DNA from: Stylophora pistillata | Taxonomy: Eukaryota | Length of the DNA stretch: 64,000 bases | Direction: 5' to 3' | Assembly: GCF_002571385.2 (NCBI RefSeq) | Contig: NW_019217912.1 | Location: 381,380 to 445,379, forward strand | Shown here: positions 1 to 64,000 of the stretch, piece after piece | How positions within the stretch are numbered: position 1 is the first letter of the stretch | Layout: each line of letters starts with the position of its first letter | Program-made: the position numbers and the translations under genes | The notes under the pieces: model-generated | Told to the model about the DNA's origin: nothing | Database searches by the model: none | What the model saw: only the letters and a program-made list of their open reading frames with translations

Positions 1-2206
1 GGAAATATTACAGAGTGGAGACTAATTCAATATGTAATCATGTGAGTGACAAAATCGGACGACCGCGAAGCGAGAGCTCGATTTGTTGATTACGAGTTTG
101 ATTAAAAACCAGATTGGACGAAATCCTGTCACGAAATCCTACTGCCAATTAATCAAGACAATAACAGAAATATTGAGAAATGAACGAGCCATTATTTTTA
201 CGTTTTCATGAAAAACAACAGTTAAATCGGTAAAATGCGCGACAACAGTGCACGCACACGACGCGTAACCTGTCCCTTTAGTGCTCAAACTGGGCCGATC
301 ATAACAAATCACGTTGGAGTATTTTGTTATCGTTTTGATTATAACTTTTACTTAACAAAAAGGCGCGGTCAAATATACTGTAGAAATTCCACTAGTCTGT
401 GTAAGGTTTGGACTGAAAAGTTCCCTTCCCTTCCCACAGTGTTAGCGCCGCGGAGTTTCAAACTGAATAATTTAGAATCATATTGGTTCTTACCACACCG
501 GCCGTATTTATCGCTTTGATTTAGCTGATAACCACTGGATGTGCTTATAGCAGGCAATCGGACAATTTCAATCAGACAATTCGGTAGCAAATGACATATT
601 AGCCGGATATGCTGAAAGCCAATTAGTCTTACAATCTAGTCTATTCTACACAATCAAACGACTGTCAAGTATTCGATTGGGAAGTTTTTTTTTTTCCTTT
701 ATCGTGTGCCATATATTAGCTAACCTAGCTTTTAATCCTAACTGATCAGATTATCGTCACACGTTCAGCTAAACTCAATTTCTTTAAGCGTCTCATTATA
801 AATTTTGCTCCGCTAACTTCTATACAATAACATTTCAAATCATTCATATTACTTTCATTGGAATATTCCGCAGTAATGAATTATTTCCAGCGAAATTTTT
901 CTTCGCAGAGAGAGTCATTAAAAAATGATACGCTTATTTATTGCTGCCTGATTTGCGGGTGAGAATTCCCTATGCACCTCCAAAACTTTTACAGTTACAT
1001 CTCTTGGAGGTCCACTTATCCTGCGCAAATACTCCCGACCACCAATCATAATCGCGGCTACGTACCTGTTTTTACTTAAAACAAATCACAGTAAATCTGC
1101 AAAAGGTATCCAGGGGCTCTATTCAGCTATCACTCCTGGATTAGGAGCACATCAAACTATGAGTTTCCTTCGGCATGAGGCCAAACAAACGAAAACCGGG
1201 GTGGATCTCTATCGCGTGACCGTTCTTATCCACGAGCACAGAGGGATCTGCGCTGTTCTAGTGAAGTCAAATTGTGAGTCAAAAAACCCCCTTAGGTTAT
1301 TTTGTTGCATCGTTCTAGTTAAGGTTGAATAGCAATCTAGATAGTCAAGGCTCGCTTTTACTCCCACAACTTTTTCGGAATTCAACTATTCCGTCAGGAA
1401 TGGATATGTCTTTTATCGACTAATTAATAAGCTTACTTACGACGGAAACAAAAAGCAAGGCCCAGTTCACTCTGGTTCGGGAGTGAGCTTTACCGTCAAG
1501 AATAGGTAATATCTTTTACTGCCCAATTAAGCTTACTTTGATCTGCTCGTCTACCGACGGAAGACGCAGTGGGATATTCACAAGCTTCCTTTCTATTCTT
1601 GCAATATCACCACATAACCCCCTTAAATAGCACGGCGTAAAGACCAGTTTGACATTTTCATGTTAAAGGTGTTCTATGCCAAACACTATTTTTTTTTTCT
1701 CTCACGCATGATCATGTCAGGGCTAAAGAATTTTGGCGTCTGACAGAAAGGAAGTCAGATTTATAAATTAAATTTAACCTTTGCCAACGTGACGCACATT
1801 GCTCCAATTAGCCTCCACTGTTTAAGATTAATGAGACAAAACATCTAAAATCAAAACAAAAGAAAACAAACCTATTTTGGAATTTTGACATCTTAGAATA
1901 TTTATCGATAAGCAAGATTCTTTTGCGAAATAGACACTGACAATATTTCGTTTCGTGTGTCTTTTATTGTTAATCGTTTTACGTAAGAAACGTCAAAGGA
2001 ACTTAAATTAACATACAAACCTCTGCTTATTTCGCGTGCTTCCTATAAAAAGTTACATAACCCAGACTATTTAACATGTTAATTGGATGAGAAACAAAAA
2101 CACTAAGAGTTGTCTGTATCAACAGATGTTTCTGATGTGATGCAGTTCAATTGGATCTTGCATGCACACAGCTAACTACAGAAAGATCTCATTTACATTC
2201 AATAGC

Positions 2207-5200
2207 ATGGAGGATGAAGTCAACCGCGAAAGTAAGGAGAAGTTTACTGAAGGCAGTGGCTTTCTCGGAGGCATCAGGCCACTTCAGCTTCAACGAAGAA
2301 AGGCTCAAATTGTAGTGGGCTTTGTCCTCGTTGCTGTGGTGTTCTTCCTAATTGGTATCTTAATTGGATACTTAGTCACGAAGACATCGAATAGTGAAAG
2401 CTGTTCTCGTCAAGGTGCAGACAATGACGATAAGAGGACGGGTGATTTCCAAAAGTTCCATGATTTGTTTAAACAAACGATTAGGACCGAAAAGTTGGAA
2501 TCTCTGATGAGGTATGACAAACTGGTGATAATAGATCTCGCAAATGGTTTAAGCGAGTCTTCCCATAACGCCAAACGAGTGCAATGTTCCGATCTTGTGC
2601 ACCTCAAACATTTAATATTCGTGAATTTTTTCGTCATTTGCAACTCGTGTTAATCTTTTGCATCGACAACAATCATAACTACTTCTTGATACAATTTTGC
2701 CTCGTGTAGCGTTTATCATCTGAACAACTAACATTTTGTGATTTCCCTTCAGCACCCACTGGGGTGCACTTGTTCATTTTATCTGAACTGAAAACACGTT
2801 TTGGATAACGAGTCAAAATCTATCATCCCTTACTATCTTAACAGTCAATTGTATCTCGAAAAAAAATTTAAATCGGATTGTAACTGAAGTTTATCATCCA
2901 GGGGTGCCAAAATAATTTATAAATGTCTTCAAGTCCCACTTCAGTTTTTTTCCAATAGAATACGTGTTTCATTTGCATTAAGGCGAAAAACTAATTTCTT
3001 TTAAGCTGACAGCTGCAGCCGGCTAAAGACGTCACCAAGTTGATATTGTCTCATTTTGTTTAGTCTAGCATTCTTTCAAGTATGCGAGTAACGCGACAGA
3101 CGGTACAAACTAAGGGGAAGAAAGCAGTTCGCGTGACGTAAAATCATTCGAATTGAATATTTGATAAGGGTAAACGAAACTTTGGTTTGAAAGCAGCAAA
3201 GTGAAGGCCTTAAACTTTTTAAGAGTATGTTTAAGAGAGCACTAGGAAGTCGTGCCACATTCCTTCTCAACTATTTCAATGAAACTTTACCAGTTTTAAG
3301 GTTCTACCCTAAAGTTCAAAAAAGAAACAAGCTGATTTACGTCTTGGTTATTTCCTGAGGGAAACAGGTATATTGGGTTTTCACTAAGGATGTAGCTTCC
3401 ATATAGGCAAAATGTATGAATCTCCCACTACGACCGTATTTAACTTTTCACTACGAAAGTTTGCACACATATCAGTATATCACTGATGAAAGCTAGAAAA
3501 AGGTGTCAGTCATTTTGATTGACAGCTTTTTAATTAACTTGGACAAGTAAGTAAATGCAATTTTAGACTTTGAAACATTTGATAATTTTGAGGTCAAATA
3601 TCAGTTTTCCAGAAAGCTATAACACTAATTTAAAATAATTTCTCATCCATCATTTTGTCTCTGAAAAATATTGAAAATACTTTTAAGCACTGCTTTTTTT
3701 CGGCCTCAGAGGTCATTTGAAAACTGCACTTGTGACAAGCTTCTTTCAACTCCATCTATCATACAATTTTGGGTCATTAGCGGTGATTAAAGCAAATAAA
3801 CCTACATTTTCTAGCTATTCTTACTCAAACTTTCGAGTCTAAAAATGCAAGCCGTCCGTTTTCGCCAAATCTGTATCACGGTCTTCCCAGGCGCTCGGGG
3901 AAACTGAGTGCAAGAATCATGAGCCTTCCCAAGCTATTTAGTGGAAAACTAATAAATTAAAAACCAAGGAAGTGGTCCAGCTACCCCTAAGAATAACCTA
4001 AACAGAATCCAGTTTGAGTTTTTAAGTTTTATGGAGAACGCTTTCAACTGGTAAAGTTTCAGTGAGATCGGAGAGATGACATGCAGCTCGACTGCTCAGC
4101 GGTTGTCATGGACACACTCATTCATTTTTAAGTTTTAGGGAGAACCCTTTCAACTGGTAAAGTTTCAGTGAAATCGGAGAGATGACATGCAGCTCGACTG
4201 CGCAGCGGTTGTCATGGACACACTCATTCTGCCCCATTTAGCCTCTTTTGTTGTTTGCGGAAAGATTAAAATTGATATGACGATTTTTTCAAGTTTCACT
4301 TACTATGAAAAGTTACCAAGCAAAATTCCCATAAGGAACGATGATGCAGTTACACAAGCCATGTAGATGCAAATACACATATGTCACAGCAAGGGAGATT
4401 AAAAGTGTGCAAAAAGCCGCAGTTATCTTATAGAAATAGATGCAATAATCATGATAAACAGTTTAACTGAAAGCGATCAGTTACGATGACTGTGATGATG
4501 AATAATGAACAAATTTTGCGGTTTAATCAGAGTTTTCCGGCTTAACTCATTATTACAGGGAATTTTCAACACAGCCACACATCGCAGGATCTTCGAGACA
4601 GCATGAGCTTGCAAATACACTTGCCACAAATTGGAAATCATTTGGTTTCGACAAAGTAGAGAAACCCGAATACAATGTTCTCCTGTCTTTTCCACAACCA
4701 AACAAACCGAACAAGGTCGCTATAATAGAAAACGGTAAAACGATCTATGAAATAGCAGGAAAAATTAAGGTAAGTTAAGTTCGTTCTTTTTTCTTCTAAA
4801 ATTTCCAATTCAATTTCTGCACTTTCTTGACATGATAAAAGAATAGTTTGGTTTTTTCCAACTTTATGCAAGTGTCCCCCCCTTTTTTTAGCTCTTTTGG
4901 ATGGTTTCCATTTGGTGAATATTAGGAATTGTCAAAGTTTAAGCAGATAAGGCAACTAAAATTTTGGCCTAAACACTAGGGACACATTTTTATTACCGGA
5001 AGTATTTAGCAACTCCGTCCACTATCCACCATCAGTTATCCTTTTCCCTCCCCAATCCTTCCCTCCCCCGCCCCCCCCTTCCCATCGTGCGGTTATGGTG
5101 GCTCGTTTCTCTTATGATCCACAATTAAGTATCTTGTTTTTTGTGCACTTCCGATTAAACCTTTACACCGTAACACCTGTATGAATTTTCTCCACACTGT

Positions 5201-8200
5201 TCTCTATACATTTCCTAAGGTGCTGACACGGAGAATTTGCATAACAATTAAGAGCTACTTAAGTTGGTGATCATTTCCTCCATTCCCGTGACTTTAATGT
5301 GTGATTTAAGGGTGACATTGTGAGCAGTTGTTAGATATTAGTTACCTTTTGGGGCAAAGGGTTAATTCATTCAATCTTTCATTCATTCATTCATTCATTC
5401 ATTCATTCATTCATTCATTCATTCATTCATTCATTCATTCATTTATCCATTCATGAAGAATAAAGTTCTTAGTGCATGGTGACACATCTTTTATCTGGGC
5501 ATTTTGGCCGAGCAATATTTGTCTGCTAGTATCTGTGCTAGATTACTGCGACACAATGAATCTTCACGTCGTTATGCTTAATTTAGAGAGGTAATTAAAA
5601 ATTCCTTACGTCAGTAAAACATGTTGCCTTGATGCTTTCTAGATATCCCCTGATCCAACCAGCTCTGAGACATTCGATCATTATCCTTACCTAGCATATG
5701 CGCACAGTGGTACTGTTGAAGGTGATCTGGTCTATGTCAACTATGGGGGAGATACAGATTATGAAAAATTATCTGAAATGAATATTACTGCGCGAGGGAA
5801 AATTGTCATCATGCGATCCAGAAGTGTAAGTATCACAGAAAATCCTTTGATCTAACTTTGCCCATACTCGTTTCAGTATGTTTGTACATGACAATTGCAT
5901 CATGTTTTGCAAAAATTTTTTCTACTTTGGGAAAAACACTCTCTAAAAGGATCACTTGACGAATCTCTCTCTGATCATATAAATTGCGATGAATGGAGTT
6001 CAGGACTTTCAAGGAAGATATCTCCGTAGTTTGCAACTTTCGAAGGCTAATAAATTTCTAAGGAAACTTCTTTGACAATTTGATACGAACTGTGAAGCTT
6101 ATTAAAAAAGATTCATTTTCTAAAGAAACTGTTGCTCACCTACAAGAAAGTGAAGCTATTGTTTACCAAGGTGAAGTTGGTAAATAATCCACATCACTAA
6201 GAGATTTGAAAAGCGGATTAATGCCAACTCCTCGTTAAGGAAAATTCCTATAAATAGCTCTAAACATGTCAGGTTTTCAAATTCCAATTAGCGGCTCTTT
6301 CGCTCTTAACAAATTCACTTTAACGTTAATTTTTTTGCTTTTTTTTTTCTAGAGAACTTCTTTTGTAACGAGAGTAATCTGATATCAAGGTGAGTAACGT
6401 AAATGTTTTCATTCTTCAGGTTTCCAATGCTGAAAAACATGGAGCAATAGGAGCGCTGGTATTCCCAGACCCAAGCTTCTCTGCCCAGCAAGGATACGCT
6501 CAAGATCAAGTGTACCCTAATGGTTGGTGGTTACCGTCAGGGGGGGTGCAGGAGGGCACGATTTTATTTGGGCCGTACAATGGAGACCCCCAGACCCCAT
6601 TCCTTCCGTCTATCAAGGGTATACATCGCAAACCTGTCAACGAGAGTGAACTCCCAAAAATTCCAGCCCAGACAATATCTTATGGCGATGCCTTGGAGCT
6701 ACTGCGCAGATTAGGAGGTAACGTCGTTTTCTTTGGTCGAAGTCTGCGGAACCTTTTCAGAATCAGGGCACTAACTAGAGAGGAGTGTCATGTGCTGGGA
6801 TGAGCAAACGTTACTTTAAAAATGCGTTACATCGTATGATTAAGAATAAAACACGATCGTCACCTCATAAGTTGGAGTAGAAGTATCTCAGAGGAAAGTT
6901 ATATTGATTTACACTCTGCTCTCTTTAACTAAACGTATTCACAATTTTGCAGGATCAGAAGCTCCCGAGTCATGGCAAGGTGGTTTAAACATCACATACC
7001 GCACTGGGCCAGGGTTTCACAACAGCAATAAGGCAAAACTCAGGTTAGAGGTTAACAACAAACCGGAAAACAAGTCAATCTACAACGTGATAGGTACAAT
7101 TTTCGGAACGGAGGAGCCTGACCGATACGTCATCGTCGGTAACCATCGGGATTCGTGGTCCTTTGGCGCCGTTGATGCGTTAAGCGGAACCCCGGTAACG
7201 AATGAAATAGCTCGTGTATTTGGAACACTTTTGAAAAAGGGGTGGAGACCGCGACGAACCATCAAGATCTGTAGTTGGGGTGGAGAGGAGTTCAACTTGA
7301 TCGGATCACAGGAGTGGGTCGAGGAAAATGCTAACATCCTTGCTGAACGTGCTGTAGCGTATATCAATTTAGATATTGCCGTCTGCGGAGACTACGTTTT
7401 AAGAGCAAGAGCGACACCTTTGTTTAAGCAGATAATTCACAAGTGGGCCAAAGAGGTCAAGGATCCCAATAATACCAAAGGTGCAAACACGATTTACGAC
7501 ATTTGGTTGAAAAAGACTCCTTCCGATACCAATGGCAAAGAACCAATGATTTTTAACCTTTTTTCTGCAAGTGACTACGTACCCTTTTACCAGTACATAG
7601 GTGTGCCGTGTGGAGATTTTGGCTATTGGTTCGGTTACCCTAACAGGACATCTCTCTATCCTGTATATCACACACAACAAGACACATTCTACTGGATGAA
7701 AAAGTTCGTTGATCATAAATTTCAAATTCATAGAGCCATGACACAGTTTGGTGGAGGAATGACACTGGATTTCGCAGACCAACCTTTGCTACCATTTGAC
7801 GTTCAAAATTACGCGTTCGCATTAAACTTTTCATTCCATGTTGTCACTTCGTCCCCAGACCTCTCGGCCAATGGAATTACTCTTACTGCACTTCGAGACG
7901 CTGTGTCCGGGTTCATGGACGCTTGTCGGAAATTCGAGGGTAGAAAATCTGACCCTGCCTTGCTTCAAAAGCCCTACGAGTTGCGAGTGATGAATGATCA
8001 AATGGTGAAACTGGAGAAGGCCTTCATTTACCCTTACGGCCTGCCTGGTAAAGCACAGGACCGACATGTTGCTTTTAACTTCGGTTTTCACAATATCAGC
8101 CCATCAAAGGCGACATTTCCCGGTATCACAGAGGCTCTGTATATGGCTAAAAAAACAGGAGACTGGGATCTAGTTAAGCAACAAGTGTCAATAGCAACCT

Positions 8201-8250
8201 ACTGTGTTCAAAGCGCCACAAAAGTGCTGGAACCTTTAGCAGGTCGATAA
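2207..8250 (+). CDS. Glutamate carboxypeptidase II / NAALADase-like M28B peptidase, type II membrane protein, ~764 aa; exons 2207-2511, 4559-4769, 5643-5825, 6420-6717, 6953-8250
   Basis: N-terminal TM (IVVGFVLVAVVFFLIGILIGYLV); PHIAGS; PA-domain EGDLVYVNYG; GDPQTP; zinc/catalytic motifs GNHRDSW, GAVD, SWGGEEFNLIGSQEW, YINLD, YHT; C-terminal MNDQMVKLEKAFI..GLPG. GT-AG sites give a continuous frame of 2295 nt. Confidence 0.92.
4019..4229. repeat. Tandem duplication of ~106 bp in intron 1 of the peptidase gene
   Basis: Two near-identical copies of ttttaagtttta..ttcaactggtaaagtttcagtga..gtcatggacacactcattc. Confidence 0.9.
5156..5364. mobile_element. ~210-bp TTAA-bounded MITE-like repeat, copy 1 of 3
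   Basis: ttaaaccttt...aaagggttaa ends; related diverged copies at ~16442-16649 and ~23619-23833. Confidence 0.75.
5364..5445. repeat. (ATTC)n microsatellite
   Basis: Direct read. Confidence 0.97.
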
Positions 8251-8670
8251 ACGTGTCAAAAATTCTGAAACATATTTTCGTTTCCTGATTAGTTTTGCTC
8301 CGCTATCATTATTCATTTTCTTAAGTATCCTCGGTTGCGCTAGTGTCAATATAAGTACACCAAAGGGAATTTCACATACAAATTGTGCTTATTACAAACT
8401 GATTGTCTTCTCCTATCCAGGACCTCATGTCCACTCTTTTGTTTTCAATAGTCTCTTTCAGACATTTTGAACGTCGTCAATTCACACTGACAAGTTAAGA
8501 GCATTGCTCATTGTATTGTCTTGAATGACTGTCAAAAAATCTAACTATATCAAAGAAGGACAGTTATCTAAAAACAAGGCGATCTGCAAACAATTTTAAT
8601 AGTTTTTACACCAGGTTTAAAAGTACATTAAGGAATTGTTGCAGTAATCGCTCTACTTCTTATTAAATTG

Positions 8671-8848
8671 GATATATCAACAAAGTTGAAATGGTAAATT
8701 GGCCACCGTAACGATTACAAAAGCTGACGTTTCGAGCGTTAGCCCTTCGTCGGAGCGAATAGAGGAATTGTGGGTTGTGTCTGCTTTTAAAGGCAGAAAA
8801 TGGAGCTACGTTATTGGTGGGAACATGGCAACGAGAAAAACATGAATA
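8671..8848 (-). mobile_element. Penelope-like element terminal repeat fragment with minimal hammerhead motif (8723-8756)
   Basis: Near-identical to 24390-24567. Minus strand reads gct-ccgacga-agggctaacgctc-gaaa-cgtc-agc. Confidence 0.75.
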
Positions 8849-9632
8849 CTTGTTATTAAAGGATTACATGAAAATATGGACACCTCTGGGCACTACATTG
8901 GGTAAATGTTACAAAAGTTAAGAATGATTTGAATGCGAGCCTAATCGCATTTTTTTTAAACATTATCTACGTTGTAGAATCAATTTAAAAGGGATTTGAA
9001 GTGTAAAGCTTACTCTTAAAAGGTTACACAGCTCTACAGTTGTTACAAAGTGTCTGACAGGGGAGGCAAAACTATTAGGTCGACAATGACTATTGTAAGC
9101 GGACATACGTCACTTGAAAGGAAATCAGACTGAGGTACACGTAAATATACCCCATCGTCGACAGACATCTCGTAATGTACATGACATGACATGACATGCA
9201 AAACCGCTCAAAACCTTTCGCATGAAAATGAAAGAATTGAGAGAATTTCATAGAAATGATTTTGTAAGGTTTTTGCACCTCCTACCACCCCCTTGGGGGT
9301 GGTGGGAAGTGGCGAATTTCCTGGGGGTGGAAAGGAGACAAACACGCCGAGTCCACGTCAAGCTCACTCTACATTCTATGCACCAGGTTAATGCTGAATA
9401 AACCAAGCAACCACTGACAACAGAGAAATAGTTTGGCAATTTTCACATAAAAAAGCTGAGCGGTTGTAGGTACCGTGATTGACTAAGAATTTCGCTAGTC
9501 CATGCACTTATAAAAAGTACAAGCACTTGTAAAGACAACATTGATACGAAATCTGTTTTCTTCATCTAATTGCAGCAGCGTGTACATCAACCTAAAAATT
9601 GCATTTTAAACCATTATTAACTTAGGGATAGG

Positions 9633-12600
9633 CTAGTAGAAGGGTCCACTTCTTCCATACACATCTTGACTGGGTCTGTACTTGTACCTTGGAGGGTTTT
9701 TCCAAGCTTCAATCTGCTCCTGAATCTGTCCGATGAATAAATGGGTCATGACAATTCCAGCAACCTGTCACACAAGGGAAGAAAAATATAATCTGCTAAG
9801 AGCATTGTGTAGATTTGTCTAAAATCCAAGCTTATCGGTAATCTATGGACAAAACATAACAAAAATACACATTAAACACCTCCAGGATAATTTTAACCAC
9901 TCACCTCCACTTGCCCCCCACCTATTAAATTTCCAACTAGACAAAACTTTTAAAAATTTCAAAACTTTGATATCCCTGATTTTTTTCAGAAAAGTAGTCT
10001 GAATGCTAAAATGTGTGTCAGTTCTTTCCTCTCTCCTATCGATTTTGCAGAAGTGAGTCAAATTCAACATCAGTTATTCTCACAATTTTCAAAACTTATC
10101 TCACAAAGAGAGGGTGAGAATATGACAAGACCAACAAGTTTGGTCGCGTTACAGTGTACACAAAAAATTATCTTTATTAATAAAAAAGGATAAATACAGA
10201 GGATGATGGGAGGGTTATCAATCACAGATCCTTGGAGATAAAGGTTTATCACTTGTATTCATAAGTAAACTCTGTGTGACTAAGTGTTCTTCAATCTTGA
10301 GATAAGCACCAAATTGAAACAGACTTGAGATTTTTACCTCAGGGAAGGCAAAAGCCACAGCAACTGCAGCCACAATTACAAGATGATTCCTGAACCATTC
10401 CCACACTGCATCCAAGCAGCCAGTTATGTAGATTTTATTCTTTAGAGCCAAGCGCTAAACACAATAGAGGTTAATGTAGACACCATGAGTACATTCAACT
10501 TGAGAATTCCTGAACTAAAACAATGTCTAGAGATGGAATTTTATTTTTTTGGCAGTTAACATTTCACTACAATAAATTATTAATCATAATAGAGTACACA
10601 CTATGTAAATTGATGCTTAAATTGTTCTCTTCTTTTCAGTATGGCCCACCTCCAGTACATGAGCTTTTTACACAATTCCTTGCTAAGGGCTTACTGTATT
10701 TACCCGTGTATAATGCGCGCCCTCGTGTAATGCGCACACTTGTTTTTAACCTAATTTATCGGGGAAAAAAGTTTTCACAGCCAAAAAGACAAGCTAAATA
10801 TTCGTAAAATTATTTATTAAGACAACAAGAATTAGAAATTTACTATATCGTTGACATCAATATCTTTTGTAACTTAGTTATTTGAGACATTATTGAAATC
10901 AAACTTTAGGACTTCAAGCGAGGCCTAGCTTATTTGACGATTCCATGGCCCAGTAAATATTATGAGTGAGCAACAATATGTCCGAAAAGTATTGAAGATT
11001 TTGTGTCATATCGCCGTATTTTAAGAACAAGTCAAGTAAACAACAATATAACCACGATGAATCCCACTGCGTGTGCTTTATACACGTAAGAAATTCGCGC
11101 GTTTTTCGCTCATAACAGCAAATCAAGAACTGCTTTAAATAAAGCTTTTGTCCCGAAATATTTCTCGCTCACTTTCTTCTCATTGAAAAATTCCACTTAA
11201 CATGGAATCTCTTCACACGCGGCCAAATTTGTATAGTCACTCTGAAATCTGATCCACGTGCCTGTTCGCACACTTGCAAAAATATTTAGCGATCTTTATC
11301 TTTCCTCTTGATTTTAGAGTAAAAACTTTATATGCACCTATAATTTTTCATTGAAAATAAGTCATTTAATCAAAGCTTTAAATGTGTTACTTTTTTTGTT
11401 GTGTCTTTAACGTAAGCAAATTAGGACGTACGCGACAAAACAATGGAATCCGTGTAGAATACGCACTGCAATTTTAATGGTTATTATTGTAGGAAAAAAG
11501 TGCGCATTATACATGGGTAAATACGGTACATGTACCTGATACATGTATATGTAGTATAGCATGTCGAGAGTCTCTTTATCTCTGGGCTATGATCTCTATA
11601 CCTGGTATGCACAGTCCCATCATTACAAAATCCAACCCCAAAAATGGTCAATTTCATGTACACGTATTTGGGATTAACAAGAAGTAGGTCAGCCTATAAA
11701 CTATAACCTAATGGGCTGACCTGCTGGAGCTTAACTGTTCAACATACTGCTTTGTTGCCCTACACAGAATGTCATTCCATCACATGGTGACCCTGGCTAA
11801 CAGTTTGCCATAGGGAGGGCAGTGTTTTAATTCAAAAAGTGTTTCCTCTGAGGGCAAAACAGTAGTCTGAAGTCTGATGTACTGTACTAAGTAATAACAA
11901 TTCTAACTACTTACTCACAATCAAACCTAATGAAAGTAATTTTTTGCATCTTTATGGAACCCAGGATAACCTTATAAATTCAGTAACCTGAGGGAAATAT
12001 TTGGTAAATTGCAGTAAAAGACGATACTTACATGCTGTTTCCTAACCTGCCAGCCACATTGGATGTTAGGTTTCTGAGAATTGAACAAAACAGAAATGAA
12101 TGATTGTTTCACATACAGCAATGTAGTTCCTCCCACACTTTACTGATAAATATATCTCTTAGAAAGGATAATGAGTTCTATGCACATGTACCATTCAAAT
12201 ATTGCTTGTAGGTAACTACCATTCAAAGCTTAGTTGGTAATCCTCGACGACTTCAAGGATCAAGACCGATTTGACTCTTGAGTTTCTAAGCGAGTTTGAA
12301 AAATTATTGAGAACTTAAACAAAAGTTCTGAGTGACTTTGTAAGGAATTAAAGGATTTACTTGCCATTTAGTTTTAACATAACTAGAAACATTACCGCAA
12401 ACATTCTTTCATTTTGTGCTCAAGGCACGTGTTAGTAATCGTGGCAATTTAAGTTCTTACGGCTATAAACTCTTTCCTAATCATGAATGGATTTCGGAAA
12501 TCAATAGTAATAGCCCATTCGTTCGTAAACAATTGTAAACCGCCAGGCGTTCCATGCATCTTCTAGTGATGGGCCTGGGTTCTAATTTTGTTTTAACATT

Positions 12601-15600
12601 TTGGGACTTCCAGTGTCCAGTTTTCCTTGTCCGATTTAATGGCTGGTTACTAAGCTTCGGACAAACTCAACAACGAAAACTATGAAAAAAGTGCGTTGAA
12701 CGAAGACATACCTGTCCACGAATACAATGGCAGCAAAAGGTCAAACATGTCATAAAGGACTAAATTCTCGGTAAAACGTTCACGTGTATTTTATACGTTG
12801 GAAAAACCTAAGGAACAACTTTATTAAGTTTTAGAAATTTCCGCATAATCTGGCGTCTTTTCCACATAATCGTCACTTTCTTCCGCAAATTATTGTCGTA
12901 AATTTCCGCATAACTTTCCGTTTTTTCCGCACCCTATCAGTTGGCCTGTCTTTACAAAAAGGCATAGCTTTCTTTAATGTCTCATATAGCCTTACCTGGT
13001 CTTCTTGACGTATGCAGCAAGTGTGAGGAACACTGCACTCTTCAGGAGAAGGCCCACCACATACGAAGTAGCGATTGGTGTCCCAGTCATTAAGACCTGT
13101 GCTTCCACAACACTTGAACTGTCAAATCAAAATGCGACAATTATACTGCAAGACAAATTTAGTTTTAGACATACCCCATGCATGTATTCTTAAAGAACAA
13201 TGATAATAATGTGAAGGTGTAGTCTGATCGTCCGGGTGAGTGTAGTCCTGAGAAGGACTGTTGTCGGTGGTAGTGACTGACGTTTCGACAACCTGTGCGG
13301 AAGTCATCATCAGAGTCAAGTGAATGATTGTTGTCAGTAGAATGTTCTTTTTCCATTTCGTGTGAAATGAAATACTTACCAACCACAACATTGACAGGGA
13401 CTCTGCCCAATGCCTCACCTACAGCACTGACTATTTTCAACGACTAACTCTGGAAAGCTCAGGTTTACTAACTTAGAACAGACTCCCCTAAACAGATGTC
13501 AACAACTACCCGCTCCATACAAACGACTCATTCACGACATAAACATCACAAACGACCGAAAAAGAACGACCTAACTTTACCGACAGATCGAAACAGACCA
13601 ATCACGACCGACTTACGTCACTTGAGTCTTACAGCCAATAACATCACGGCAAAACCAACCGATCATTTCACACGAACTGGAATAAGAACATTCTACTGAC
13701 GACAATCATTCACTTGACTCTGATGATGACTTCCGCACAGGTTGTCGAAACGTCAGTCACTACCACCGACAACAGTCCTTCTCAGGACTACACTCACCCA
13801 AACGATCAGACTACACCTTCACATGTTACCCCCGGGTTCAAACCCTTTACTGCAATGATAATAATGCTGATAAAGATAGCAGTACACATCTCTGTAGAGA
13901 ATATAGTCAATTGCCATTTATAATTATACTACTAAAATGAAATAAAAAGTTAAATGTTAAAGTTATATTCACTTTGAAACTAAGAAACCATTATACTACA
14001 ATCTGGCATGAATTAAGAATAAAAGTAAAATACAACTGTAGAAGCCAAACTCTACACCTTGATACAACACATCCCCCTCAAAATAACATTGGATCAAAGA
14101 CTAGCTATTGATCACAAAGAATATGAACAGCAGAATGAACTGATCAAAGCTAGAGAAAATTAATTTCTTTGGTTACCACTGAGAGGAAGAAAGACTCCAA
14201 GTACTAGTCATCATACATGTGCATGAATGAATGCTCGGCCATAAAAAAATTTGTCAATGTACAGTGCAGTTTGATATTGCACCCACAAAGACATTTTCTC
14301 TCTAATGTTTACAGAGTTATATAAAGATGTGTAGAATATACTTACACCCTCTTGGACAGCATCAATTGCATTTTGAAGGTCAGGATCATCTCTGTACTTC
14401 TCAATTGCTTTCTTAAACTGATTGTCCACAGATTTCTGAACCTGTTGTTTCAGGTATCAATATTAACATTACAGTTTGTATTCAGTGTGCGCATCCAGGG
14501 CTCGACACTAACTTTTCAACTTACTAGCCAAGTGGCTATTGACAACTTACATGTTACAACAATTTCAGTTTGTTTACTAGCCAAACTGGCTCATGGAAAC
14601 TGAAAACCAACAACCAAAACTGAATTTCTACTAGTCTGTGGCTAGTTGGCTACCATTAGTGTCAAGCCCTAGCATTGGCAATGTACCACAGGTGAACTAA
14701 ATTTTCACTGTTATCTAAGGAAATCCTTCTACTTGCTGAATTTTAAAGAATTCCAAGCGATTTTGGGGGGTAATAAGTCCGAGATACAAAATGTACCACA
14801 GCAGGTTAAGTTTACTGGTTACTGGATAAAAAAATGAAGACTGAATGATGTAAATACATGTACATGTAGATCGTACAAGTTGAAAAGGGATAATTTCCCT
14901 CATTCTTCATAAGCAAAAATGTACAAAGACTGCACTTACATTAGTAGATATATGTATTAAAAATTGCATGAAATGCAATGTGCATGCCATGGTCAGCTCT
15001 CAAATTGGTCAACATGGCATGCATAAAAGGGATACAGATTGTAAGACAGGAGTACTGCATTACACTCTGCTGGAAAGAATGCTTACAAAGATAACTACAA
15101 ATGAGGATTTTTATTTTCAATAACATGTGATTCCAAGAAAAACATACATGCCTTTTCAAACCTCTGGAAAGTGTTTCAAGTCATGTGCATAAGGGGATAA
15201 AAATGTAGCCTTTGTACATTAACTGATCTTTATCGAGAATTATATTGAGCAAAAAAGCAGCATGAACTGAGCCTGAATATCATAATATACTGTATGATCA
15301 GTAGTGAGCTTTTTGAAAAACTTTTAAATGGCACTTACATACCACTCATGCATTTACATGTACGAAAACTTAACAACCATTACTTGCACTTAAAACTCAT
15401 GCAATACTCTAACATAGAAGAAAATCCCTAAAACATTATTAAAGTTAATTACCTCAGGCCAAAATGCAAAAGCAAGCAGTCCTGCTATCACTTCCAAAAT
15501 GACAATGATTATCATGACTATCATGTACTAAAAAAGAGCAGAAAAGAAATCAAAGTTAACAGTCAGATATGGTGCAATAAGTACGGGTAAATTTTCACGT

Positions 15601-18600
15601 AAGAGGGAATGCTAGCACCTCTATAATAAGTGTTGCAATGAAAAAGTATGTAATCAACAACATGTACATGCCAGAAAAATAAATATGTACATAAAAACCT
15701 TTGCCATTTTAAACTGCATGCAAATGCACCATGTACGGTATCTTTCTGCACAAGCACACTATTACACTGTGCATGCATGCTTATGTTTTAACAATGTTAC
15801 AAAAATAACAGAGTGTAGGGTTGGGATGGCATTATAAAAAGCAACAGATGTAGTGTACAGTGCAACCAAGATACAGATACATGTAGCACATATGTAGTAA
15901 ATAAATTTGTAACAATCATATGTCTAAAAATGCATGCTTCAAGTAGTATACATTACTATAAAAATTTTACTGCCATCATAATCACAGAGAAATATAAAGA
16001 ATGTAGCCAGGGCTCGACACTAACTTTTCAACTTACTAACCAAGTGGCTAGTGACAACTTAGATGGTAAAGCAATTTCTGTTTACTAGCCAAACCGGCTG
16101 GTGGAAATTGAAAACCACTAGCCAAAACTGAATTTCTACTAGTCTGTGGCTAGTTGACTACCATTAGTGTTCAGCCCTGGTAGACCGACGTGCGAATCTA
16201 AAATGCAACATAAAATGAGCTCACTGTTCTGAGAAAGCATATGTTCTCCCTTAGAGCACCAACTGTACCAAAAAAGGAAATAAAGAAGATGAAAAAACCA
16301 ACAACAATTATCACAATTGCTGGATCAGTTGAAATGCTGGAGAATTCTTTGTAGTCACTCTTTTGTGTCACTGCCCAGAAGCCAATACCCATCATAACAC
16401 CACCAATACCCTGCAAATAACAGCAAAGAAATAAAACAATCAACCTTTGCACCTTTGCACATCAGTATGGATTTTCTCTACACTGTTTCTTATACATTAC
16501 CTTACATGCTGACACGGAGAATTTATAAAATAATCAACAGCTCCTTTGGATGGTGACCTTTCTTTTATTTTGGTGACCTTAACGTGTGATTAAGGATGTA
16601 GTGTAAGGAAAAATTAGATGCTGGTCACTCACAGAGGTCAAAGAGTTAAGGCATTAAAAGTGTCAGTACCTGAGAAACTTAACTGAAAAGCAATAACTTT
16701 ACAATAGTTTGTTTTTAATGAAGCTGTTTTGCTGCCTTGCAGAGGAAGTGAAGTGAAGTACGGTGTACATTAGTATGCATCTTTAGTATAATTTCAGAGC
16801 TGAGCATAGAGTTTCCAGGACTCTGATTGGTTGAGCGGTTCCTTGTATGATGCTACATAAACCGCTCCACGTGGTTTACATAAAATGTTAAAATAAAATG
16901 TTAATAAATGTTACTAAAATGTTATGATTTTAGAAATTTCTTTGTTGTTCAGCTCTGAAATTATACTAAAACAATTATTCACCTCAGGTTCGGTGAATAT
17001 CGTTGAATAATCTCCTCGACTTTTTCTCCGGGATTATTCGACAATATTCAACTTGCCTTCGGCACACGATTGTTAAGTATAATATAAAATGTATAAAAAT
17101 ACATATAATATACCTTGGTGTCCTTACGATAATCAAATCAAAATTATCTTGGACAGGACACTTATCCCATCTAAATAAAGGATTTATCCCAGGACATTTA
17201 TCCCATCTAAATTAGGAAGTCTTTGGGCATTTTATCAGGATTGAGACATATTGTCCCATAAACTGTACTGCTTAACATATATCAATCTGTTATTCAACCT
17301 TACTTGTCTTACGGGATTGCAATCTGGGGCCAAGCTGCCCAATCAAATTTGAGAAAAGGTGTTGATTTTGCAAAAATGTGCTCTCCACATATTTTTCAAA
17401 CCCTTAAGATTTCACACTGTAACTTTTTTTAACTTGTTAAACATTCTTCGTCTTCATGTTATCTATTCTTAACTGTTCTTTAATACATGATTTTGCCTCC
17501 AATCTAACACCACCCAACATTTCAGAATTATTTAGTCATTCCTCAGAAAAACACCACTATTAAACAAAGTCTTCAGCAGTTGGCATTCTCGATCTTAAAC
17601 ATTCAAGAACAGAACATACGAAGAAATTCTTTTTCAAGACTGGATGCAAGGATCTGGAATATTATTCCCATCTGTTTGAGTTCTTTAGCTAAATATAAGT
17701 ATTAAATAAATTAGAGGAGATCCACATAAAAGCAGCCAGGCTTATTCATGACCTACCACGCAACCGAGACAACACCTACATCTTACAAAAAGCCAACTGG
17801 CTTCCATTATCATACATGTACAAAAAAGCTATACTAAAACACGTCCACCAAGCTTTTTATCATGCTTGCCCAGCACAAATAACGGAATTGTTTCCTGCGA
17901 AAGCGACAATGTCTAACTCCCGAAGATCTAAACAATTGGTACTGGACAGACCCAGAAAAGAAATAGGCAGACTTTCTTTTCGACACGAAGGAACTATGAT
18001 CTGGAACTCAATTCCCAGTAGCATTAAAGACTATGATAATGTCATTTCGTTCATAAATCGCTTAAAACTATTTTCCAAATTTATTAATAATTTCACCTTT
18101 GAAAAGGAGAGCTCTTTGATCACAAACAAATCGGATCACTTATTATTACTGATATTTTTTTAACTTTTACTCTTTCGCACAAAGTATATTAGGTTTTCTT
18201 TTAGATGTAAACATTGTAAATTAGTGACCCAGGTCCACATCAGCCAATGGCTGCCAGTTTTTTTAACCTGCGAGACCAAATAAAGTATGTATGTATGTAT
18301 GTATGTATGTATGTATGTACATAGACAGCTGCTAAATGCAAGAGGATACTTTTGATGACATCCATTCATTATATGATAAATGTAGAAAAATAATTATAAT
18401 ATTCTTAGTGTTGTTTGAACGTTATCATAGTTTTTTCATTGTTTGTGTATATATATGCTCTCCTAGTCACTTCCTCTGTGGAGTCAAACTTGTTATTGAG
18501 GAATTCATTTTAATGCTTTTTCCCTTCTGCCTCACTTAGCTTAGCGATTTAGTGGGTAGGTATCGTTAGATATGTTTTTTTTTTTTTTTTTAATTGCTAC

Positions 18601-19514
18601 ACAAATAAATTTAGTCGTTTTGTTGTTAGTTGTTGTTGGTTTGTTGTTGAATGGAGTAACCCTTTAGTAACAACTTATACACTTCACAAAATACTAAACC
18701 TCTCCGCTGATTTGAAAGAGATGTTTAGGTCACCTTTAAAATAGGTTATGACCTCATTGCCGTGTAACATCATCAGAAACCAATATTTAACGGCCCCTTT
18801 GTAAATAATTATATTATCCAAAACTTGCTGAAAACTGACTTCATCAATCGATAGTCACATTATCTGCTACATTAACTAATGGTTACGTCAAAAGGCGCTT
18901 GTCTCATTCCAAAATAGATCCTATCGAAAAGCAAACTATAATGTATTCGACTTGTAGTTTAAAAAACCAAATAAAACCGCAGCGCTCCCTATCAATCTAG
19001 CCATCATTGCATGCACTAAGATCGTTTGAGAGAAAGTTAAACCTACTGTCAAATCAAAAACCTTGCGTTAAAAGAAACCTTATTAGAGGAAAAACATGTA
19101 CAGTAGTATTCGACAGGAGCACATACGGTTCCGTTATCAAGGTTCATCATGTCTTATAGGATGTAACTTTCGCGCTCTGATCTGAAGTTCAAGTGCGGTA
19201 TGGCAGACAATTACACGTACGAATCCAGCCTACATAGTCATCTATTTGACGTTCAAGAATAAGGCAAGCCCAACTAGAGGTCTTTTAACACTCAAATTAA
19301 CTATCTCACGACAAATCAGTCCCAGGACTAGAAATAACCACCGAGAAACTGTCATCGTGAGGTCAATAAAGGAAATCGCGCATGTAAAATAGAACTCTGT
19401 CGCTACAAAAATACGATGTGCTGCAAAATCTCAACTACGTACCCAGTAAAGTAGGTTGAACGCAAACAGAGTGTACTTCAGACATCTACTGACTTTTCCT
19501 TCTTCTTCCGCCAT
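9633..19514 (-). CDS. Tetraspanin, TspanC8 subgroup (TSPAN5/14/17/33-like), ~280 aa; exons 19514-19443, 16410-16225, 15527-15453, 14441-14346, 13118-12996, 12073-12032, 10454-10338, 9764-9633
   Basis: MAEEEGKVSRCLKYTLFAFNLLYW; GALRENICFL; YRDDPDLQNAID; EC2 FKCCG...DWDTNRYFVC...ECSVPHTCC...QCG...GCL with 8 Cys; four hydrophobic helices; all introns phase 0, GT-AG. Confidence 0.92.
10694..11526. mobile_element. Non-autonomous DNA transposon (Tc1/mariner-pogo-like MITE) in tetraspanin intron
   Basis: TIRs ctgtatttacccgtgtataatgcgc / gcgcattatacatgggtaaatacgg, flanked by TA. Confidence 0.8.
13274..13318 (-). ncRNA. Minimal type I hammerhead ribozyme motif, inverted copy
   Basis: Exact reverse complement of 13715-13759. 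Confidence 0.8.
13715..13759 (+). ncRNA. Minimal type I hammerhead ribozyme motif (PLE-associated)
   Basis: tgact-CTGATGA-tgacttccgcacaggttgtc-GAAA-cGTC-agtca: stem I tgact/agtca, intact catalytic core. Confidence 0.8.
14496..14672. mobile_element. ~175-bp MITE (hAT-like CAGGG ends), copy 1
   Basis: TIR cagggctcgacactaa / ttagtgtcaagccct; second copy at 16008-16179. Confidence 0.75.
16008..16179. mobile_element. ~175-bp MITE, copy 2
   Basis: Highly similar to 14496-14672, ends ttagtgttcagccctg. Confidence 0.75.
16442..16649. mobile_element. TTAA-bounded MITE-like repeat, copy 2
   Basis: Similar to 5156-5364. Confidence 0.65.
16962..17080. repeat. Imperfect palindrome, probably part of a non-autonomous element
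   Basis: tatactaaaacaatt..tgaatatcgttgaataatc / gattattcgacaatattca..gattgttaagtata. Confidence 0.6.
17430..18560 (+). mobile_element. Nested degenerate LINE (CR1/L2-like) 3' fragments
   Basis: 17710-18163 reads LEEIHIKAARLIHDLP..ILQKANWLPLSYMYKK..SFRHEGTMIWNSIPSSIK, typical of the post-RT region, followed by an aaataaa plus (TATG)n tail at 18284-18318. It appears to interrupt a second LINE remnant (SFSRLDARIWN). Confidence 0.7.
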
Positions 19515-19817
19515 ATTTGCAAAAGAGACAACAGTATGTGATGGAATACTTTCGGCTAAATTTTCCTCTTACAAAGCGGCCGGGGTGGTGCTGCGTTTGT
19601 ACAGAGACGCCGATATTTGCATATATTTGCATATATGCATACCCAAATTCTAGTTCACACTCCAGCGGTTGTGACGTCATACGGACTGGAATAAATCAAA
19701 AATATGCTGCCGCATCCTTCATATTTGAGAGAACCCTCTTCGATATTCCTCCAAATGAATATGATTAAAAAATGTGGTTACTGCAATAATTAGATGATAA
19801 CAAAAAACTACCAACAA

Positions 19818-19828
19818 TAAAAATAATA

Positions 19829-19869
<41 letters not shown>

Positions 19870-19870
19870 T
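19818..19870. repeat. (AAT)n microsatellite
   Basis: Direct read. Confidence 0.95.
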
Positions 19871-20089
19871 GTGATAACAATAGCAGTAGTAAATACTTTT
19901 GTTCTTGGGCCATCGTAATTTGATCAAAAATAAGACACAAACAGTAGTGATAAACATATTGAACTTGCACATTTTGATTATGACTTGACGTTTCGTATGT
20001 ACTCAACATGCATTTTCAAAAGTAAGCTATGTATATATATTACTAAGGTGAGGGGACTGGAACCAATATTAAGCAAAAACTTAATAATT

Positions 20090-20226
20090 AACAATTGGTT
20101 CATGCTTTAGCGTGCACTATCGAGTTATGGAGCACGCGGGAAGTTTCGAGAGCACGAAAGAAGCGTAAGAGTTGCCACGTGCTCCATAACTCGATAGTGC
20201 ACAGCTGAAAGCATCAACCAATTGTT
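20090..20226. repeat. Long hairpin/palindrome within a non-autonomous repeat
   Basis: aacaattggttcatgcttt..gtgcactatcgagttatggagcacg / cgtgctccataactcgatagtgcac..aaagcatcaaccaattgtt. Confidence 0.8.
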
Positions 20227-20600
20227 TTAGAACATAGCCGGTGGAATTGTGCATCAAATGCGACGCGAAAAACGGACAACAATATCAGTTGAAGCGAATC
20301 GTGACGGCGCTGATGCCGAGTCTCCTTTTCCTTTGTTTTTCTCTTTTTCTGCCTCATTTAAGAACTCTAGCCCATGGGAAAAGGTCGAAACATTGTCTTC
20401 GTTTTCGGACTAGCAGGCCGAGTTTCTGTTTGTATCCATTATTGTCGCGAAATGTATTATTTTTCCCCGCACTAGCAATGGTCGCTCGCGCGAAAAAAAA
20501 AAATTCTGGCGAAGTCGGATTTGCTGACGCTATCAGCGTGCACTATCGGGATTTTGAGCACGCTTACGTATAATGAATTTGATTGCGCGACTCTGCTAGC

Positions 20601-21150
20601 TTGCTCAAATAGCGCTATCTACTGCGAGGATCGTCCATCATACGTATCAAATACCGCAGTTCAAAATATATGATTTTCATATATTTATTCTATCTCATTT
20701 ATCACTTTCACGGGTTCATTACGAATCAACTTAACGGCCTGCTCTCAGTTGGCTTGTTAGCTCAATTGGTTAGAGCGCTGCACTAGTATCGCAGAGGTCA
20801 GTGGTTCGAGTCCCGTACAGGCCTGATTTTTTTCAGGTCTGAATTTCGCTATTGCTCAAATAGCGCTATCTACTGCGAGGATCGTCCATCATACGTATCA
20901 AATACCGCAGTTCAAAATATATGATTTTCATATATTTATTCTATCTCATTTATCACTTTCACGGGTTCATTACGAATCAACTTAACGGCCTGCTCTCAGT
21001 TGGCTTGTTAGCTCAATTGGTTAGAGCGCTGCACTAGTATCGCAGAGGTCAGTGGTTCGAGTCCCGTACAGGCCTGATTTTTTTCAGGTCTGAATTTCGC
21101 TATTGCTCAAATAGCGCTATCTACTGCGAGGATCGTCCATCATACGTATC
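20601..21150 (+). mobile_element. Tandem array (~2.2 x 251 bp) of a tRNA-derived repeat
   Basis: Units start at 20601, 20852 and 21103 and appear identical; each full unit carries an internal tRNA-like segment. Confidence 0.88.
20751..20824 (+). tRNA. tRNA-Thr(AGT)-like segment within the repeat, probably pseudo-tRNA; second copy at 21002-21075
   Basis: A box tagctcaattgg, B box ggttcgagtccc, anticodon loop ct-agt-at; mismatches in acceptor and anticodon stems. Confidence 0.6.
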
Positions 21151-21770
21151 CATTATTGTCGCGAAATGTATTATTTTTCCCCGCACTAGCAATGGTCGCT
21201 CGCGCGAAAAAAAAAAATTCTGGCGAAGTCGGATTTGCTGACGCTATCAGCGTACACTATCGGGATTTTGAGCACGCTTACGTATAATGAATTTGACTCT
21301 GCTAGCTATGTTCTAATAAACAATAACACTAGAACAGATTAAAAGCAACAGCTTTTCACTTCCGACGTTCACGTTGAAAGCTGGCTCAAGTTCTTGAATA
21401 GGTAAGGACTCTTTGATTTTACAATGGCAGCCTGTTTTGCCCTTTGCCAAAATATCAAAGTGATCCCACTTGATATCAAATAGTAGTAGTAATGAAAACT
21501 AGAAAGCGGAAAATCAGAAATCGGGCACTAGTGTCCAAATCCAAAATCGGCCACGAGTGTCCAAAATCCGAAATCGGTCGCCAGTGTCCAAAATCCAAAA
21601 TCGGCCGAACGACCGAAGATGTCCGAAACAAACAAAAGCCAAGAGCGTGGAATATCGGGTAAAACTCGGCAGACTTCGTTGTGGGTTAAGAGGTCATTCG
21701 TATTCTATTGTTAAACTCACCCACTCATCAGAACAACATTATGGCTACGCCTCCATGGAAGGCAGTAGAA

Positions 21771-22320
21771 AGGGGGACATGGGGGGTTCTAAATACCGCA
21801 ACACCGAAAACAAAATAGAACCGGCAAACACCGCATCACCGCAAGAAATATTATCAATACACCGACACCGCGATATAGCCCAAGTCTCAGGATTTACCTG
21901 GTCTGGTTTCACTCATCTTTACCATGCGCCTAGTCTTTGGCTGGCCGCGGCGTGTGATGGAGGTCCAGAGGTCAAGTAAAATATTAACGAACACTGCCTG
22001 GGGTTAATCAGCTAATGTTTATTAAAAATTAACTTGGATGTGTTACTTATTGAGTTCGGTAATTAACGACGGGTTATGAAAACCTAGTTTTTAAAAGGGT
22101 TAAGGAATAAACTGCAACACCGGAAATGGTTTATTTCACAGAACACTGTCGATTCTGAAATTACGGTACAAACATTGTACACCGTGAGGTTTGAGATCTC
22201 TGCAACATCGCTATGCGAGTTGTCTTCGCCGCAAAAGTAAATTTGAATTTGAACTCCCCTTTTGACATCCCATTAAGAAAAGGGTCAACAACGCAACATC
22301 GCAAACTCCAATGTCCCCCT
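21771..22320. mobile_element. MITE-like element with short TIRs
   Basis: agggggacat ... atgtccccct with subterminal gcaacaccg/gcaacatcgc repeats. Confidence 0.5.
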
Positions 22321-23618
22321 TAAAAGCCATGACTAGGAGAGTAGGGCGTTATCTAAGTGTTGCAAATAGCATAGAGAAATTCGAAATGAATGAAGAAAGG
22401 GAAGCCAAAAAGGGAGAAACTCAATCATCACGGGAGTGCTGATGAACGCCGCTCGCTGAGCGATTATTTCGCCCAAAATCACCTATTTTAAAAGAGACTT
22501 CTCCAGCGATACCAGAAAAGGAGAGTTTTGAGAACAAAAAGTTTCCAGAGATGCTTTCGTGGTACAGGAAGTCGGAGATTGTGACCTCCCTGTCCCCTGT
22601 CCCCCTTCTTAATAGATAAGACAGTGTACGCCTTATGCCTCTCAATATTGTACAATGTAATAGAACATCCTGCACAGAGTGTTGATCCGGGCAGAGTGCT
22701 CATGATCAAGATATATTACTCCCCGGATCCACACAAAAATTGTTCAAGCTTTTCACAGAGCAGTCGCCGAATCATAGTTCTTAGTTTATTTTGTGTTTTC
22801 TTCAAAATTGCCTCGGGAAACATTCTATTTATATTTTATGATCTAGCAGCGCTCAACTAGCAATGCACACAACTAATTTTTCTTTAAGTATGCGGAGATC
22901 TTCTAATCCACGTCGTTCAGGCTTTCGATAGAAAATCAGAATCTAAAAATGTTCCCTGTGTTATGAAGAAGTTTATAATGTCATCTGTGTATTTAGACTT
23001 TGCGAGTGAGGGCAGTGGGCGGCCTTAATCACGACCGTAGATATAGATCGATAAATCCCCATTTTAGGGTTCCATGCATGTTGACAACCGTTAAAAATAA
23101 GAACTGCCAAATAATCAGGTGAATAAAATCAAGTCTTCAGTCTTATTCATTAACCAGTTATCATGAGAGCTCTCTCTCGCTCTCTCTTTCTCCCTCTGCA
23201 GTGATCTTTACTATCCACAGCGCCAACGTTGAGTTTCCTTGCATATGACCTCCTTGATTTATCTTTGATGGAATCAGAAAGAAAGAGTGTTCAGTAACAT
23301 GTAAGAAAAATAAAATTGGGTGAAATATGGCCTAAGACTTTAACTATAGCAATCGGACAAGCATATGTAGAGTTCTGGTCTTGGGTTTGAACATAAAAAT
23401 CGTCATCTGAGTTAATTGCATCGAGCTCAGCTAAGCGGAATTATTTATTGTGAGGCATGATATGTATTCTTATTTATTTTTGCTTATGCACACAGCACGT
23501 TTGAATTATATAAGCTTATGACAACGTTTTGCATACAATATTGAGCAACAAAGTTGGGATTTTTATCAAGGATGGCAGAAACCCTTCTTGAAAATGTTTG
23601 AAGTGACAGTGTAGACTT

Positions 23619-23833
23619 TAATGAACTCTTTAGACCCTAACATCAGTAGCTATATTCTCCATACTCCTCTACATACATTTCTTTTGGCACTGACCAAGAG
23701 AATTGTTATAAAAATCAAAGCTTGTTAGGCTGACGATCATTTCCTTTATTCTCATGACCTCAGTGAGAGACCCAGCTGTACTATACTGTAAGGAGAAATT
23801 AGATGCTGGTCACTGTTAGGGTTTACAGGATTA
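23619..23833. mobile_element. TTAA-bounded MITE-like repeat, copy 3
   Basis: Similar to 5156-5364. Confidence 0.65.
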
Positions 23834-23924
23834 AATCAGGATCGTCTATGCACAACCTGCTCTTCTCACCAGCCACTTAACTTTATATCTGAACAATGAA
23901 ATATCACCTGTTTGCTTTATAACG

Positions 23925-26900
23925 TTATTTGTCTCGAGGTTTGGAAGATTTTTCTTTATTATTCTTTTTGTCTGGAACAGAAGATTTCTTCAAAGCAGCA
24001 AGACCAGGTTGCATGTTGAACTGGAAATAAAATGAATTAAAATGATGCACGTCACATAACAATAGTAAATACTGATGCATCTGATGTGATGGTCATTCAT
24101 AGGTGAGAAAAGTTTGATATCACGAAAGTGAACATCCCCAACTTTCACGCCGCAAAGCAGCCGGATAGAGAAGATAGATACATAGGAAATATCAGTTAAT
24201 CAACGTATAAATCGCAGCCAGAGACCGTATTGCGTTACACAATACGGGTACAAAAGCTATGACGTTGAATAAAAACTTTAAATGTGCTTAAAAAAGCTAT
24301 AAGGGTATGGTACTATCGATATACAGAAAAAATTATATAGGTTGATAGTTTCTAAAGAAACTGTTTGGGGCTGCGTCGGTGGGGGTAAAGATATATCATC
24401 AAAGTTGAAATGGTAAATTGGCCACCGTATCGATTACAAAAGCTGACGTTTCGAGCGTTAGCCCTTCGTCGGAGCGAATAGAGGAATTGTGGGTTGTGTG
24501 TACTTTAAAAGGCAGAAAATGGAACTACGTTATTGGTGGGAACATGGCAACGAGAAAAACACGAATAAATTAGTGGAATGAAAAGCGTTCCTTGATCCCT
24601 GTGGGATTTAGACTGCCGGTTTGAAAGATGAGCTTTTGTTCAAGAGTTTTACGGCTTTCCGTGCTACCTAAGTGTAAGGAAAGATAGCAGATTACCTTAT
24701 GTTGCTTAGAATGGTTAGGTAAATTAAAGTGTCTACCGACTGGTTTCGATGTGTCCTTGTCATTCTTTTCCACGTCGCGAAGGTGCTCTCGGAATCGGTC
24801 ACCTAGTCTAACCGATTCCGAGAACACTTTATGACTACTTAAAACAGAAACCATCAAGGATCCGAATAAAATCTTATAGAGAGATCCAGTGGCCATCTTT
24901 AAGTGTTTACCAGGAGGCTAACAAGAAAGCTAACTATTCCCAGCCCTGTAGGTTTTAAATTTGATATCGAAAGTTGTTGCATGGCTGAGAATGTACAGGG
25001 AGAACCTGTCTGAAAGGCTTCATCTTTGCACGTTGCTTTTTTACAAGTCTTTGCTTGCCAAGAATGTTATAAAAATCCGTTTCCAGTAGAAAGTTCTAGC
25101 TCGAGTTGACATAGGTTTACTAAGCTGTAATAAAGTTAAGGTATGCGCCTCTTTCTTACAGTACGCGACTCCATCATTTCTCCTCCAGGGACTTGGAAAA
25201 ATGATGCCATCTCCTTCTGGGGCACCATAGGAAGTTGCGATCCCTCAGATTCCGTTCCTTCTTGGGAAAACATGGCTGATGGTTGTGGCTCAGGAACACC
25301 AAAGCTAGAAGGATTAAAACCTGCAAATTGCTCTGTAGAACAAAAAAGATCCGCAGGTACGATCAAGGGGTTAAATAAGTCAAATATCTTTTCAATGAAT
25401 TTGAAACACTATCGGCTCAAAAATAAAATTGTGAGTCACAAGAACAAAAAATAGTAATACAAGTGATACTTATGATAATAGTAAGGACGATGATATTTAC
25501 AATAACAATGATAATGGCAACAATAATGATGATGATGATGTTAACGATAATAATGACACGGAAAACCGAATGAGGCGTGAATTTGTAAAGTGGTTACTTA
25601 TAATATTCTAAAATTGTCCCTGTTTGTAACTTGGTTGTGGTTTTGGCAGTAATTAACTGGCTGATTCTAAGTTACTTTAAATTTCTGCACAGATGTTTAA
25701 TAAAAATAAACTGAGTCAGTGACCTCAAACATGCAATAGTTTAACTTTGGTTCTTGTTCATTTGATCATTATTGTGTTATCTAGATTGCTGGAGTTGCAT
25801 GTCACTCTGATGTTTGCTTTCTAAAACATTAAAAGCAAAACTCGATCATTTTATATAAGTATAACAAGGGAAGGTGTGGACGACAGAGTCTTCAGTTAAA
25901 AAGAATATTTCAGTACCTCCGCTCATTTGCTGTGTTTCTGGTATCATGGGCTCTGGTCGTCTCTCTGGAAGTTGAGAAAGGCCTGTGCCAATCACAGAGA
26001 AAAACTAAATTAGCCTTAATTATTTGTGGTGTAACTCAGTTAAATAGCTCAAGTTGCTTTACCTTCCGCTTACAAGTTTCTCTAAAACTTTTCCGTTTAT
26101 GCGAGAGTTGAGAGGTAACAAATCTTAACGATCATACGCGTGGTTAGTCATCAAAGAGGGATAGATATGTAAGACGTACTATAGCTTTACACCAGCTTTA
26201 GATACCAATGCTGGCAATAAGCAATATACTCAAAAACTTGAACCAATTTCCACTTGCTAAAACATAACAAAATATCTCAACCAAATGATAAAAATAAAAA
26301 ATCTTAGTTTTTAAGATACTGGTAACGGTATACATTTGATTGACGTCTTGTCACCCATACCTGGCATTTCTGACATTTGTTCTCTCATTAAAGCACTTGG
26401 CATTTCTGACACGGGCTCTCTCATTGAAGAGCTTGGAGTCCAGGGACCGTTTGGTGTACCACTGAAAAAATTTGCACTCTGAAATCGAGGTACCTTGAAG
26501 AAAGGGTTATTTTGGGGTGATGGGAAACCGCTGAAGGGTGATAATGGAATTGGCATACGATCCGTCTGTAAGCCGGCCATTCTCAATGCCGAAAGTCCGG
26601 TAGGAGCCATCCTGGAACGAAGAGCTGGCATCATGGATGACTTAAAACTCAATTGTTGTTGAGGCTGTGCAAATGGCAATGACGGAAAAGCAGCACCTGA
26701 AAACGGTGATTCCGGTAAACCGAACGATGGTAAACCTCCAGAGGAAAGCGCTTGAGGCATAGCCGCCAAAAATTGTCGTTTTGTGGTTTTATCCTTCTTC
26801 TTCGAAGACTTTTTTGATGGTGATCGTTTCTTCCTTGAAGCCATCCCTGTCAAGAGATGAAAACTTCGAATCGGTTCATCAATAAAGTTCTTAGTCTCTT

Positions 26901-29900
26901 CCCATTCAACTCTTGGTGTCTACCCTTCGGCTAGACATTCACTGAGTCCGTTGGCTTATTATGTCATGATCAAACGAAGACGATTCTGTTCTGGTAACTT
27001 GGTGTTGAATATAACCATCCATATGTATTTAACTTACCTACTATTCCCATTCCAGGCTGTGCAGCAATTGGAATGCTGATACCAGTAACACTTGACAGTT
27101 GTCGAGAAAAGGCCATTTGAGATGGCGTCAAAGAAGAGCGCATCTGAGGAACTCTAGGGGCTGGGAAACCCGATGGAGACATTCCTATAGCAGGTGATGA
27201 CATTGCAGGAAGGCCAGAGCGACTCATGGCCCTGATGTCGAACGGTTGTGATGGTTGTAAAGACGGAAACATCCTGAGGAATGAGGTACTAAAAATTAAT
27301 ACTAGGAAGACTGTTTTCCTTTCCAAAGAGGTACTTTGAATAACATAATGATTCAAGGAACTTTTTGAAGCTGCATTTAATTGTTATCTGTGATAAACTG
27401 TAAGTTCTTCAGATATTGCACCAACTATTCCAAAGAGCTTTTGAAGAAAGGGATAGAAAGTTTCACGTAAAAGTAATAATTCATTAACAACCAGTATCAT
27501 TCAGTAACTCTTCTTCAGTAAACGATAAATATCAAAAGTCTCTGATATATGCAGGCGGTTCATCAAAATAAGCTGTAAGCTTCATTTACACTGAATTTAT
27601 TTGTACAACCACCAAAGACCTCTTTCGAAATTCTGGTTTTTACATGTTCGAACTCTGATTTGTAAGCTTACAGGTATTTGTCTACAAAATTATAGCACAT
27701 GAAAAATCATGACAGAAGTATGTCACATTTTAGCCTGTACCTTTCGTTTGTGTCAAAATGAATTTTTTAAATTCTTTTAAACATTAATGAATCATTAAAT
27801 CATTAGATGACTGATGTATGTATCGAATGTTTCATTGGCTGATTGACTGTATGACTGAGAGATGACCGATGAGTTTTTGTGATTGGTAATTTCCTAATTC
27901 TTGATTCTAGCTCACAAAGGGTGTCAAAATCGACCGACAGGTTTGGTTTAAGGCGTGAGATAAAGTAACTTACCTTGCTCCTGTGAGGCCTGGCTGCGCA
28001 TTGGATGCTGGGTATCTATAATGAAAGGGTCGAAGTCAGGAACAATTCAAAACTGATGAAATACTTTTGATTCAAATAATGGTGCAGCTTGAAGATAACG
28101 TCATTTGAATGCATCTGTGGCTATCGATAGTTCGTAAGTTTTTTTAACATTAGAAGACCTCAATCATACAAACTGTACTCCGCGCCTTCGCAGACACATT
28201 CATTTTCTGATGCAAAAACTCGGCCAAATTCAAATTGGTCATTTTTAATTTATATCTTCGTCTATGCTGAGCGATTTGTGATATGACAAAAAAAAAAGCC
28301 AACATGGAGTAAATAAATGTAGTTTTTCATATCAAGTGTTCTGAAGCATACAGTTTCACTGCCACGGTACACTGAAGTACACTTATTTCGTAACTTATGT
28401 CACAAGTGGCCAATCGTTGTTTCAACTTTATCTAAGGCCTATCTCATTCAATTGGGAAATATTTAATGCAGAATGCTATCTTGCATCATTGTTTAATAAT
28501 GCTATCATTGTATTGATCAGTTCAATTTGCACCAGTCTTTGACTCAAAAAAAGCACACGTTCACTGCGAGAATGGAAGGACGCATATAGTCTATTAGCTC
28601 GGCGTAGGGGAAGGTAGCTGCTTGACTTTTATGGGCATTCAGGACAAGTAAGCCGTACGGAATGGCAGGTTGATTATAGGAGTAATGAGAAGTGCAAGTT
28701 TACTTGGCTATTTATAGACTTTGTAAAGGTTTTCGACTCAGAACGGCATGCGACATTCCTTTTCTCGCAATGAACATAATGGGTCAAAAGGTATTGCTAA
28801 TTATTTAACATTATGTCGTCCGAATTTTTCAAGCGTGCCGAACACATGCCTTTAATCGAAAACTTTTACGTGGTGCTCTTTAGAAAAATATCAGACTTAA
28901 AGGCATTTCAAAAGTATTTAATTTTGCTACAAAATTACATGAACGTGAATCATGCAACAAACTCCTGACGACTCATAAAAAATTGTATCTTGGTTTACTT
29001 TACTATTGGGTTATGTATTGGCAACATTTCCTCAACTGCTTATCTGTCATTTGCTTCTTTTTCGACGACACAGTTCATTGGATTCGTCATCAAATTGAGA
29101 ACTACTTATATGTAATTTTAGTTGAGGACCTAAGAGGTTGGAATCCCATTGGTCGGCTCATGACTGGAGATATGAACGGCGATATCTGCCTTTTCATCAC
29201 TTTCTTCCCATGAGATGATTGGTGACGTCTGCTCTTAGATTTTAACTTTGTCGAGAACTCTCCAACCAATTGTTTCAGCTTCCCTCTTTTCTAAAAGTAA
29301 AGGCGCAAAAGAATAGTGATCTTCAACTTTGAAACTCACATACATTTTTCTTTACTGAGATATAGAAAAGTTTTGACAAAGGTAGAATTAGCTATCAAAA
29401 ATTCATTGTTTTGTGGTCCTTTAGCTTTATCTTGCTCAAAAATGATTCGCAATCATCGCATTACTGGCTCAGATGTAGATACTGAATAAATGGCAAGCAA
29501 ATCAGACTACTGTATCATATACGAATGCTACAGCTTACCACTTTCTCGGGACTGGAAGCGACATGCTCACGCGTCGTGTGGACATCGACATTAACATTAG
29601 GTGCTCCAACATGGATGGAGTGAGAGGGACGATCGCGGAATGGTAATTCTTGTGCTTGTGGAATAAGACCAGCATGGGCCGCGGGATAAAGCGACGCATA
29701 AGTACTGGCCAATGGATATGTGGAAGGGTAAGCCATTACGTGTTGGGGCTAAATATGAAATATACATATAGAAAACGAGCCATGTCTTAATGCTAGCATA
29801 CTCAGTAAGAGGAGCAGCAGATTTTTTCCATAGTCCCGAAGGCCCATGGAGCATATGTGGAAAGTATTCAAATATATAACTTATAAGTTAAGGTCTTTCA

Positions 29901-32900
29901 TAAAGTGTACTCTACTTTTTTTAACGCATTGTTTTAATTCAGCAGCTATACGAAAGAAATCCTATAGAAAAATTATTGCTGTCGCCTGCTATGAGGCCAA
30001 AGATCAAAATTTATGAACTATAAAGAAGTGAAAGAGTCCATAATGGGATTTTAATGAATGAGAAAAAAAAATGGTTATGTTCATGGGGTGATTTATCACA
30101 CATCCTTCATGAATTAATCAAACATTGACTGTGAGGATTTAAAGAAAGTAATAATAAGTCATAAAAGGCGTGTCTTACATAATTAAGTGGGGTGTAATGG
30201 TAGTATGGATTGACTCCATGAGCCATCATGTATCCTGGGTAGAGGTAGTGGAATGGATATGCCACAGCCTGCTTCTTGATTAGCTCTTTCGCCATCTCAC
30301 CAGGAATATCGGCTCTTCTAGAGGCTGCTTCTGTGGTTTGCTCCTCCGCTTCGGCAGGATACATGTTTGGATTTCCTTAATGAAGCATAATTCAAAAAGT
30401 TTTCAGAAGGAAGTTAATCTTCACTGTCATTCTCAAAATGTGTATCACGTAACCACAGTCGCACTATTCTTCTTATGCTAGCTCACCTGTTTCTCCAAAG
30501 GCTTCCATGGGTGATTCGCCCTCATTTGATGGACTCGCGCTGAAAGTAGACATCAAATCTTCGGACGGTTGCTGTTGGCCTTCCTGTGGCTGCCCCATGC
30601 TGCCCATTGCAGCTGCTCTGAGGGCATTTGCTCCTTCGTCAGGACTCATACCAGCCAAACTTTCAGTTGTCTCCGCTGGTTCGGGTGACGAGTGTTCTCC
30701 ATTAGCTTCCATTTCCTGATCATTAAAACCTTGGACTCCTGGGCTATTTGATAATCCCATAGGTGTTTGAAGTTTCTCAATTCCTGGAAATCCCATAGCC
30801 AAGCTCTGCATTTCTGAGTTTAGCAGGTCGGCGCCCTCCAGATGAGGACGTGTTCGTGGATCTTCTTTACTATCGCTACTCTCCTCCTCTCCTGGATTTT
30901 CTATTTCTTGTCTAGACTTTCCTTTTTCTTCTTTTAGAGCCTGCTTCTTGGGAGTTTTTGATCGTGTCCAGCATGGGCAGCCACAGCCACAGTGACGGAA
31001 ATGACATGGAAGAGGCCAGGTCCACCCACCAATATAACCACAACCGGGATGTACACATCCCCCCCATCCACAGCAGCCTGGATTGTAGTTTATCACTTGC
31101 CTACTCTGAGAATTTTCATCCAAAGAGCCAGGAATGCCTGATCTATAGTAAGGACCAAATGCCCCATGAGGAGGACCATACGGTCCGTAAAAGCCTGCAC
31201 CATACAGGCCATACGAATGAGCACCTAACAAAGGAAAGGCGGCCTGGTAACCGTGACCTGGGTACAGTGCTCCTCCCCATCCCATTCGACCTGGATGAAA
31301 ATTATTTACAAAGTGTCTGCCAGTGGCTTTCTCTTCCTTTTTTAGTTCTTTTTCTATTTTTTTAGATTTTCCATTTGGAATATTTGACTTAAAAAACCCA
31401 TGGTCTCCAGGGAAGCCATATCCTAAGGCCGGAGTCGGGCCAAACCCGTAAAATGGTGTTAAATCCCCATATAGTGCAAAAGGATAAGGAATGTACTGAC
31501 TATGACCAAAAAAGGGATATTCGTAATCCGTAAATGGTCCATAGCCTGACCAGGAAAAGTCAATCCCTGCAAATGGTTCATGTATGAATTCTCGCTTTGG
31601 GCTCTTCTTTTCTTTATCGTCTGTACTAGGAACTTCTGAGCGAAAAGCAAGACCGTGTCTAATTCCTAGACCATACCCATACCCATGACCCCAGAAGCCG
31701 CCTAATGGTCCCCATCCTGGGTAACCACCGTTTCCCGGTCCCCAACCTCCCCAACCACCCATGTAGCCAGGCCACCAACGTTTTTCTGCTTTATCTTTCT
31801 TGCTTTGCTTTCCGGGGATCTCTGCTCTCAGAAGAGGATGATAGCTTTGGCCAGAACCCAACATGCCCCATCCATGACCGAAACCTCCAAAATCATAGCC
31901 ACGCCCCCAGTCGCCTAAAGCACCCCAGCCCGGATATCCTTCATTTCCTAATCCCCATCCACCCCAACCTGCCATGTATCCCGGCCACCATCTCTTGTTA
32001 GCTTCAGTGTGTTTCACGGAGGATCTGGTTTGTCCTTCTGATGATTTCTCAGAGATGTTGGAACGGTAGTATCCCTGGCCCCAGGGAATAGGTGTGGGCG
32101 TAAATGGCACTGCAGCAAACCCTAAAGACGGATAAGCATAACCATAAGCTGGAAAGGCAAATGTCGGTAGCATGCGACGATTTAAGAGTGCTTTTTGCGC
32201 TGGCTTTTTAGGACTTTTTTTGGAAATGTGAGACTTGTGCCATCCTCCAAGTGACGGATACCCAGTCCATCCTGCATGACGGGATGGATGTCCTCCCCAG
32301 TGAAATCCCGGCCACTGTGAGACAGTACCCCAAGGGTGGCCATGGTGGTAGGGCCCGAGGTGGTAAGCATCTATTACTTGCTTTTTCTTTCCCTTGTTTT
32401 CTTTGTGGTCTTTTGAAACCAATAAGGGAAATAAAGGCATGGGTTAATTATCAATTAATCATAGTAATTACTTATAATATAACCAACTTTCCCCTCGAAT
32501 GCCGTCAGTTCACTGATTGGATTTAATAAGTGAATTGATGAAATGTACTAAATATCACTATTTCCTCGGAGTAGGCCGCCTAAGCATATCGTTAAGTGAC
32601 ATTCTCTCAGAGAGCCTCGAGACTGATCCAGTAATACGAGAAACCACTGAACCAATTAATCCAACCTGACTTCTTTAAAACAGCCACCCTTTCATGTCAA
32701 CATGATTTTACATCGTGCGACACTTCAAACTGGTGGCATTTATGTTAATTTTTTCCATGGATATTCCTCTTGCTTGTATGATTGTCTTCAGCTTGTCAAA
32801 GATACTTCCAAAATAAAAGAAATTGGGTTTATGTTTGTTTTAAATCTGGTACCCCTGTCCTTTACAAGAAGGTCGGGTGATCCGTCGCTTTTTTTTTAGT

Positions 32901-33546
32901 GCTACATTGCCCATAGCTAAGTTTACGAATGCAACTGTTTTACCACAAGAGGTTCACAACATCGCTTACGGCTATGATCTTTTAAGGCTGAAAAATGGAT
33001 TAAACCATTTAAGTTTGAAGTAGCTTGAAAGCTAGTAATATCTATTGCTCAATGGAAACATTGTCTTCAATCATAGAAAGGAACGTGCTGATATTAATTA
33101 AGCTGAGATGCACCAAATGAAATCTGGAATGAAATTTAAAAAAATGCCTTTAGAGATCAAAGCAATAATCCATCATTGTTATTATTGTTATTATTTAGTC
33201 TTAGAATGAAAATATTTAATCTCAAATGGTATAAATTACTGCAAAAGACGCTCCTCTTTGTCACCCTGATATACGTGAGAATAACAAACAATTTTTAACT
33301 TAAATTACGGAACGAGAAACATATTTTCATATTGCACTGCGCAATATACAATCCTATACTTGTCGTACCTTTGCCTTGCCCTCCACTGTTTGCCTTTGAT
33401 CTTTTCAACAGATCGCTTTCTTCAAATTTTTTTTGATTTTCTACTGTGGCCGTATCTTCCAAAATGTTTGGTCTTCCTCTAATTCCACCGATGTAAACGC
33501 AAAGGAATGCAATAAACAACAGCACTTTCGACGCCAAGGCTGTCAT
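23925..33546 (-). CDS. Large secreted modular polyprotein precursor (~1260 aa), Gly/Tyr/Trp/Pro/His-rich then Met/Pro/Ser-rich; exons 33546-33369, 32409-30487, 30375-30179, 29748-29539, 29290-~29106, 28015-27974, 27273-27038, 26846-26361, 25982-25917, 25332-25160, 24020-23925
   Basis: Signal peptide MTALASKVLLFIAFLCVYIGGIRG; the 655-aa ORF and the smaller minus-strand ORFs join with compatible intron phases at GT-AG sites. The exon 5 donor is uncertain (29106 or 29130, both phase 2). Last exon FNMQPGLAALKKSSVPDKKNNKEKSSKPRDK*. Confidence 0.75.
24310..24812 (-). mobile_element. Penelope-like element 3' fragment: GIY-YIG C-terminus plus terminal repeat with hammerhead motif (24442-24475)
   Basis: RLGDRFREHLRDVEKNDKDTSKPVGRHFNLPNHS..STESRKTLEQKLIFQTGSLNPTGIKERFSF; shares ~180 bp with 8671-8848. 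Confidence 0.85.
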
Positions 33547-35018
33547 TATGATCGCAAACTTCCCCTAGAGGCTTCCAATTTGAAATTGAAGGCCACGATG
33601 AAGAAGCTTCTTCAAACACTCTCGATTTCAGGACTTTCTTGGTGAGCGTAGAATATCCAATAAGTTTACCAATTTAACGTGGCAATAGGCCTCGTTGGTT
33701 CAATAAAAAATTAGCGCCTCGGCTATTGGTTGGTTTTCCACCAGCGCAGGTCCACTGCAAAACTTGACTTGTTAACTAAGAGAATTTTTGATCTGTTTTG
33801 AATAAATTATTAATTCGTTATGGCTACTGTCAAAATAACTATTAGCGGTTCTTTTGTTGAAAGGAAAACAACTATGGCGGATGAATTATTTTGTCTCAGA
33901 CCGTTTCGTATTCAACAACAATTAAATTTTAAAGTAGTTTTAAGGTTTCCTCAACTGCTTCATCTACCAATATGGTGGGTTTTCAAACAAGTGTGGATCA
34001 GGTTAGATAAGTCTGACTCTTTTATTAGGGCAAATTTTGAAATAAATGATTAACACAATTAGTCTGAGGGTTCTGAAGAATAGAAATGAAAGGATAATTG
34101 AACTAAAACTTTATACTTTGACACTTAATAGCTTGTGGAGTTTGCATAGTAATTCAAAAAATCACTCTGGACTGTTATAACTTCACAGTGATCAATTTAT
34201 ATAGCAATTTTACCATTCTCTCCTGGTTTATGGACATTAGCCTGAGTAACCTCTTTAATAAGGTCATTATCGCCAATTTATAACTCACCCAACCAGTACG
34301 TAGAGCTTCTTTCTTGCTCTTTTGAAGCGTATCGGAAATATTGGTCATTTTATTGTGAGAAGAGCCGTATTCTTAAAAAAGCCTGGCAAACTTAGCTGAT
34401 AGTTAGCAGAGGGGATGGTTAGCTTAAAGATCGACTTTAGGGGCTATTTACTATTCAAAGAAATTAATTCCCATTTGCCGAAACTTCGGGAAAATTATGT
34501 TCCAGTGTAGTTTAGAAGAGATCCAATAGCTATCTTTCATACAATACCTCATTCAATGAAACGGGTCGGTACTGTGAACAGCTTAAAGCTGTTTGTACAG
34601 GGTATTCTTTCATTAAACATACAAACAAAAGAAAACTGACTTTTTCTACGGGCAAACTTATTAGAGTTAACGAATATTTAATCTCTGAAATAACAAAAAG
34701 AAAAAAACAAAACAGAGGTAGGAGTTATTTGAGTTTTACGATCGGCTAACCCTGTAGAACACGATTTCTACACAAATTTATACAGTACCACCAACAAAAG
34801 AGTTTTTGTTTAGGACGATATCGGAAACATTAGCAATCTTTTAATTCTGATACTAACAGGTCTAAAATCGAGCAATTGATAGGGCTCTGCAGGTGCCATT
34901 TCACGCCATTTGAACAAATTTTACAATGACATAACATTACGTGCTTTACGTAATCGCAAATAGACAAAAAAATTGCCGAAACAAAATATTTTTCACTTTA
35001 AGACAGAAGAAAGTAAAC

Positions 35019-36855
35019 ATGAAACTTTTGCTACTAATTACTGTTTTATTATCCCTGTTAGACTTGACACCGGGCAAGCCATTCAAAGAACGCGAAGGCG
35101 AAGGTAGTTTCATTTCCGACAATAAATCCAACGTTGACGATGAGTTGGAGACATCTGTCGTAGATGGCGATGACGAAGACGAAGAAGACGGAAGTACCAC
35201 TGAAGACCCAAGAATGAGGCAGAAGAGAAGTGATAATACGGAGCTCGAAAATGACGAAAGAAGTGGTGATTTCAGTGGAGATGACTTAGAAACTGAAGAA
35301 AAAGAAGGACAGACTAGCAAAGAAGACAAATCCTTGCTAAAAAGTGACCGTCCAAAGGGTAAAAGCGAGACAGACCTGCAGATGCAAAATACATTGGGAA
35401 TCCAACAACCTTTCACTATCACTGCAATGCAACCAGGAAAGCCTCAGGACCCATCTCAGAATGTGAAAACTCCCGAGCCGTTTTCTTTGAATTTCGCCGG
35501 TCCTGCTGGGAAAATAGAGATAACCCCATTTGAGCCTGCCATCAACAGAATGAATAAAGTCAGAAGGCGATGTATGTGTCCATTACCTTGTGGACCAGCG
35601 CACGCATATGAAGTGATTGGCTGCAGCGGACCTTACAGCATTCCTTGTGGTGGATGCATTGGTGGTGGTTGGCCCGGTCTTGGATGTGGAGGCTTCGGCG
35701 GTTACGGTGGCCCTGGTGGTTTTTATGACATGATACCTCATCCAGGATGGGGTGGCTACCCCTTATACGGTGGATATGGATTTGGGTGTGGAGGGTGTGG
35801 GGGCTGCGGTGGTTGCGGTGGTTGCAATGGATGTGGCTGGGGAGGAGGAGGCTGTGGACATCCACCAATCGTGATGTGCTGTAAGTGCTGCTTTTAATTT
35901 TTTAAGAAATGATCGATGATAGATAAGAATAAATAACTTGATTAAGAGTTAAATGATACCGAGGCATGAAGACGGTAATAAGAAGTTTCATTCATGACAA
36001 AATGGCTAAAGGAAACATGTGATGTTCACCATGAAACACTTGTTTCAACATAAAAACAAAAACAACAAGAAAAGTAAAAGAAACAAACAAACGAGACCAT
36101 AACGACCATAAGGGGAAAGAATCCAGAAAACTGTCAAATTCTTTTCTTATACGGTACAGAGAGATATCCTTTACGTAGGTAGAGAGAACCATAATTATGG
36201 TGGTTAACAACTTTTAATTACTTTACGCGACGTTACTTTAAACACAAAAACTATCTCCGCGCTACCTCATTTTTCTACTCAGTTCTAGATTTAGTATACA
36301 GCAAAGTATAGCAACATAAAAACGCAAACGAATCCGCGGGTCTTTCACTCAGGGGGCTTCTCTTGGGAGAGTCTTGTAACTGGAGGGTGGTACTTTTTTT
36401 TTTAATCGGTTGGGAGTGTACGATCAGAGAATTTTGCTTCAAAAACTTTTCAGTCTAGCTCTAACAATATTGGGACAATAATTCAAAAAACGACAGCGGA
36501 AATTTCGATCTTAAGTTTTATATTTCGCACAGTGTATAATTGATAGTGCAGTAGCTAGCCGACAACACAAAATAATACCATTCAATACACTCCTTTTGGC
36601 TTCTCTCAGCCACTTCTATTTTGCCAAAGTAAAAAGCTAACGAGGGCTTTTCTAACGAAGTCAACAAATGGATGGGGGGAAGACTTATGACAGGTGTTTT
36701 TGCCACTTCAAGCCTTTAATTTTTTACTATCATCAGGTTGTAAAAAGAATGGTAAAGAGGGGGAAGGGGAACAACCCAAACCTCAAAGAGACAACCGCAA
36801 TGTCTTTCCAGCCAAGCCACGTCATGTCAGAAAGGAGAAGCCCGGCCGTCCATGA
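35019..36855 (+). CDS. Secreted precursor (~326 aa): acidic propeptide plus Gly/Cys-rich mature region with (GCG)n; exons 35019-35880, 36737-36855
   Basis: Signal MKLLLLITVLLSLLDLTPG; D/E-rich pro region with RQKR; RRR-CMCPLPCG...GCGGCGGCGGCGGCNGC; donor T|GTAAGT at 35881 and acceptor CATCAG|GT give MCCCKKNGKEGEGEQPKP...GRP*. Confidence 0.8.
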
Positions 36856-38966
36856 GGCACTTCGTAAATCGAATTAGCCACCAATATCCAAAATAAAAGA
36901 AAAAAAATGCAAATACGAAAATAAATTTTTTAAAAATATCTGGACTGAACTCTTAAAGCCCGGTTTGACCGCAGGGCCGTGTAATATATTTGTTCTCAGT
37001 ATTAACGAAATTAAGGAATAAAGTGAAGATGATTTATTTATTTTCTGTACTTCCTCGTTTATTTTGTTTCAAGTCAAATTTTTAAGGTCTTTCAGAACTG
37101 ACGCAGCAACTCGAGTCTAATTGCAAAAGATGTAGCAAAACTGACAAATCATTCGTCACCGGCTACCTTCACCTGGACAATCAAACTACATGCGACCCTT
37201 CTGTTGAATCGATTCGATGTTTCCAACCATCGTTGAACTGAGGAAAGAGGATGATCTTAATAAGACAACTTAATAGGAAACACATTTCTCCAACTAATCA
37301 GGAACAGTGTTCTTTAATACGACCATGACAGGACTGGATCTATGCGCTCTTCACGGTCCCCGAATGCGACGAAAGACAAGTTGTTACCACTCCTGATGGT
37401 AAACTGACACCATAGCTTCTTGCATGACACGGAAGTAAAGAGCTCTCAAGAGTGCAGTCTGATCGATAATGTTATCAAACCTGATGAAGTTAAATTCTGA
37501 CGGTTGTTCAGTTATAGTTTCTTTTCTTTATAAGTATTCGACTTACTTGGCACAAATCTCTGCCGTTAAGCGTAAGTTTGATGTCTTGCGTTCTTGCACT
37601 TTACCATTTGTAGGAACTACGCCGATTAAATTTTTTTACAAACGGTAGTTAAAAGGTTTCGTTATTTAGATTGATTACGATCTCTTCTTAAGGACTTAGA
37701 GGACGTTCAATCAATCTATTTCTGTATTCTTGTCACGACAAAACGGAATTGTTAAAAAATATTATTACAAGCACTAGTGCGAACTGGAAAGGTCACAATA
37801 GATAATCACCTCCTATTCAGCCAGTGCGTTCCAAAGAAGTGTTGTGCTAAAATCAACAGAAAATGATGATGGCTGTCGTCAAATTTACTATTTAAAAAAT
37901 AAAATAAATAAATAAATAACAACAACAATTAGATAGAAACATGATCAAAAGGCGACTTCCGGTTTAGCGTAAGTATGAAATGGCTGATGCACCATAATGG
38001 CTATGCCAATTAGAACCCCCTGAATTGCTAAAGTCATTTGCTTATATTTGCTAGTTGTTAATTGTGCAATGGAATATGACTTACACACAAAACAATGGCA
38101 GGATGTAGATAAGTAAATTGTTTACAGTGCTCAAGCATTCACCTCAACCGAAGCGTTTTTGATGAGGAGCAGCAATGCTTTTGACGTTGGATGAAAGAAA
38201 CTGTAAAATGACAACGGTCGATGATAAAAAAAAAAAAACACCCACGAGCAAAAGCAAACTCAAAAAGGGACAAGGATTGTTAAGGAAGGCGAAAATGAGA
38301 AAAATTGACTAAATTTTTTATGATGTAAGTAACGTAACCTTTCTCGTGAAACGCTTTCTTTTTCGAAGCAAGCAAAGCATATTGAATGTTTATACTCTAG
38401 AAATTGGCTCCTTAACTCTGAGGATGTACTTTAAAATAACTATTTCGGTCAAAACCTTTTAATCAAAGTATAAAAAATTTTTTTTTTCTACACTGTATAA
38501 CTAAGCCTCATTTGTCACATATAGAACTTCTAAAATTTAGCTCATAATTAGGCTTTGAAATCCACTTTAGCCCTCTCGCACGTCTAAGTGATAAGGTCAG
38601 TTGTCGGGTATCAGGATATACAAGGAATAACATCGTTATTCCTTTACAATCATGGTACCAGAAAACAGCTCCACACCCATTCTCTGAAAAGAAAAAAGAA
38701 CGGAAATACCCTGACGACTCTTTTTCTTATTTTATTTGAAAAGACAACAATTCCACTTCTGTGTTGAACTGACAATTCTTTCCGTCTGGAAACTAATTTG
38801 CAAGATACATCACTTTTCATGCCTGAATGAAATCGCTACCATCTGTCTCCTCGACAATGGGAATTTATGGACGACTTGAAAGCGGCACCTGCTCCTTAAT
38901 CTTGAGATTCCGTGATTTCAATTCATTTACTTCATAAGAGGGGTGAAGAGCTCTTGTCTTCTCGTC

Positions 38967-39975
38967 ATGAAAGCTTTCACTGTTTTCGGGTTGTTACTAG
39001 TTTTGCTAGTTGTCAAAGTGACGTTTTCCCACGGTGGAGGGGAAGGCACAAACCTTCCTCACTACGAAGAAAGAATGGAATCCACAGAACAAAGCAGTTA
39101 TATCGAAAAGAGAGAATATGTAGAGAAGATGCTGGGTCCTGACTCGGGCGTCGAGGGTTTGCAACAAAAGATTGGAAGAAGAAAGGCAGAAAGATTAAAC
39201 GATGACGACGAAAGAGCAACCGAAAAGGGACGAGGGCAAGAAAAAAGTCCTCAGAAACGTTCTCATCCTAACGTCTGCCCACCTGGATGGATCTCACCGT
39301 GGGATTACGCTGGTTCACACGGAGTATACGGCTCAAATTGTGGCATGTGTGATGGAGGCTTTGGTGGGGATGGATTTGACTCTGGGTGTGGCTATGGTGA
39401 GTGTGTCGGATGTGGTGGATGTTGCGGCGGTTACGATGGATGCGAATACGGTAAATTCTATGGTGGAATATTTCGTCCGGGTGGTCGTCGTTTCCCGCGG
39501 CTGTTTAGCGACGGGCGTATTCAGCACGTTTGGTTGAGTAAGTGAAATAAACCGTGAATGTTTCAAATGTTTTTTCATTCACCTTAGTTACCAGAACGAT
39601 GTCCTTGTAAGTGTAAAATGAAGTGTTTACAGTGATAACTGATGGTGTAATAAAATAACTATTTGTGATTATATTAAGTCCATCATACCCTGGCATTAAG
39701 GCTAAAAATTCCCTGTTTCAGATTTTACTACTTTAAGGCTCCTTTCATTGAATTCATTCTAGTGAACCTGAACATGAATGCCTCTCAACAGGGAAAACTG
39801 AATTAATAGTAAAACTTAGCTTTAAGTATTAGTGTTACTTAATTATCCTTTACAATGCTTAACAATCCAAGTTTCCCAGGTAAATTATGTCACCTTATAA
39901 TTAATTGTTCTCACAGGAGATGGCCGAACAAGAAGATTTATTCCTTCTCCGTTGCTGGTCCCGCGAAACTTTTAG
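38967..39975 (+). CDS. Secreted precursor (~209 aa), Gly/Cys-rich mature region; exons 38967-39537 and probably 39917-39975 (unspliced alternative ends 39545)
   Basis: Signal MKAFTVFGLLLVLLVVKVTFS; charged pro region; QKR-SHPNVCPPGW...CGYGECVGCGGCCGGYDGC; donor A|GTAAGT at 39538. Confidence 0.72.
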
Positions 39976-40762
39976 CACTAAGTTATGTATTTCTTTAACG
40001 AGAATTAAGAATTTGAAATCACAAATCCTGTCTCCAAGAGATGTAAATTAAAAAAGTACGTAAATGAAGAATTGAATAAAAACCATACACTACTAATATC
40101 TCAGTATCCTTTATTTGAGTGTTAGCAACTTAACTTTTTTGTTGTTTTCATCAAGATCAAAAATAAAATGAAAATTTAAAATTTGCCTTTAATCCTTGCT
40201 CTTCTATATAACTTTTTTTAAATGAATTTTTCGTAAAATTTAAACCTTATGATGACGACCAAAGATAATAAATCAGTCATTAAGTAAGAGGCTTTAAAAT
40301 AATAAACCTCATAACTGTTACCGTTAGTTTGGTATTGTGTACAGGTAATTCAACAGACACTAGAAAATGTTTGCTTGAGAGAAAACAGAAAATTTGCAAC
40401 GAGTTACATACATGTGTTTGAAAAACTCTGAAACTTGCTAGTTTACCCCCTTTAACTTCATCAAAACTTATTTAATGGGCGGAGAAGGAAAAAAGGGCGG
40501 AGAAACGTCAAAAGCCACCAAAAATACCAGCGAGTTACGGTCAATCTCTCCTACGACATCGCGGCCTAATATGCCATACCTGGGTTATTTCGGAGCTAAA
40601 CAATGCTTTGGTTTCATTAACGTGATAAGCTTGTGAAATGGAGAGAATTCGGACCTGACTAAAAACTCGCATCTGCTCATACTATGGTTCTTGGCATCTC
40701 CTACTTCATTTCACGCTTCAACATCAGAAAATAAACCCCGACCGCAAAGCATAGAGTAAATT

Positions 40763-41901
40763 ATGGAAAGGTTCACACATTTGTTACTTCTTCTTTTTGC
40801 ATCGTTTCTTTCATCTTCGGGGAAGACAATTCACCGTTTGAAACAAAGTGACAAAGAAGTCAAAAGAAAAATGGAAGCTGATAAAGTGGATATCGGGAAC
40901 TACATTGATTCTAAGGGGCGGGAAGTGAGACCAATTGAACCTGGCTACATTCACCAACATTTTAGCAAGAAGAGTAAATACGAAGAAAGTGCAGCCAGTC
41001 CAAAAGAGCGTAGACATTGTTTCTGTGGGATTCCACGAAGCTATAGTTGCCCAGACGGATTCATTGCGACGCAGGTTCATTGGAACGACGCGCCTCTAAC
41101 CGGTCCACTTATGCCTCCTAATCTGCCGACAGTGGGTCCACCTTTTGGCATTGGAGATGAACAGGCTTGGCTCCAAGATTCTTATGATGGCGAACTACAG
41201 CAAGATGTTTACGGCTGGAATTGGAAAGAGAGGTTAAATGACAATGTCCAGGCGGGACCTCAGCATGATGCAAGTCCGTGTATGCAACAAGGATGGTGTT
41301 GTGAGTAGAAATTAGAGTTCTCTTAACGGCCTGGGTTGACCTGCTTTTTATCATGGTTTTCTTATTAACGGATAAAGTGTAGGAGAATTGTTTCGTTTGT
41401 AAGATTAGTGCCATCACTCGAAATTTTTCGAGTACAGACGAAGGGTTAACCTTCTACTGAAAAGCCAGCTTTAGAAACTCTTCACGATAGCAAATTTACA
41501 TTATCATCTCAGTCAGAAAATTATCGGAGTTAAATAGACCATAGTGTCTTTTTTTTCTGCGCAAATTACGTAATAGCCACTGCCATTCAATAGAAATATA
41601 TTTTTGAAAAATGCACGCTTTTTCACGAAGAATCAATTTCACACAAGCTTCTTTGAAGAGCTATAACTGCAAGTCTATTTTTTCAAAAACTTATTGGAAT
41701 ACTCGGGACCTGATTGAGCCTCTCGAAGAGGCACAAACATAAGAACAATGAAGTTATTGACATTATGTGAGGGTAATTGCTTGTTTTATAGGTTGCGGAG
41801 ACGAACCAACCAACAAGGAATCTGATGCTGTGAAACCTGACAAGACGCCTACGCAACAGGAGGAGAAAGACACTGATCGCATAATAATAAATATTGCCTG
41901 A
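40763..41901 (+). CDS. Secreted precursor (~215 aa); exons 40763-41300, 41792-41901
   Basis: Signal MERFTHLLLLLFASFLSSSG; ERR-HCFCGIPRSYSCPDG; donor T|GTGAGT and acceptor TTTTATAG|GT give WCCCGDEPTNKESD...NIA*. Confidence 0.75.
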
Positions 41902-42710
41902 TCAGGAAAAACGTTATTAGATCGGGGGGACGAGAAAAAGATCGATAAAACGACAGTGCTTAAATGGAGTAAACCTCCTACACAACTTAAACAACATGAC
42001 CACATTCTCGTAAATTTTTCCAGAGATAAAAATGCTGGGGAAATTGTATAATTGCTGTGTTGTATATTTGTTTAAGTTCACCAAGCGTCGATGGAAATGT
42101 CGCATGAAAATAGAACGCAAAAATTCTGTGTTGTTGTAGACACAGTTGCTGTGCTTTTCTTTTTACTGATCATATTTGCCTCTGGGTGAAATTTACTACA
42201 GAAATAATATTTAAACTAAACGATTCGATCGGAGAAATCTCCACCGCGTTCTCGTCTTCACTTGATGATATGTTTTGTTATGTCAGGTGAAATTGAATAA
42301 TTAACACATGTAATTATGAGCGTGTAAAGGCTTTTCCCGGAAAGATGGTCATAGTAGGACCACAAGCAACTTATTGTTCTACTTTGGTTCATAAACTGTC
42401 GCTACCAAACGTTCTTCATTCGTTGTAAACCTAAAAATTATAAAAAAGTTTACCTCCGAGGCTGCACAAATTGAATCTGCGAAAATTTATTTTTAAAGAT
42501 GAGCCAAATCTTGATAGATCTGAGGTGTTTCAACTATATTTTTAATTAAACTTATTCACGATTTGCATTGTTAATGAGTGGATGGCTGATAGTAAAAAAT
42601 TCCTTTCATGGTTTTAATTTTGAAAGTCTGACCTCAAAGATACCATTGTAGGTAAGACTCTCAGCTACCAGAAATCCAAGACTTCGATTGCAATCTAATC
42701 AATCGCCAAT

Positions 42711-43867
42711 ATGTCGGGATTTGGAATTGCTCATCTAAACATTTTTCTTTGCCTACTTGGTTTTACAATGGCTCTCGATGACTCTCACGCATTTTTCATG
42801 AGAACACACAGAGAGTCAATTGACGACGACCAAGTATTAGGATCAAGTAAATCGTCTCAAACCTCGGACTCAGAGAACCGACCAAAACTAGATGACCACA
42901 GTAATCGACGCTTCAAAAATCCCAAGAAAGTCCGTAATAAGAAAAGGTGCTTTCTAGGCTGTCCCTATGATTGTCCTGGTGGCCTCGAAGACACACTATT
43001 AGACTGCTCTCGTCCATGGGGTTGGGGTCCGGGTCCTCTGTACCCGGAGTATGGACCGCATTTTCATCGCGGCTGGGCTGGACACGGTGGTCCATTTGGA
43101 TGTAATAACTGCGGTTGTGGAGGTCCCTGGAGAGTTCCTGGTTGCCCGTGTGGCTGTAATAACCACGGCTGGATTTGTAAGTCAATTCAAAGCCTGTTTT
43201 TACTCTAATTATATATTTCCATGTTGTTTTTTCTTAAATGGAGTAACGTATGACGTATAAAAATGCAAGCTTTCCATTAAGCCTGTACGTTTGGAAAGCA
43301 ACACGATCGCTGACAGGCCATCAGTGTAACTTCGTTGAACATATTTATTAAGTTTGAAACATATTCATCTCGCTGACTGACTACTGTTTAGGTTGTGGTC
43401 AAGGTGGTGGTGAAGGCGGTGCCAATGATTGTCCGAAATTTAACGACGATGTTTCATCCAACGAGAAACCTCGACAAGGGGGGGCTCTGACACTTTTTCA
43501 TCCTTTCTTTGGAAAAAAAGTACATTTTAAGGGTCCATTTAAAGTGACACAGGGCAAAAACGTTCAACGAGGATATCGAAGGCAGGAGATCACTTACGGT
43601 GCTACCCCTAATTACGGATATGGATGGGGGAATGGATATGGATGGGGAAATGAGTATGGATGGGGGCAGCCATCAGTATATCAAGATCCTTACCAGGGAA
43701 CCTATGGTAACTGGCAAGTTCCTCAGCAAACTCAGCAAACTCAGCAAACGTGCCCAGACTGCCCGTTAGACAAGGTTGTTGGTAGTTTATTCCTATGGAG
43801 ACCTAAGGGACCAGCTAAACCAGCCAATATAGGGAAACCAGCTACGAGACGGAAAAAAAATCCATAA
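42711..43867 (+). CDS. Secreted precursor (~313 aa), Cys/Gly/Trp/Pro-rich segment plus GYGWGN repeats; exons 42711-43176, 43392-43867
   Basis: Signal MSGFGIAHLNIFLCLLGFTMA; KKR-CFLGCPYDCPGG; donor T|GTAAGT; exon 2 reads in frame into ORF 43544-43867 (RRQEITY...GYGWGNGYGWGNEYGWG). Confidence 0.78.
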
Positions 43868-45167
43868 CTGCAGGTTTAACTACGTGGAAAGGCCCCAACA
43901 AGGACACAAGTCCATAAAAGATAATACCATGATATTTAAATTCTTAGCTTAAGAAGACAAGGTGAAGTTTTCCTTCAGGTACATGAAATAGATTCCAGAC
44001 ACGGTTACGAACTGTTCTTTCTATTTTGACTGAAAGCACAAATTCCAGTTGAGACCTAGTGCATTCCTCGGAAAGAAAAGGCATCAGAGCATTTTATGGT
44101 AAAGTAATGAGTAACCTGCAAACTGCACATTCCAACTGATTCAGTTAACAATATTTTACAAATATGATAGAATATCCACAGTTATGTTAAAAGTGTTAAA
44201 GAGAGTAACAGTTTTACAAAATAAGCTTCATAAGAGCGTCAACTTCGTGTAAACTGTACGTCCTCAATAAAATTTGCTTATTTTCACGCAATTTATGTTG
44301 GAAGTGTTTCTTCAGCCAAAAATCGGCCACTAGGATCCTATGCTAAGTTCCAGGGACCATAACCGCAGAGTTATTTCTTGCTAACTCGAAAACTCCGTTT
44401 CCCATCGTTAATGGGTCAAGCAGTACCAGATACTGTACATTTTCAAAATCTCACTCCTGCATGCAGTGTTACATTACCAGCAGAGGCTTCTAAGGGAAGT
44501 TTACCAAAGCTTTGGTATACAATCCTTTTACCTATCAGTTATGCGGTACACAGGGTTAAAACGCAATTATGAGGATTATCGTGGTTAAGGCATCCGAAAA
44601 AAGAAATTATTACGATGCTTTTTTTGGTCAAACTTCACGATACATTCCCAGGTAACGCACTCACTTATATGACGAACTTGAACAAACGAAAGCAACTACA
44701 AAATGCAGACTAAGAGGAGAAATTAGAATGAATAGATCCCTCGTTATCAAATGGAAAATAAGGCAATACCGGTGTTTCTTCTGTTTTAGACACTTGATGT
44801 CTTCATCATACGCTGAGGAATACTTTTTATATCCTTCACATGTGGAGGTTAATCTCGTCCTGGTAGCAAGGTACATTTTTGTGCTAGGGCATTTCATGCA
44901 AGGCGTTGCCTCCGCGATGAGGAGGCTAACTTTGTTGTTGTGTTTTTTTTTTTAGAGAACAAGAGCTGAGATTTCAAGTGGGTGAACTCCACATTCTGCG
45001 CTTTTGAAATTCATTGCATAAATTTCTTCACCTCAAATATTTCATATAAATCTGTATAATAACAGATGTTCACACGTTCGTTGTTGGGCATGAGTTAATT
45101 TTCTCGCGTTCTCGATAAAATTCGCGTCCACGCACCCCTGTGTGATGTCCTCCATAGATTTTCATAT

Positions 45168-45510
45168 AGAGCGCTTTTCGATCGAGTGTGATAAAACCAA
45201 AACCAAAGCAGTCCCAAAGGTCAAACAAGAAGGGAAAATACCATTAATAGCCTATTAGAGCTCAAAGTAATCACAACGGCCAATCAGAAGACGGGAATTG
45301 CCATCAATAGTCTATTAGAGCTCAAAGTAAAACCGACCAAACTGCCTAGAGCGCAGGAAAATGCGAGCGACCAAGTCGCGATTGGTTTTAGTTTTGCATC
45401 TGATTGGTTGAGAGAGTGGCGCAAGTTTTTTTGGACCAATCATGTAGCGAAGTAAAGCAAAGCAATCCAGGATTATTACTTACACTCAATTAAAGAAAAA
45501 CACTGCTCTA
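45168..45510. mobile_element. MITE-like repeat with internal ~60-bp duplication
   Basis: tagagcg.. / ..ctgctcta ends; duplicated ccat.aatag.ctattagagctcaaagtaa. Confidence 0.55.
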
Positions 45511-46265
45511 AGTTGTCTTTTTCAACTTGTGCTCTTGTGAAGAAGTTCTTTGAAAAAGCTAAAGCAAATTTAAGAGAGCTTTTTGAGATATAAATTGATA
45601 TGCTTTATCCTTGCACTTAAATCATCAGTTCTGAGCTCTTGAAGAGTGCTTAAATGTTTGTATTTGCCATATAAGCTTGTCATATCATACAACTCTGTTC
45701 AAGTTCAACTCACTATTTAGAATAAAGAGGCCAAAGCCGTGTAGTAATAAGAAATGCGACAATTAGATTTAGGAAACGTCAGTCCACGAGTATCAAGGAT
45801 AATAGTTTATAAAAGGCTTTTAAGTGTATAAACATCCCCTAACGCTAATGGCTACATCCCTATCTAATGAAGCGTGTAAATGTTGTCAAGGACACAAGCA
45901 TGTCGTCTTTGTTCCTAAGTTGATTTGTAAAAAAAAAAGTGGGCGTTCCTGTCATGTGCACCATTAAAAAAGAAGCAAACATATCAGCACTCACTCCAAA
46001 AAACTTCATCTTAACACTTCACTCCGATGCAAAAGAGAACATCATTAGTGATAACTGCTGCTTGCGATTTTTTTTTTCATCTATCAGAAGCACCGATTCG
46101 GACTACCTTAAACTACCCCATGGGGTTTAGAGGGCATAAGGCTGATAAGTTGTTTATTTTACAAGATACATAAATGATGTCATGTATCAAGTCTTCAAGG
46201 TGTATCATAACATTAGGTCATAATTTCTTTGTGATATCAGGGATGTCTAAAGGGAAGAAGAGAAG

Positions 46266-47653
46266 ATGATTTTTACTAAGATTTTTCTCATTGTTTCTCT
46301 CCTCTTAATACTCTTTAAAACGGAGACTTGCGAAGGCGTCCACCGCGAGAGAAAGAAGGAAGACGCTCATAATGAAATAACCGCTCTGAGAGGCAGAATA
46401 AGAAACCATAATCTGAACCTCGATAACCCAAGAATGGTAAAGGGAGGGAAAAGAAGAGTCTCATGTTTTTTCTCTCCTCAAAAGCTCAAAGCTCGACGAT
46501 CTCGTCATATATCAAAGCGTTGCTTTGATGTCAACCCATACGGTTTTTCTCCACCCGCGGTATCCTACCCATGTGGAGGCATGAGTTGGCCTACGGTTCC
46601 TGATCCGTGGTGGCCAGAATACGGCTGGATGGACGGATGTGGCTATCCCCTGCCAGGAGGTGGACCGTGGAGTCAACCGTATCCATGGTTCCCTCCTGGA
46701 TGTGGTTGTTGCTGTCGTACGTATTATTCGTGTACTTAACAAGACATTCATGCTGAACTTAAAGGATTATATTTGATAGATAATTTGGGATGTGAAATCA
46801 ATTTAATTGACTTATGAAACAATATATTGAGCAGTCAAAGAAATACAGCTGCTATATTTTATTTTGCAAAGCTTGAAAAGGAGTTAACGTTCCTGCACCT
46901 ATTTGGCTATTTCACATCTTTTCACTGATAAGGCATTACAAAACACAAACCTTAGAACGTAAGGCTAGTGTTCTCCGCAGGCTATTGACTGGCATGTAGA
47001 AGTAGAGAGCGCTATTTATGCAATAGCGAAAATCAGACCTGAAAAAAATCAGGCCTGTACGGGATTCGAACCACTGACCTCTGCGATACTAGTGCAGCGC
47101 TCTACCAATTGAGCTAACAAGCCAACTGGGAGCAGTCCGTTAAGTTGATTCGTAATAAACCCGTGATGATAAATCAGATACGATGAATATATGAAGTTCA
47201 TATATTTTGAACTGCGGTTATAGATACGTAAGATGCACGATCCTTGCAGTAGAAGTAGAAGTAGAGTTGACGAATTTTTATTTTTCACTAGCAACGGAAG
47301 AAAGTGGCAAAGAAGAAGGTAAGCCGACCGAACCACCCACCGGCGGGAATCAGCCTACAAAGGAAACAAAACAGGCTAAGACACACCCAACCAGCCCTAG
47401 CGGAGGCAGTTCTGGCTCCGCAAGCCCTACGAGTAGCCAACCTACCACTGGCACGCAAGGTACCTTGGGGACCCTATCAACTGGTAGTACAGCCCGTGAC
47501 TCCTCAAGAAACCTCAGACTGCATTCACCAACCGCCTCGGTGCTAAGAAGCCGTTTGAAGTCTCTTAAAGACAGAGCGAGGCTTATGAAACAGCATGTGC
47601 TGAGAAAAAATTTTCCTGGACGCTCTTTGAAAGTTATCGTGGAGAACCTCTGA
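46266..47653 (+). CDS. Secreted precursor (~270 aa), Pro/Trp/Gly/Cys-rich segment then Thr/Ser/Pro-rich tail; exons 46266-46716, 47292-47653
   Basis: Signal MIFTKIFLIVSLLLILFKTETCEG; SKR-CFDVNPYG...PPGCGCCC; donor C|GTACGT and acceptor CACTAG|CA join in frame to ORF 47207-47653. Confidence 0.75.
47008..47254 (-). mobile_element. Single copy of the 251-bp tRNA-Thr-derived repeat, in an intron
   Basis: Reverse complement of the 20601 unit, diverged; flanked by direct repeat gtagaagtagag (46996-47007, 47255-47266). Confidence 0.85.
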
Positions 47654-48221
47654 GACTGAGTGTACGCACAGTAGACTTCAGTGCTTATGATAGCCCAAAA
47701 TCATTCTTCCCAAGGATCAAAGTAGTACAGACCAAAATAGGAATCAAAGTGTAATTCACCTTAAATGGAATAATGTTATGTATTAATTTAACTGTTAGAT
47801 AAGTAGTAAAGCCTAAGCAAGGCAAATAGAAACTTTGTTAACTTTCCAAAGTAAACCTGCACTCGAGGAACATCCCTCATTTAGCCTTGATTAATTTGCT
47901 GTATTATTGGGTCTTTAAAAAGAGTTAAAAACGTATGCTTCTAGCCATGTATGTACTTATTCAAAATGATGTTAGAACGTCAAACCCACCATGTTCTGTT
48001 TAAGTCAAGTCGCTTCCATAGAATTGGATCGATGCTAATCCCTTATTTGGAACTTTACAAACATCGCCTTCAGCTTCATTGAATTCTTAGACATCCTCTC
48101 GTGTTTATTTCAATTCTCTTAGATTAGATATGTAGGCCGATATTTGCCCTCTGTTATCTAACCCGATTTCTTTTTTAACTTTGTGGCATGTGATTCCTTT
48201 TCTTTTTTACTTCTGTGAAGT

Positions 48222-49997
48222 TCAAGCATTGGCATGTATCGCATTAGCGATAATTACAGGATCCAATTTCAGTCCTATAGCACCTACTACAGAACTTTCT
48301 TTGGGACTGAGTAGGTCAGCCTTCTGTCTTTCCTTTCTTTTCTGCTTTCCTTTCATCTGGAAAGTAGATATTACATCCAAATGAAATCCTTGGTTAGCTG
48401 AGTTGAATCCCCTCAATGAGCCATTTCCTTTTTTCAATGATTTGTGGAATTTTAAATGGCGGTTAAGTTTCCCTCGCCTACTCTCGACGGAAGGCCGCGA
48501 GACGCGCTCTGTGTTGAATTCGCTTTTGTACTCAGGATAATTGGTATCAACATCTTCCTTTTCCGACGGATCGAAATGCAACATACCTTGGTCTTCTGTT
48601 ACAATAGAACTAGGTTCTATTTCGTGTTCAGTTCCCCATTGCTGATAGTTGCCCCATTTGACAGTTTCCCTGAGGTCTTCTGAGTTATTGACCATCTTCC
48701 GATCCTCTTCATGCACTCCATCATACTCGTTAGGACTCTTTATTTTGTTTTTGCTGTGCGTCCAGAGATCGTGAAGTCTCTCTGGTTTCTCCAGAAGTTT
48801 TAGGTCAGAGCTGAAATCGTTGAAATCTCTAAACGGTGGTCGACTATACCTGGAAGGATGATTGGACTGGACAAAATGCATATCGCTATACTGATACTCG
48901 GGATAATGATGGACATTTGACATATCTGATGGATTCATTGCCCAAGGAGATCTCATTCCCATAAAATGAGGGAAATATCCTTGGAATGTCCAATAAGATG
49001 GATGCTGAAACCTCATAGGATGATGCAGACAATGTGGAGAGAAGTGAGAATGATACTGCATGTCAAACGGGTAAATTGGCCTGTGTAGGTAAGGAAACCA
49101 AGGTCTAAGATGTAATGGCTGACCAAGCACAACTTGAGGGTGAAAAGCTGGTGCTTCGTCTTGTGCTTTCGATTTTGGTTCATCGTTCAGCTTCAATTTA
49201 ACGTCTATGTTTGGGCCTTCCTCGGTAGACTGGTGATCGTATTTCTTCGGTTTGGGGTGTTTGTGTTTACGCATTCGTTTACCTTTGAAGGGCTTTACGG
49301 GCGTTTTCGAAGAAAGTGCAAATGGATGTGCTGGTAGGCTTGTGATGTCAAACCGCTTAATAGTATCGATTTCTCGGCTAGGTTGATTCGTTTTCCTGCA
49401 GTCTACCAAGGAACCTGTTCAAGATGTGGAAACATTTTATTTTTTGGTCATGGAAAGTAGTACCAACCACATTTTAATATAGGGGGAGAAAAATTATGAT
49501 TGTAGGCGTTTTTTTGTCTTCGAGAAATTCGGACTTACAAAGAATAGGAGATTAGACCATAGTATTCCAATTTCCTCACACTATTCGCAAGGAAAGGCAA
49601 TTTGGTGAACCCTTGTTTTTTAGATGCACGTAGGCAATGTCAGTTTTTATGAGATAACGACAATAGCTAGTTACTTACAGCAAACTGGGGAAATAGGAAA
49701 TCCAATCCCAGAGGCACAATTAAAACCCCCGCAAGATGTTGCCGGCATGACACCACAGGGTCCTCCGAGAAATACCATTCCCTGTTTAGAAAGGCAATCT
49801 GAGAAAGACGAGAAACCGTGAGGAATACGTTGGTATTTAAGGCCATGGTTTGAAAGGTGTTCAGTCTTAGTTTTGTTCTCTTTGTCAGTGATGTCATGTC
49901 CCTCTAACAATGCGCTGAGTTTATGTGCGAAATCTGCATGTATTGTTAGTAGGAAAAGGTAGAAACTAATTCGAGTTCCACGGTGTAAAGGCAACAT
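48222..49997 (-). CDS. Probable secreted precursor (~503 aa): short Cys-rich segment, then His/Pro/Phe-rich and charged regions; exons 49997-49679, 49414-48222
   Basis: Hydrophobic N-terminus (ISFYLFLLTIHADFA); GGPCGVMPATSCGGFNCASG...PVCC; donor T|GTAAGT and acceptor GAACAG|GT continue into the 395-aa ORF. Confidence 0.7.
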
Positions 49998-51129
49998 CAC
50001 AAACTTTGGAGCAAGTTTTCTCTCTACGAGGCAAATAGTTGACTTGTAACTCGTATTCTTGCGATTTATTTTGTTAATATTTGATTAGTGAGCTGACACA
50101 ACGTGTAAGGTAAGAATTGTTCAAATGAAAATAAGACATTCGTGGATCCGACCGGAAATGCCATTTGAGAATTACAGAGTACCTTCCAAGGTGTGAGGAA
50201 AGACATCATCCGAAAGAGCTTTTCCGAATTTTTCTTTAAAATTAACATCAAGACGCAGTTCTTCTCCATCTTACAACTTGAAATATCATAATTTTACGCC
50301 ATTTAAATACGTCGGAAAGGCTCCGCCTACTAAACGGGTGCAGGGAGTTTTCCAGTTTGTCTTTCCGTGGGTCAGTTTTCCTTGGTGAATAAGTCGGGGG
50401 TTATTAAGAGTACATCTGTCCACCAAAAATCTAAGGATAGCCCTAAACTGAAATGGAAAACTATGTGTCAGTCCCACCTGGTTGCTAACACGGTTTTGGC
50501 AAATATAGCTGCTAGGTAGCCTGAACTACGTCTATAGTGAATAATCTACCTGGGTTATTCCCCAAGGATCGATCAAAGAATTAAAGCCTAGGTGGAATTA
50601 ATTTTTTGTCCTCAGAAAAATAAACGTTTCCGGGCTCAACATATGCATGTATGGGGGTCCTGATTACCGGTCAAAAAAAAGTCATAGAAACAGAGAGAGT
50701 GCTTTAAAGCTTTTTCTAGAAGCATCTAACTTTAATTCCTTATCTGTCTACTGTCATGGCAAATACACAACATAATAATAAGGGCAAGACTTGAACGCTT
50801 TATCTTTCTCTGGAGAGTTGGGAACACTGTGTCTATCGTGTCCCGTAAATGGGGTGAGTAAGGATAAGGAAAGCTTCTTTAAATTTTGTCACTTTTGCTC
50901 CAAATTAGTTGACCGCTTATGCTGAGGAAATCGCAAAGAAACTGTAAAAAAATATCACTTTAAAGTACAAGCATCTTAAATTTAAGCTCCATAAAATTAT
51001 GATTTTTGTAAAGTATTTGGCACTATCAAATGCACAGCGATGATCCTTTAATGACCGATGACTCACTGTTAATCTTGCGTGTGGGAACATAATTTAGTAA
51101 TTCAAATTAAGGAATCGAAAAGGGTCAGC

Positions 51130-51130
<1 letters not shown>

Positions 51131-51162
<32 letters not shown>

Positions 51163-51410
51163 TAATAATAGTAATAATAATAACAACAACTTTATTTAAG
51201 GAGGGTAACACATGACAGTAATTCAACTGCTGAACTTGTGGCCCTCAAATAAATCAAACAAAGATTTCATATAAACATAAAATGCATCAAAACCCCCACC
51301 GGCAGGAGGCAGACCATGCAGTAGGCTATTTACAGAGTGCAGCCGAGGAGTTGAACTCGGGGCAACTGAGAACAAATCCAGCGAGTAGAGGGTGGAGGAC
51401 TCGAACCCTC
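51131..51410 (-). mobile_element. Degenerate SINE-like fragment with (AAT)n tract
   Basis: B-box-like ggactcgaaccc and gagttgaactcggg next to an (AAT)n run at 51131-51190. Confidence 0.45.
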
Positions 51411-52011
51411 ATATCACACTACATAGCACAGTATATATATTATAGCAATATCTAGTATACCATACAAGAGTCTATTTACTGTATACAACTACTGTGATAT
51501 GGATGGATTAATAGCTTAGGTTACGCTTAATGAAAGGGAGAACACTCAGAAAAATTACAATTCATTTAACCGAAACGAAATACCTGCTCGTATATGATAG
51601 GATTGATACAACTACAATGCTTCGTCTACTAAAATGATACATTCTAAGTCTAATAGCGGTTTGAATAGTCTTATTGGTAAGCAGTTTTTCCCTTACCGTA
51701 GTGATTATAATTTTACTGTCTTTGTTCACTTCCTTCGGTTTAGCTATCTGAAGGGTAAGGACCAAGTAAAGAATTTAAAATATATGCATGGCTGCCTGTA
51801 AACCACTCATATTGTTTCAGGCTTTTGAAGTTGACAGCTTATGATCGATTGTTTAACAATAAATGCGAACAAGCTGAGGCAGTATCTCAAGAGTTTTGAC
51901 TCTGCAGGTTGTTCTATCTATGAGGTAATACAAAAGTTCCCGCCTCTTCTATTTGATTTTAATTGACAGGCACATCCCCTTTTTCACACAATTGCTTTGA
52001 AAACGTTCCTA

Positions 52012-53896
52012 ATGGCGTTTCTGTCCTTTTGGATTTGGGCCGTCCTGAGTAACGTTGTGATAATAGGCATTCTTGCTGCTCCAAATCCAATATATGGAAA
52101 TAATCAACAACGCCGTTCTCTTCCCAATGGAAATCGAGATTTAAGAGCATCAAGCCTTGGACGTCCCTTATCAAAGTTCGCACAGGATCAAAATGTTAAC
52201 TCAGCGTCGTCTTCACCAACCAAACAGATCGTTCAAACTCAAAATTACAGAACCACACAACAATATTCATTTCCATCGAAATTCATGCCCTTGGGCAAAA
52301 ATCAACCACTACAGAGTTTCACGCAAGATGATCAGCCACCAAAGAAGATGACGCCACCAGGTGATCAGCAGAAACAGAAAGCCGTGGAGAACAAAGACGA
52401 GACGGTTAACACTAATAAGTGTGGGTGTGGGTGTGGCTGTTGTTGTGGAGCAAATAATGATAATAAGAATGGAGAGACTGCAAACAACAAGGACAAAAAC
52501 TGCTGTTGCTGCTGCTGTTGCCAGCCTCCCTGTTATTGCTGCCAGCCATGTTGCTGTTGTCAGCCATGCTGCTGCACTTGTTGTCATCAAGACATTTGCC
52601 ATCACCACGAACATGACCACGAATGTTGCGTGCATCACGATTGCTGCGTGCATCACGTGCATCATATCACTCATGACTGCCCCTGCGCCCAGCCATGCTG
52701 TTGCGGATGCCCACAAACATGTGGCTACTCACAAGCTTGCGGCTGCCCACAAACTTGCGGTTGCCTACAAACTTGCGACTGCCCACAAGCTTGCGGCTGC
52801 TGTTGTCAGGGGTGCAGTTGTGGGATCCCGGGGCCTCCTTGTCATGGGTGTGCTGGTCTCTGTGGCCTCCAAACTCCCTGTAACTGTGGGTTATTAGGAT
52901 GTGGATGCCCTGGATGCCCATTCCAGGCCGTACCTTGTGGCTGCTGTGGGTACACTAATGAAAATGCTGGAGATCAAAATTATCTTTTGCCTTATAAAGA
53001 AGGTAATTCAAGTATTATTTAGCGTAAACTATTCATTGTTGTTCTCAGTCTTTATGCTCCTTTTTTTGCATTCTAGAAAGAAGTAAAGAACTAAAAGGGG
53101 AGGAGGAAGAGAAAGCAGCTCGGCGTCAACTTATTCTTCCACCTGGCTACCTTTTCCCGGCTTTTCGACGTGTAGAATCCTTCAGTTCCCTTAAAAGGTT
53201 AGTCAATCCATTTTCAGTTAAATTCCCTATGAAATAAATGTAGGGTTTAACACTGGAAAGCATGAATTGATTCATACTATCTTGTTAGTGTGGTTGTATT
53301 AGTGTAACGCAACTATACAGGGCACAACAATTATTTTTCTGCTGGTTCTTTTAAATATAGAGTTTTCTCATTTCCTACATTACCTCTCTAGAGAGCGAGA
53401 ATTTCGAGAGGTATCTTTAAAGTCACAATTCACTTTAAAACTGCGTTTTATTCATCAGGGCAAGTGAAAACTGCAATGAAATTCAAATAATTAAAAAGTT
53501 ATCTCAATGCACATCGAAGTTAGGGGATTTTTTTTCACCAAATTTTGGAAAAACTACGTTTGCATAACTGGATAGTAAACACTAGTTTATGTGTTCTGTT
53601 TATTCTAGTCTAGATAGGTCTGCTCCGATCTAATCTCCGTTTTTGTCAGCGCCATTAAGTCCTAGGAACAAGTACGATTTCAAATGAAGGGTGTTCCTTT
53701 TAATATTACTTTCATCTTACTGTGTATCAAAAAACAACTATTTTGATTTTGATCTGAGCTGAGACTGTGAAGGATTTCCCCCATAATATGTCTATTTTAA
53801 ACCAACAGGACCAAAGTTCCCTTTTCTAAGCGAATGTACCGACGGATGGCACGCCTGAACACTCGACTGATACCGTATCGTTTATGGTTCTGGTGA
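52012..53896 (+). CDS. Secreted ultra-high-cysteine/His-rich protein (~399 aa); exons 52012-53002, 53077-53197, 53809-53896
   Basis: Hydrophobic N-terminus MAFLSFWIWAVLSNVVIIGILA; Gln-rich pro region; CCCCCCCQPPCYCCQPCCCCQPCCC, His-rich CHHHEHDHECCVHH, (CGCPQT)-type repeats. Downstream exons are phase-compatible. Start codon uncertain. Confidence 0.75.
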
Positions 53897-54930
53897 GCAG
53901 CAAAGGATGGTCCTCCGGCAAAAGAGACGTTTTTCAGATAAAATGATGAATTAAATTCTTGCTGTATAATCACGTCACGACGCCACTATTGATGGCGGCG
54001 CGTATTTCTTTGTAATAAATAACATTAAACATAATTTTCCTCCTGATAATATGCGTACTGTACATCTTTACCAGACGCACTAGTGCGCACACCAGTACTA
54101 GGAAATAACCTGCTAGGTTTGGATTGGAACAAATTGCGGCGCTAAATCATTGATTGAGGACTCAAATTTTGTTACTTCAGAGGTAACAATGAAAAATTTC
54201 TTTCTCGGCCTCAAATATCTTATTTCGCTTAATTCTTTCTTCCTTTTTTTGGCATTAAAACGCTGCACTAAAAACAATTTCTTTAAACGCTCTAGTTGGT
54301 GGCCAACCTTTACCCAAAATGGATGGGAAATTATTTTTTATTACCCATGGCAACGAGGACAATACGAAATATTACTTTTTAATATGCGTTGAACAAGGAG
54401 AAGATTCACCCTAAATAGCAATAAAATACCAAAAAAAATGGGAGGCAGCGTAATATTGTCACCTTCCATCTGTAAACGTCACCTCTTCAATTAAACACTT
54501 AATTAATAACGTCTAATCTACTTCTATCATCGTCCTGGGATCAGTAAAAAAATTAGAAATAAAAAAAATTAAAAAATTCTTAATGTGATTTGTTTTGGTT
54601 TAGTGAATCACAGAAAGAACTCTTGTTATTATTCACGAGGAGAAAACATCAAGCGAACTTGTGTTCGCTGGTACCAGAAATGAATATGGCAAATATCTCA
54701 AAATAACCCAATGGCGTTCACTATATTGTGATTTCCATGACATGGTCTTTTGAAGCGTTTAAAAATAAAGGAGGAGATTGGCGTTGAATGATGCTGTGAT
54801 GTAAGATTTATAATTTACTCGAAAGGATAAGAATCCTCACAACAAATTCAAATGCAAAACAAAATTTTCGAGATGTATGTTCTCGAATAGATCCCCGGTT
54901 GTCCAAAACATGGGACATATCTAAAAAGAA

Positions 54931-57736
54931 ATGAAACCGAATATTATAGTGACTTCTTTACTTTCTGCTGTCATATTCAACACCGCCGTAATTTCCGGAA
55001 GAATTTTTAATGGGAGTGATAAGGGTACCTCGAGTAGTTACTCAGGAACGACTGGAAAGAAATATGGTCAGCCAAAAACTGGCCATAGGATTTCCTCAAA
55101 GAGGACATCAAGGAAACTACCAGTGGCAGGAAGTTTGTTAAGGTGGGTGATTTTATTGTCATTGGTTCACGAGTTTAAAATCTTTATAGACTAAATAGAA
55201 AGGTAACATGACATTGACAGAAGAAGAGTGACAACAAATCTCGAAATGTCTTTTGAATCGAACACAAAATTTAAAGAAGGCGAAGTCAAAACATCATGTT
55301 ATATCTAAACAATGAAGAAAATCAAACAAATTTAACATCAAACGACTGAAGACACTGAGACCACTGACCTGTAAGACACAAGGCAACTTGTTAGGCTTTC
55401 GAAAAGTCAGATATTTTCTTCTTTGTTATCAATGACGCAAAATGAGAAAGAAGGAGAACTATCTTTTTATCTGTGATCGGTAGATTGTGGTGCAATAAGT
55501 AGAATGTTTAAGCCAAGGGGAAAAATACTCGAATGGAATCTAATCAAGAAGGCAGTAGTCCTATGATGTGTTGATCGAGCTTGAGAAAACTGGCCGATAT
55601 CGATAGAAGTGAAGCCTCTTGACTTAGAAAATCTTCACTCACAATATCCCCATTACAAGAATGTAAATGGGTTATGGTAAACTGCCAGAGACTTGATTAA
55701 GTCAGCTGTATGTTTACCCAAGATCGACAAACATCCGTCCCTGATGGAGCTACGATGCTCTTAGTCATCTGAAAGAAGCTAATATGTCTCTGCCTGATGT
55801 GGATACAATGGTGTACCGTGTTGACGATAACGAAGAAAGATATTTTAGGATTTTTGCTACAGAGACATTTCAAGTTGGATTTTAATTAAAAAATAATATA
55901 GATCATTTACTATCCCTTTTGTGACTTTTTACTTGAATACAGGGGTTTGTGGCATCGTTGAACATTAATTCCCACAAATAAATTACCTTTTCATCATTTA
56001 AAACCAAATTTTGGCTCAGTGATACACGAATGTTTGTGTCCCCCAAAGCTGTGACCCCTTTATTCCGTCCCTGAAACAAGGTACGTGTATTCTTGATATT
56101 AGATTTTATATCATTCAGTTATGATTTATCTTTAACAACATTCTGAAGGCTATTTTTCATTCTTTTTCTAGACCCGAGTCCCTGCCTAAAGCACCACAAA
56201 GCAATGATGTAGGAAAAAATAAAGGGAAAAGATGTGGTAAGATTTAAGTGAACTTTCATTTTAAAATGTCCACTGCAATAGTCTCATAGTTTTATTACGT
56301 TTGAGGAAGAAAATTAAATTCTATGCAACTGTGGTTGCTTCTATGTAAATTTAACTACCATTCGCGGTACCTTTAGGATCTGGATAGTCGAACTGCAATA
56401 CTTTCTCACCTGCTAATAAAATTGTTGGTTTAAGGATAAATTTCTTTTTTCAGGATGTTGTATTTGCCACGGTTGTCAGCCTTGTGTTGGCGGCTGTATG
56501 CCAAATTGCGATTGTGACTGTTGTCGCCATGAATGCGATGAAGGTTTGTCAATTTCTATCCGCATGACGAATATTGTTACAATTTACTGTCGATTGGCCA
56601 CTGAGTGCAACTGTTAATAAGGGTTAACTGAATGCATGCGGCATGAAATTGATAAGCTTTGAAAAATGAAACAATGTCAAAGAACTTGACACTACTCTTG
56701 GAAACTATAGAGAGGAATTCATAGACACCAAGTCTGACTAGCAGTTAACAGGAATGCACTGCTTCATGCAAAATTTGTGATGCTTTTCATTTACTGAATG
56801 CAATTGAGTTGGTAACAGAGCAAACGATGATTTTTACACCCAGTAGAAGGATGTGACGTACACCATTTTAACTTAGTTTCTTACTGTGTACACTCGATCA
56901 CAAAGTCGTCATTTTGAATTTATAGCTCGCTGCTGGTCAAAACGTTTGCCTGATATGTAAAAGAGAAGGTACCATTTACTCTATAATATAAGCTAAGATC
57001 AAGATACATTGAGTCAGATGATCGAACCACAAAAAAAGATACTCCCCTAATGCTACATTTCCAACATTAACGAGTCAATTTGAGGAATGATGCGATATTT
57101 GGGGTATGCAACCATCCCATGGACTTCTAAAGGCAACACGACTCCGGCATAAAAAACGGAGAGTCACACAGCAGCACCATGCAACGATGTGGTGAGGCTA
57201 CCGACGGCATCACGATGCCCTTTCAACATTTAACATTTCGTACACAAAAAAAGGTCTTGACAGTCCTATTTTGCTGGTAGCTAATGTAAGGGTCAGTCAA
57301 ACACTTGTTTGCTCAAAATTTATTGTGTATATCGTATCTATTGTGTATATACTCCATTCATCCTTTAGGTTGTTGGTGTCCTATTCCGGGTGCCGAGGAA
57401 GCCCCTAAAAAGAAGCCCGCAGAGGAGCCATGCTGCTCTCCTTGTTGTTGCCCATGTTGCCCTGTTCCAAGTTGTCACCATTGTTGTCATCATATTCATC
57501 ATCACCATCACCACTGCTGCCCTTGCTGTCATTGCTGCCACTGCTGCCACTGCTGCCACTGTTGCCCATGCTGTTGCCACTGTTGCCATTGCAAACGATC
57601 TCAAGGGCCGTTATCACCAGCATTCTTAAGAAGACCTCTCTTCTTGTACATGGTTACTCCCTATCCTTCAATCAGTGGACTTAACGCAAAGGACGCATGG
57701 TCGCTGTTACAACATGGGCCATTACGCGTTCACTAA
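54931..57736 (+). CDS. Secreted Cys/His-rich protein (~244 aa); exons 54931-55142, 56172-56236, 56454-56543, 57369-57736
   Basis: Signal MKPNIIVTSLLSAVIFNTAVISG; GKR-CGCCICHGCQPCVGGC...; His6 tract and (CCH)n repeats, then KRSQGP. Spliced frame is continuous (735 nt). Confidence 0.68.
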
Positions 57737-59624
57737 GCCGGTAGAAAGCTCGATAACGGCTTTTTGATGGATGATAATTTGTATGATATGAGTTGTAGAT
57801 GTAGTTATTGCTGCATACTCACCTCCAGGTTTGCATCGTCGCGTTCCTCGAGATGCACTAATCAACTAAAATGATGTAGAAGTGTGTTAATGGAGTCTCA
57901 AACTACCCGCAGCTGGCGTAATTCCAGATCTCGACTATACGTGATAACATGAGATCCACCATCCTCTATTTTTCTCCCCAATGTGGACTGGACTCTCTGT
58001 CGAAAAAATGGTTATTTTAAGGGTGCAGTTTGGATAAATTAAGAAATCAATTTTACGGCTACGAGTAGATCGTCGCTTCACACTGTTTATCCGCCTAAAC
58101 GTTATAAACTAGCCAACATGGCCGCGAAAAAATAAACACAAATAGAATGACAAGGGATTTCAGTCACCCTGATAAAAAGGTGCCTGAAACATTTACTAAA
58201 CTCAATGAAGAATGGCGTGTATTTTGCGTGTTTCCGTTTTTAAGAATATAAAATACTAATAAAGAAAATTACGTTTCAGTAAAATAAGTGTCATCTTTGG
58301 TTATCAATCCTGGCTAATTTTACACTTAAATGATCACATGATGTATCCAAAGTAACGTTTCAACCTTTCAATGTGACGAGAGGAACCCGATGATAAAGAT
58401 CACTTTGTCTGCTTAACAGTAGTGAATGCCTAACCATTAGCTATATTTCTTCAGTTTACGACGTGGGGCCTTTCGCACCCTGGGCCCCTGTGCTTGGTCT
58501 TGAGGCGGCGATGGCCAGGAATAAGCATACGTCCACTGTGGGCCAGCATAAACTTTTACGAAGTTCTTTCCAAAGATTTTTAATTAACCTTTGAGTAAGG
58601 GTATTCCTTTAAAGGAAAAATAAAGCGAAGAATGTTTGTCAGGTGCGTAGGAAAAACATTTATTAAATGCATTTCCGTGTCGGTAGACGTTACGAGAGGA
58701 GGAGTTCTTGCTCGGTGGATTTATTCAGGTCGCCGTCACGGTTCAGTTCCGTGTACCTGGATTCCAGTATACAAAACGACTCGTAACGAAGAGCAAACAG
58801 ACTTTTAACATCCTTTTTTCAAGTTCACAATCTGAAGGGAACCGCGCAAAGAGTTTTAACACTAGTCAAGCTTCGAACTCGCTTGGAACCTATATTACCT
58901 AAATAAAGTATTAAATCAACTATAGTGATGTGTTACAGATGACTGATTTATGCCATTAACCCAAATCCGTTTACCCTCTTCACTGTTTTAAAACTGCGTT
59001 TGCAAAACTACGTAATCAAGTGAGTTGAGGTACAGCGCGTACCTCAACAGCAAGTATGCGTTGAGGTACAGCGCGTGGAGGTGTCGCCTGAAGGTTTGTA
59101 TCTGCACTGTGTACACAAGGCATTTTCACATAGGCACAATTCCTTTTCATAATTTTAATCGGTTCATTACTCCAGGCCAATTGATCTCTTTTAAGAAAGA
59201 GCTCAAATTCCTCATTCGCAAACTATGTTATGAAAACTCTTACGTCTTTTGTTTTTAATTCCTTTATATTGGTATTACTACAGCGAACTTTTATTTTCAG
59301 ATATTCATCTGCAAAAATATCGTAACATAACACTTTCTCTATTCTCTATCAAGTATTGATGCAATTCAAGATATCAAAGGCAATCACTTATCTCCACAAA
59401 TATAGACCGCAATCAGTTGGGTAGAAGCTTTGACCGAGTAAGTACATGGGTGTGAGTTCATTATCCAAAATACATTTACATGTACTTTAAAATTAGTGAT
59501 CTACACAGATATAGAATACAATCAGGTAGGAAGAAGCTATGAACAAGTAATTACATAAGTGTGAGTTCATTATCCAAGTTACATGTACGTGCATTTTACA
59601 TTTAGGGAATGTTTCTCATTTAAT

Positions 59625-59991
59625 AGGGACCTTAAGAAACCACGACGGCGACGGCAACGAAGACGTGGAAAAACAAGAGATCTAATTGGCAGAACAGTAG
59701 CTCAGCACGTGCGTTTTGAAACTTTATACATTTCATAGCCGTCCTATGCAAAACAGCAATGTGAAATCGCCAAAATTTGCGTCGTCTGCGAGCCGAAACC
59801 GCGACGGCAAATTATTTTAATTTCCATTTGGAACTCAACTGCTACTTCATACGTCATGCTGAAGTTGAGCTGTGGCGCTATATGAGACAGTAAGCTCCTG
59901 CAACCAATAATTAAATTCTAACTAAGAGTAGCAATTCATTTTTTAATCGAAGTCTTCCTTGGCGACGCCGTCGTGGTTTCTTAAAGTCCCT
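59625..59991. mobile_element. PIF/Harbinger-like MITE
   Basis: TIRs agggaccttaagaaaccacgacggcg / cgccgtcgtggtttcttaaagtccct with 3-bp AAT direct repeat. Confidence 0.82.
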
Positions 59992-62583
59992 AATAAATGA
60001 TGTGAGACAGTAAACTGTCTGTTCCATTGAGAGGAGGTTGAAGTGAGTACTACTGCACATATCTGATTACATTTACATAGATTATAAGTACACCTCTACA
60101 CATTAGAATGTCGTGATAAAGGCCAGGTTTTCCTGTATTTAAAGTCATGAAAAGTAATCACAAAGTGACACATGTACAGGTGGCCCTAACCACGCTTCCA
60201 CGGAGGTTACCAGTTATATCCGACAAATCGTCGGAAGAATCTTTTTTATTATGGTGTCCCTTTTTATTGTTTTCAAGTTGTAGTTGGGTGGCTTACCGCA
60301 TGATAATCACGTTTACTCGGCTCAAACCCTGTTCGTAAACTGAAAGAAAAAAATACTTTCTAACACTTTAAGTGGTAATCCTAAACTGAAAAATGAACGC
60401 GATATCTGTTAAATATTTGTTTCAATCCATCTTCTTGAGTTATCAGTTGCAGTTAGTTTCACTCACTGATATACTGTCTCAAAGACTGAAGCAATCATTC
60501 CGACTAGTCTCAAAGGCCATCACTAGGAACGATAGGAAAACACAGACACACAAACACACACACTCGCACACACAAAAGGGTTGCCGTACGACAGTGATTA
60601 CCGAAGAAACGATTTAGCTGCGATGGAGATGCACCGATCACAGTTATTAAAAACCATCCAATCACAGCTATCCACAATGCTATGCAAAAGAATTGTGGTC
60701 AGTTTACCTTACTTCCTCAAGACGACTAACCATGTGTACTCGAAATATCGCACTCCACATCTGAGAGCGACACATCGTTGGCAAGACTTTGGAAGGACAA
60801 GGTCAGGTTTTAATTTTAAAATGTGCATTTACCTCCGCGCCCTTTCTATCTAGTTTTTGTTTTAACAAGACCTGAACCTTTTAGTTATCTTTTGAACAGT
60901 TAAATGAAGTCCATGGAACAGAATATGAGCCTATAACTGGTGTTGAGTGAGCCAATCAGAACACTAGAAATGCAATCGGAATTGGAAACAAACAAACAAC
61001 TTTTGAAACAGTTTTAACAAGTATCTGTCACAATCTCACTCTTGTCAGTTAGAAAGCCCGTAAGAAAAAACGCGCTAGGACACTTTTAAAAAGAAAGACA
61101 GTGTGATATTGCATGCGGCTACAGATGAAACACAATTTTTAAAGCACTGAATAAAAATAAAGGTCGTATAATGACACTAGAAGGTAGTGTGGCAGAAGAT
61201 TTGTATTCACACCTGCCGCATCCCATATATTTACGAGTATCCGTTCACAAGAGAAAGATGATTCAAGAATGTATTGACGAATTGATGTTCAACCAATAAT
61301 TAAATGAAAACAAAGAATCACATTAACAATTATGAAAATAATAATGACAACATTAGTAATACTAATGATAATTCATAGGGGCTAGCACTAAGAACAAGTC
61401 AGATTGCAGGATTCCTTACCGTCCCCTTTGACAAGAAAAATGGATAAAGTTATCTTCCCGTCAAAGGAAGTTATTGATCATTTACGAGCAGATAAAATCA
61501 ATGAACAGTGATACGGAGTAATAAAACAGGTCAAAGTGATTAGTGTACTTGCAAAAATAGAACGTACCAGAAAGCCATAAGGTTCAAAAACGGCGGGGAC
61601 ATGATAGAAACTTACCGTCTTTGTTACGCATGTGCACTTACAGTGCACTTTGTCAAGATATAATAATCTTGACTTTGAAGTGTGCCATAAATTCTCTCGA
61701 TATCTACGATTTTGATATAACACGTTTATGTTTCGAATAAAAATTACCTATCAAAATGTGGCGTTTTTTACTCTCCCTTTTGTCTTAGTTTTCTTTTGAA
61801 AAAGGTAGTTTAACTAAAACAGAAAAAGAATCCGATCAGACATTCGGTGTCTAGTTTTATTTTCATATTGATGTGTCATCCTCAAGTGAGTAGCAAATTG
61901 TGTGACTTCAACATAGAACTTCAAAATCAGTGACCCCTACTAAGTAAAGAAAAGTAAGTTCTGACAATGAAACGAGGAGCTAGAGCAAGATTTTGTGGCT
62001 CATTTATGAATAACAGGTTAATAAACAATAAACAAATCATTACTTGTAATTTGAAAGGGGAAACAGAAGATTTGATAAAAAAAATTGTACTTTAGTAACA
62101 ACAAGTTTGCATATTGAATTATCAATTATCTTTGTTTGTTATATAACTTGGGACAAGCAAACTAAGGGCTCCAAGGAAACGAGGGAATGTTGATAAAATC
62201 GATAGAAGGAAAAAGAAGCATGGCCTAAAAAGCAGTATCTCAGGCACAATTTTCAAAAGCTTCCGACAATCCTCTGAGAAGAGAATACGTGATTAATGGT
62301 TAATACGCTTGGCAACGAAGAAGACCTTAACGCTGTGCGGTAGGTGGTACTCGAGAAACTATCAGGTGTCGCGTTTTGCGGCCAATCAAATCCAAAGGGT
62401 GGGCGTGATTTACAAAAGGGGGAGAGTTTACCAGTAGTAAAGTGACAGTCCCTTGAATCATTTGTCAAACTGCCTCCTCTTTGTGATGTAATACTTCCTC
62501 ATTTCCTTCCATATCAAATAACCATTAGAGAAATTTTTTTTCTTTTAGATTCATTCGCAGTTTTTTCCTCTTCACCTGGCAAT

Positions 62584-64000
62584 ATGCATGTGAAGCTAGT
62601 AACCGTTTTATGCCTCGTATTCGTCTCTTTGGCCTTAGTGGAAGGAAAGTCTATTAACAAGGAGAATGGTGAGGATGACTATATTTACATTTTGATGTTG
62701 TCATTGTTGATGAGAAGTAACGATTACATTTTGGAATTTTCAGTTGAGAATTCAGGGAAAAATCTAAAAGGAGAACAAAATAATATCATGGTAGAGCTGC
62801 AATCCGCAAATGAAAAGAGCGACTCTGGAGAAGGTAAGCGATTCGGTCAAGCTACGCGGTACACTCTTCAAAGAATCAAGACTGGCTGTGTTCTCTCGTA
62901 AAGGGTTTAGTGATACCGACGATAAAAGTCTTTTTCAACATTGCACCTTAGATAGATCATTACATCACATTTTTGTAGTATTCCACATGACCAAGACACT
63001 TTTACATAACTGGACCGTGTTGCAAAAGGCCCACACTGATGAAACAATCTTTCATTTCTCAGCTTTCTTTGTTCCTCCGTTTGAATTCTTTAACTATCTG
63101 ATTTAGTCTAAAACTCTTAGATACACAAAGAGAAGATATAGACTTCCAGAAGCTATAATTGTTCTTAGGATAAAACTTGGCCGAACCGTTTAATTTTGGA
63201 GAAATTAAGAAAGCATGCTTCTTTGCAAAGTCTCGGGTCGCTCAAAACTGACGATGATCTAAGAAAACAAATATGGAAACATACTAAACTTTGATGAATT
63301 GAAAGTTCACTCAGACACAACCAGCTGTGGTATAAAACGTTTTTTCTGGTTTTGAATGCAGACCTTCTCTTTTCGCACTTCATCCCCTAGAATCAAGTTT
63401 GTTTTGTGTTATAGAGTCTTTACTAGCCAGGCGGTTTGCGTCTACCCCCTTTGACTCATCGCTCTATCCGACAAAGTTGAAATAACTTTCAAAACGATCG
63501 TACTTGATGAAGGGTAAAGGATTGATTTGACTTATTTTCTGGTCATGCAGAGCAAAAAGTAAAGGATCCTTGTGTATGCAGAGGAAAACCTAAAAAGAAA
63601 TGTACTGAGGAGACGAAGAAATCAAAATGCCCTGAAAAATGTAGCAGTTTGTGCGCCGAAAATAAGGAATGTGAACACAAAGACCAACCCAAGAAATGTG
63701 AGCAAAAAGATCAACCCAAAAAATGTGAGCAAAAAGATCAACCCAAAAAATGTGACTGTAAGTCACAAGCAGAAAAATGCAAAAGTGTTGCCGCATCTGA
63801 AGGTGAGAAGAAATGTAAATGCAAGGGAGGAGAAGCCAAGGCAGGAATTCCAAGACCAGCACCCCACGCCGTAGGAGGCGCCATAATACCATTGTCTTCC
63901 ATATCGCCTCAGCTTGGTATCGGCAAAAAAGTCAATTCCTCAAAGAAGTGCTGCTGCGGTGATTGTTGTCACGATTGTTGCTGCGATTGCTGCCATGACT
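62584..64000 (+). CDS. Secreted Cys/Lys-rich protein, runs off window end; exons 62584-62668, 62744-62833, 63551->64000
   Basis: Signal MHVKLVTVLCLVFVSLALVEG. Exon 3 is open in a frame not in the ORF track: EQKVKDPCVCRGKPKKKC...(CEQKDQPKK)x3...SKKCCCGDCCHDCCCDCCHD. Confidence 0.72.

What the first reader, a model, noticed from the sequence alone, without database searches (positions are those of the whole stretch)
23925..64000. 40-kb cluster of at least 10 orphan secreted prepro-proteins: candidate undescribed structural/secretory protein complex
Seen: every gene I can model from 23.9 kb to the window end has a signal-like N-terminus, a charged low-complexity propeptide, a basic site, and a mature segment that is Gly/Tyr/Trp/Pro-rich, Gly/Cys-rich or Cys/His-rich. 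No housekeeping gene intervenes and I recognise no known domain. Composition is graded along the locus: aromatic/Gly-rich on the left, Gly/Cys in the middle, ultra-high Cys/His on the right. Established: cnidarian nematocyst proteins (minicollagens, Gly/His-rich spinalin) are prepro-proteins assembled into hardened structures, minicollagens by disulfide cross-linking; mammalian KRTAP and silkmoth chorion clusters combine high-Gly/Tyr and high-sulfur classes. Inference: a co-regulated locus building one hardened extracellular or intravesicular structure (cnidocyst tubule/spines, spirocyst thread, adhesive or egg coat), convergent with KRTAP/chorion clusters.
Basis: partly seen in the sequence, partly recalled or inferred. 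Interest (0 to 1): 0.92.

Follow-up and report, generated by a model that had tools for sequence, protein, structure and literature searches.

The report
Coral cluster of secreted structural precursors
A stony coral keeps at least ten neighbouring genes, part of a cluster over 100 kb long, for secreted, disordered proteins extremely rich in glycine, aromatic residues, cysteine or histidine; the oldest gene pair is shared with sea anemones, nobody seems to have described the family, and it probably supplies a cross-linked building material, perhaps for stinging capsules.

Summary
Confirmed. Window 23.9-64 kb of this Stylophora pistillata contig holds ten protein-coding genes (G1-G10). All have signal-peptide-like N-termini and no Pfam or PDB relative. 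All carry Gly/aromatic-, Gly/Cys- or Cys/His-rich segments, mostly preceded by conserved di- or tribasic sites.

The genes are real:
- G1-G6 are colinear in Oculina, G4-G5-G7-G8-G10 in Porites and G8-G9 in Desmophyllum.
- Intron-less, mRNA-type contigs exist for G1 and G2 orthologues, and polyA RNA runs hold G2.
- G2, G4, G5 and G7 share a phase-1 T|GTAAGT intron at the terminal Cys cluster, so they are diverged paralogues.

- The cluster continues at least 60 kb beyond the window.
- The genes are not orphans. The head-to-head pair G1-G2 also exists in the sea anemone Actinostola, so the core predates stony corals and did not arise for the skeleton.
- The "composition gradient" is a window effect.

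Best reading (moderate confidence): these are convertase-processed, disordered precursors. Their Cys-capped segments polymerise into an insoluble material, most likely inside cnidae. The expressing cell type could not be obtained. I found no paper describing the family. Earlier notes of this scan concern this same locus only, not other DNA.

The parts
23925..33546 (-). G1, a large multi-exon gene for a modular 'polyprotein-like' secreted protein. Exons seen: signal exon about 33355-33546; large exon 30473-32440 (655-aa ORF); about 30176-30364; about 29521-29745; about 29135-29290. Further colinear coding blocks at about 27980-28093 and 27033-27257. The 3' end (26311-26853, perhaps down to 23925) is not settled.
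   Evidence: Colinear with the 1285-aa Oculina gene. Exon order matches a 919-aa product on a 3.4-kb Logan contig of another coral (P0063). Orthologue in the sea anemone Actinostola (P0070). Block-end motif enrichment.
35019..35880 (+). G2 exon 1: signal, acidic pro-region with RQKR, conserved middle, RRR|CMCPLPCG, then a Gly/Cys-rich segment ending ..IVMC.
   Evidence: 14 homologues. Alignment A1 has invariant KR, RRR and C positions. RNA runs hold 73-77% of the sampled words of 34900-36000. Phase-1 GTAAGT donor at 35881.
36737..36855 (+). G2 exon 2: completes the CCC cluster, then KK and a Lys/Pro/Arg-rich 36-residue tail.
   Evidence: tblastn match to the spliced tail of the Oculina protein P0007. 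Acceptor cag|GTTGTA. An intron-less Montipora contig L017 carries the same junction.
38967..39975 (+). G3: exon 1 38967-39537 (signal, charged region, QKR|S, Gly/Cys segment, conserved tail ..GGRR FPRLFSDGRIQHVWL); exon 2 39917-39975.
   Evidence: Colinear with the Oculina 225-aa gene. The only GTAAGT model reproduces its annotated length.
40763..41901 (+). G4: exon 1 40763-41300 (signal, Lys-rich region, ERRH|CFCG.., a 95-residue non-repetitive acidic/aromatic segment ending ..QQGWC); exon 2 41792-41901 (CC plus charged tail).
   Evidence: Oculina 217-aa orthologue with the same phase-1 intron, 52% identity. Porites match.
42711..43867 (+). G5: exon 1 42711-43176 (signal, pro-region, NKKR|CFLGCPYDC.., Gly/Trp/Cys segment ending ..NNHGWI); exon 2 43392-43867 (CC, Gly-rich, GYGWGN repeats, basic end).
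   Evidence: Oculina 287-aa and Porites 353-aa orthologues with the same phase-1 T|GTAAGT donor.
46266..46739 (+). G6 exon 1: signal, basic pro-region, SKR|CFDVNPYG.., Pro/Trp/Gly segment ending GCGCCC. The 3' exons are not resolved (the Oculina orthologue has 349 aa).
   Evidence: Colinear with the last Oculina gene of L001. Alignment A2.
48222..49997 (-). G7: exon 1 49679-49997 (signal, short region, Gly/Cys segment ending ..GFPISPVC); exon 2 48222-49414 (397-residue His/Pro/aromatic-rich, then acidic, then basic tail).
   Evidence: Phase-1 GTAAGT donor at 49678 and acceptor cag|GTTCC at 49414. Porites 476-aa orthologue on the same strand with the same donor.
52012..53892 (+). G8: exon 1 52012 to about 53000 (signal, Gln/Pro-rich region, Asn run, CCQP-type Cys repeats, His block HEHDHECCVHHDCCVHHVHH, more Cys repeats). 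Probable 3' exons lie at about 53096-53248 and 53783-53892 (Lys/Glu spacer, RRKR-type site, conserved GYLFPAY peptide in relatives).
   Evidence: Orthologues in Porites and Desmophyllum. Three tandem copies in Desmophyllum, with the downstream blocks conserved.
54931..57736 (+). G9: signal exon 54931 to about 55150 (SSKR site); Cys exon about 56426-56545; last exon about 57332-57736 with (CCH)n repeats and a run of six His. Splice sites are approximate.
   Evidence: Exon blocks conserved in frame in Desmophyllum L002 at 60-88% identity. ORF reading. 9-bp tandem repeat.
62584..64000 (+). G10: signal exon 62584-62668 (phase-1 donor at 62669); Lys/Cys-rich exon from 63526, running past the window end to 64284, with KK|CCCGDCCHDCC.. 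blocks.
   Evidence: Signal exon conserved in Porites.

Best explanation
Shown:
- The locus is a conserved, tandemly expanded cluster with ten genes in the window and at least six more gene-sized ORFs in the next 60 kb.
- It encodes secreted proteins without known domains that are predicted to be disordered.
- Several members (G2, G4, G5, G7, probably G6) are diverged paralogues with one exon plan. Exon 1 holds the signal, a charged pro-region, a basic site and a segment that starts with a Cys motif. A phase-1 intron sits at the terminal Cys cluster. Exon 2 holds the last Cys residues and a charged tail.
- G1 and two downstream genes repeat this logic inside one chain. Uncharged Gly/aromatic(/Cys) blocks end in [aromatic][aromatic][R/K]-S-x-[I/V/L]-[P/S]. 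A Lys-rich spacer follows, ending in KR before the next block.

Inferred mechanism:
- The proteins enter the secretory pathway.
- The charged pro-regions, spacers and tails keep the sticky blocks soluble.
- Furin/PC-type convertases cut at the conserved KR/RRR/KK sites in a late compartment.
- The freed segments carry Cys clusters at their ends. They self-associate and are locked by intermolecular disulfides. In the Cys/His members G8-G10, metal bridges may add to this.
- The result is an insoluble material.

Most likely site (inferred, not shown): the post-Golgi vesicle of cnidocytes, as wall, tubule, spine or spirocyst-thread material. The scleractinian expansion would add variants.
For: - Real genes: colinearity with Oculina, Desmophyllum and Porites.
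- Transcription: polyA RNA runs of only 115-189 million letters hold G2 exon 1. Intron-less contigs exist for G2 and G1 orthologues.
- Paralogy: the same phase-1 T|GTAAGT donor and (c/t)ag|GTTG acceptor occur in G2, G4 and G5, and a like one in G7. It is conserved in Oculina, Porites and Actinostola.
- Processing sites conserved: RRR|C and KR are invariant in 10 G2 sequences. KR|WWPGY x2 is invariant from coral to anemone.
- Block-end motif: observed 5, 3 and 4 times against about 0.1-0.2 expected; 0 of 500 shuffles reach it.
- Disorder: in the AlphaFold2 model only the signal helix is confident.
- No Pfam or PDB relatives.
- Not skeleton-born: the G1-G2 head-to-head pair is present in the sea anemone Actinostola.
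- The layout 'propeptide ending in basic residues plus Cys-rich ends around a variable middle' is what is established for minicollagens and cnidoin (my knowledge; background in PMC6161364 and PMC12549020).
Against: - No cell-type or protein-level evidence was obtainable.
- No canonical minicollagen Cys-rich domain, collagen stretch or polyproline is present.
- Cleavage at the basic sites is inferred only from conservation.
- G3 carries a strongly conserved tail with GRR/GRTRR sites that look like amidation signals, which fits a bioactive peptide better.
- G3-G10 were found only in stony corals, which would also fit a skeleton-related role.
- No shared promoter motif was found.
Confidence: 0.4

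Rival explanations
1. Extracellular structural or adhesive matrix made by non-cnidocyte cells (epidermal gland cells, calicoblasts, desmocytes). This could be an insoluble framework of the skeletal organic matrix, tissue-skeleton anchoring fibres, or a larval/settlement cement. The processing and cross-linking logic is the same, but export is to the outside.
For: - G3-G10 were detected only in stony corals.
- Calicoblast-specific genes are enriched in Scleractinia-age genes and in secreted acid-rich proteins (PMC8162421).
- G2 and PolyC have long Asp/Glu-rich regions like coral acid-rich proteins.
- The mature segments almost lack Lys/Arg, so tryptic skeleton proteomes would miss them.
Against: - The G1-G2 pair is conserved in a sea anemone without a skeleton.
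- RefSeq names the orthologues 'uncharacterized protein' rather than after the Swiss-Prot Acropora skeletal matrix proteins.
- From my knowledge, coral skeletal matrix is poor in Cys.
- The acidic regions are followed by invariant convertase-type sites, which suggests they are removed.
Confidence: 0.25
2. Precursors of diffusible bioactive peptides: antimicrobial or neuropeptide-like Gly/aromatic peptides, as in the C. elegans NLP/CNC clusters, or Cys-rich defence peptides such as the pocilloporid damicornin.
For: - The polyprotein grammar has repeated KR sites.
- Acidic pro-regions precede C-terminal peptides.
- G3 has a highly conserved C-terminal peptide flanked by GRR and GRTRR.
- Transcripts are abundant in adult tissue.
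Against: - The released blocks are 45-110 residues long, nearly uncharged, and carry up to 25-60% Cys. This is unlike cationic AMPs or short neuropeptides.
- The G1 blocks are almost unchanged between coral and anemone, whereas immune peptides usually evolve fast.
- No fold is predicted.
Confidence: 0.15
3. For the Cys/His members only (G8-G10 and the downstream Cys genes): secreted metal-binding, storage or detoxification proteins, like metallothionein but vesicular or extracellular, unrelated in function to G1-G7.
For: - Cys reaches 18-27% of whole exons.
- (CCH)n repeats, a run of six His, and the His block HHVHH are conserved in Porites.
Against: - They sit inside the same conserved cluster and share its features: signal peptides, basic sites flanking Cys blocks, and charged tails.
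- There is no Pfam metallothionein hit.
Confidence: 0.08
4. Not real genes: chance ORFs in low-complexity or tandem-repeat DNA.
For: Some Cys/His stretches are encoded by 9-, 18- or 27-bp tandem repeats. One public model (Desmophyllum P0015) reads part of G8 in another frame.
Against: Frames are conserved, and gene order and splice sites hold across four coral genera and an anemone. There is also mRNA-type evidence.
Confidence: 0.02

Closest known systems
Minicollagens, NOWA and cnidoin (cnidocyst wall and tubule proteins with terminal Cys-rich domains)
   Same: All are secreted and have a propeptide ending in basic residues. A variable middle region is bounded by Cys-rich ends that could polymerise by disulfide exchange. 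They are taxon-restricted and occur as several paralogues.
   Different: There is no Gly-X-Y collagen stretch, no polyproline and no canonical CX3CX3CX3CX3CC domain. There are no Pfam or PDB hits. Pro-regions are much longer (50-180 residues), and a charged C-terminal tail sits on a separate exon.
Spinalin (Gly/His-rich protein of Hydra nematocyst spines)
   Same: It is a secreted, low-complexity Gly- and His-rich protein with a charged end. It is thought to form a hardened, disulfide-linked structure (my knowledge; cited in PMC9935875).
   Different: The coral proteins add Trp/Tyr/Cys-rich blocks and the convertase grammar. As far as I know, spinalin is known from hydrozoans only.
Mammalian KRTAP clusters and silkmoth chorion clusters
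   Same: They are tandem clusters that combine high-Gly/Tyr and ultra-high-Cys classes. CCQP-type repeats occur in G8. Their presumed role is as a disulfide-cross-linked matrix.
   Different: There is no homology (no Keratin_B2 hit). KRTAPs are cytoplasmic, without a signal peptide or propeptide. Here every member has a signal, basic processing sites and introns. Any likeness is convergence only.
Galaxins and coral acid-rich skeletal matrix proteins (CARPs/SAARPs)
   Same: They are secreted coral proteins. Some have acidic N-terminal regions followed by Cys-rich repeats and a dibasic site, and they are scleractinian-enriched.
   Different: Orthologues are not named after these families by RefSeq. 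G1/G2 occur in a sea anemone. Cys/Gly content is far more extreme, and no galaxin-type ~30-residue di-Cys repeat is seen.
C. elegans NLP/CNC Gly/Tyr/Trp-rich peptide clusters; plant shepherin-type Gly/His polyproteins
   Same: They are clusters of secreted precursors in which Gly/aromatic-rich peptides are flanked by basic sites.
   Different: The blocks here are longer, uncharged, often Cys-capped, and deeply conserved. No activity data exist. No homology was tested.

Membership tests
Minicollagen / CRD-bearing cnidocyst proteins | Central Gly-X-Y collagen stretch flanked by polyproline | tested here: not met
   No Collagen or any other Pfam hit at E<=1 for 16 products. None is visible in the translations.
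Minicollagen / CRD-bearing cnidocyst proteins | Canonical Cys-rich domain CX3CX3CX3CX3CC at the termini | tested here: not met
   A six-frame regex scan of 144 kb gave only one near-match (G9, 56474-56524, first spacing 2) and trivial matches inside poly-Cys runs. PDB, which holds CRD structures, gave no hit.
Minicollagen / CRD-bearing cnidocyst proteins | Signal peptide plus propeptide ending in Lys-Arg | tested here: met
   Signal-like N-termini in 10 of 10 genes. Conserved KR/RRR/KKR sites lie before the Cys-started segment in G1-G6.
Minicollagen / CRD-bearing cnidocyst proteins | Expression restricted to developing cnidocytes; protein in isolated capsules | not testable with these tools
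   Own-genome accessions are masked.
KRTAP (Pfam Keratin_B2, Keratin_B2_2) | Match to the family profiles | tested here: not met
   No hit for G8 or G9 at E<=1.
Coral skeletal organic matrix proteins (galaxin, CARP/SAARP, USOMPs) | Sequence relation to proteins identified in skeleton proteomes | tested here: inconclusive
   RefSeq/GenBank orthologues are named only 'uncharacterized' or 'hypothetical'. The S. pistillata skeleton protein list gives accessions only, which cannot be mapped to this locus.
Coral skeletal organic matrix proteins (galaxin, CARP/SAARP, USOMPs) | Restricted to calcifying corals | tested here: not met
   This applies to G1 and G2: orthologous head-to-head pair in Actinostola. 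For G3-G10 the question remains open.
Convertase-processed polyprotein precursors (functional class) | Repeated, evolutionarily conserved di-/multibasic sites bounding the repeated units | tested here: met
   Invariant KR before both WWPGY blocks in coral and anemone. Block-end motif enrichment. Invariant RQKR and RRR in G2.
Convertase-processed polyprotein precursors (functional class) | Demonstrated cleavage products | not testable with these tools
   This needs N-terminal sequencing or mass spectrometry.
Spinalin | Sequence similarity to Hydra spinalin | not tested
   No spinalin sequence was available from any tool. The likeness is from memory only.

The most novel reading that the evidence does not exclude
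The cluster encodes the so far unknown protein building blocks of a hexacoral-specific cnida structure. The spirocyst thread or capsule is the obvious candidate, since spirocysts occur only in Hexacorallia, the same range as the G1-G2 pair. Assembly would follow a new principle. Charged pro-regions and tails hold aggregation-prone Gly/aromatic/Cys blocks in solution. Convertase cuts then expose terminal Cys clusters, and ultra-high Cys/His members harden the product with disulfides and metal ions.
Probability: 0.15. Interest if true: 0.85.

Novelty: new variant of a known kind. Interest (0 to 1): 0.62.

Why it matters
If this reading is right, the locus is a large, old and so far undescribed toolkit for a biological material in reef-building corals.

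- It holds more than 16 genes over about 100 kb. The core pair dates from before the coral-anemone split.
- Some of its sequences are among the most extreme in animals: whole exons of 18-27% Cys with near-pure Cys/His blocks, a natural run of six His, and Gly/Trp blocks unchanged between coral and anemone.
- It gives named, testable candidates for parts of cnidae that proteomics has missed. The mature segments almost lack tryptic sites and would be insoluble.
- It offers a clean case of convergence with keratin-associated and chorion gene clusters.
- It suggests a general design rule for secreted self-assembling proteins: a charged chaperone-like propeptide, convertase cleavage, then polymerisation through Cys-capped ends.
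- It shows that public coral annotations treat these genes poorly, with wrong frames, split genes and 'hypothetical' names.

Tried and rejected
No read-level splicing or expression data exist for G8/G9. No search tool was given those places afterwards. Local scripts read the whole window file, and one local k-mer count touched its last 5 bases.
- Own-genome gene models and accessions: an exact look-up of a window protein found nothing, because records of this genome are left out. The Montipora RefSeq protein was also not on record.
- Cell type from the literature: the S. pistillata cell atlas text and its three held supplements contain no gene-level table. Skeleton proteome lists give accessions only. 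Cnidocyte, spirocyte and matrisome papers do not mention such proteins. Searches for the motif strings WWPGY, GYPGWG and WPCMWPC found nothing relevant. The search on 'keratin-associated protein' with coral terms listed no paper containing that phrase.
- Shared promoter motifs: a k-mer screen and a scan for AP-1, CRE, Sox, Fox, POU, E-box and TATA motifs were not convincing. A Sox-like ACAAWG occurs in 7 of 9 promoters against a background of 0.41, which is not significant after eight tests.
- Structure: the AlphaFold2 model of G2 with 10 sequences had pLDDT 42, so no fold search was run.
- ESM Atlas: no usable hit for G1.
- Paralogues elsewhere in the genome: only self-matches for G1, G2-type and PolyC. 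That tool is insensitive to low-complexity similarity, because it also missed the in-cluster paralogues.
- G2 profile against 1.84 billion representatives: only 7 hits. This search also missed the Actinostola orthologue, which was later found by synteny. It therefore does not show absence outside corals.
- Taxon of the outgroup G2 sequence P0019 (a metagenome sample): not determinable.
- Joined spliced models were not handed to any search tool. Exons were searched by reference only.


Full report
ORGANISM AND SETTING
Earlier notes of this scan name the genome as the stony coral Stylophora pistillata. DNA and polyA-RNA runs labelled as one organism or as 'coral metagenome' hold the stretch 34900-36000. 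The window is G000:C129:381380-445379. GC content is 34-46% with no compositional break.

To the left of the finding lie ordinary domain genes. One is a PA/M28/transferrin-receptor-like peptidase at 6390-8250. The other is a tetraspanin exon at 16198-16452.

I used ORF lists, splice-site analysis and comparison with annotated loci of other corals. From these I model ten genes.
- G1: minus strand, about 23.9/27.0-33.5 kb.
- G2: 35019-36855.
- G3: 38967-39975.
- G4: 40763-41901.
- G5: 42711-43867.
- G6: from 46266.
- G7: minus strand, 48222-49997.
- G8: 52012 to about 53892.
- G9: 54931-57736.
- G10: from 62584, running past the window end.

All ten begin with a hydrophobic, signal-like N-terminus. 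None of the products has a meaningful Pfam match. Profiles of G1 and G2 and the G8 sequence find nothing among PDB sequences. An AlphaFold2 model of G2, built with ten orthologues, is confident only for the signal helix; the rest has pLDDT below 50. The proteins are therefore predicted to be disordered.

THE GENES ARE REAL
- Colinearity in Oculina: an Oculina patagonica locus found through the G2 orthologue is colinear with window 27.0-46.7 kb. It carries annotated genes of 1285, 286, 225, 217, 287 and 349 residues in the same order and on the same strands as G1-G6. All of them lack Pfam domains.
- Desmophyllum: one locus has three tandem G8 copies followed by the G9 exons.
- Porites lutea: one locus keeps G4-G5-G7-G8-G10. 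The order therefore predates the complex/robust split of stony corals.
- Transcription of G2: polyA RNA runs of only 115-189 million letters hold 73-77% of the sampled words of 34900-36000, and exon 1 makes up 78% of that stretch.
- Spliced mRNA evidence: a 1552-nt Montipora contig carries the G2 orthologue without the intron. A 3.4-kb contig of another coral encodes a 919-residue product that joins at least four exon blocks of G1.
I worked beside those places and sent them to no search tool.

ANATOMY
G2, G4 and G5 share one exon plan.
- Exon 1 ends in ...C (or I), followed by T|GTAAGT in phase 1.
- Exon 2 starts (c/t)ag|GTTG(T/C), which completes a CCC cluster.
- Exon 2 then encodes a charged tail of 36 to 158 residues.

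G7 has the same donor and a cag|GTTCC acceptor, followed by a 397-residue tail. The same donor is present in the Oculina, Porites and Actinostola orthologues.

In G2, G4, G5 and G6 the segment before this intron starts right after a basic site with a Cys motif: RRR|CMCPLPC, ERRH|CFCG, NKKR|CFLGC and SKR|CF. These genes are therefore diverged paralogues. Their central segments are bounded by Cys clusters at both ends.

G1 repeats the logic within one chain. Uncharged Gly/Trp/Tyr/Pro blocks of about 45-60 residues end in [aromatic][aromatic][R/K]-S-x-[I/V/L]-[P/S]. A Lys/Glu/Ser-rich spacer follows and ends in KR before the next block. The motif occurs 5 times in G1 against about 0.2 expected, and 0 of 500 shuffles reach that count. 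The same grammar occurs in two genes 32-38 kb past the window end (PolyB and PolyC).

EXTENT OF THE CLUSTER
I fetched 80 kb downstream. The cluster continues with the following (coordinates count on from the window's base 1):
- more Lys/Cys genes at 63.5-67.6 kb;
- a set of Gly/Cys exons sharing a WPCMWPCCC domain at 71.8-80.9 kb;
- an 840-codon ORF with a Cys block and (GGGAA)n repeats;
- PolyB and PolyC;
- two adjoining ORFs of 4313 and 2047 codons with His/Pro-rich repeats and FGKS.V-plus-Lys-spacer boundaries.

It is an effect of where the window ends.

AGE OF THE CLUSTER
- Fifteen coral homologues of the G1 exon were found, for example in Acropora cervicornis. One was found in the sea anemone Actinostola sp. 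(P0070).
- P0070 has the same module order, and KRWWPGY.GGWGGWG.GN.GYPGWG is invariant twice.
- In the Actinostola genome this gene lies head-to-head with a 310-residue gene that has no Pfam domain. That gene is the G2 orthologue (tblastn E = 6e-11). It has the same PFEP-type pro-region motif, a basic site followed by Cys, and the phase-1 donor.
- The G1-G2 pair is therefore older than the coral-anemone split and cannot have arisen for the skeleton.
- G8 has orthologues in Porites and Desmophyllum.
- I found G3-G10 only in stony corals, but my searches for them outside corals were limited.
- A G2-type sequence from a metagenome (P0019) branches outside all crown corals. It is again adjacent to G1-type exons. 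Its host is unknown.

WHAT IT MOST LIKELY DOES
Shown: the proteins are secreted, disordered, Cys-capped or Gly/aromatic-rich, and carry deeply conserved multibasic sites.

Inferred: convertases remove the charged pro-regions, spacers and tails. The freed sticky segments then assemble and are locked by disulfides. In G8-G10, which combine CCQP-type repeats, (CCH)n and His runs, metal bridges may contribute.

Where this happens is not shown. I favour the cnidocyst vesicle for three reasons.
- The core pair is shared by corals and anemones.
- The layout parallels minicollagen and cnidoin.
- Transcripts are abundant in adult tissue.

This is a resemblance in design, not membership. There is no collagen stretch, no polyproline and no canonical CX3C-type Cys-rich domain.

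Rivals, with my confidence in each:
- A non-cnidocyte extracellular matrix, including skeleton-related roles for the coral-only members: 0.25.
- Bioactive peptides, supported by the conserved amidation-like tail of G3: 0.15.
- Metal handling, for the Cys/His members only: 0.08.

KNOWN OR NEW
Public records call the orthologues 'uncharacterized' or 'hypothetical'. Nine full-text searches, including motif strings, found no description of the family. Likeness to KRTAP or chorion clusters is convergent, since there is no profile match. I class the finding as a new variant of a known kind: a tandem cluster of low-complexity structural precursors.

Earlier first-reader notes on the same locus described the shared intron, the polyprotein grammar, the N-terminal Cys motifs and the downstream cassettes. 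I tested these here, and they hold in the main.

LIMITS
- Signal peptides were judged by hydropathy only.
- The splice sites of G6, G9, G10 and the 3' end of G1 are approximate.
- Cleavage, cross-linking, cell type and co-regulation are untested.
- Joined spliced models were not searched; exons were searched by reference.

Noticed in passing
41-60 kb beyond the window end: L013:1280 to L014:4218, and L014:4222 to L015:362 (G000:C129 about 486659-505741): Two adjoining open frames of 4313 and 2047 codons are separated by a single TAG. They have no Pfam hit. They are built of His/Pro/Val-rich repeats (..IYHPPPEIYHRPDIVVHRPP..) with FGKS.V plus Lys-rich spacer boundaries like the cluster's polyprotein grammar. 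This may be one giant secreted structural gene.
   Followed up: partly
window 47051-47123 (-): ARAGORN calls a tRNA-Thr(AGT) between G6 and G7. It may be a true tRNA gene or a tRNA-derived SINE head. The antisense ORF with '..GSNPV' is its translation artefact.
   Followed up: partly
window 39460-39537 and 39917-39975 (G3 C-terminus): The tail ..GGRR-FPRLFSDGRIQHVWLRDG-RTRR-.. is the best-conserved part of G3 between Stylophora and Oculina (72-82% in tblastx). It is bounded by Gly plus basic sites, like an amidated peptide.
   Followed up: no
L002:10001-11818 (Desmophyllum pertusum, protein P0015): The public gene model reads the Cys-rich core of the G8 orthologue in a wrong frame (..LAVASLAVANL..). 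Its N- and C-termini are in the right frame. Desmophyllum has three tandem G8 copies where Stylophora has one.
   Followed up: partly
window 24570-24896 (-): A 108-codon ORF (..RHFNLPNHS..) has no Pfam hit. It looks like a fragment of a mobile element inside or just beyond the 3' part of G1.
   Followed up: no
They lie in the spacer between G8 and G9 and were left out of all later searches.
   Followed up: no
window 2162-8250 (+) and 16198-16452 (-): Left flank of the cluster: a PA/peptidase-M28/transferrin-receptor-like (NAALADase-type) gene and a tetraspanin exon. In Actinostola the gene beyond the G2 orthologue is an MFS transporter instead.
   Followed up: partly
L008 (metagenome contig, sample SAMN12856790): A G2-type gene branches outside all crown stony corals (37-44% identity). 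It sits next to G1-type exons, so the pair exists in a further, unidentified hexacoral-like host.
   Followed up: partly

What the first reader, a model, noticed from the sequence alone, without database searches (positions are those of the whole stretch)
30487..32409. Polyprotein grammar: peptides bracketed by a basic site and an [RK][SA]x[IV][PS] motif
Seen: exon 2 holds seven successive ~35-65-aa aromatic/Gly/Pro-rich, nearly uncharged modules. Each opens after a basic site (KKK-QVID, RR-MLPT, KR-WWPG twice, KR-EFIH, GR-HFVN, SR-QVIN). Each closes with KSHIS, RSNIS, RAEIP, RSEVP, KSNIP, RSGIP or RSKTP, followed by a Lys/Glu-rich spacer. The motif recurs downstream (RADIP, RSGLP, KSSVP in the last exon). 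Inference: [RK]|[SA]x[IV]P is a second, monobasic processing or sorting signal, so one gene would release more than ten different self-assembling or bioactive peptides while the charged spacers keep the precursor soluble. Unlike classical neuropeptide precursors, the cores are long and mostly non-identical.
Basis: partly seen in the sequence, partly recalled or inferred. Interest (0 to 1): 0.88.

Follow-up and report, generated by a model that had tools for sequence, protein, structure and literature searches.

The report
Coral secreted modular protein, conserved boundary motifs
A stony-coral gene, also present in a sea anemone, encodes a secreted, disordered protein made of aromatic/glycine-rich blocks, each fenced by a basic pair in front and a conserved Arg/Lys-Ser-x-Ile/Val-Pro motif behind; this looks like a cut-here code for a multi-peptide precursor, but no cutting has been shown.

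Summary
Window 32409-30487 (minus strand) is exon 2 of a spliced, polyA-expressed, single-copy gene of 11 exons and about 1,255 aa, with a signal peptide. Exon 2 holds seven uncharged aromatic/Gly/Pro cores of 36-67 aa. Each follows a basic site and ends in [RK][SA]x[IV][PS] plus a Lys/Glu spacer. There are 6 strict copies against 0.06 expected, and 10 in the whole protein.

The grammar is conserved. Fifteen stony-coral orthologues keep the same module order. A sea-anemone protein (Actinostola) and more distant fragments keep phi-[RK]-S-x-[IV]-P ... KR-core.

Conservation (mean pairwise identity):
- front basic pair 0.86
- motif [RK] 0.81, S 0.80, P 0.76
- cores 0.71
- spacers 0.53

Ser and Ala interchange at the same site, which argues for steric (protease-type) recognition and against phosphorylation or glycosylation.

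The protein has no Pfam family and no paper, and AlphaFold models it as disordered (pLDDT 29). Cleavage itself is not shown. Spacers are also under purifying selection (dN/dS 0.23), so an uncut block-copolymer matrix protein remains a serious rival.

Verdict: a real, conserved, undescribed protein family. The polyprotein reading is plausible but unproven.

The scan noted this same stretch before (s1-786180); that note has no follow-up.

The parts
33369..33546 (-). Exon 1 coding part. ATG at 33546. Signal peptide MTALASKVLLFIAFLCVYIGG, then a short acidic pro-region ending in LLKR. The 5' UTR reaches at least 33742.
   Evidence: RNA contig joints 33369/32409. This is the only hydrophobic segment of the protein. 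It is conserved in Acropora, Porites and Actinostola.
30487..32409 (-). Exon 2: seven cores with their motifs and spacers, then an acidic tail.
   Evidence: Both borders are seen as GT..AG joints in 4 runs, with no internal joint. ORF.
32237..32380 (-). Core 1 (QVIDAYHLGPYHHGHPWG...GGWH), after KKK.
   Evidence: pairwise identity 0.83
32222..32236 (-). Motif 1, KSHIS ([KR]S[HRQ]I[SPA] in orthologues).
32066..32173 (-). Core 2 (MLPTFAFPAYGYAYPSLGF...GYY), after RR.
32051..32065 (-). Motif 2, RSNIS (RSKVP in most orthologues).
31829..31990 (-). Core 3 (WWPGYMAGWGGWGLGNEGYPGWG...), after KR.
   Evidence: the block KRWWPGYMGGWGGWGxGNxGYPGWG is almost invariant
31814..31828 (-). Motif 3, RAEIP (RSEVP/RSDVP in other corals: Ser/Ala interchange).
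31643..31777 (-). Core 4 (second WWPGYMGGWGGWG module), after KR.
   Evidence: z 12.4 against core 3
31628..31642 (-). Motif 4, RSEVP (the least conserved copy: 10 of 16 sequences fit).
31391..31591 (-). Core 5 (EFIHEPFAG...GFF), after KR.
31376..31390 (-). Motif 5, KSNIP (15 of 16 sequences fit; S and I invariant).
31145..31315 (-). Core 6 (HFVNNFHPGRMGWGG...PYY), after GR.
31130..31144 (-). Motif 6, RSGIP (16 of 16 sequences fit; S and P invariant).
30965..31099 (-). Core 7, the nine-Cys module (QVINYNPGCCGWGGC...CPCWT), after SR.
   Evidence: pairwise identity 0.80
30950..30964 (-). Motif 7, RSKTP (R, S and P invariant; fourth position free).
30488..30949 (-). Lys/Glu spacer (KEEKGKSRQEI), then an acidic Ser/Glu/Gln-rich tail with the conserved island DPRTRPHLEGADLLNSEMQSLAMGFPGIEKLQTPMG.
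   Evidence: holds the only predicted helix
30179..30375 (-). Exon 3, with RRADIP (30316-30302), then KK-QAVAYPFHYLYPGY...
   Evidence: joints
29539..29748 (-). Exon 4, with the island SHSIHVGAPNVNVDVHTTREHVA, conserved as far as the sea anemone.
29130..29290 (-). Exon 5 (Lys/Arg-rich; KR-QISPF...).
27974..28015 (-). Exon 6.
27038..27273 (-). Exon 7, with RSGLP (27221-27207).
   Evidence: Its start is fixed by the loose end of the RNA contigs. The donor is inferred.
26361..26846 (-). Exon 8 (Pro/Ser/Phe/Met/Gln-rich). Borders are inferred.
   Evidence: tblastn of the orthologue P0042 plus a GT/AG frame search
25917..25982 (-). Exon 9 (inferred).
25160..25332 (-). Exon 10 (inferred).
23925..24020 (-). 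Exon 11 coding part, with KSSVP (23987-23973), a Lys-rich C-terminus and the stop codon.

Best explanation
**The gene and its product.** Exon 2 belongs to a single-copy, 11-exon stony-coral gene on the minus strand (ATG 33546, stop 23925, about 1,255 aa). Its product enters the secretory pathway and is intrinsically disordered.

**The repeated unit.** The protein is a string of units: [basic pair or R before Gln] - [uncharged aromatic/Gly/Pro core, a different one each time] - [aromatic/hydrophobic residue][R/K][S/A]-x-[I/V]-P - [10-30-aa Lys/Glu spacer].

**Most likely mechanism.** It is a polyprotein.
- A furin/Kex2-type convertase cuts after the conserved KR/RR. This frees each core with its motif and spacer as a charged C-terminal tail.
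- The phi-[RK]-[SA]-x-[IV]-P element is a second recognition site. A trypsin-like enzyme with a hydrophobic S2 pocket would cut between [RK] and the small residue, or the element would act as a trimming stop. That removes the spacer.
- The freed cores, at least 7 and up to about 10-12 different ones, would then be poorly soluble, sticky aromatic peptides. They would assemble into a material, not act as hormones. The spacers would keep the precursor soluble in transit.

**Shown.** Gene structure, expression, the signal peptide, the grammar, and its conservation from corals to a sea anemone.

**Inferred.** Every cleavage step, the enzymes, and the material role.
For: **Expression and structure**
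- Spliced polyA transcripts with GT..AG joints exist in 4 runs from 3 studies.
- There is one N-terminal hydrophobic segment only.
- The gene is single copy in the genome.

**The grammar and its conservation**
- Motif count is 6 strict copies against 0.056 expected, and 10 copies in the whole protein.
- In 16 coral sequences the most conserved class is the basic pair before each core (0.86). Next come the motif's R/K, S and P (0.81, 0.80, 0.76). Cores score 0.71, spacers 0.53 and the motif's x position 0.41.
- Ser and Ala interchange at the same orthologous site: RAEIP against RSEVP/RSDVP. A hydroxyl-dependent modification could not tolerate that; a small-residue pocket can.
- Actinostola (P0017) and the distant P0018, P0019, P0016 and P0027 keep Y/F/L/H-[RK]S-x-[IV]P ... 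KR-core. In Actinostola whole modules are missing or changed.
- Spacer lengths vary, yet the spacer still ends in KR.
- The final motif (KSSVP) is followed only by a Lys-rich tail, so core + motif + charged tail behaves as one unit.

**Other support**
- Cores are unrelated to one another apart from the pairs 3/4 and 6/7. The motif is therefore not a passenger of recent duplication.
- Neighbouring genes each have a signal peptide, an acidic pro-region, KR/RR, and one Gly/Cys/aromatic block. They look like single-module versions of the same logic.
- AlphaFold gives pLDDT 29 with no structure, as expected for a precursor or disordered material.
- There is precedent for a structural polyprotein. 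Ustilago Rep1 is cut into 11 peptides that form amyloid fibrils (PMC3133707).
Against: - No peptide, terminus or processed form has been observed.
- Spacers and the acidic tail are under purifying selection: pooled dN/dS is 0.23 for spacers and 0.14 for the tail, against 0.13 for cores. Spacers contain near-invariant blocks. They are more than throw-away linkers.
- The C-terminal site is monobasic, has an aromatic residue at P2, and has no basic residue at P4/P6. It is not a classical convertase site.
- Motif 4 is weak (10 of 16 sequences fit), and motif 1 usually ends in Ser, not Pro.
- Gln after a basic residue, which would hint at pyroglutamate N-termini, is not significantly enriched: 10 observed against 6.4 expected, P about 0.1.
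- The strict, position-specific conservation of the cores is unusual for a bulk material.
- The tissue and cell type are unknown.
Confidence: 0.45

Rival explanations
1. The protein is an uncut block-copolymer matrix, adhesive or cnidocyst protein. It works at full length. Sticky aromatic/Gly blocks alternate with charged Lys/Glu blocks, as in coacervating marine adhesives and hard-tissue proteins. The [RK][SA]x[IV]P element would be a conserved hinge, a partner-binding peptide or a cross-link site. The KR pairs would be part of the charged block.
For: - The whole protein is under purifying selection, spacers and tail included.
- Module order is strictly 1:1 across the corals.
- AlphaFold predicts disorder throughout.
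- The gene lies in a cluster of secreted Gly/Cys/aromatic-rich genes; its head-to-head partnership with the nearest of them is syntenic in a distant genome. That suggests components of one material.
- The C-terminal half (exons 3-11) is a long Pro/Ser/Met/Gln-rich disordered region with few motifs.
Against: - The basic pair immediately before each core is the best-conserved class (0.86), well above the rest of the charged spacer (0.53). Charge alone does not require that.
- In distant homologues the motif and the KR survive while the surrounding sequence is replaced.
- Ser/Ala interchange rules out a Ser-based cross-link or modification.
Confidence: 0.35
2. The protein is a precursor of bioactive peptides: Gly/His/aromatic-rich antimicrobial peptides or signalling peptides, released at the same sites.
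For: - It has the same boundary grammar as in the best explanation.
- Each core has a distinct sequence that is strongly conserved position by position. That is more typical of ligands than of bulk materials.
- Glycine-rich antimicrobial peptides are reviewed for aquatic invertebrates (PMC11767717; the paper was listed, not read).
Against: - The cores are long (36-67 aa), nearly uncharged and very hydrophobic/aromatic. Most antimicrobial peptides are cationic.
- No Gly-basic amidation signal ends any core. This is unlike cnidarian neuropeptide precursors (general knowledge).
- There is no match to any Pfam family.
Confidence: 0.12
3. The motif is a chance or compositional by-product of a low-complexity ORF and has no function.
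For: The protein is compositionally biased, and modules 3/4 and 6/7 are old duplicates.
Against: - 6 copies occur against 0.056 expected in composition-preserving shuffles.
- The motif is conserved position by position in 16 corals and in a sea anemone.
- Whole-exon dN/dS is 0.10-0.25.
- The transcript is spliced and expressed.
Confidence: 0.02

Closest known systems
Ustilago maydis Rep1 (repellents) and fungal KEX2-processed repeat proteins (KEPs)
   Same: - A secreted pre-pro-protein made of many peptide cores, each flanked by KR sites.
[quoted passage not shown] It is thus a structural polyprotein, not a hormonal one (PMC3133707; KEPs: PMC6339444, PMC7329392).
   Different: - There is no sequence relationship, and the organisms belong to different kingdoms.
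- KEP cores are near-identical repeats, whereas here the cores are mostly unrelated to each other.
- KEPs have no second C-terminal motif of the phi-[RK][SA]x[IV]P type.
- Cleavage is shown for Rep1 and is not shown here.
Classical animal neuropeptide/prohormone precursors (including cnidarian ones)
   Same: A signal peptide, several peptide units, dibasic KR/RR sites and charged spacers.
   Different: - The cores are 36-67 aa, not 4-30 aa.
- They lack a Gly-basic amidation signal, are uncharged and aromatic, and differ from one another.
- The comparison with neuropeptide rules rests on general knowledge, not on a test run here.
Hydra spinalin and other Gly/His-rich cnidocyst structural proteins (a Nematostella 'spinalin-like' gene is reported)
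   Same: A secreted cnidarian protein rich in Gly, His and aromatic residues. Spinalin is a spine/barb component, and knock-down in Nematostella disorganises the barbs (bioRxiv 10.1101/2021.09.09.459669).
   Different: - No sequence comparison could be run, because no spinalin sequence was available through the tools.
- Spinalin is small and is not described as a multi-module protein.
- No Nematostella relative of this family was found.
Kininogen / bradykinin release by kallikrein (Phe-Arg|Ser)
   Same: Monobasic cleavage after Arg, with a bulky hydrophobic P2 and a small P1' residue. This is the same local pattern as phi-[RK]|[SA] (general knowledge; analogy only).
   Different: A vertebrate plasma system. 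It has no Pro at P4', is not a repeated grammar, and has no homology.

Membership tests
Convertase (furin/Kex2)-processed repeat polyprotein | N-terminal signal peptide, so that the protein enters the secretory pathway | tested here: met
   A single N-terminal hydrophobic segment and no other TM-like window. It is conserved in orthologues. No dedicated signal-peptide predictor was available.
Convertase (furin/Kex2)-processed repeat polyprotein | Several peptide cores, each preceded by a dibasic KR/RR site | tested here: met
   KR or RR precedes cores 2-5. KKK, GR and SR precede cores 1, 6 and 7. This is the best-conserved class, at 0.86.
Convertase (furin/Kex2)-processed repeat polyprotein | Cores are near-identical repeats | tested here: not met
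   Only cores 3/4 and 6/7 are related; all other pairs score z < 2.5.
Convertase (furin/Kex2)-processed repeat polyprotein | Demonstrated proteolytic release of the cores | not testable with these tools
   This needs peptidomics, N-terminomics or western blots. RNA contigs say nothing about the protein.
Cnidarian amidated neuropeptide precursor | Short cores ending in Gly followed by basic residues (the amidation signal) | tested here: not met
   Cores are 36-67 aa and end in an aromatic/hydrophobic residue plus R/K, never in Gly-[KR][KR].
EB1-binding SxIP proteins (microtubule plus-end trackers) | [ST]-x-[IL]-P in a basic region of a cytoplasmic protein | tested here: not met
   The motif resembles SxIP in form. 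However, the protein has a conserved signal peptide, Val often replaces Ile/Leu, and Ala replaces Ser. It was considered only as a look-alike.
Any Pfam family | Match above the gathering threshold | tested here: not met
   Best match E = 0.38, 11 bits against a 28.3-bit cut-off. The ESM Atlas gave no usable hit.

The most novel reading that the evidence does not exclude
phi-[RK]|[SA]-x-[IV]-P is a previously undescribed processing signal, conserved between stony corals and at least one sea anemone. With the KR sites, it would turn one conserved gene into a set of about ten different self-assembling aromatic peptides. This gene and its syntenic head-to-head neighbour, together with the other Gly/Cys-rich prepro-protein genes clustered beside them in this coral, would then encode the parts list of an extracellular or cnidocyst material that has not been described at the molecular level.
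Probability: 0.25. Interest if true: 0.8.

Novelty: new variant of a known kind. Interest (0 to 1): 0.55.

Why it matters
**If the grammar is a cleavage code**
- It would add a new monobasic recognition motif to animal secretory processing.
- It would give the first animal counterpart of fungal structural polyproteins such as Rep1.
- It would hand coral and cnidocyst biologists a defined set of conserved, aromatic, glycine-rich peptides to test for coacervation, fibril formation, adhesion or antimicrobial action.

**Even if the protein is not cut**
- The family is a deeply conserved orphan. It is shared by complex and robust stony corals and at least one sea anemone.
- It has no Pfam domain and no literature.
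- Its head-to-head pairing with one secreted low-complexity gene is conserved in a distant genome, inside a cluster of such genes here. That is a concrete entry point into an unknown cnidarian secretory product.

Tried and rejected
**Searches that found nothing**
- Pfam on the ORF and four neighbouring pieces: nothing.
- ESM Atlas: no usable hit.
- AlphaFold2 on the 16-sequence alignment: pLDDT 29 with no structure, so no fold search was attempted.
- Paper searches found nothing about this protein. I tried composition words, spirocyte/cnidocyte terms, literal peptide strings, orthologue accession numbers and spinalin.
- Searches with a 919-aa coral query and the 992-aa sea-anemone query found no further named anemone relatives: none from Nematostella, Exaiptasia or Actinia. 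This may reflect annotation gaps. Only proteins of 0.55-1.75 times the query length are seen, and only the 8,000 best word-sharing candidates were scored.
- A profile search of 1.84 billion representatives gave only 12 hits, all from the same family.

**Ideas tested and dropped**
- Gln after a basic residue as a sign of pyroglutamate N-termini: not significant (10 against 6.4, P about 0.1).
- The motif as a shared signal of the gene cluster: rejected, since 5 of the 6 hits in the window's open frames are in this gene.
- Phosphorylation or O-glycosylation of the motif Ser: unlikely because Ala replaces Ser at orthologous sites.
- Site-1-protease and classical convertase monobasic rules do not fit the residue pattern (general knowledge, not computed).
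- EB1 SxIP reading: rejected because the protein is secreted.
- A skeleton-specific role: unlikely because a skeleton-less sea anemone has the gene.

**Limits of what was done**
- The organisms behind the ENA contigs of the distant homologues could not be named.
- The joined spliced protein was built only inside scripts, for frame checks and motif counts.
Full report
**What is there**

The stretch 30487-32409 lies inside a 655-aa open frame on the minus strand (30473-32440). There are seven blocks rich in Gly, Pro, Trp, Tyr, Phe and His. Each follows a basic site: KKK-QVID, RR-MLPT, KR-WWPG twice, KR-EFIH, GR-HFVN and SR-QVIN. The blocks end in KSHIS, RSNIS, RAEIP, RSEVP, KSNIP, RSGIP and RSKTP. 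After each comes a Lys/Glu-rich spacer.

The strict pattern [RK][SA]x[IV][PS] occurs six times. Shuffles of the same residues give 0.056 on average and never more than three in 20,000.

The cores are 36-67 aa long, 22-36% aromatic and 11-42% Gly, with 0-1 basic residues. Core 5 carries seven acidic residues. The spacers are 10-20 aa and have no aromatic residues apart from one His in spacer 2. Only cores 3/4 (z 12.4) and 6/7 (z 8.0) resemble each other. The remaining pairs are no more alike than shuffled sequences.

**It is a real, expressed gene**

Public polyA RNA-seq assemblies labelled as coral hold the stretch. Contigs from four runs (three studies) lie on the minus strand with GT..AG joints:
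- 33369/32409
- 30487/30375
- 30179/29748
- 29539/29290
- 29130/28015

A loose end continues at 27273.

Exon 1 supplies an ATG at 33546 and a typical signal peptide. This is the only hydrophobic segment in the protein. A short acidic pro-region ending in LLKR follows it.

The remaining exons were placed in two steps. I ran tblastn with a 1,266-aa orthologue from a Logan assembly of a public run (P0042), then searched for GT/AG borders that keep the frame. The result is an 11-exon model with its stop at 23925, encoding 1,255 aa. The borders of exons 8-11 and the exon 7 donor are inferred, not seen in RNA.

That makes ten copies in all.

The joined protein was built only inside scripts. Searches used exon 2 by reference and database proteins.

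**Organism**

The gene is single copy in its genome, an assembly of 397.6 Mb in 5,513 contigs. An earlier scan note names the genome as Stylophora pistillata. I did not test this directly. It is consistent with the closest orthologue (84% identity) coming from a Tara marine metagenome scaffold.

**Relatives**

No Pfam family matches and the ESM Atlas gives nothing. A search with exon 2 found 15 orthologues at 50-84% identity. Those with a named source are:
- Acropora cervicornis hypothetical protein P5673_001874
- a Porites lobata unnamed protein, found through cluster members

A second search added a 992-aa hypothetical protein of the sea anemone Actinostola. A profile search of 1.84 billion representative proteins found only 12 hits, all of this family. 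No paper mentions the protein, its accessions or its peptide strings.

The family is therefore shared by stony corals of both major clades and at least one skeleton-less anemone. That speaks against a skeleton-specific role. Other annotated anemones did not appear. This may be loss or missing annotation.

**Is the grammar conserved?**

Yes. In the 16-sequence alignment the modules are in the same order. Mean pairwise identity by class:

| Class | Mean pairwise identity |
|---|---|
| Basic pair before each core | 0.86 |
| Motif R/K | 0.81 |
| Motif S | 0.80 |
| Motif P | 0.76 |
| Motif I/V | 0.60 |
| Motif x | 0.41 |
| Cores | 0.71 |
| Acidic tail | 0.58 |
| Spacers | 0.53 |

That is not what the data show.

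Copies 5, 6 and 7 are almost invariant. Copy 4 is weak (10 of 16 sequences fit). Copy 7 is really R-S-x-x-P.

At copy 3 the corals alternate between RAEIP and RSEVP/RSDVP. The second position therefore needs a small residue, not a hydroxyl. This argues against phosphorylation or glycosylation and for a steric fit, such as a protease P1' pocket.

The residue before the R/K is aromatic or hydrophobic in nearly all sequences.

The anemone protein keeps GFY-KSKIP...HKR-WWPG, GYL-RSGIP...SKR-WWPG, GNY-RSSIP...GR-AFVDGYHPG, C-RSKTP and ASR-RANIP, although it lacks two modules. In more distant fragments (P0018, P0019, P0016, P0027) the motif and the KR also persist, while the neighbouring sequence differs.

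**Selection**

I made codon alignments with three orthologous loci (L004-L006). Whole-exon dN/dS is 0.10-0.25. Pooled values by class are:
- cores 0.13
- tail 0.14
- motif 0.19
- spacers 0.23

The spacers are freer than the cores but are not neutral. They contain near-invariant pieces (TRSSVK, KEEKGKSRQEI).

**Structure**

AlphaFold2 with the alignment gives mean pLDDT 29. There is no secondary structure except one short helix in the acidic tail. I read the protein as intrinsically disordered. No fold search was worthwhile.

**Context**

The window holds a run of further genes with a signal peptide, an acidic pro-region, KR/RR, and then one Gly/Cys/Trp/Pro-rich block. These look like single-module versions of the same plan.

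The head-to-head neighbour (34941-35897, plus strand) is also the head-to-head neighbour of a distant homologue in an unrelated, GC-richer contig, L001 (E 5e-14). That head-to-head pairing is therefore old.

The [RK][SA]x[IV]P motif itself is not shared by the neighbours. Five of the six hits in all open frames of the window belong to this gene.

**How it most likely works**

The pattern is what one expects of a polyprotein:
- the best-kept residues are the boundary residues;
- modules are gained and lost as whole units;
- spacer length drifts while its KR end stays;
- the last motif is followed only by a charged tail.

I propose two steps. First, a furin/Kex2-type cut after KR/RR. Second, recognition at phi-[RK]|[SA]-x-[IV]-P. 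The second site has a hydrophobic P2, a basic P1 and a small P1', so its local pattern resembles kallikrein-type sites more than convertase sites (general knowledge). This step removes the spacer.

The released cores, uncharged and 22-36% aromatic, would be poorly soluble. They are better suited to assemble than to signal. The closest documented analogue is Ustilago Rep1, which is cut into 11 fibril-forming peptides (PMC3133707).

None of the cleavage steps is shown. I give this reading 0.45.

**Rivals**

- *An uncut block copolymer (0.35).* This would be a matrix, adhesive or cnidocyst material in which the motif is a hinge or binding peptide. It is favoured by purifying selection on spacers and tail and by the strict module order. 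It is disfavoured by the special conservation of the KR pair and the motif.
- *A bioactive-peptide precursor (0.12).* The boundaries fit. The long, neutral, non-amidated cores do not.
- *Chance (0.02).* Excluded by the counts, the conservation and the selection.

**Verdict**

This is an undescribed, anciently conserved cnidarian protein family with a polyprotein-like, two-sided boundary code.

The cell type, the cleavage and the function remain to be shown, so I score interest as moderate to high, not high.

Noticed in passing
window 32410-32421 (minus strand): Two RNA contigs (runs X10 and X14) join exon 1 to 32421 instead of 32409. This adds 12 bases (4 codons) in frame, with non-canonical intron ends (GT..AT on the coding strand). 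It could be an alternative acceptor, an allele or an assembly quirk.
   Followed up: no
window 28515-29290 (minus strand): In run X1 the transcript contig does not splice at the exon 5 donor (29130). It reads on to 28515. This is a retained intron or an alternative 3' end that would truncate the protein after exon 5.
   Followed up: no
window 34941-35897 (+) and L001:6824-7765 (-): The head-to-head neighbour is a secreted Gly/Cys-rich prepro-protein (...KVRRR-CMCPLPCGP...EVIG..GPY). It is also the head-to-head neighbour of the distant homologue in L001 (BLASTP E 5e-14). Further Cys/Gly-rich ORFs lie beside it there, so the head-to-head pair shows conserved microsynteny.
   Followed up: partly
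window 29539-29748 (exon 4) and 30488-30949 (end of exon 2): Two non-repetitive islands are conserved from corals to the sea anemone or to L001: SHSIHVGAPNVNVDVHTTREHVA and DPRTRPHLEGADLLNSEMQSLAMGFPGIEKLQTPMG. The second holds the only helix AlphaFold predicts. They look like specific interaction sites inside an otherwise disordered protein.
   Followed up: partly
P0017 (Actinostola), residues about 420-520; compare window 35700-35890 (+): In the anemone the nine-Cys module 7 is expanded into roughly 100 residues of (Cys-Gly-Gly)n. This resembles the C-terminal GCGGCGGCGGC run of the coral's neighbouring gene. It hints that the neighbours and module 7 share an origin.
   Followed up: no
window 32020-32034 (minus strand; spacer 2): The spacer after module 2 contains a near-invariant TRSSVK (R, S, S and V in 90% or more of sequences). 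This is a motif-like R-S-x-V without the Pro. It may be the relic of a lost module boundary.
   Followed up: no
window 2162-8250 (+): ORFs at 2162-2653, 6390-6803 and 6904-8250 look like exons of a type II membrane peptidase of the transferrin-receptor / glutamate carboxypeptidase II kind. This is judged by eye only and no family search was run. It marks the edge of the secreted-protein cluster.
   Followed up: no
window 63838 (+): The only [RK][SA]x[IV]P outside this gene in the window's open frames is KAGIP, just after a CKCKGGEA stretch in an open frame on the plus strand near the window's end.
   Followed up: no

Follow-up and report, generated by a model that had tools for sequence, protein, structure and literature searches.

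Six two-exon genes (g1-g6; Table 1) were found at positions 35019-49997 of a Stylophora pistillata window, that is, of the whole 64-kb stretch of DNA analysed. On balance, they are best explained as a tandem cluster encoding secreted, cysteine-capped products. Inspection of the sequence revealed a phase-1 GT donor and an in-phase AG acceptor in all six genes, the single intron lying at, or just past, the terminal cysteine cluster. Five genes (g1-g5) share the plus-strand orientation, while g6 is on the minus strand.

Table 1. Features of the six genes (positions in the window; a slash marks the splice point)
Gene	Feature	Positions	Strand	Description	Evidence
g1	exon 1, coding part	35019-35880	+	signal peptide, acidic pro-region (pI 4.4), RRR site, Gly/Cys-rich segment	
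g1	predicted intron	35881-36736	+	phase 1; acceptor TTTTTTACTATCATCAG/GTTGT	sequence
g1	predicted exon 2	36737-36855	+	GT completes Cys codon, then C-KK-NGKEGEG..., stop	
g2	exon 1, coding part	38967-39537	+	signal, pro-region, QKR site, Gly/Cys-rich segment	RNA contigs and reads
g2	intron	39538-39916	+	phase 1, splits A/GA (Arg)	RNA joint 39537>39917
g2	exon 2	39917-39975	+	R-DGRTRRFIPSPLLVPRNF, stop; basic tail	RNA joint
g3	exon 1, coding part	40763-41300	+	signal, pro-region, RRH site, 94-aa segment CFCGIP...QQGWC + T	RNA
g3	intron	41301-41791	+	phase 1, in TGT Cys codon	RNA joint 41300>41792
g3	exon 2	41792-41901	+	GT, then C-GDEPTNKESD...INIA, 35-aa acidic tail, stop	RNA
g4	exon 1, coding part	42711-43176	+	signal, pro-region, KKR site, 76-aa segment CFLGCPYDCPGG...NNHGWI + T	RNA
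g4	intron	43177-43391	+	phase 1, in TGT Cys codon	RNA joint 43176>43392
g4	exon 2	43392-43867	+	GT, then C-GQGGGEGG..., stop	RNA
g5	exon 1, coding part	46266-46716	+	signal, basic pro-region, SKR site, Pro/Trp-rich segment	
g5	predicted intron	46717-47291	+	phase 1, splits C/CA (Pro)	sequence
g5	predicted exon 2	47292-47653	+	119-aa Ser/Thr/Pro/Gly- and Lys-rich tail, pI 10.8	sequence
g6	exon 1, coding part	49679-49997	-	signal, short pro-part, 49-aa segment ending ..PISPVC + T	
g6	intron	49415-49678	-	phase 1, in TGT Cys codon	sequence and database model P0006
g6	exon 2	48222-49414	-	GT, then S-LVDCRK..., stop	protein matches

Organization of the genes and their products

The coding part of exon 1 opens with a signal peptide, followed in all genes by a charged pro-region, then by a basic site (RRR, KKR, SKR, RRH, QKR or KYQR) and finally by a low-complexity segment in which Gly, Pro and aromatic residues abound and which carries cysteines at its start and at its end. 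All six genes combine a hydrophobic N-terminus with a basic site ahead of the Cys-rich part, cleavage being predicted. The basic site directly precedes the first Cys in four of them (g1 RRR/C, g3 RRH/C, g4 KKR/C, g5 SKR/C), the first Cys standing 6 residues past KR in g2 and 11 residues past KYQR in g6. The mature segments comprise 49-103 aa, with 11-39% Gly, 5-15% Cys and 7-23% Pro: that of g1 (103 aa; 39% Gly, 15% Cys) ends in ..IVMC plus the T of the split Cys codon, that of g2 (92 aa) holds ..GCGGCCGG.., and that of g5 (65 aa) reads CFDVNPYGF...PPGCGCCC plus the C of the split codon.

The tails encoded by exon 2 are wholly different between the genes and vary from 18 to 396 aa. A preliminary description of this DNA regarded them mostly as charged or polar. 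They are basic in five genes (pI 9.3-12.0; 38 aa and pI 10.4 in g1) and acidic in g3 (pI 4.4). The tails of g4 and g6 are of considerable length and in part rich in aromatic residues or His, so that they go beyond a plain charged tail. The g4 tail (157 aa, basic) contains GYGWGN repeats, and one RNA run bore an in-frame 18-nt deletion at 43616 in its exon. The 396-aa exon 2 of g6, rich in His, Pro and aromatic residues as well as in Lys, matched 25 proteins with E <= 0.01 among 813 candidates. Its identity was 38-64% in 24 relatives and 100% in the coral's own model P0006, the former indicating that this exon is conserved coding sequence. An AATAAA signal is located 37 nt past the g1 exon-2 stop. 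No AATAAA or ATTAAA was found within 1200 nt past the predicted g5 stop, which somewhat weakens the g5 exon-2 model. A tRNA-Thr-like sequence is situated inside the predicted g5 intron (47051-47123, minus strand).

Splice joints and RNA evidence

All six donors and phases proposed earlier stand in the sequence: ATGTGCT/GTAAGT at 35880 (g1), TGGTTGA/GTAAGT at 39537 (g2), TGGTGTT/GTGAGT at 41300 (g3), TGGATTT/GTAAGT at 43176 (g4), TGCTGTC/GTACGT at 46716 (g5, directly after CCC and with an in-phase acceptor) and GTTTGCT/GTAAGT at 49679 on the minus strand (g6). The split codon encodes Cys (T/GT) in g1, g3, g4 and g6, Pro in g5 and Arg in g2. Thus, the placement of the intron at a Cys-Cys cluster, as originally described, is exact for the former four genes only; in g2 some 45 residues separate the CC cluster from the intron downstream, and in g5 the intron breaks a Pro codon. 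In g3, g4 and g6, the split TGT codon belongs to the sole Cys-Cys cluster of the protein. Were an intron placed at random, the probability of its interrupting a Cys codon in phase 1 next to another Cys would be 0.0013-0.0047 per gene, so that chance placement is unlikely. The acceptors are also alike in part: g1, g3 and g4 share AG/GTTG followed by T or C, g6 has AG/GTTCC, g5 CTAG/CA and g2 CAG/GA.

RNA was surveyed over the stretch 38900-44899 in whole-colony libraries from four studies (three contig runs and one raw-read run). The junctions predicted for this stretch were recovered from both contigs and raw reads: 39537>39917 (g2) in two of the three contig runs and 17 raw reads, 41300>41792 (g3) in all three and 3 raw reads, and 43176>43392 (g4) in all three and 17 raw reads. 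Each is a GT..AG joint in phase 1, including the single intron expected near the end of g2. Since no further splice joints were listed in these 6 kb, g3 and g4 each contain exactly one intron. In the stranded raw reads, the first mate mapped to the minus strand, which accords with RNA from the plus strand. RNA depth within the g3 intron was close to zero. The g2 intron is often retained, as unspliced contigs spanned 39509-39946 (two runs) and 39173-39974 (one run).

Database models support the joints of g3 and g6. Exon 1 of g3 is 100% identical to residues 1-179 of P0001 (215 aa), and its exon 2 corresponds to the C-terminus of the same protein, in agreement with the RNA joint. Exon 1 of g6 equals residues 1-106 of P0006 (PFX26334.1 / XP_022789476.1; 503 aa, ...PVCCSLVDCRK...), which is spliced exactly at 49679>49414. 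Database protein searches returned no spliced model for the g1 or g5 joint, and the junctions at 35880 and 46716 are predictions from sequence. In all three g1 relatives that reach the donor site, the unspliced ORF calls read C-K (TGT AAG), and in all four g3 orthologues they read GWCC-K. This is what read-through of a T/GTAAG donor should give, suggesting that the donor is conserved in the relatives of both genes. The phase-1 intron thus holds as a family mark: all six are in phase 1, three with RNA (g2, g3, g4) and two with database models (g3, g6).

Kinship of the genes

Pairwise similarity of the mature segments is weak, only three of 15 comparisons being reached by no more than 3 of 300 shuffles. 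We then compared profiles with hhalign, using gene alignments of 1-5 rows each and 60 column shuffles as a control. Five of the 15 pairs gave P <= 0.003, each above 60/60 column shuffles, although the alignments are small and the probabilities range from 11 to 70%; the other ten pairs yielded nothing. The best match, g4-g5 (probability 70%, P = 4e-5), extends almost from end to end, with the introns about 6 residues out of register, and is followed by g1-g4 (61%), g3-g4 (20%), g1-g2 (20%) and g1-g3 (11%). The matches include the basic site chosen here as the cut point. Shared motifs are KR-C-[FM], CP.G, PEYG and PGC.C.C. For g6, neither pairwise nor profile comparison revealed similarity to g1-g5, the profile scores falling below the shuffle mean.

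The earlier view of ancient tandem paralogues is therefore sustained in part: the profiles link g1-g5 and leave g6 without a match, so that hidden paralogy has moderate support for g1, g3, g4 and g5, weaker support for g2, and no sequence link for g6. No DNA repeats of at least 40 nt occur among the six genes, and orthologues elsewhere are 46-90% identical to their own gene (for g5, the ORFs P0031, 90%, and P0032, 72%), a much closer match than that between paralogues; for these reasons the cluster appears to be ancient. Taken together, the data make it quite probable that g1-g5 go back to a single ancestral gene, which was duplicated in tandem long ago and passed on its intron. For g6, which would be included by its architecture and position, the same origin has about an even chance. 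The tails at the phase-1 joint may have been exchanged or may have freely diverged.

Comparison with known families

Searches of nine exon-level pieces against Pfam gave no match above the gathering cut-off (two weak ones had E = 0.2 and 0.95). The terminal cysteine-rich domains of minicollagens have the spacing CX3CX3CX3CX3CC. A six-frame reading of the 64-kb window held neither matches to this pattern nor Gly-X-Y runs of at least 8 triplets; the minicollagen signatures are thus absent. Nevertheless, minicollagens, NOWA and related cysteine-rich cnidocyst wall proteins resemble g1-g6 in being cnidarian and secreted, with a signal peptide, a pro-part that ends in basic residues and a low-complexity Gly/Pro-rich core with Cys caps ending in CC. 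Cnidocyst wall proteins are described as polymerising via disulfides (PMC6161364). Unlike these proteins, g1-g6 have long unrelated tails past the CC cluster.

The vertebrate SCPP cluster offers a parallel, as a family recognised by exon-intron structure and clustering, not by sequence. Like SCPP genes, g1-g6 are tandem, secreted, fast-diverging and of low complexity, and their origin is read from architecture and intron phase. However, SCPP genes have phase-0 introns and encode Ca-binding phosphoproteins, while g1-g6 are cnidarian and have a single phase-1 intron at the Cys cluster. Conotoxin and beta-defensin prepropeptide genes combine conserved introns with hypervariable mature sequences, and their products show the same order of signal, pro-region, basic site and Cys-rich part. 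Their introns part the signal, pro and mature regions, whereas in g1-g6 exon 1 encodes the whole of this series and the intron comes after the Cys-rich part; furthermore, the g1-g6 segments are of low complexity and are not compact knots. Keratin-associated proteins (KRTAPs; high-sulfur and high-Gly/Tyr) are tandem Cys- and Gly/Tyr-rich matrix proteins hardened by disulfides, but they are intracellular, single-exon and devoid of signal peptides. Their resemblance to g1-g6 is convergent and one of composition only. Two neighbouring genes (51997-53022 and 57305-57736) resemble KRTAPs even more.

Discussion

The proteins would enter the secretory path, a furin-type convertase would cut just ahead of the first Cys, and the cysteine-capped segments would be cross-linked by disulfides into insoluble secreted or organelle material. 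By analogy with cnidocyst walls, which are described as polymers of cysteine-rich secreted proteins (PMC6161364), we propose this sequence of events tentatively, as something short of an even prospect. A material-like nature accords with the Gly, Cys and Pro content of the segments, with Atlas models that are disordered (pLDDT 0.41 and 0.36) and with neighbouring genes that likewise follow a KR/C...CC grammar. A wider proposal, which we consider rather unlikely as a whole, is that the six genes and their neighbours form an undescribed hexacoral locus for material spanning at least 100 kb. Cysteine-capped low-complexity pieces would be freed at basic sites and joined via their end cysteines, and the phase-1 intron in the terminal Cys codon would serve as a joint for swapping unrelated tail exons. 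Because the intron and exon 2 both begin with GT, a retained intron still encodes Cys, followed by a stop within 1-10 codons; intron retention, frequent in g2, might then decide, as an inbuilt switch, whether a tailed or a tail-less form is made.

Among the alternatives, the strongest keeps the family and the intron but treats the products as precursors from which soluble bioactive peptides (antimicrobial, toxin-like or signalling) are released: the Cys-rich segment would be cut at the basic site and trimmed behind, with the pro-region and tail as discarded spacers. The basic site directly ahead of the first Cys in four genes, the KK directly past CCC in g1 and a neighbouring polyprotein with three KR/CG... 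units between polar spacers speak for it. Yet a basic pair directly past the Cys cluster is absent in g3, g4 and g5, the RK of g6 comes six residues on, and the conservation of the long g6 tail across 24 relatives is unlike that of a discarded piece. Low-complexity Gly/Pro/Trp-rich segments of 49-103 aa, predicted to be disordered, are also unlike compact knotted peptides, and no Pfam toxin or peptide family was matched by the nine pieces. We regard peptide precursors as improbable.

Still less probable is the absence of any family, with unrelated adjacent secreted Cys-rich genes each gaining a donor independently. Most gene pairs lack similarity, codons for Cys-Lys (TGT AAG T) make a good splice donor as they stand, TGT[AG]AGT is common (28 sites over both strands of the window), and the unspliced frames stop 1-10 codons past the donor, making a short ancestral end ...CC-K-stop conceivable. 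Against independent gain stand the uniform phase, the acceptor shared by three genes, by which a Cys-Cys pair straddles the joint, the five profile links, and the same part order, KR-C-[FM] start and, in five of six genes, orientation; moreover, a single gain of a 3' exon is much more parsimonious than six separate ones. A role as skeletal organic-matrix proteins active in calcification is suggested by the stony-coral host, by secreted, taxonomically restricted proteins and by two acidic stretches (the g1 pro-region and the g3 tail, each of pI 4.4), but is very improbable. The composition is Gly/Cys/Trp-rich rather than Asp-rich, and in its text and tables the skeletal proteome paper on S. pistillata (PMC7115838) contains neither the g3 and g6 accessions covered by the look-up (XP_022789504.1, XP_022789476.1, PFX26336.1, PFX26334.1; g1, g2, g4 and g5 have no known accession) nor any PFX2633x entry; its sole prefix match is the unrelated XP_022789591.1.

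What is new here is a probable coral family of secreted cysteine-capped proteins, so far undescribed: two of the six genes are 'uncharacterized' in databases, and no named record was found for the other four. Corals have many lineage-restricted secreted proteins without a known role, and architecture, tandem position and profile similarity join at least five such orphan genes into one family. The cluster is a clean example of an intron position outlasting sequence similarity and overturns nothing known. With the family as a starting point, relatives can be sought in other cnidarians, and the question arises of which coral material, be it the stinging-capsule wall, mucus or matrix, uses cysteine-capped low-complexity proteins.

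RNA evidence for the splicing of g2, g3 and g4

Six open reading frames, g1–g6, occupy 35019–49997 (five of the six on the plus strand) of a window with a G+C content of 34–46% and no N. In each, a signal-like hydrophobic N-terminus leads into 57–184 residues of charged pro-region that close with a basic site; a Cys-rich segment of 49–103 residues (Gly 11–39%, Pro 7–23%, Cys 5–15%), which is also aromatic-rich, comes next. RNA from four studies, comprising three contig runs and one stranded raw-read run, was aligned to the region 38900–44899, which holds g2, g3 and g4. The introns that the preliminary description had proposed for these genes were all seen as spliced joints: that of g2 in 17 raw reads and in contigs of two of the three runs, that of g3 in 3 raw reads and all three contig runs, and that of g4 in 17 raw reads and again all three contig runs. 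No other joint was listed within this region in the four runs. All three joints are GT..AG; the aligner left an ambiguity of 1–2 bases because the intron and exon 2 both open with GT, and among the ambiguous placements the GT..AG one is the only canonical choice. For g3 (40607–42588) and g4 (42701–44287), single contigs begin ahead of the start codon and reach the poly(A) region with one joint each, and both are therefore two-exon genes.

The g2 intron (39538–39916) is often retained, as collinear contigs span it in all three contig runs, and the raw-read depth is ~7 inside it vs. ~58 in exon 1, beside the 17 junction reads. Inside the g3 and g4 introns, these runs show almost no coverage, so that DNA contamination is excluded as the source of the g2 intron depth. 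The retained form would end in ...HVWLSK-stop, replacing the basic tail of 19 residues. Three in-frame indels differ between the runs and fit coding sequence: a loss of 18 nt at 43616 from the GYGWGN repeats in exon 2 of g4, a loss of 3 nt at 40787 from the Leu run in the signal peptide of g3, and a gain of 3 nt after 41042 in the g3 pro-region. RNA contigs were also present between g4 and g5, at 44709–44899 (two of three contig runs, depth ~2.5), where no gene is annotated.

A phase-1 intron at or behind the terminal Cys cluster

At each of the five donor positions proposed earlier, and at 39537 in g2, a GT donor lies one base into a codon, and for each gene a downstream AG with a pyrimidine tract keeps the frame in phase 1, so that the introns of all six genes are of phase 1 (Table). 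The split codon encodes Cys in g1, g3, g4 and g6, just as had been claimed, and in g1, g3 and g4 another Cys follows directly; g5 has Pro and g2 has Arg at the split codon. In g3, g4 and g6, the intron falls in the sole Cys-Cys cluster of the entire protein, and the probability that an intron placed at random would fall there, and in phase 1, is 0.0047, 0.0021 and 0.0013, respectively.

Table. Splice junctions of g1–g6 (donor>acceptor) and neighbouring genes of like grammar, as read from the sequence; window positions unless a further locus (L003, L004, L006) is named
Feature	Position	Strand	Donor	Acceptor
g1	35880>36737	+	T|GTAAGT	AG|GTTGT
g2	39537>39917	+	A|GTAAGT	CAG|GA
g3	41300>41792	+	T|GTGAGT	AG|GTTGC
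g4	43176>43392	+	T|GTAAGT	AG|GTTGT
g5	46716>47292	+	C|GTACGT	CTAG|CA
g6	49679>49414	-	T|GTAAGT	AG|GTTCC
Single ORF of 341 aa with signal-like start, 60 Cys, CCQP-type repeats and His block; no obvious intron	51997-53022	+		
Cys/His-rich gene: signal-bearing ORF 54931; Cys-rich ORF pieces 56420-56614, 57290-57733	54931-57736	+	GAAG|GTTTGT (probable)	TTTAG|GTTGTTGG (probable)
Ultra-Cys ORFs	from 63526 on			
ORF with signal and very acidic leader, then five Cys-rich cassettes	L003:6014-6622, L003:7779-8159, L004:607-1011, 2247-2882, 4488-4850, 6352-6921			
Open frame of 557 aa: three KR|CG...Gly/Cys/aromatic units with Lys-rich polar spacers between	L006:2114-3784	-		

One of the six genes matches, at 100% identity, a database protein bearing the name Stylophora pistillata, and the genome is therefore that of a stony coral. 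The search with g3 exon 1 led to P0001 (215 aa, PFX26336.1 / XP_022789504.1, "uncharacterized protein LOC111329160"), a database protein whose C-terminus is g3 exon 2, and the search with g6 exon 2 led to P0006 (503 aa, PFX26334.1 / XP_022789476.1), which opens with g6 exon 1 and whose sequence over the joint is ...PVCCSLVDCRK.... Both are predicted models, and for the g6 joint they are supporting evidence rather than independent proof. If the GenBank numbers of g6 and g3 are positional, there is room for one model between them, though g4 and g5 both lie there; g4 or g5 may be absent from the original annotation, and the g5 search gave no g5 model.

The g1 acceptor was picked by the shared AG|GTTGT motif together with the poly(A) signal, AATAAA, 37 nt past the predicted stop, because exon 2 of g1 is short and ORF length is useless for the choice. 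Exon 2 of g5 falls where several frames are open, and no AATAAA was found within 1200 nt past its predicted stop. No spliced g5 model occurred among the 17 candidates of the database search, which held two unspliced ORF calls only; an exhaustive search starting from g1 exon 1 gave relatives among 7 proteins at E <= 0.001 and no spliced model, and exact-pattern scans of metagenome contigs for the exon 2 starts of g5 and g1 were without a match. The g1 and g5 joints therefore stay predictions. A tRNA-Thr (anticodon AGT) called by ARAGORN at 47051–47123 on the minus strand, inside the predicted g5 intron, may be either a genuine tRNA gene or a repeat derived from a tRNA.

Conservation of the intron site

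The relatives used to check the site come as unspliced ORF calls, in which the reading frame continues directly into the intron. For g1, we kept three database proteins (P0033, P0036 and P0037) and left out P0034, which ends ahead of the Cys-rich part, P0035 (67 aa), which covers the N-terminus only, and P0038 and P0039, which look like unrelated low-complexity matches. The g3 orthologues carry GWCC-K-(F/L) in 4/4 cases, the g1 relatives reaching the site C-K in 3/3, and the g5 orthologues CCC-R-(T/K) in 2/2. C-K with a T at the start of the next codon corresponds to TGT AAG T, as a conserved T|GTAAGT donor would give if read through, which is indirect evidence for the donor. Similarly, the orthologue ORFs of g6 exon 2 show G-S or G-L ahead of W-x-x-C-R, and a leading Gly codon of the GGT type would be expected, again indirectly, from read-through of an AG|GT acceptor.

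Proposed kinship among the six genes

The preliminary description had regarded these genes as ancient paralogues diverged beyond obvious similarity, to be tested by comparing profiles of the mature segments. No direct DNA repeats of >= 40 nt are present within 34000–51000, and Smith-Waterman comparison of the Cys-rich segments singled out three of the 15 pairs (g1-g2, g1-g4 and g3-g4), whose scores were reached by <= 3 of 300 shuffles. For the profiles, each segment was taken to begin four residues ahead of the first Cys and to stop one residue short of the split codon, and orthologues were included. Five of the 15 pairs gave a profile match; the other ten gave nothing. The g4-g5 match runs nearly end to end (probability 70%, P = 4e-5, 68 columns), the g1-g4 match covers the N-terminal 25 columns (61%), and those of g3-g4 (20%), g1-g2 (20%) and g1-g3 (11%) are weaker; each of the five links beat 60/60 column-shuffled controls. 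The g4-g6 and g1-g5 scores were not above column shuffles, being reached by 49/60 and 32/60 of them. Thus, g4 is the hub joining g1, g3 and g5, with g2 attached to g1 via the Gly/Cys part, and g6 is joined to the others through architecture only. Among the motifs in common, KR-C-[FM] opens the segment and PGC.C.C closes it; the others are CP.G and P.P..PEYG. Aligning g4 with g5 leaves their introns ~6 residues out of register, an offset that would need a small indel or intron sliding.

Identity to orthologues is 51–71% for g3, 72–90% for g5, 46–56% for g1 and 38–64% for g6 exon 2, and the duplications are therefore older than those species splits. A search of the assembly with a five-gene profile found no more family members, returning its five inputs from 7 candidates (lower bounds from a loose first pass), and own-genome searches with exon 1 of g4 and of g5 returned the query alone.

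The neighbourhood is rich in genes of the same KR|C / Cys-rich grammar (Table). The probable junction in the gene at 54931–57736 would be of phase 1, with the AG|GTTGT acceptor of g1 and g4. The cassettes of the neighbouring loci L003 and L004 hold WPCMW(P/S)CCC; three visibly start with EKRCGCG, and two show AG|AAAAACG(G/T)TGCGG, which would be a phase-1 acceptor. The L006 polyprotein sits ~32 kb past the window's end, and its middle unit ends in GGCC-K plus a polar spacer, mirroring the g1 layout; the TGT AAA at this point is not a donor.

Discussion

Pfam matched no family on nine exon pieces. In the ESM Atlas, P0001 and P0006 are modelled as disordered (pLDDT 0.41 and 0.36), with no usable feature match or structural neighbour, and the structure rows (all TM <= 0.31) are meaningless for this reason. 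Because Cys caps flank a disordered Gly/Pro/aromatic core, cleavage at the basic site would expose the first Cys and similar genes co-locate, the analysis suggests that the products may form a secreted material cross-linked by disulfides. The known cnidarian case is the cnidocyst wall, made of proteins rich in cysteine, minicollagens and NOWA among them (PMC6161364). The products of g1–g6 may work alike, yet they stand outside the minicollagen family, membership of which is ruled out as they have neither Gly-X-Y runs nor CRD spacing.

That the products are instead peptide precursors is less likely, given that the 396-aa tail of g6 is conserved and that no cleavage site lies directly behind the Cys cluster in g3–g5. 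A skeletal-matrix role is unlikely, and was dropped as the main reading, since the g3 and g6 accessions are missing from the text and tables of the S. pistillata skeletome paper (PMC7115838).

As for the disulfide-linked material, we consider it a rather doubtful, if conceivable, extension that the locus swaps tail exons at the phase-1 joint and uses a splice-or-retain switch. None of the papers covered by the literature search names these genes or describes their family or architecture. The general kind is familiar: secreted Cys-rich proteins in a tandem cluster restricted to one lineage, with a shared origin visible in the gene structure.
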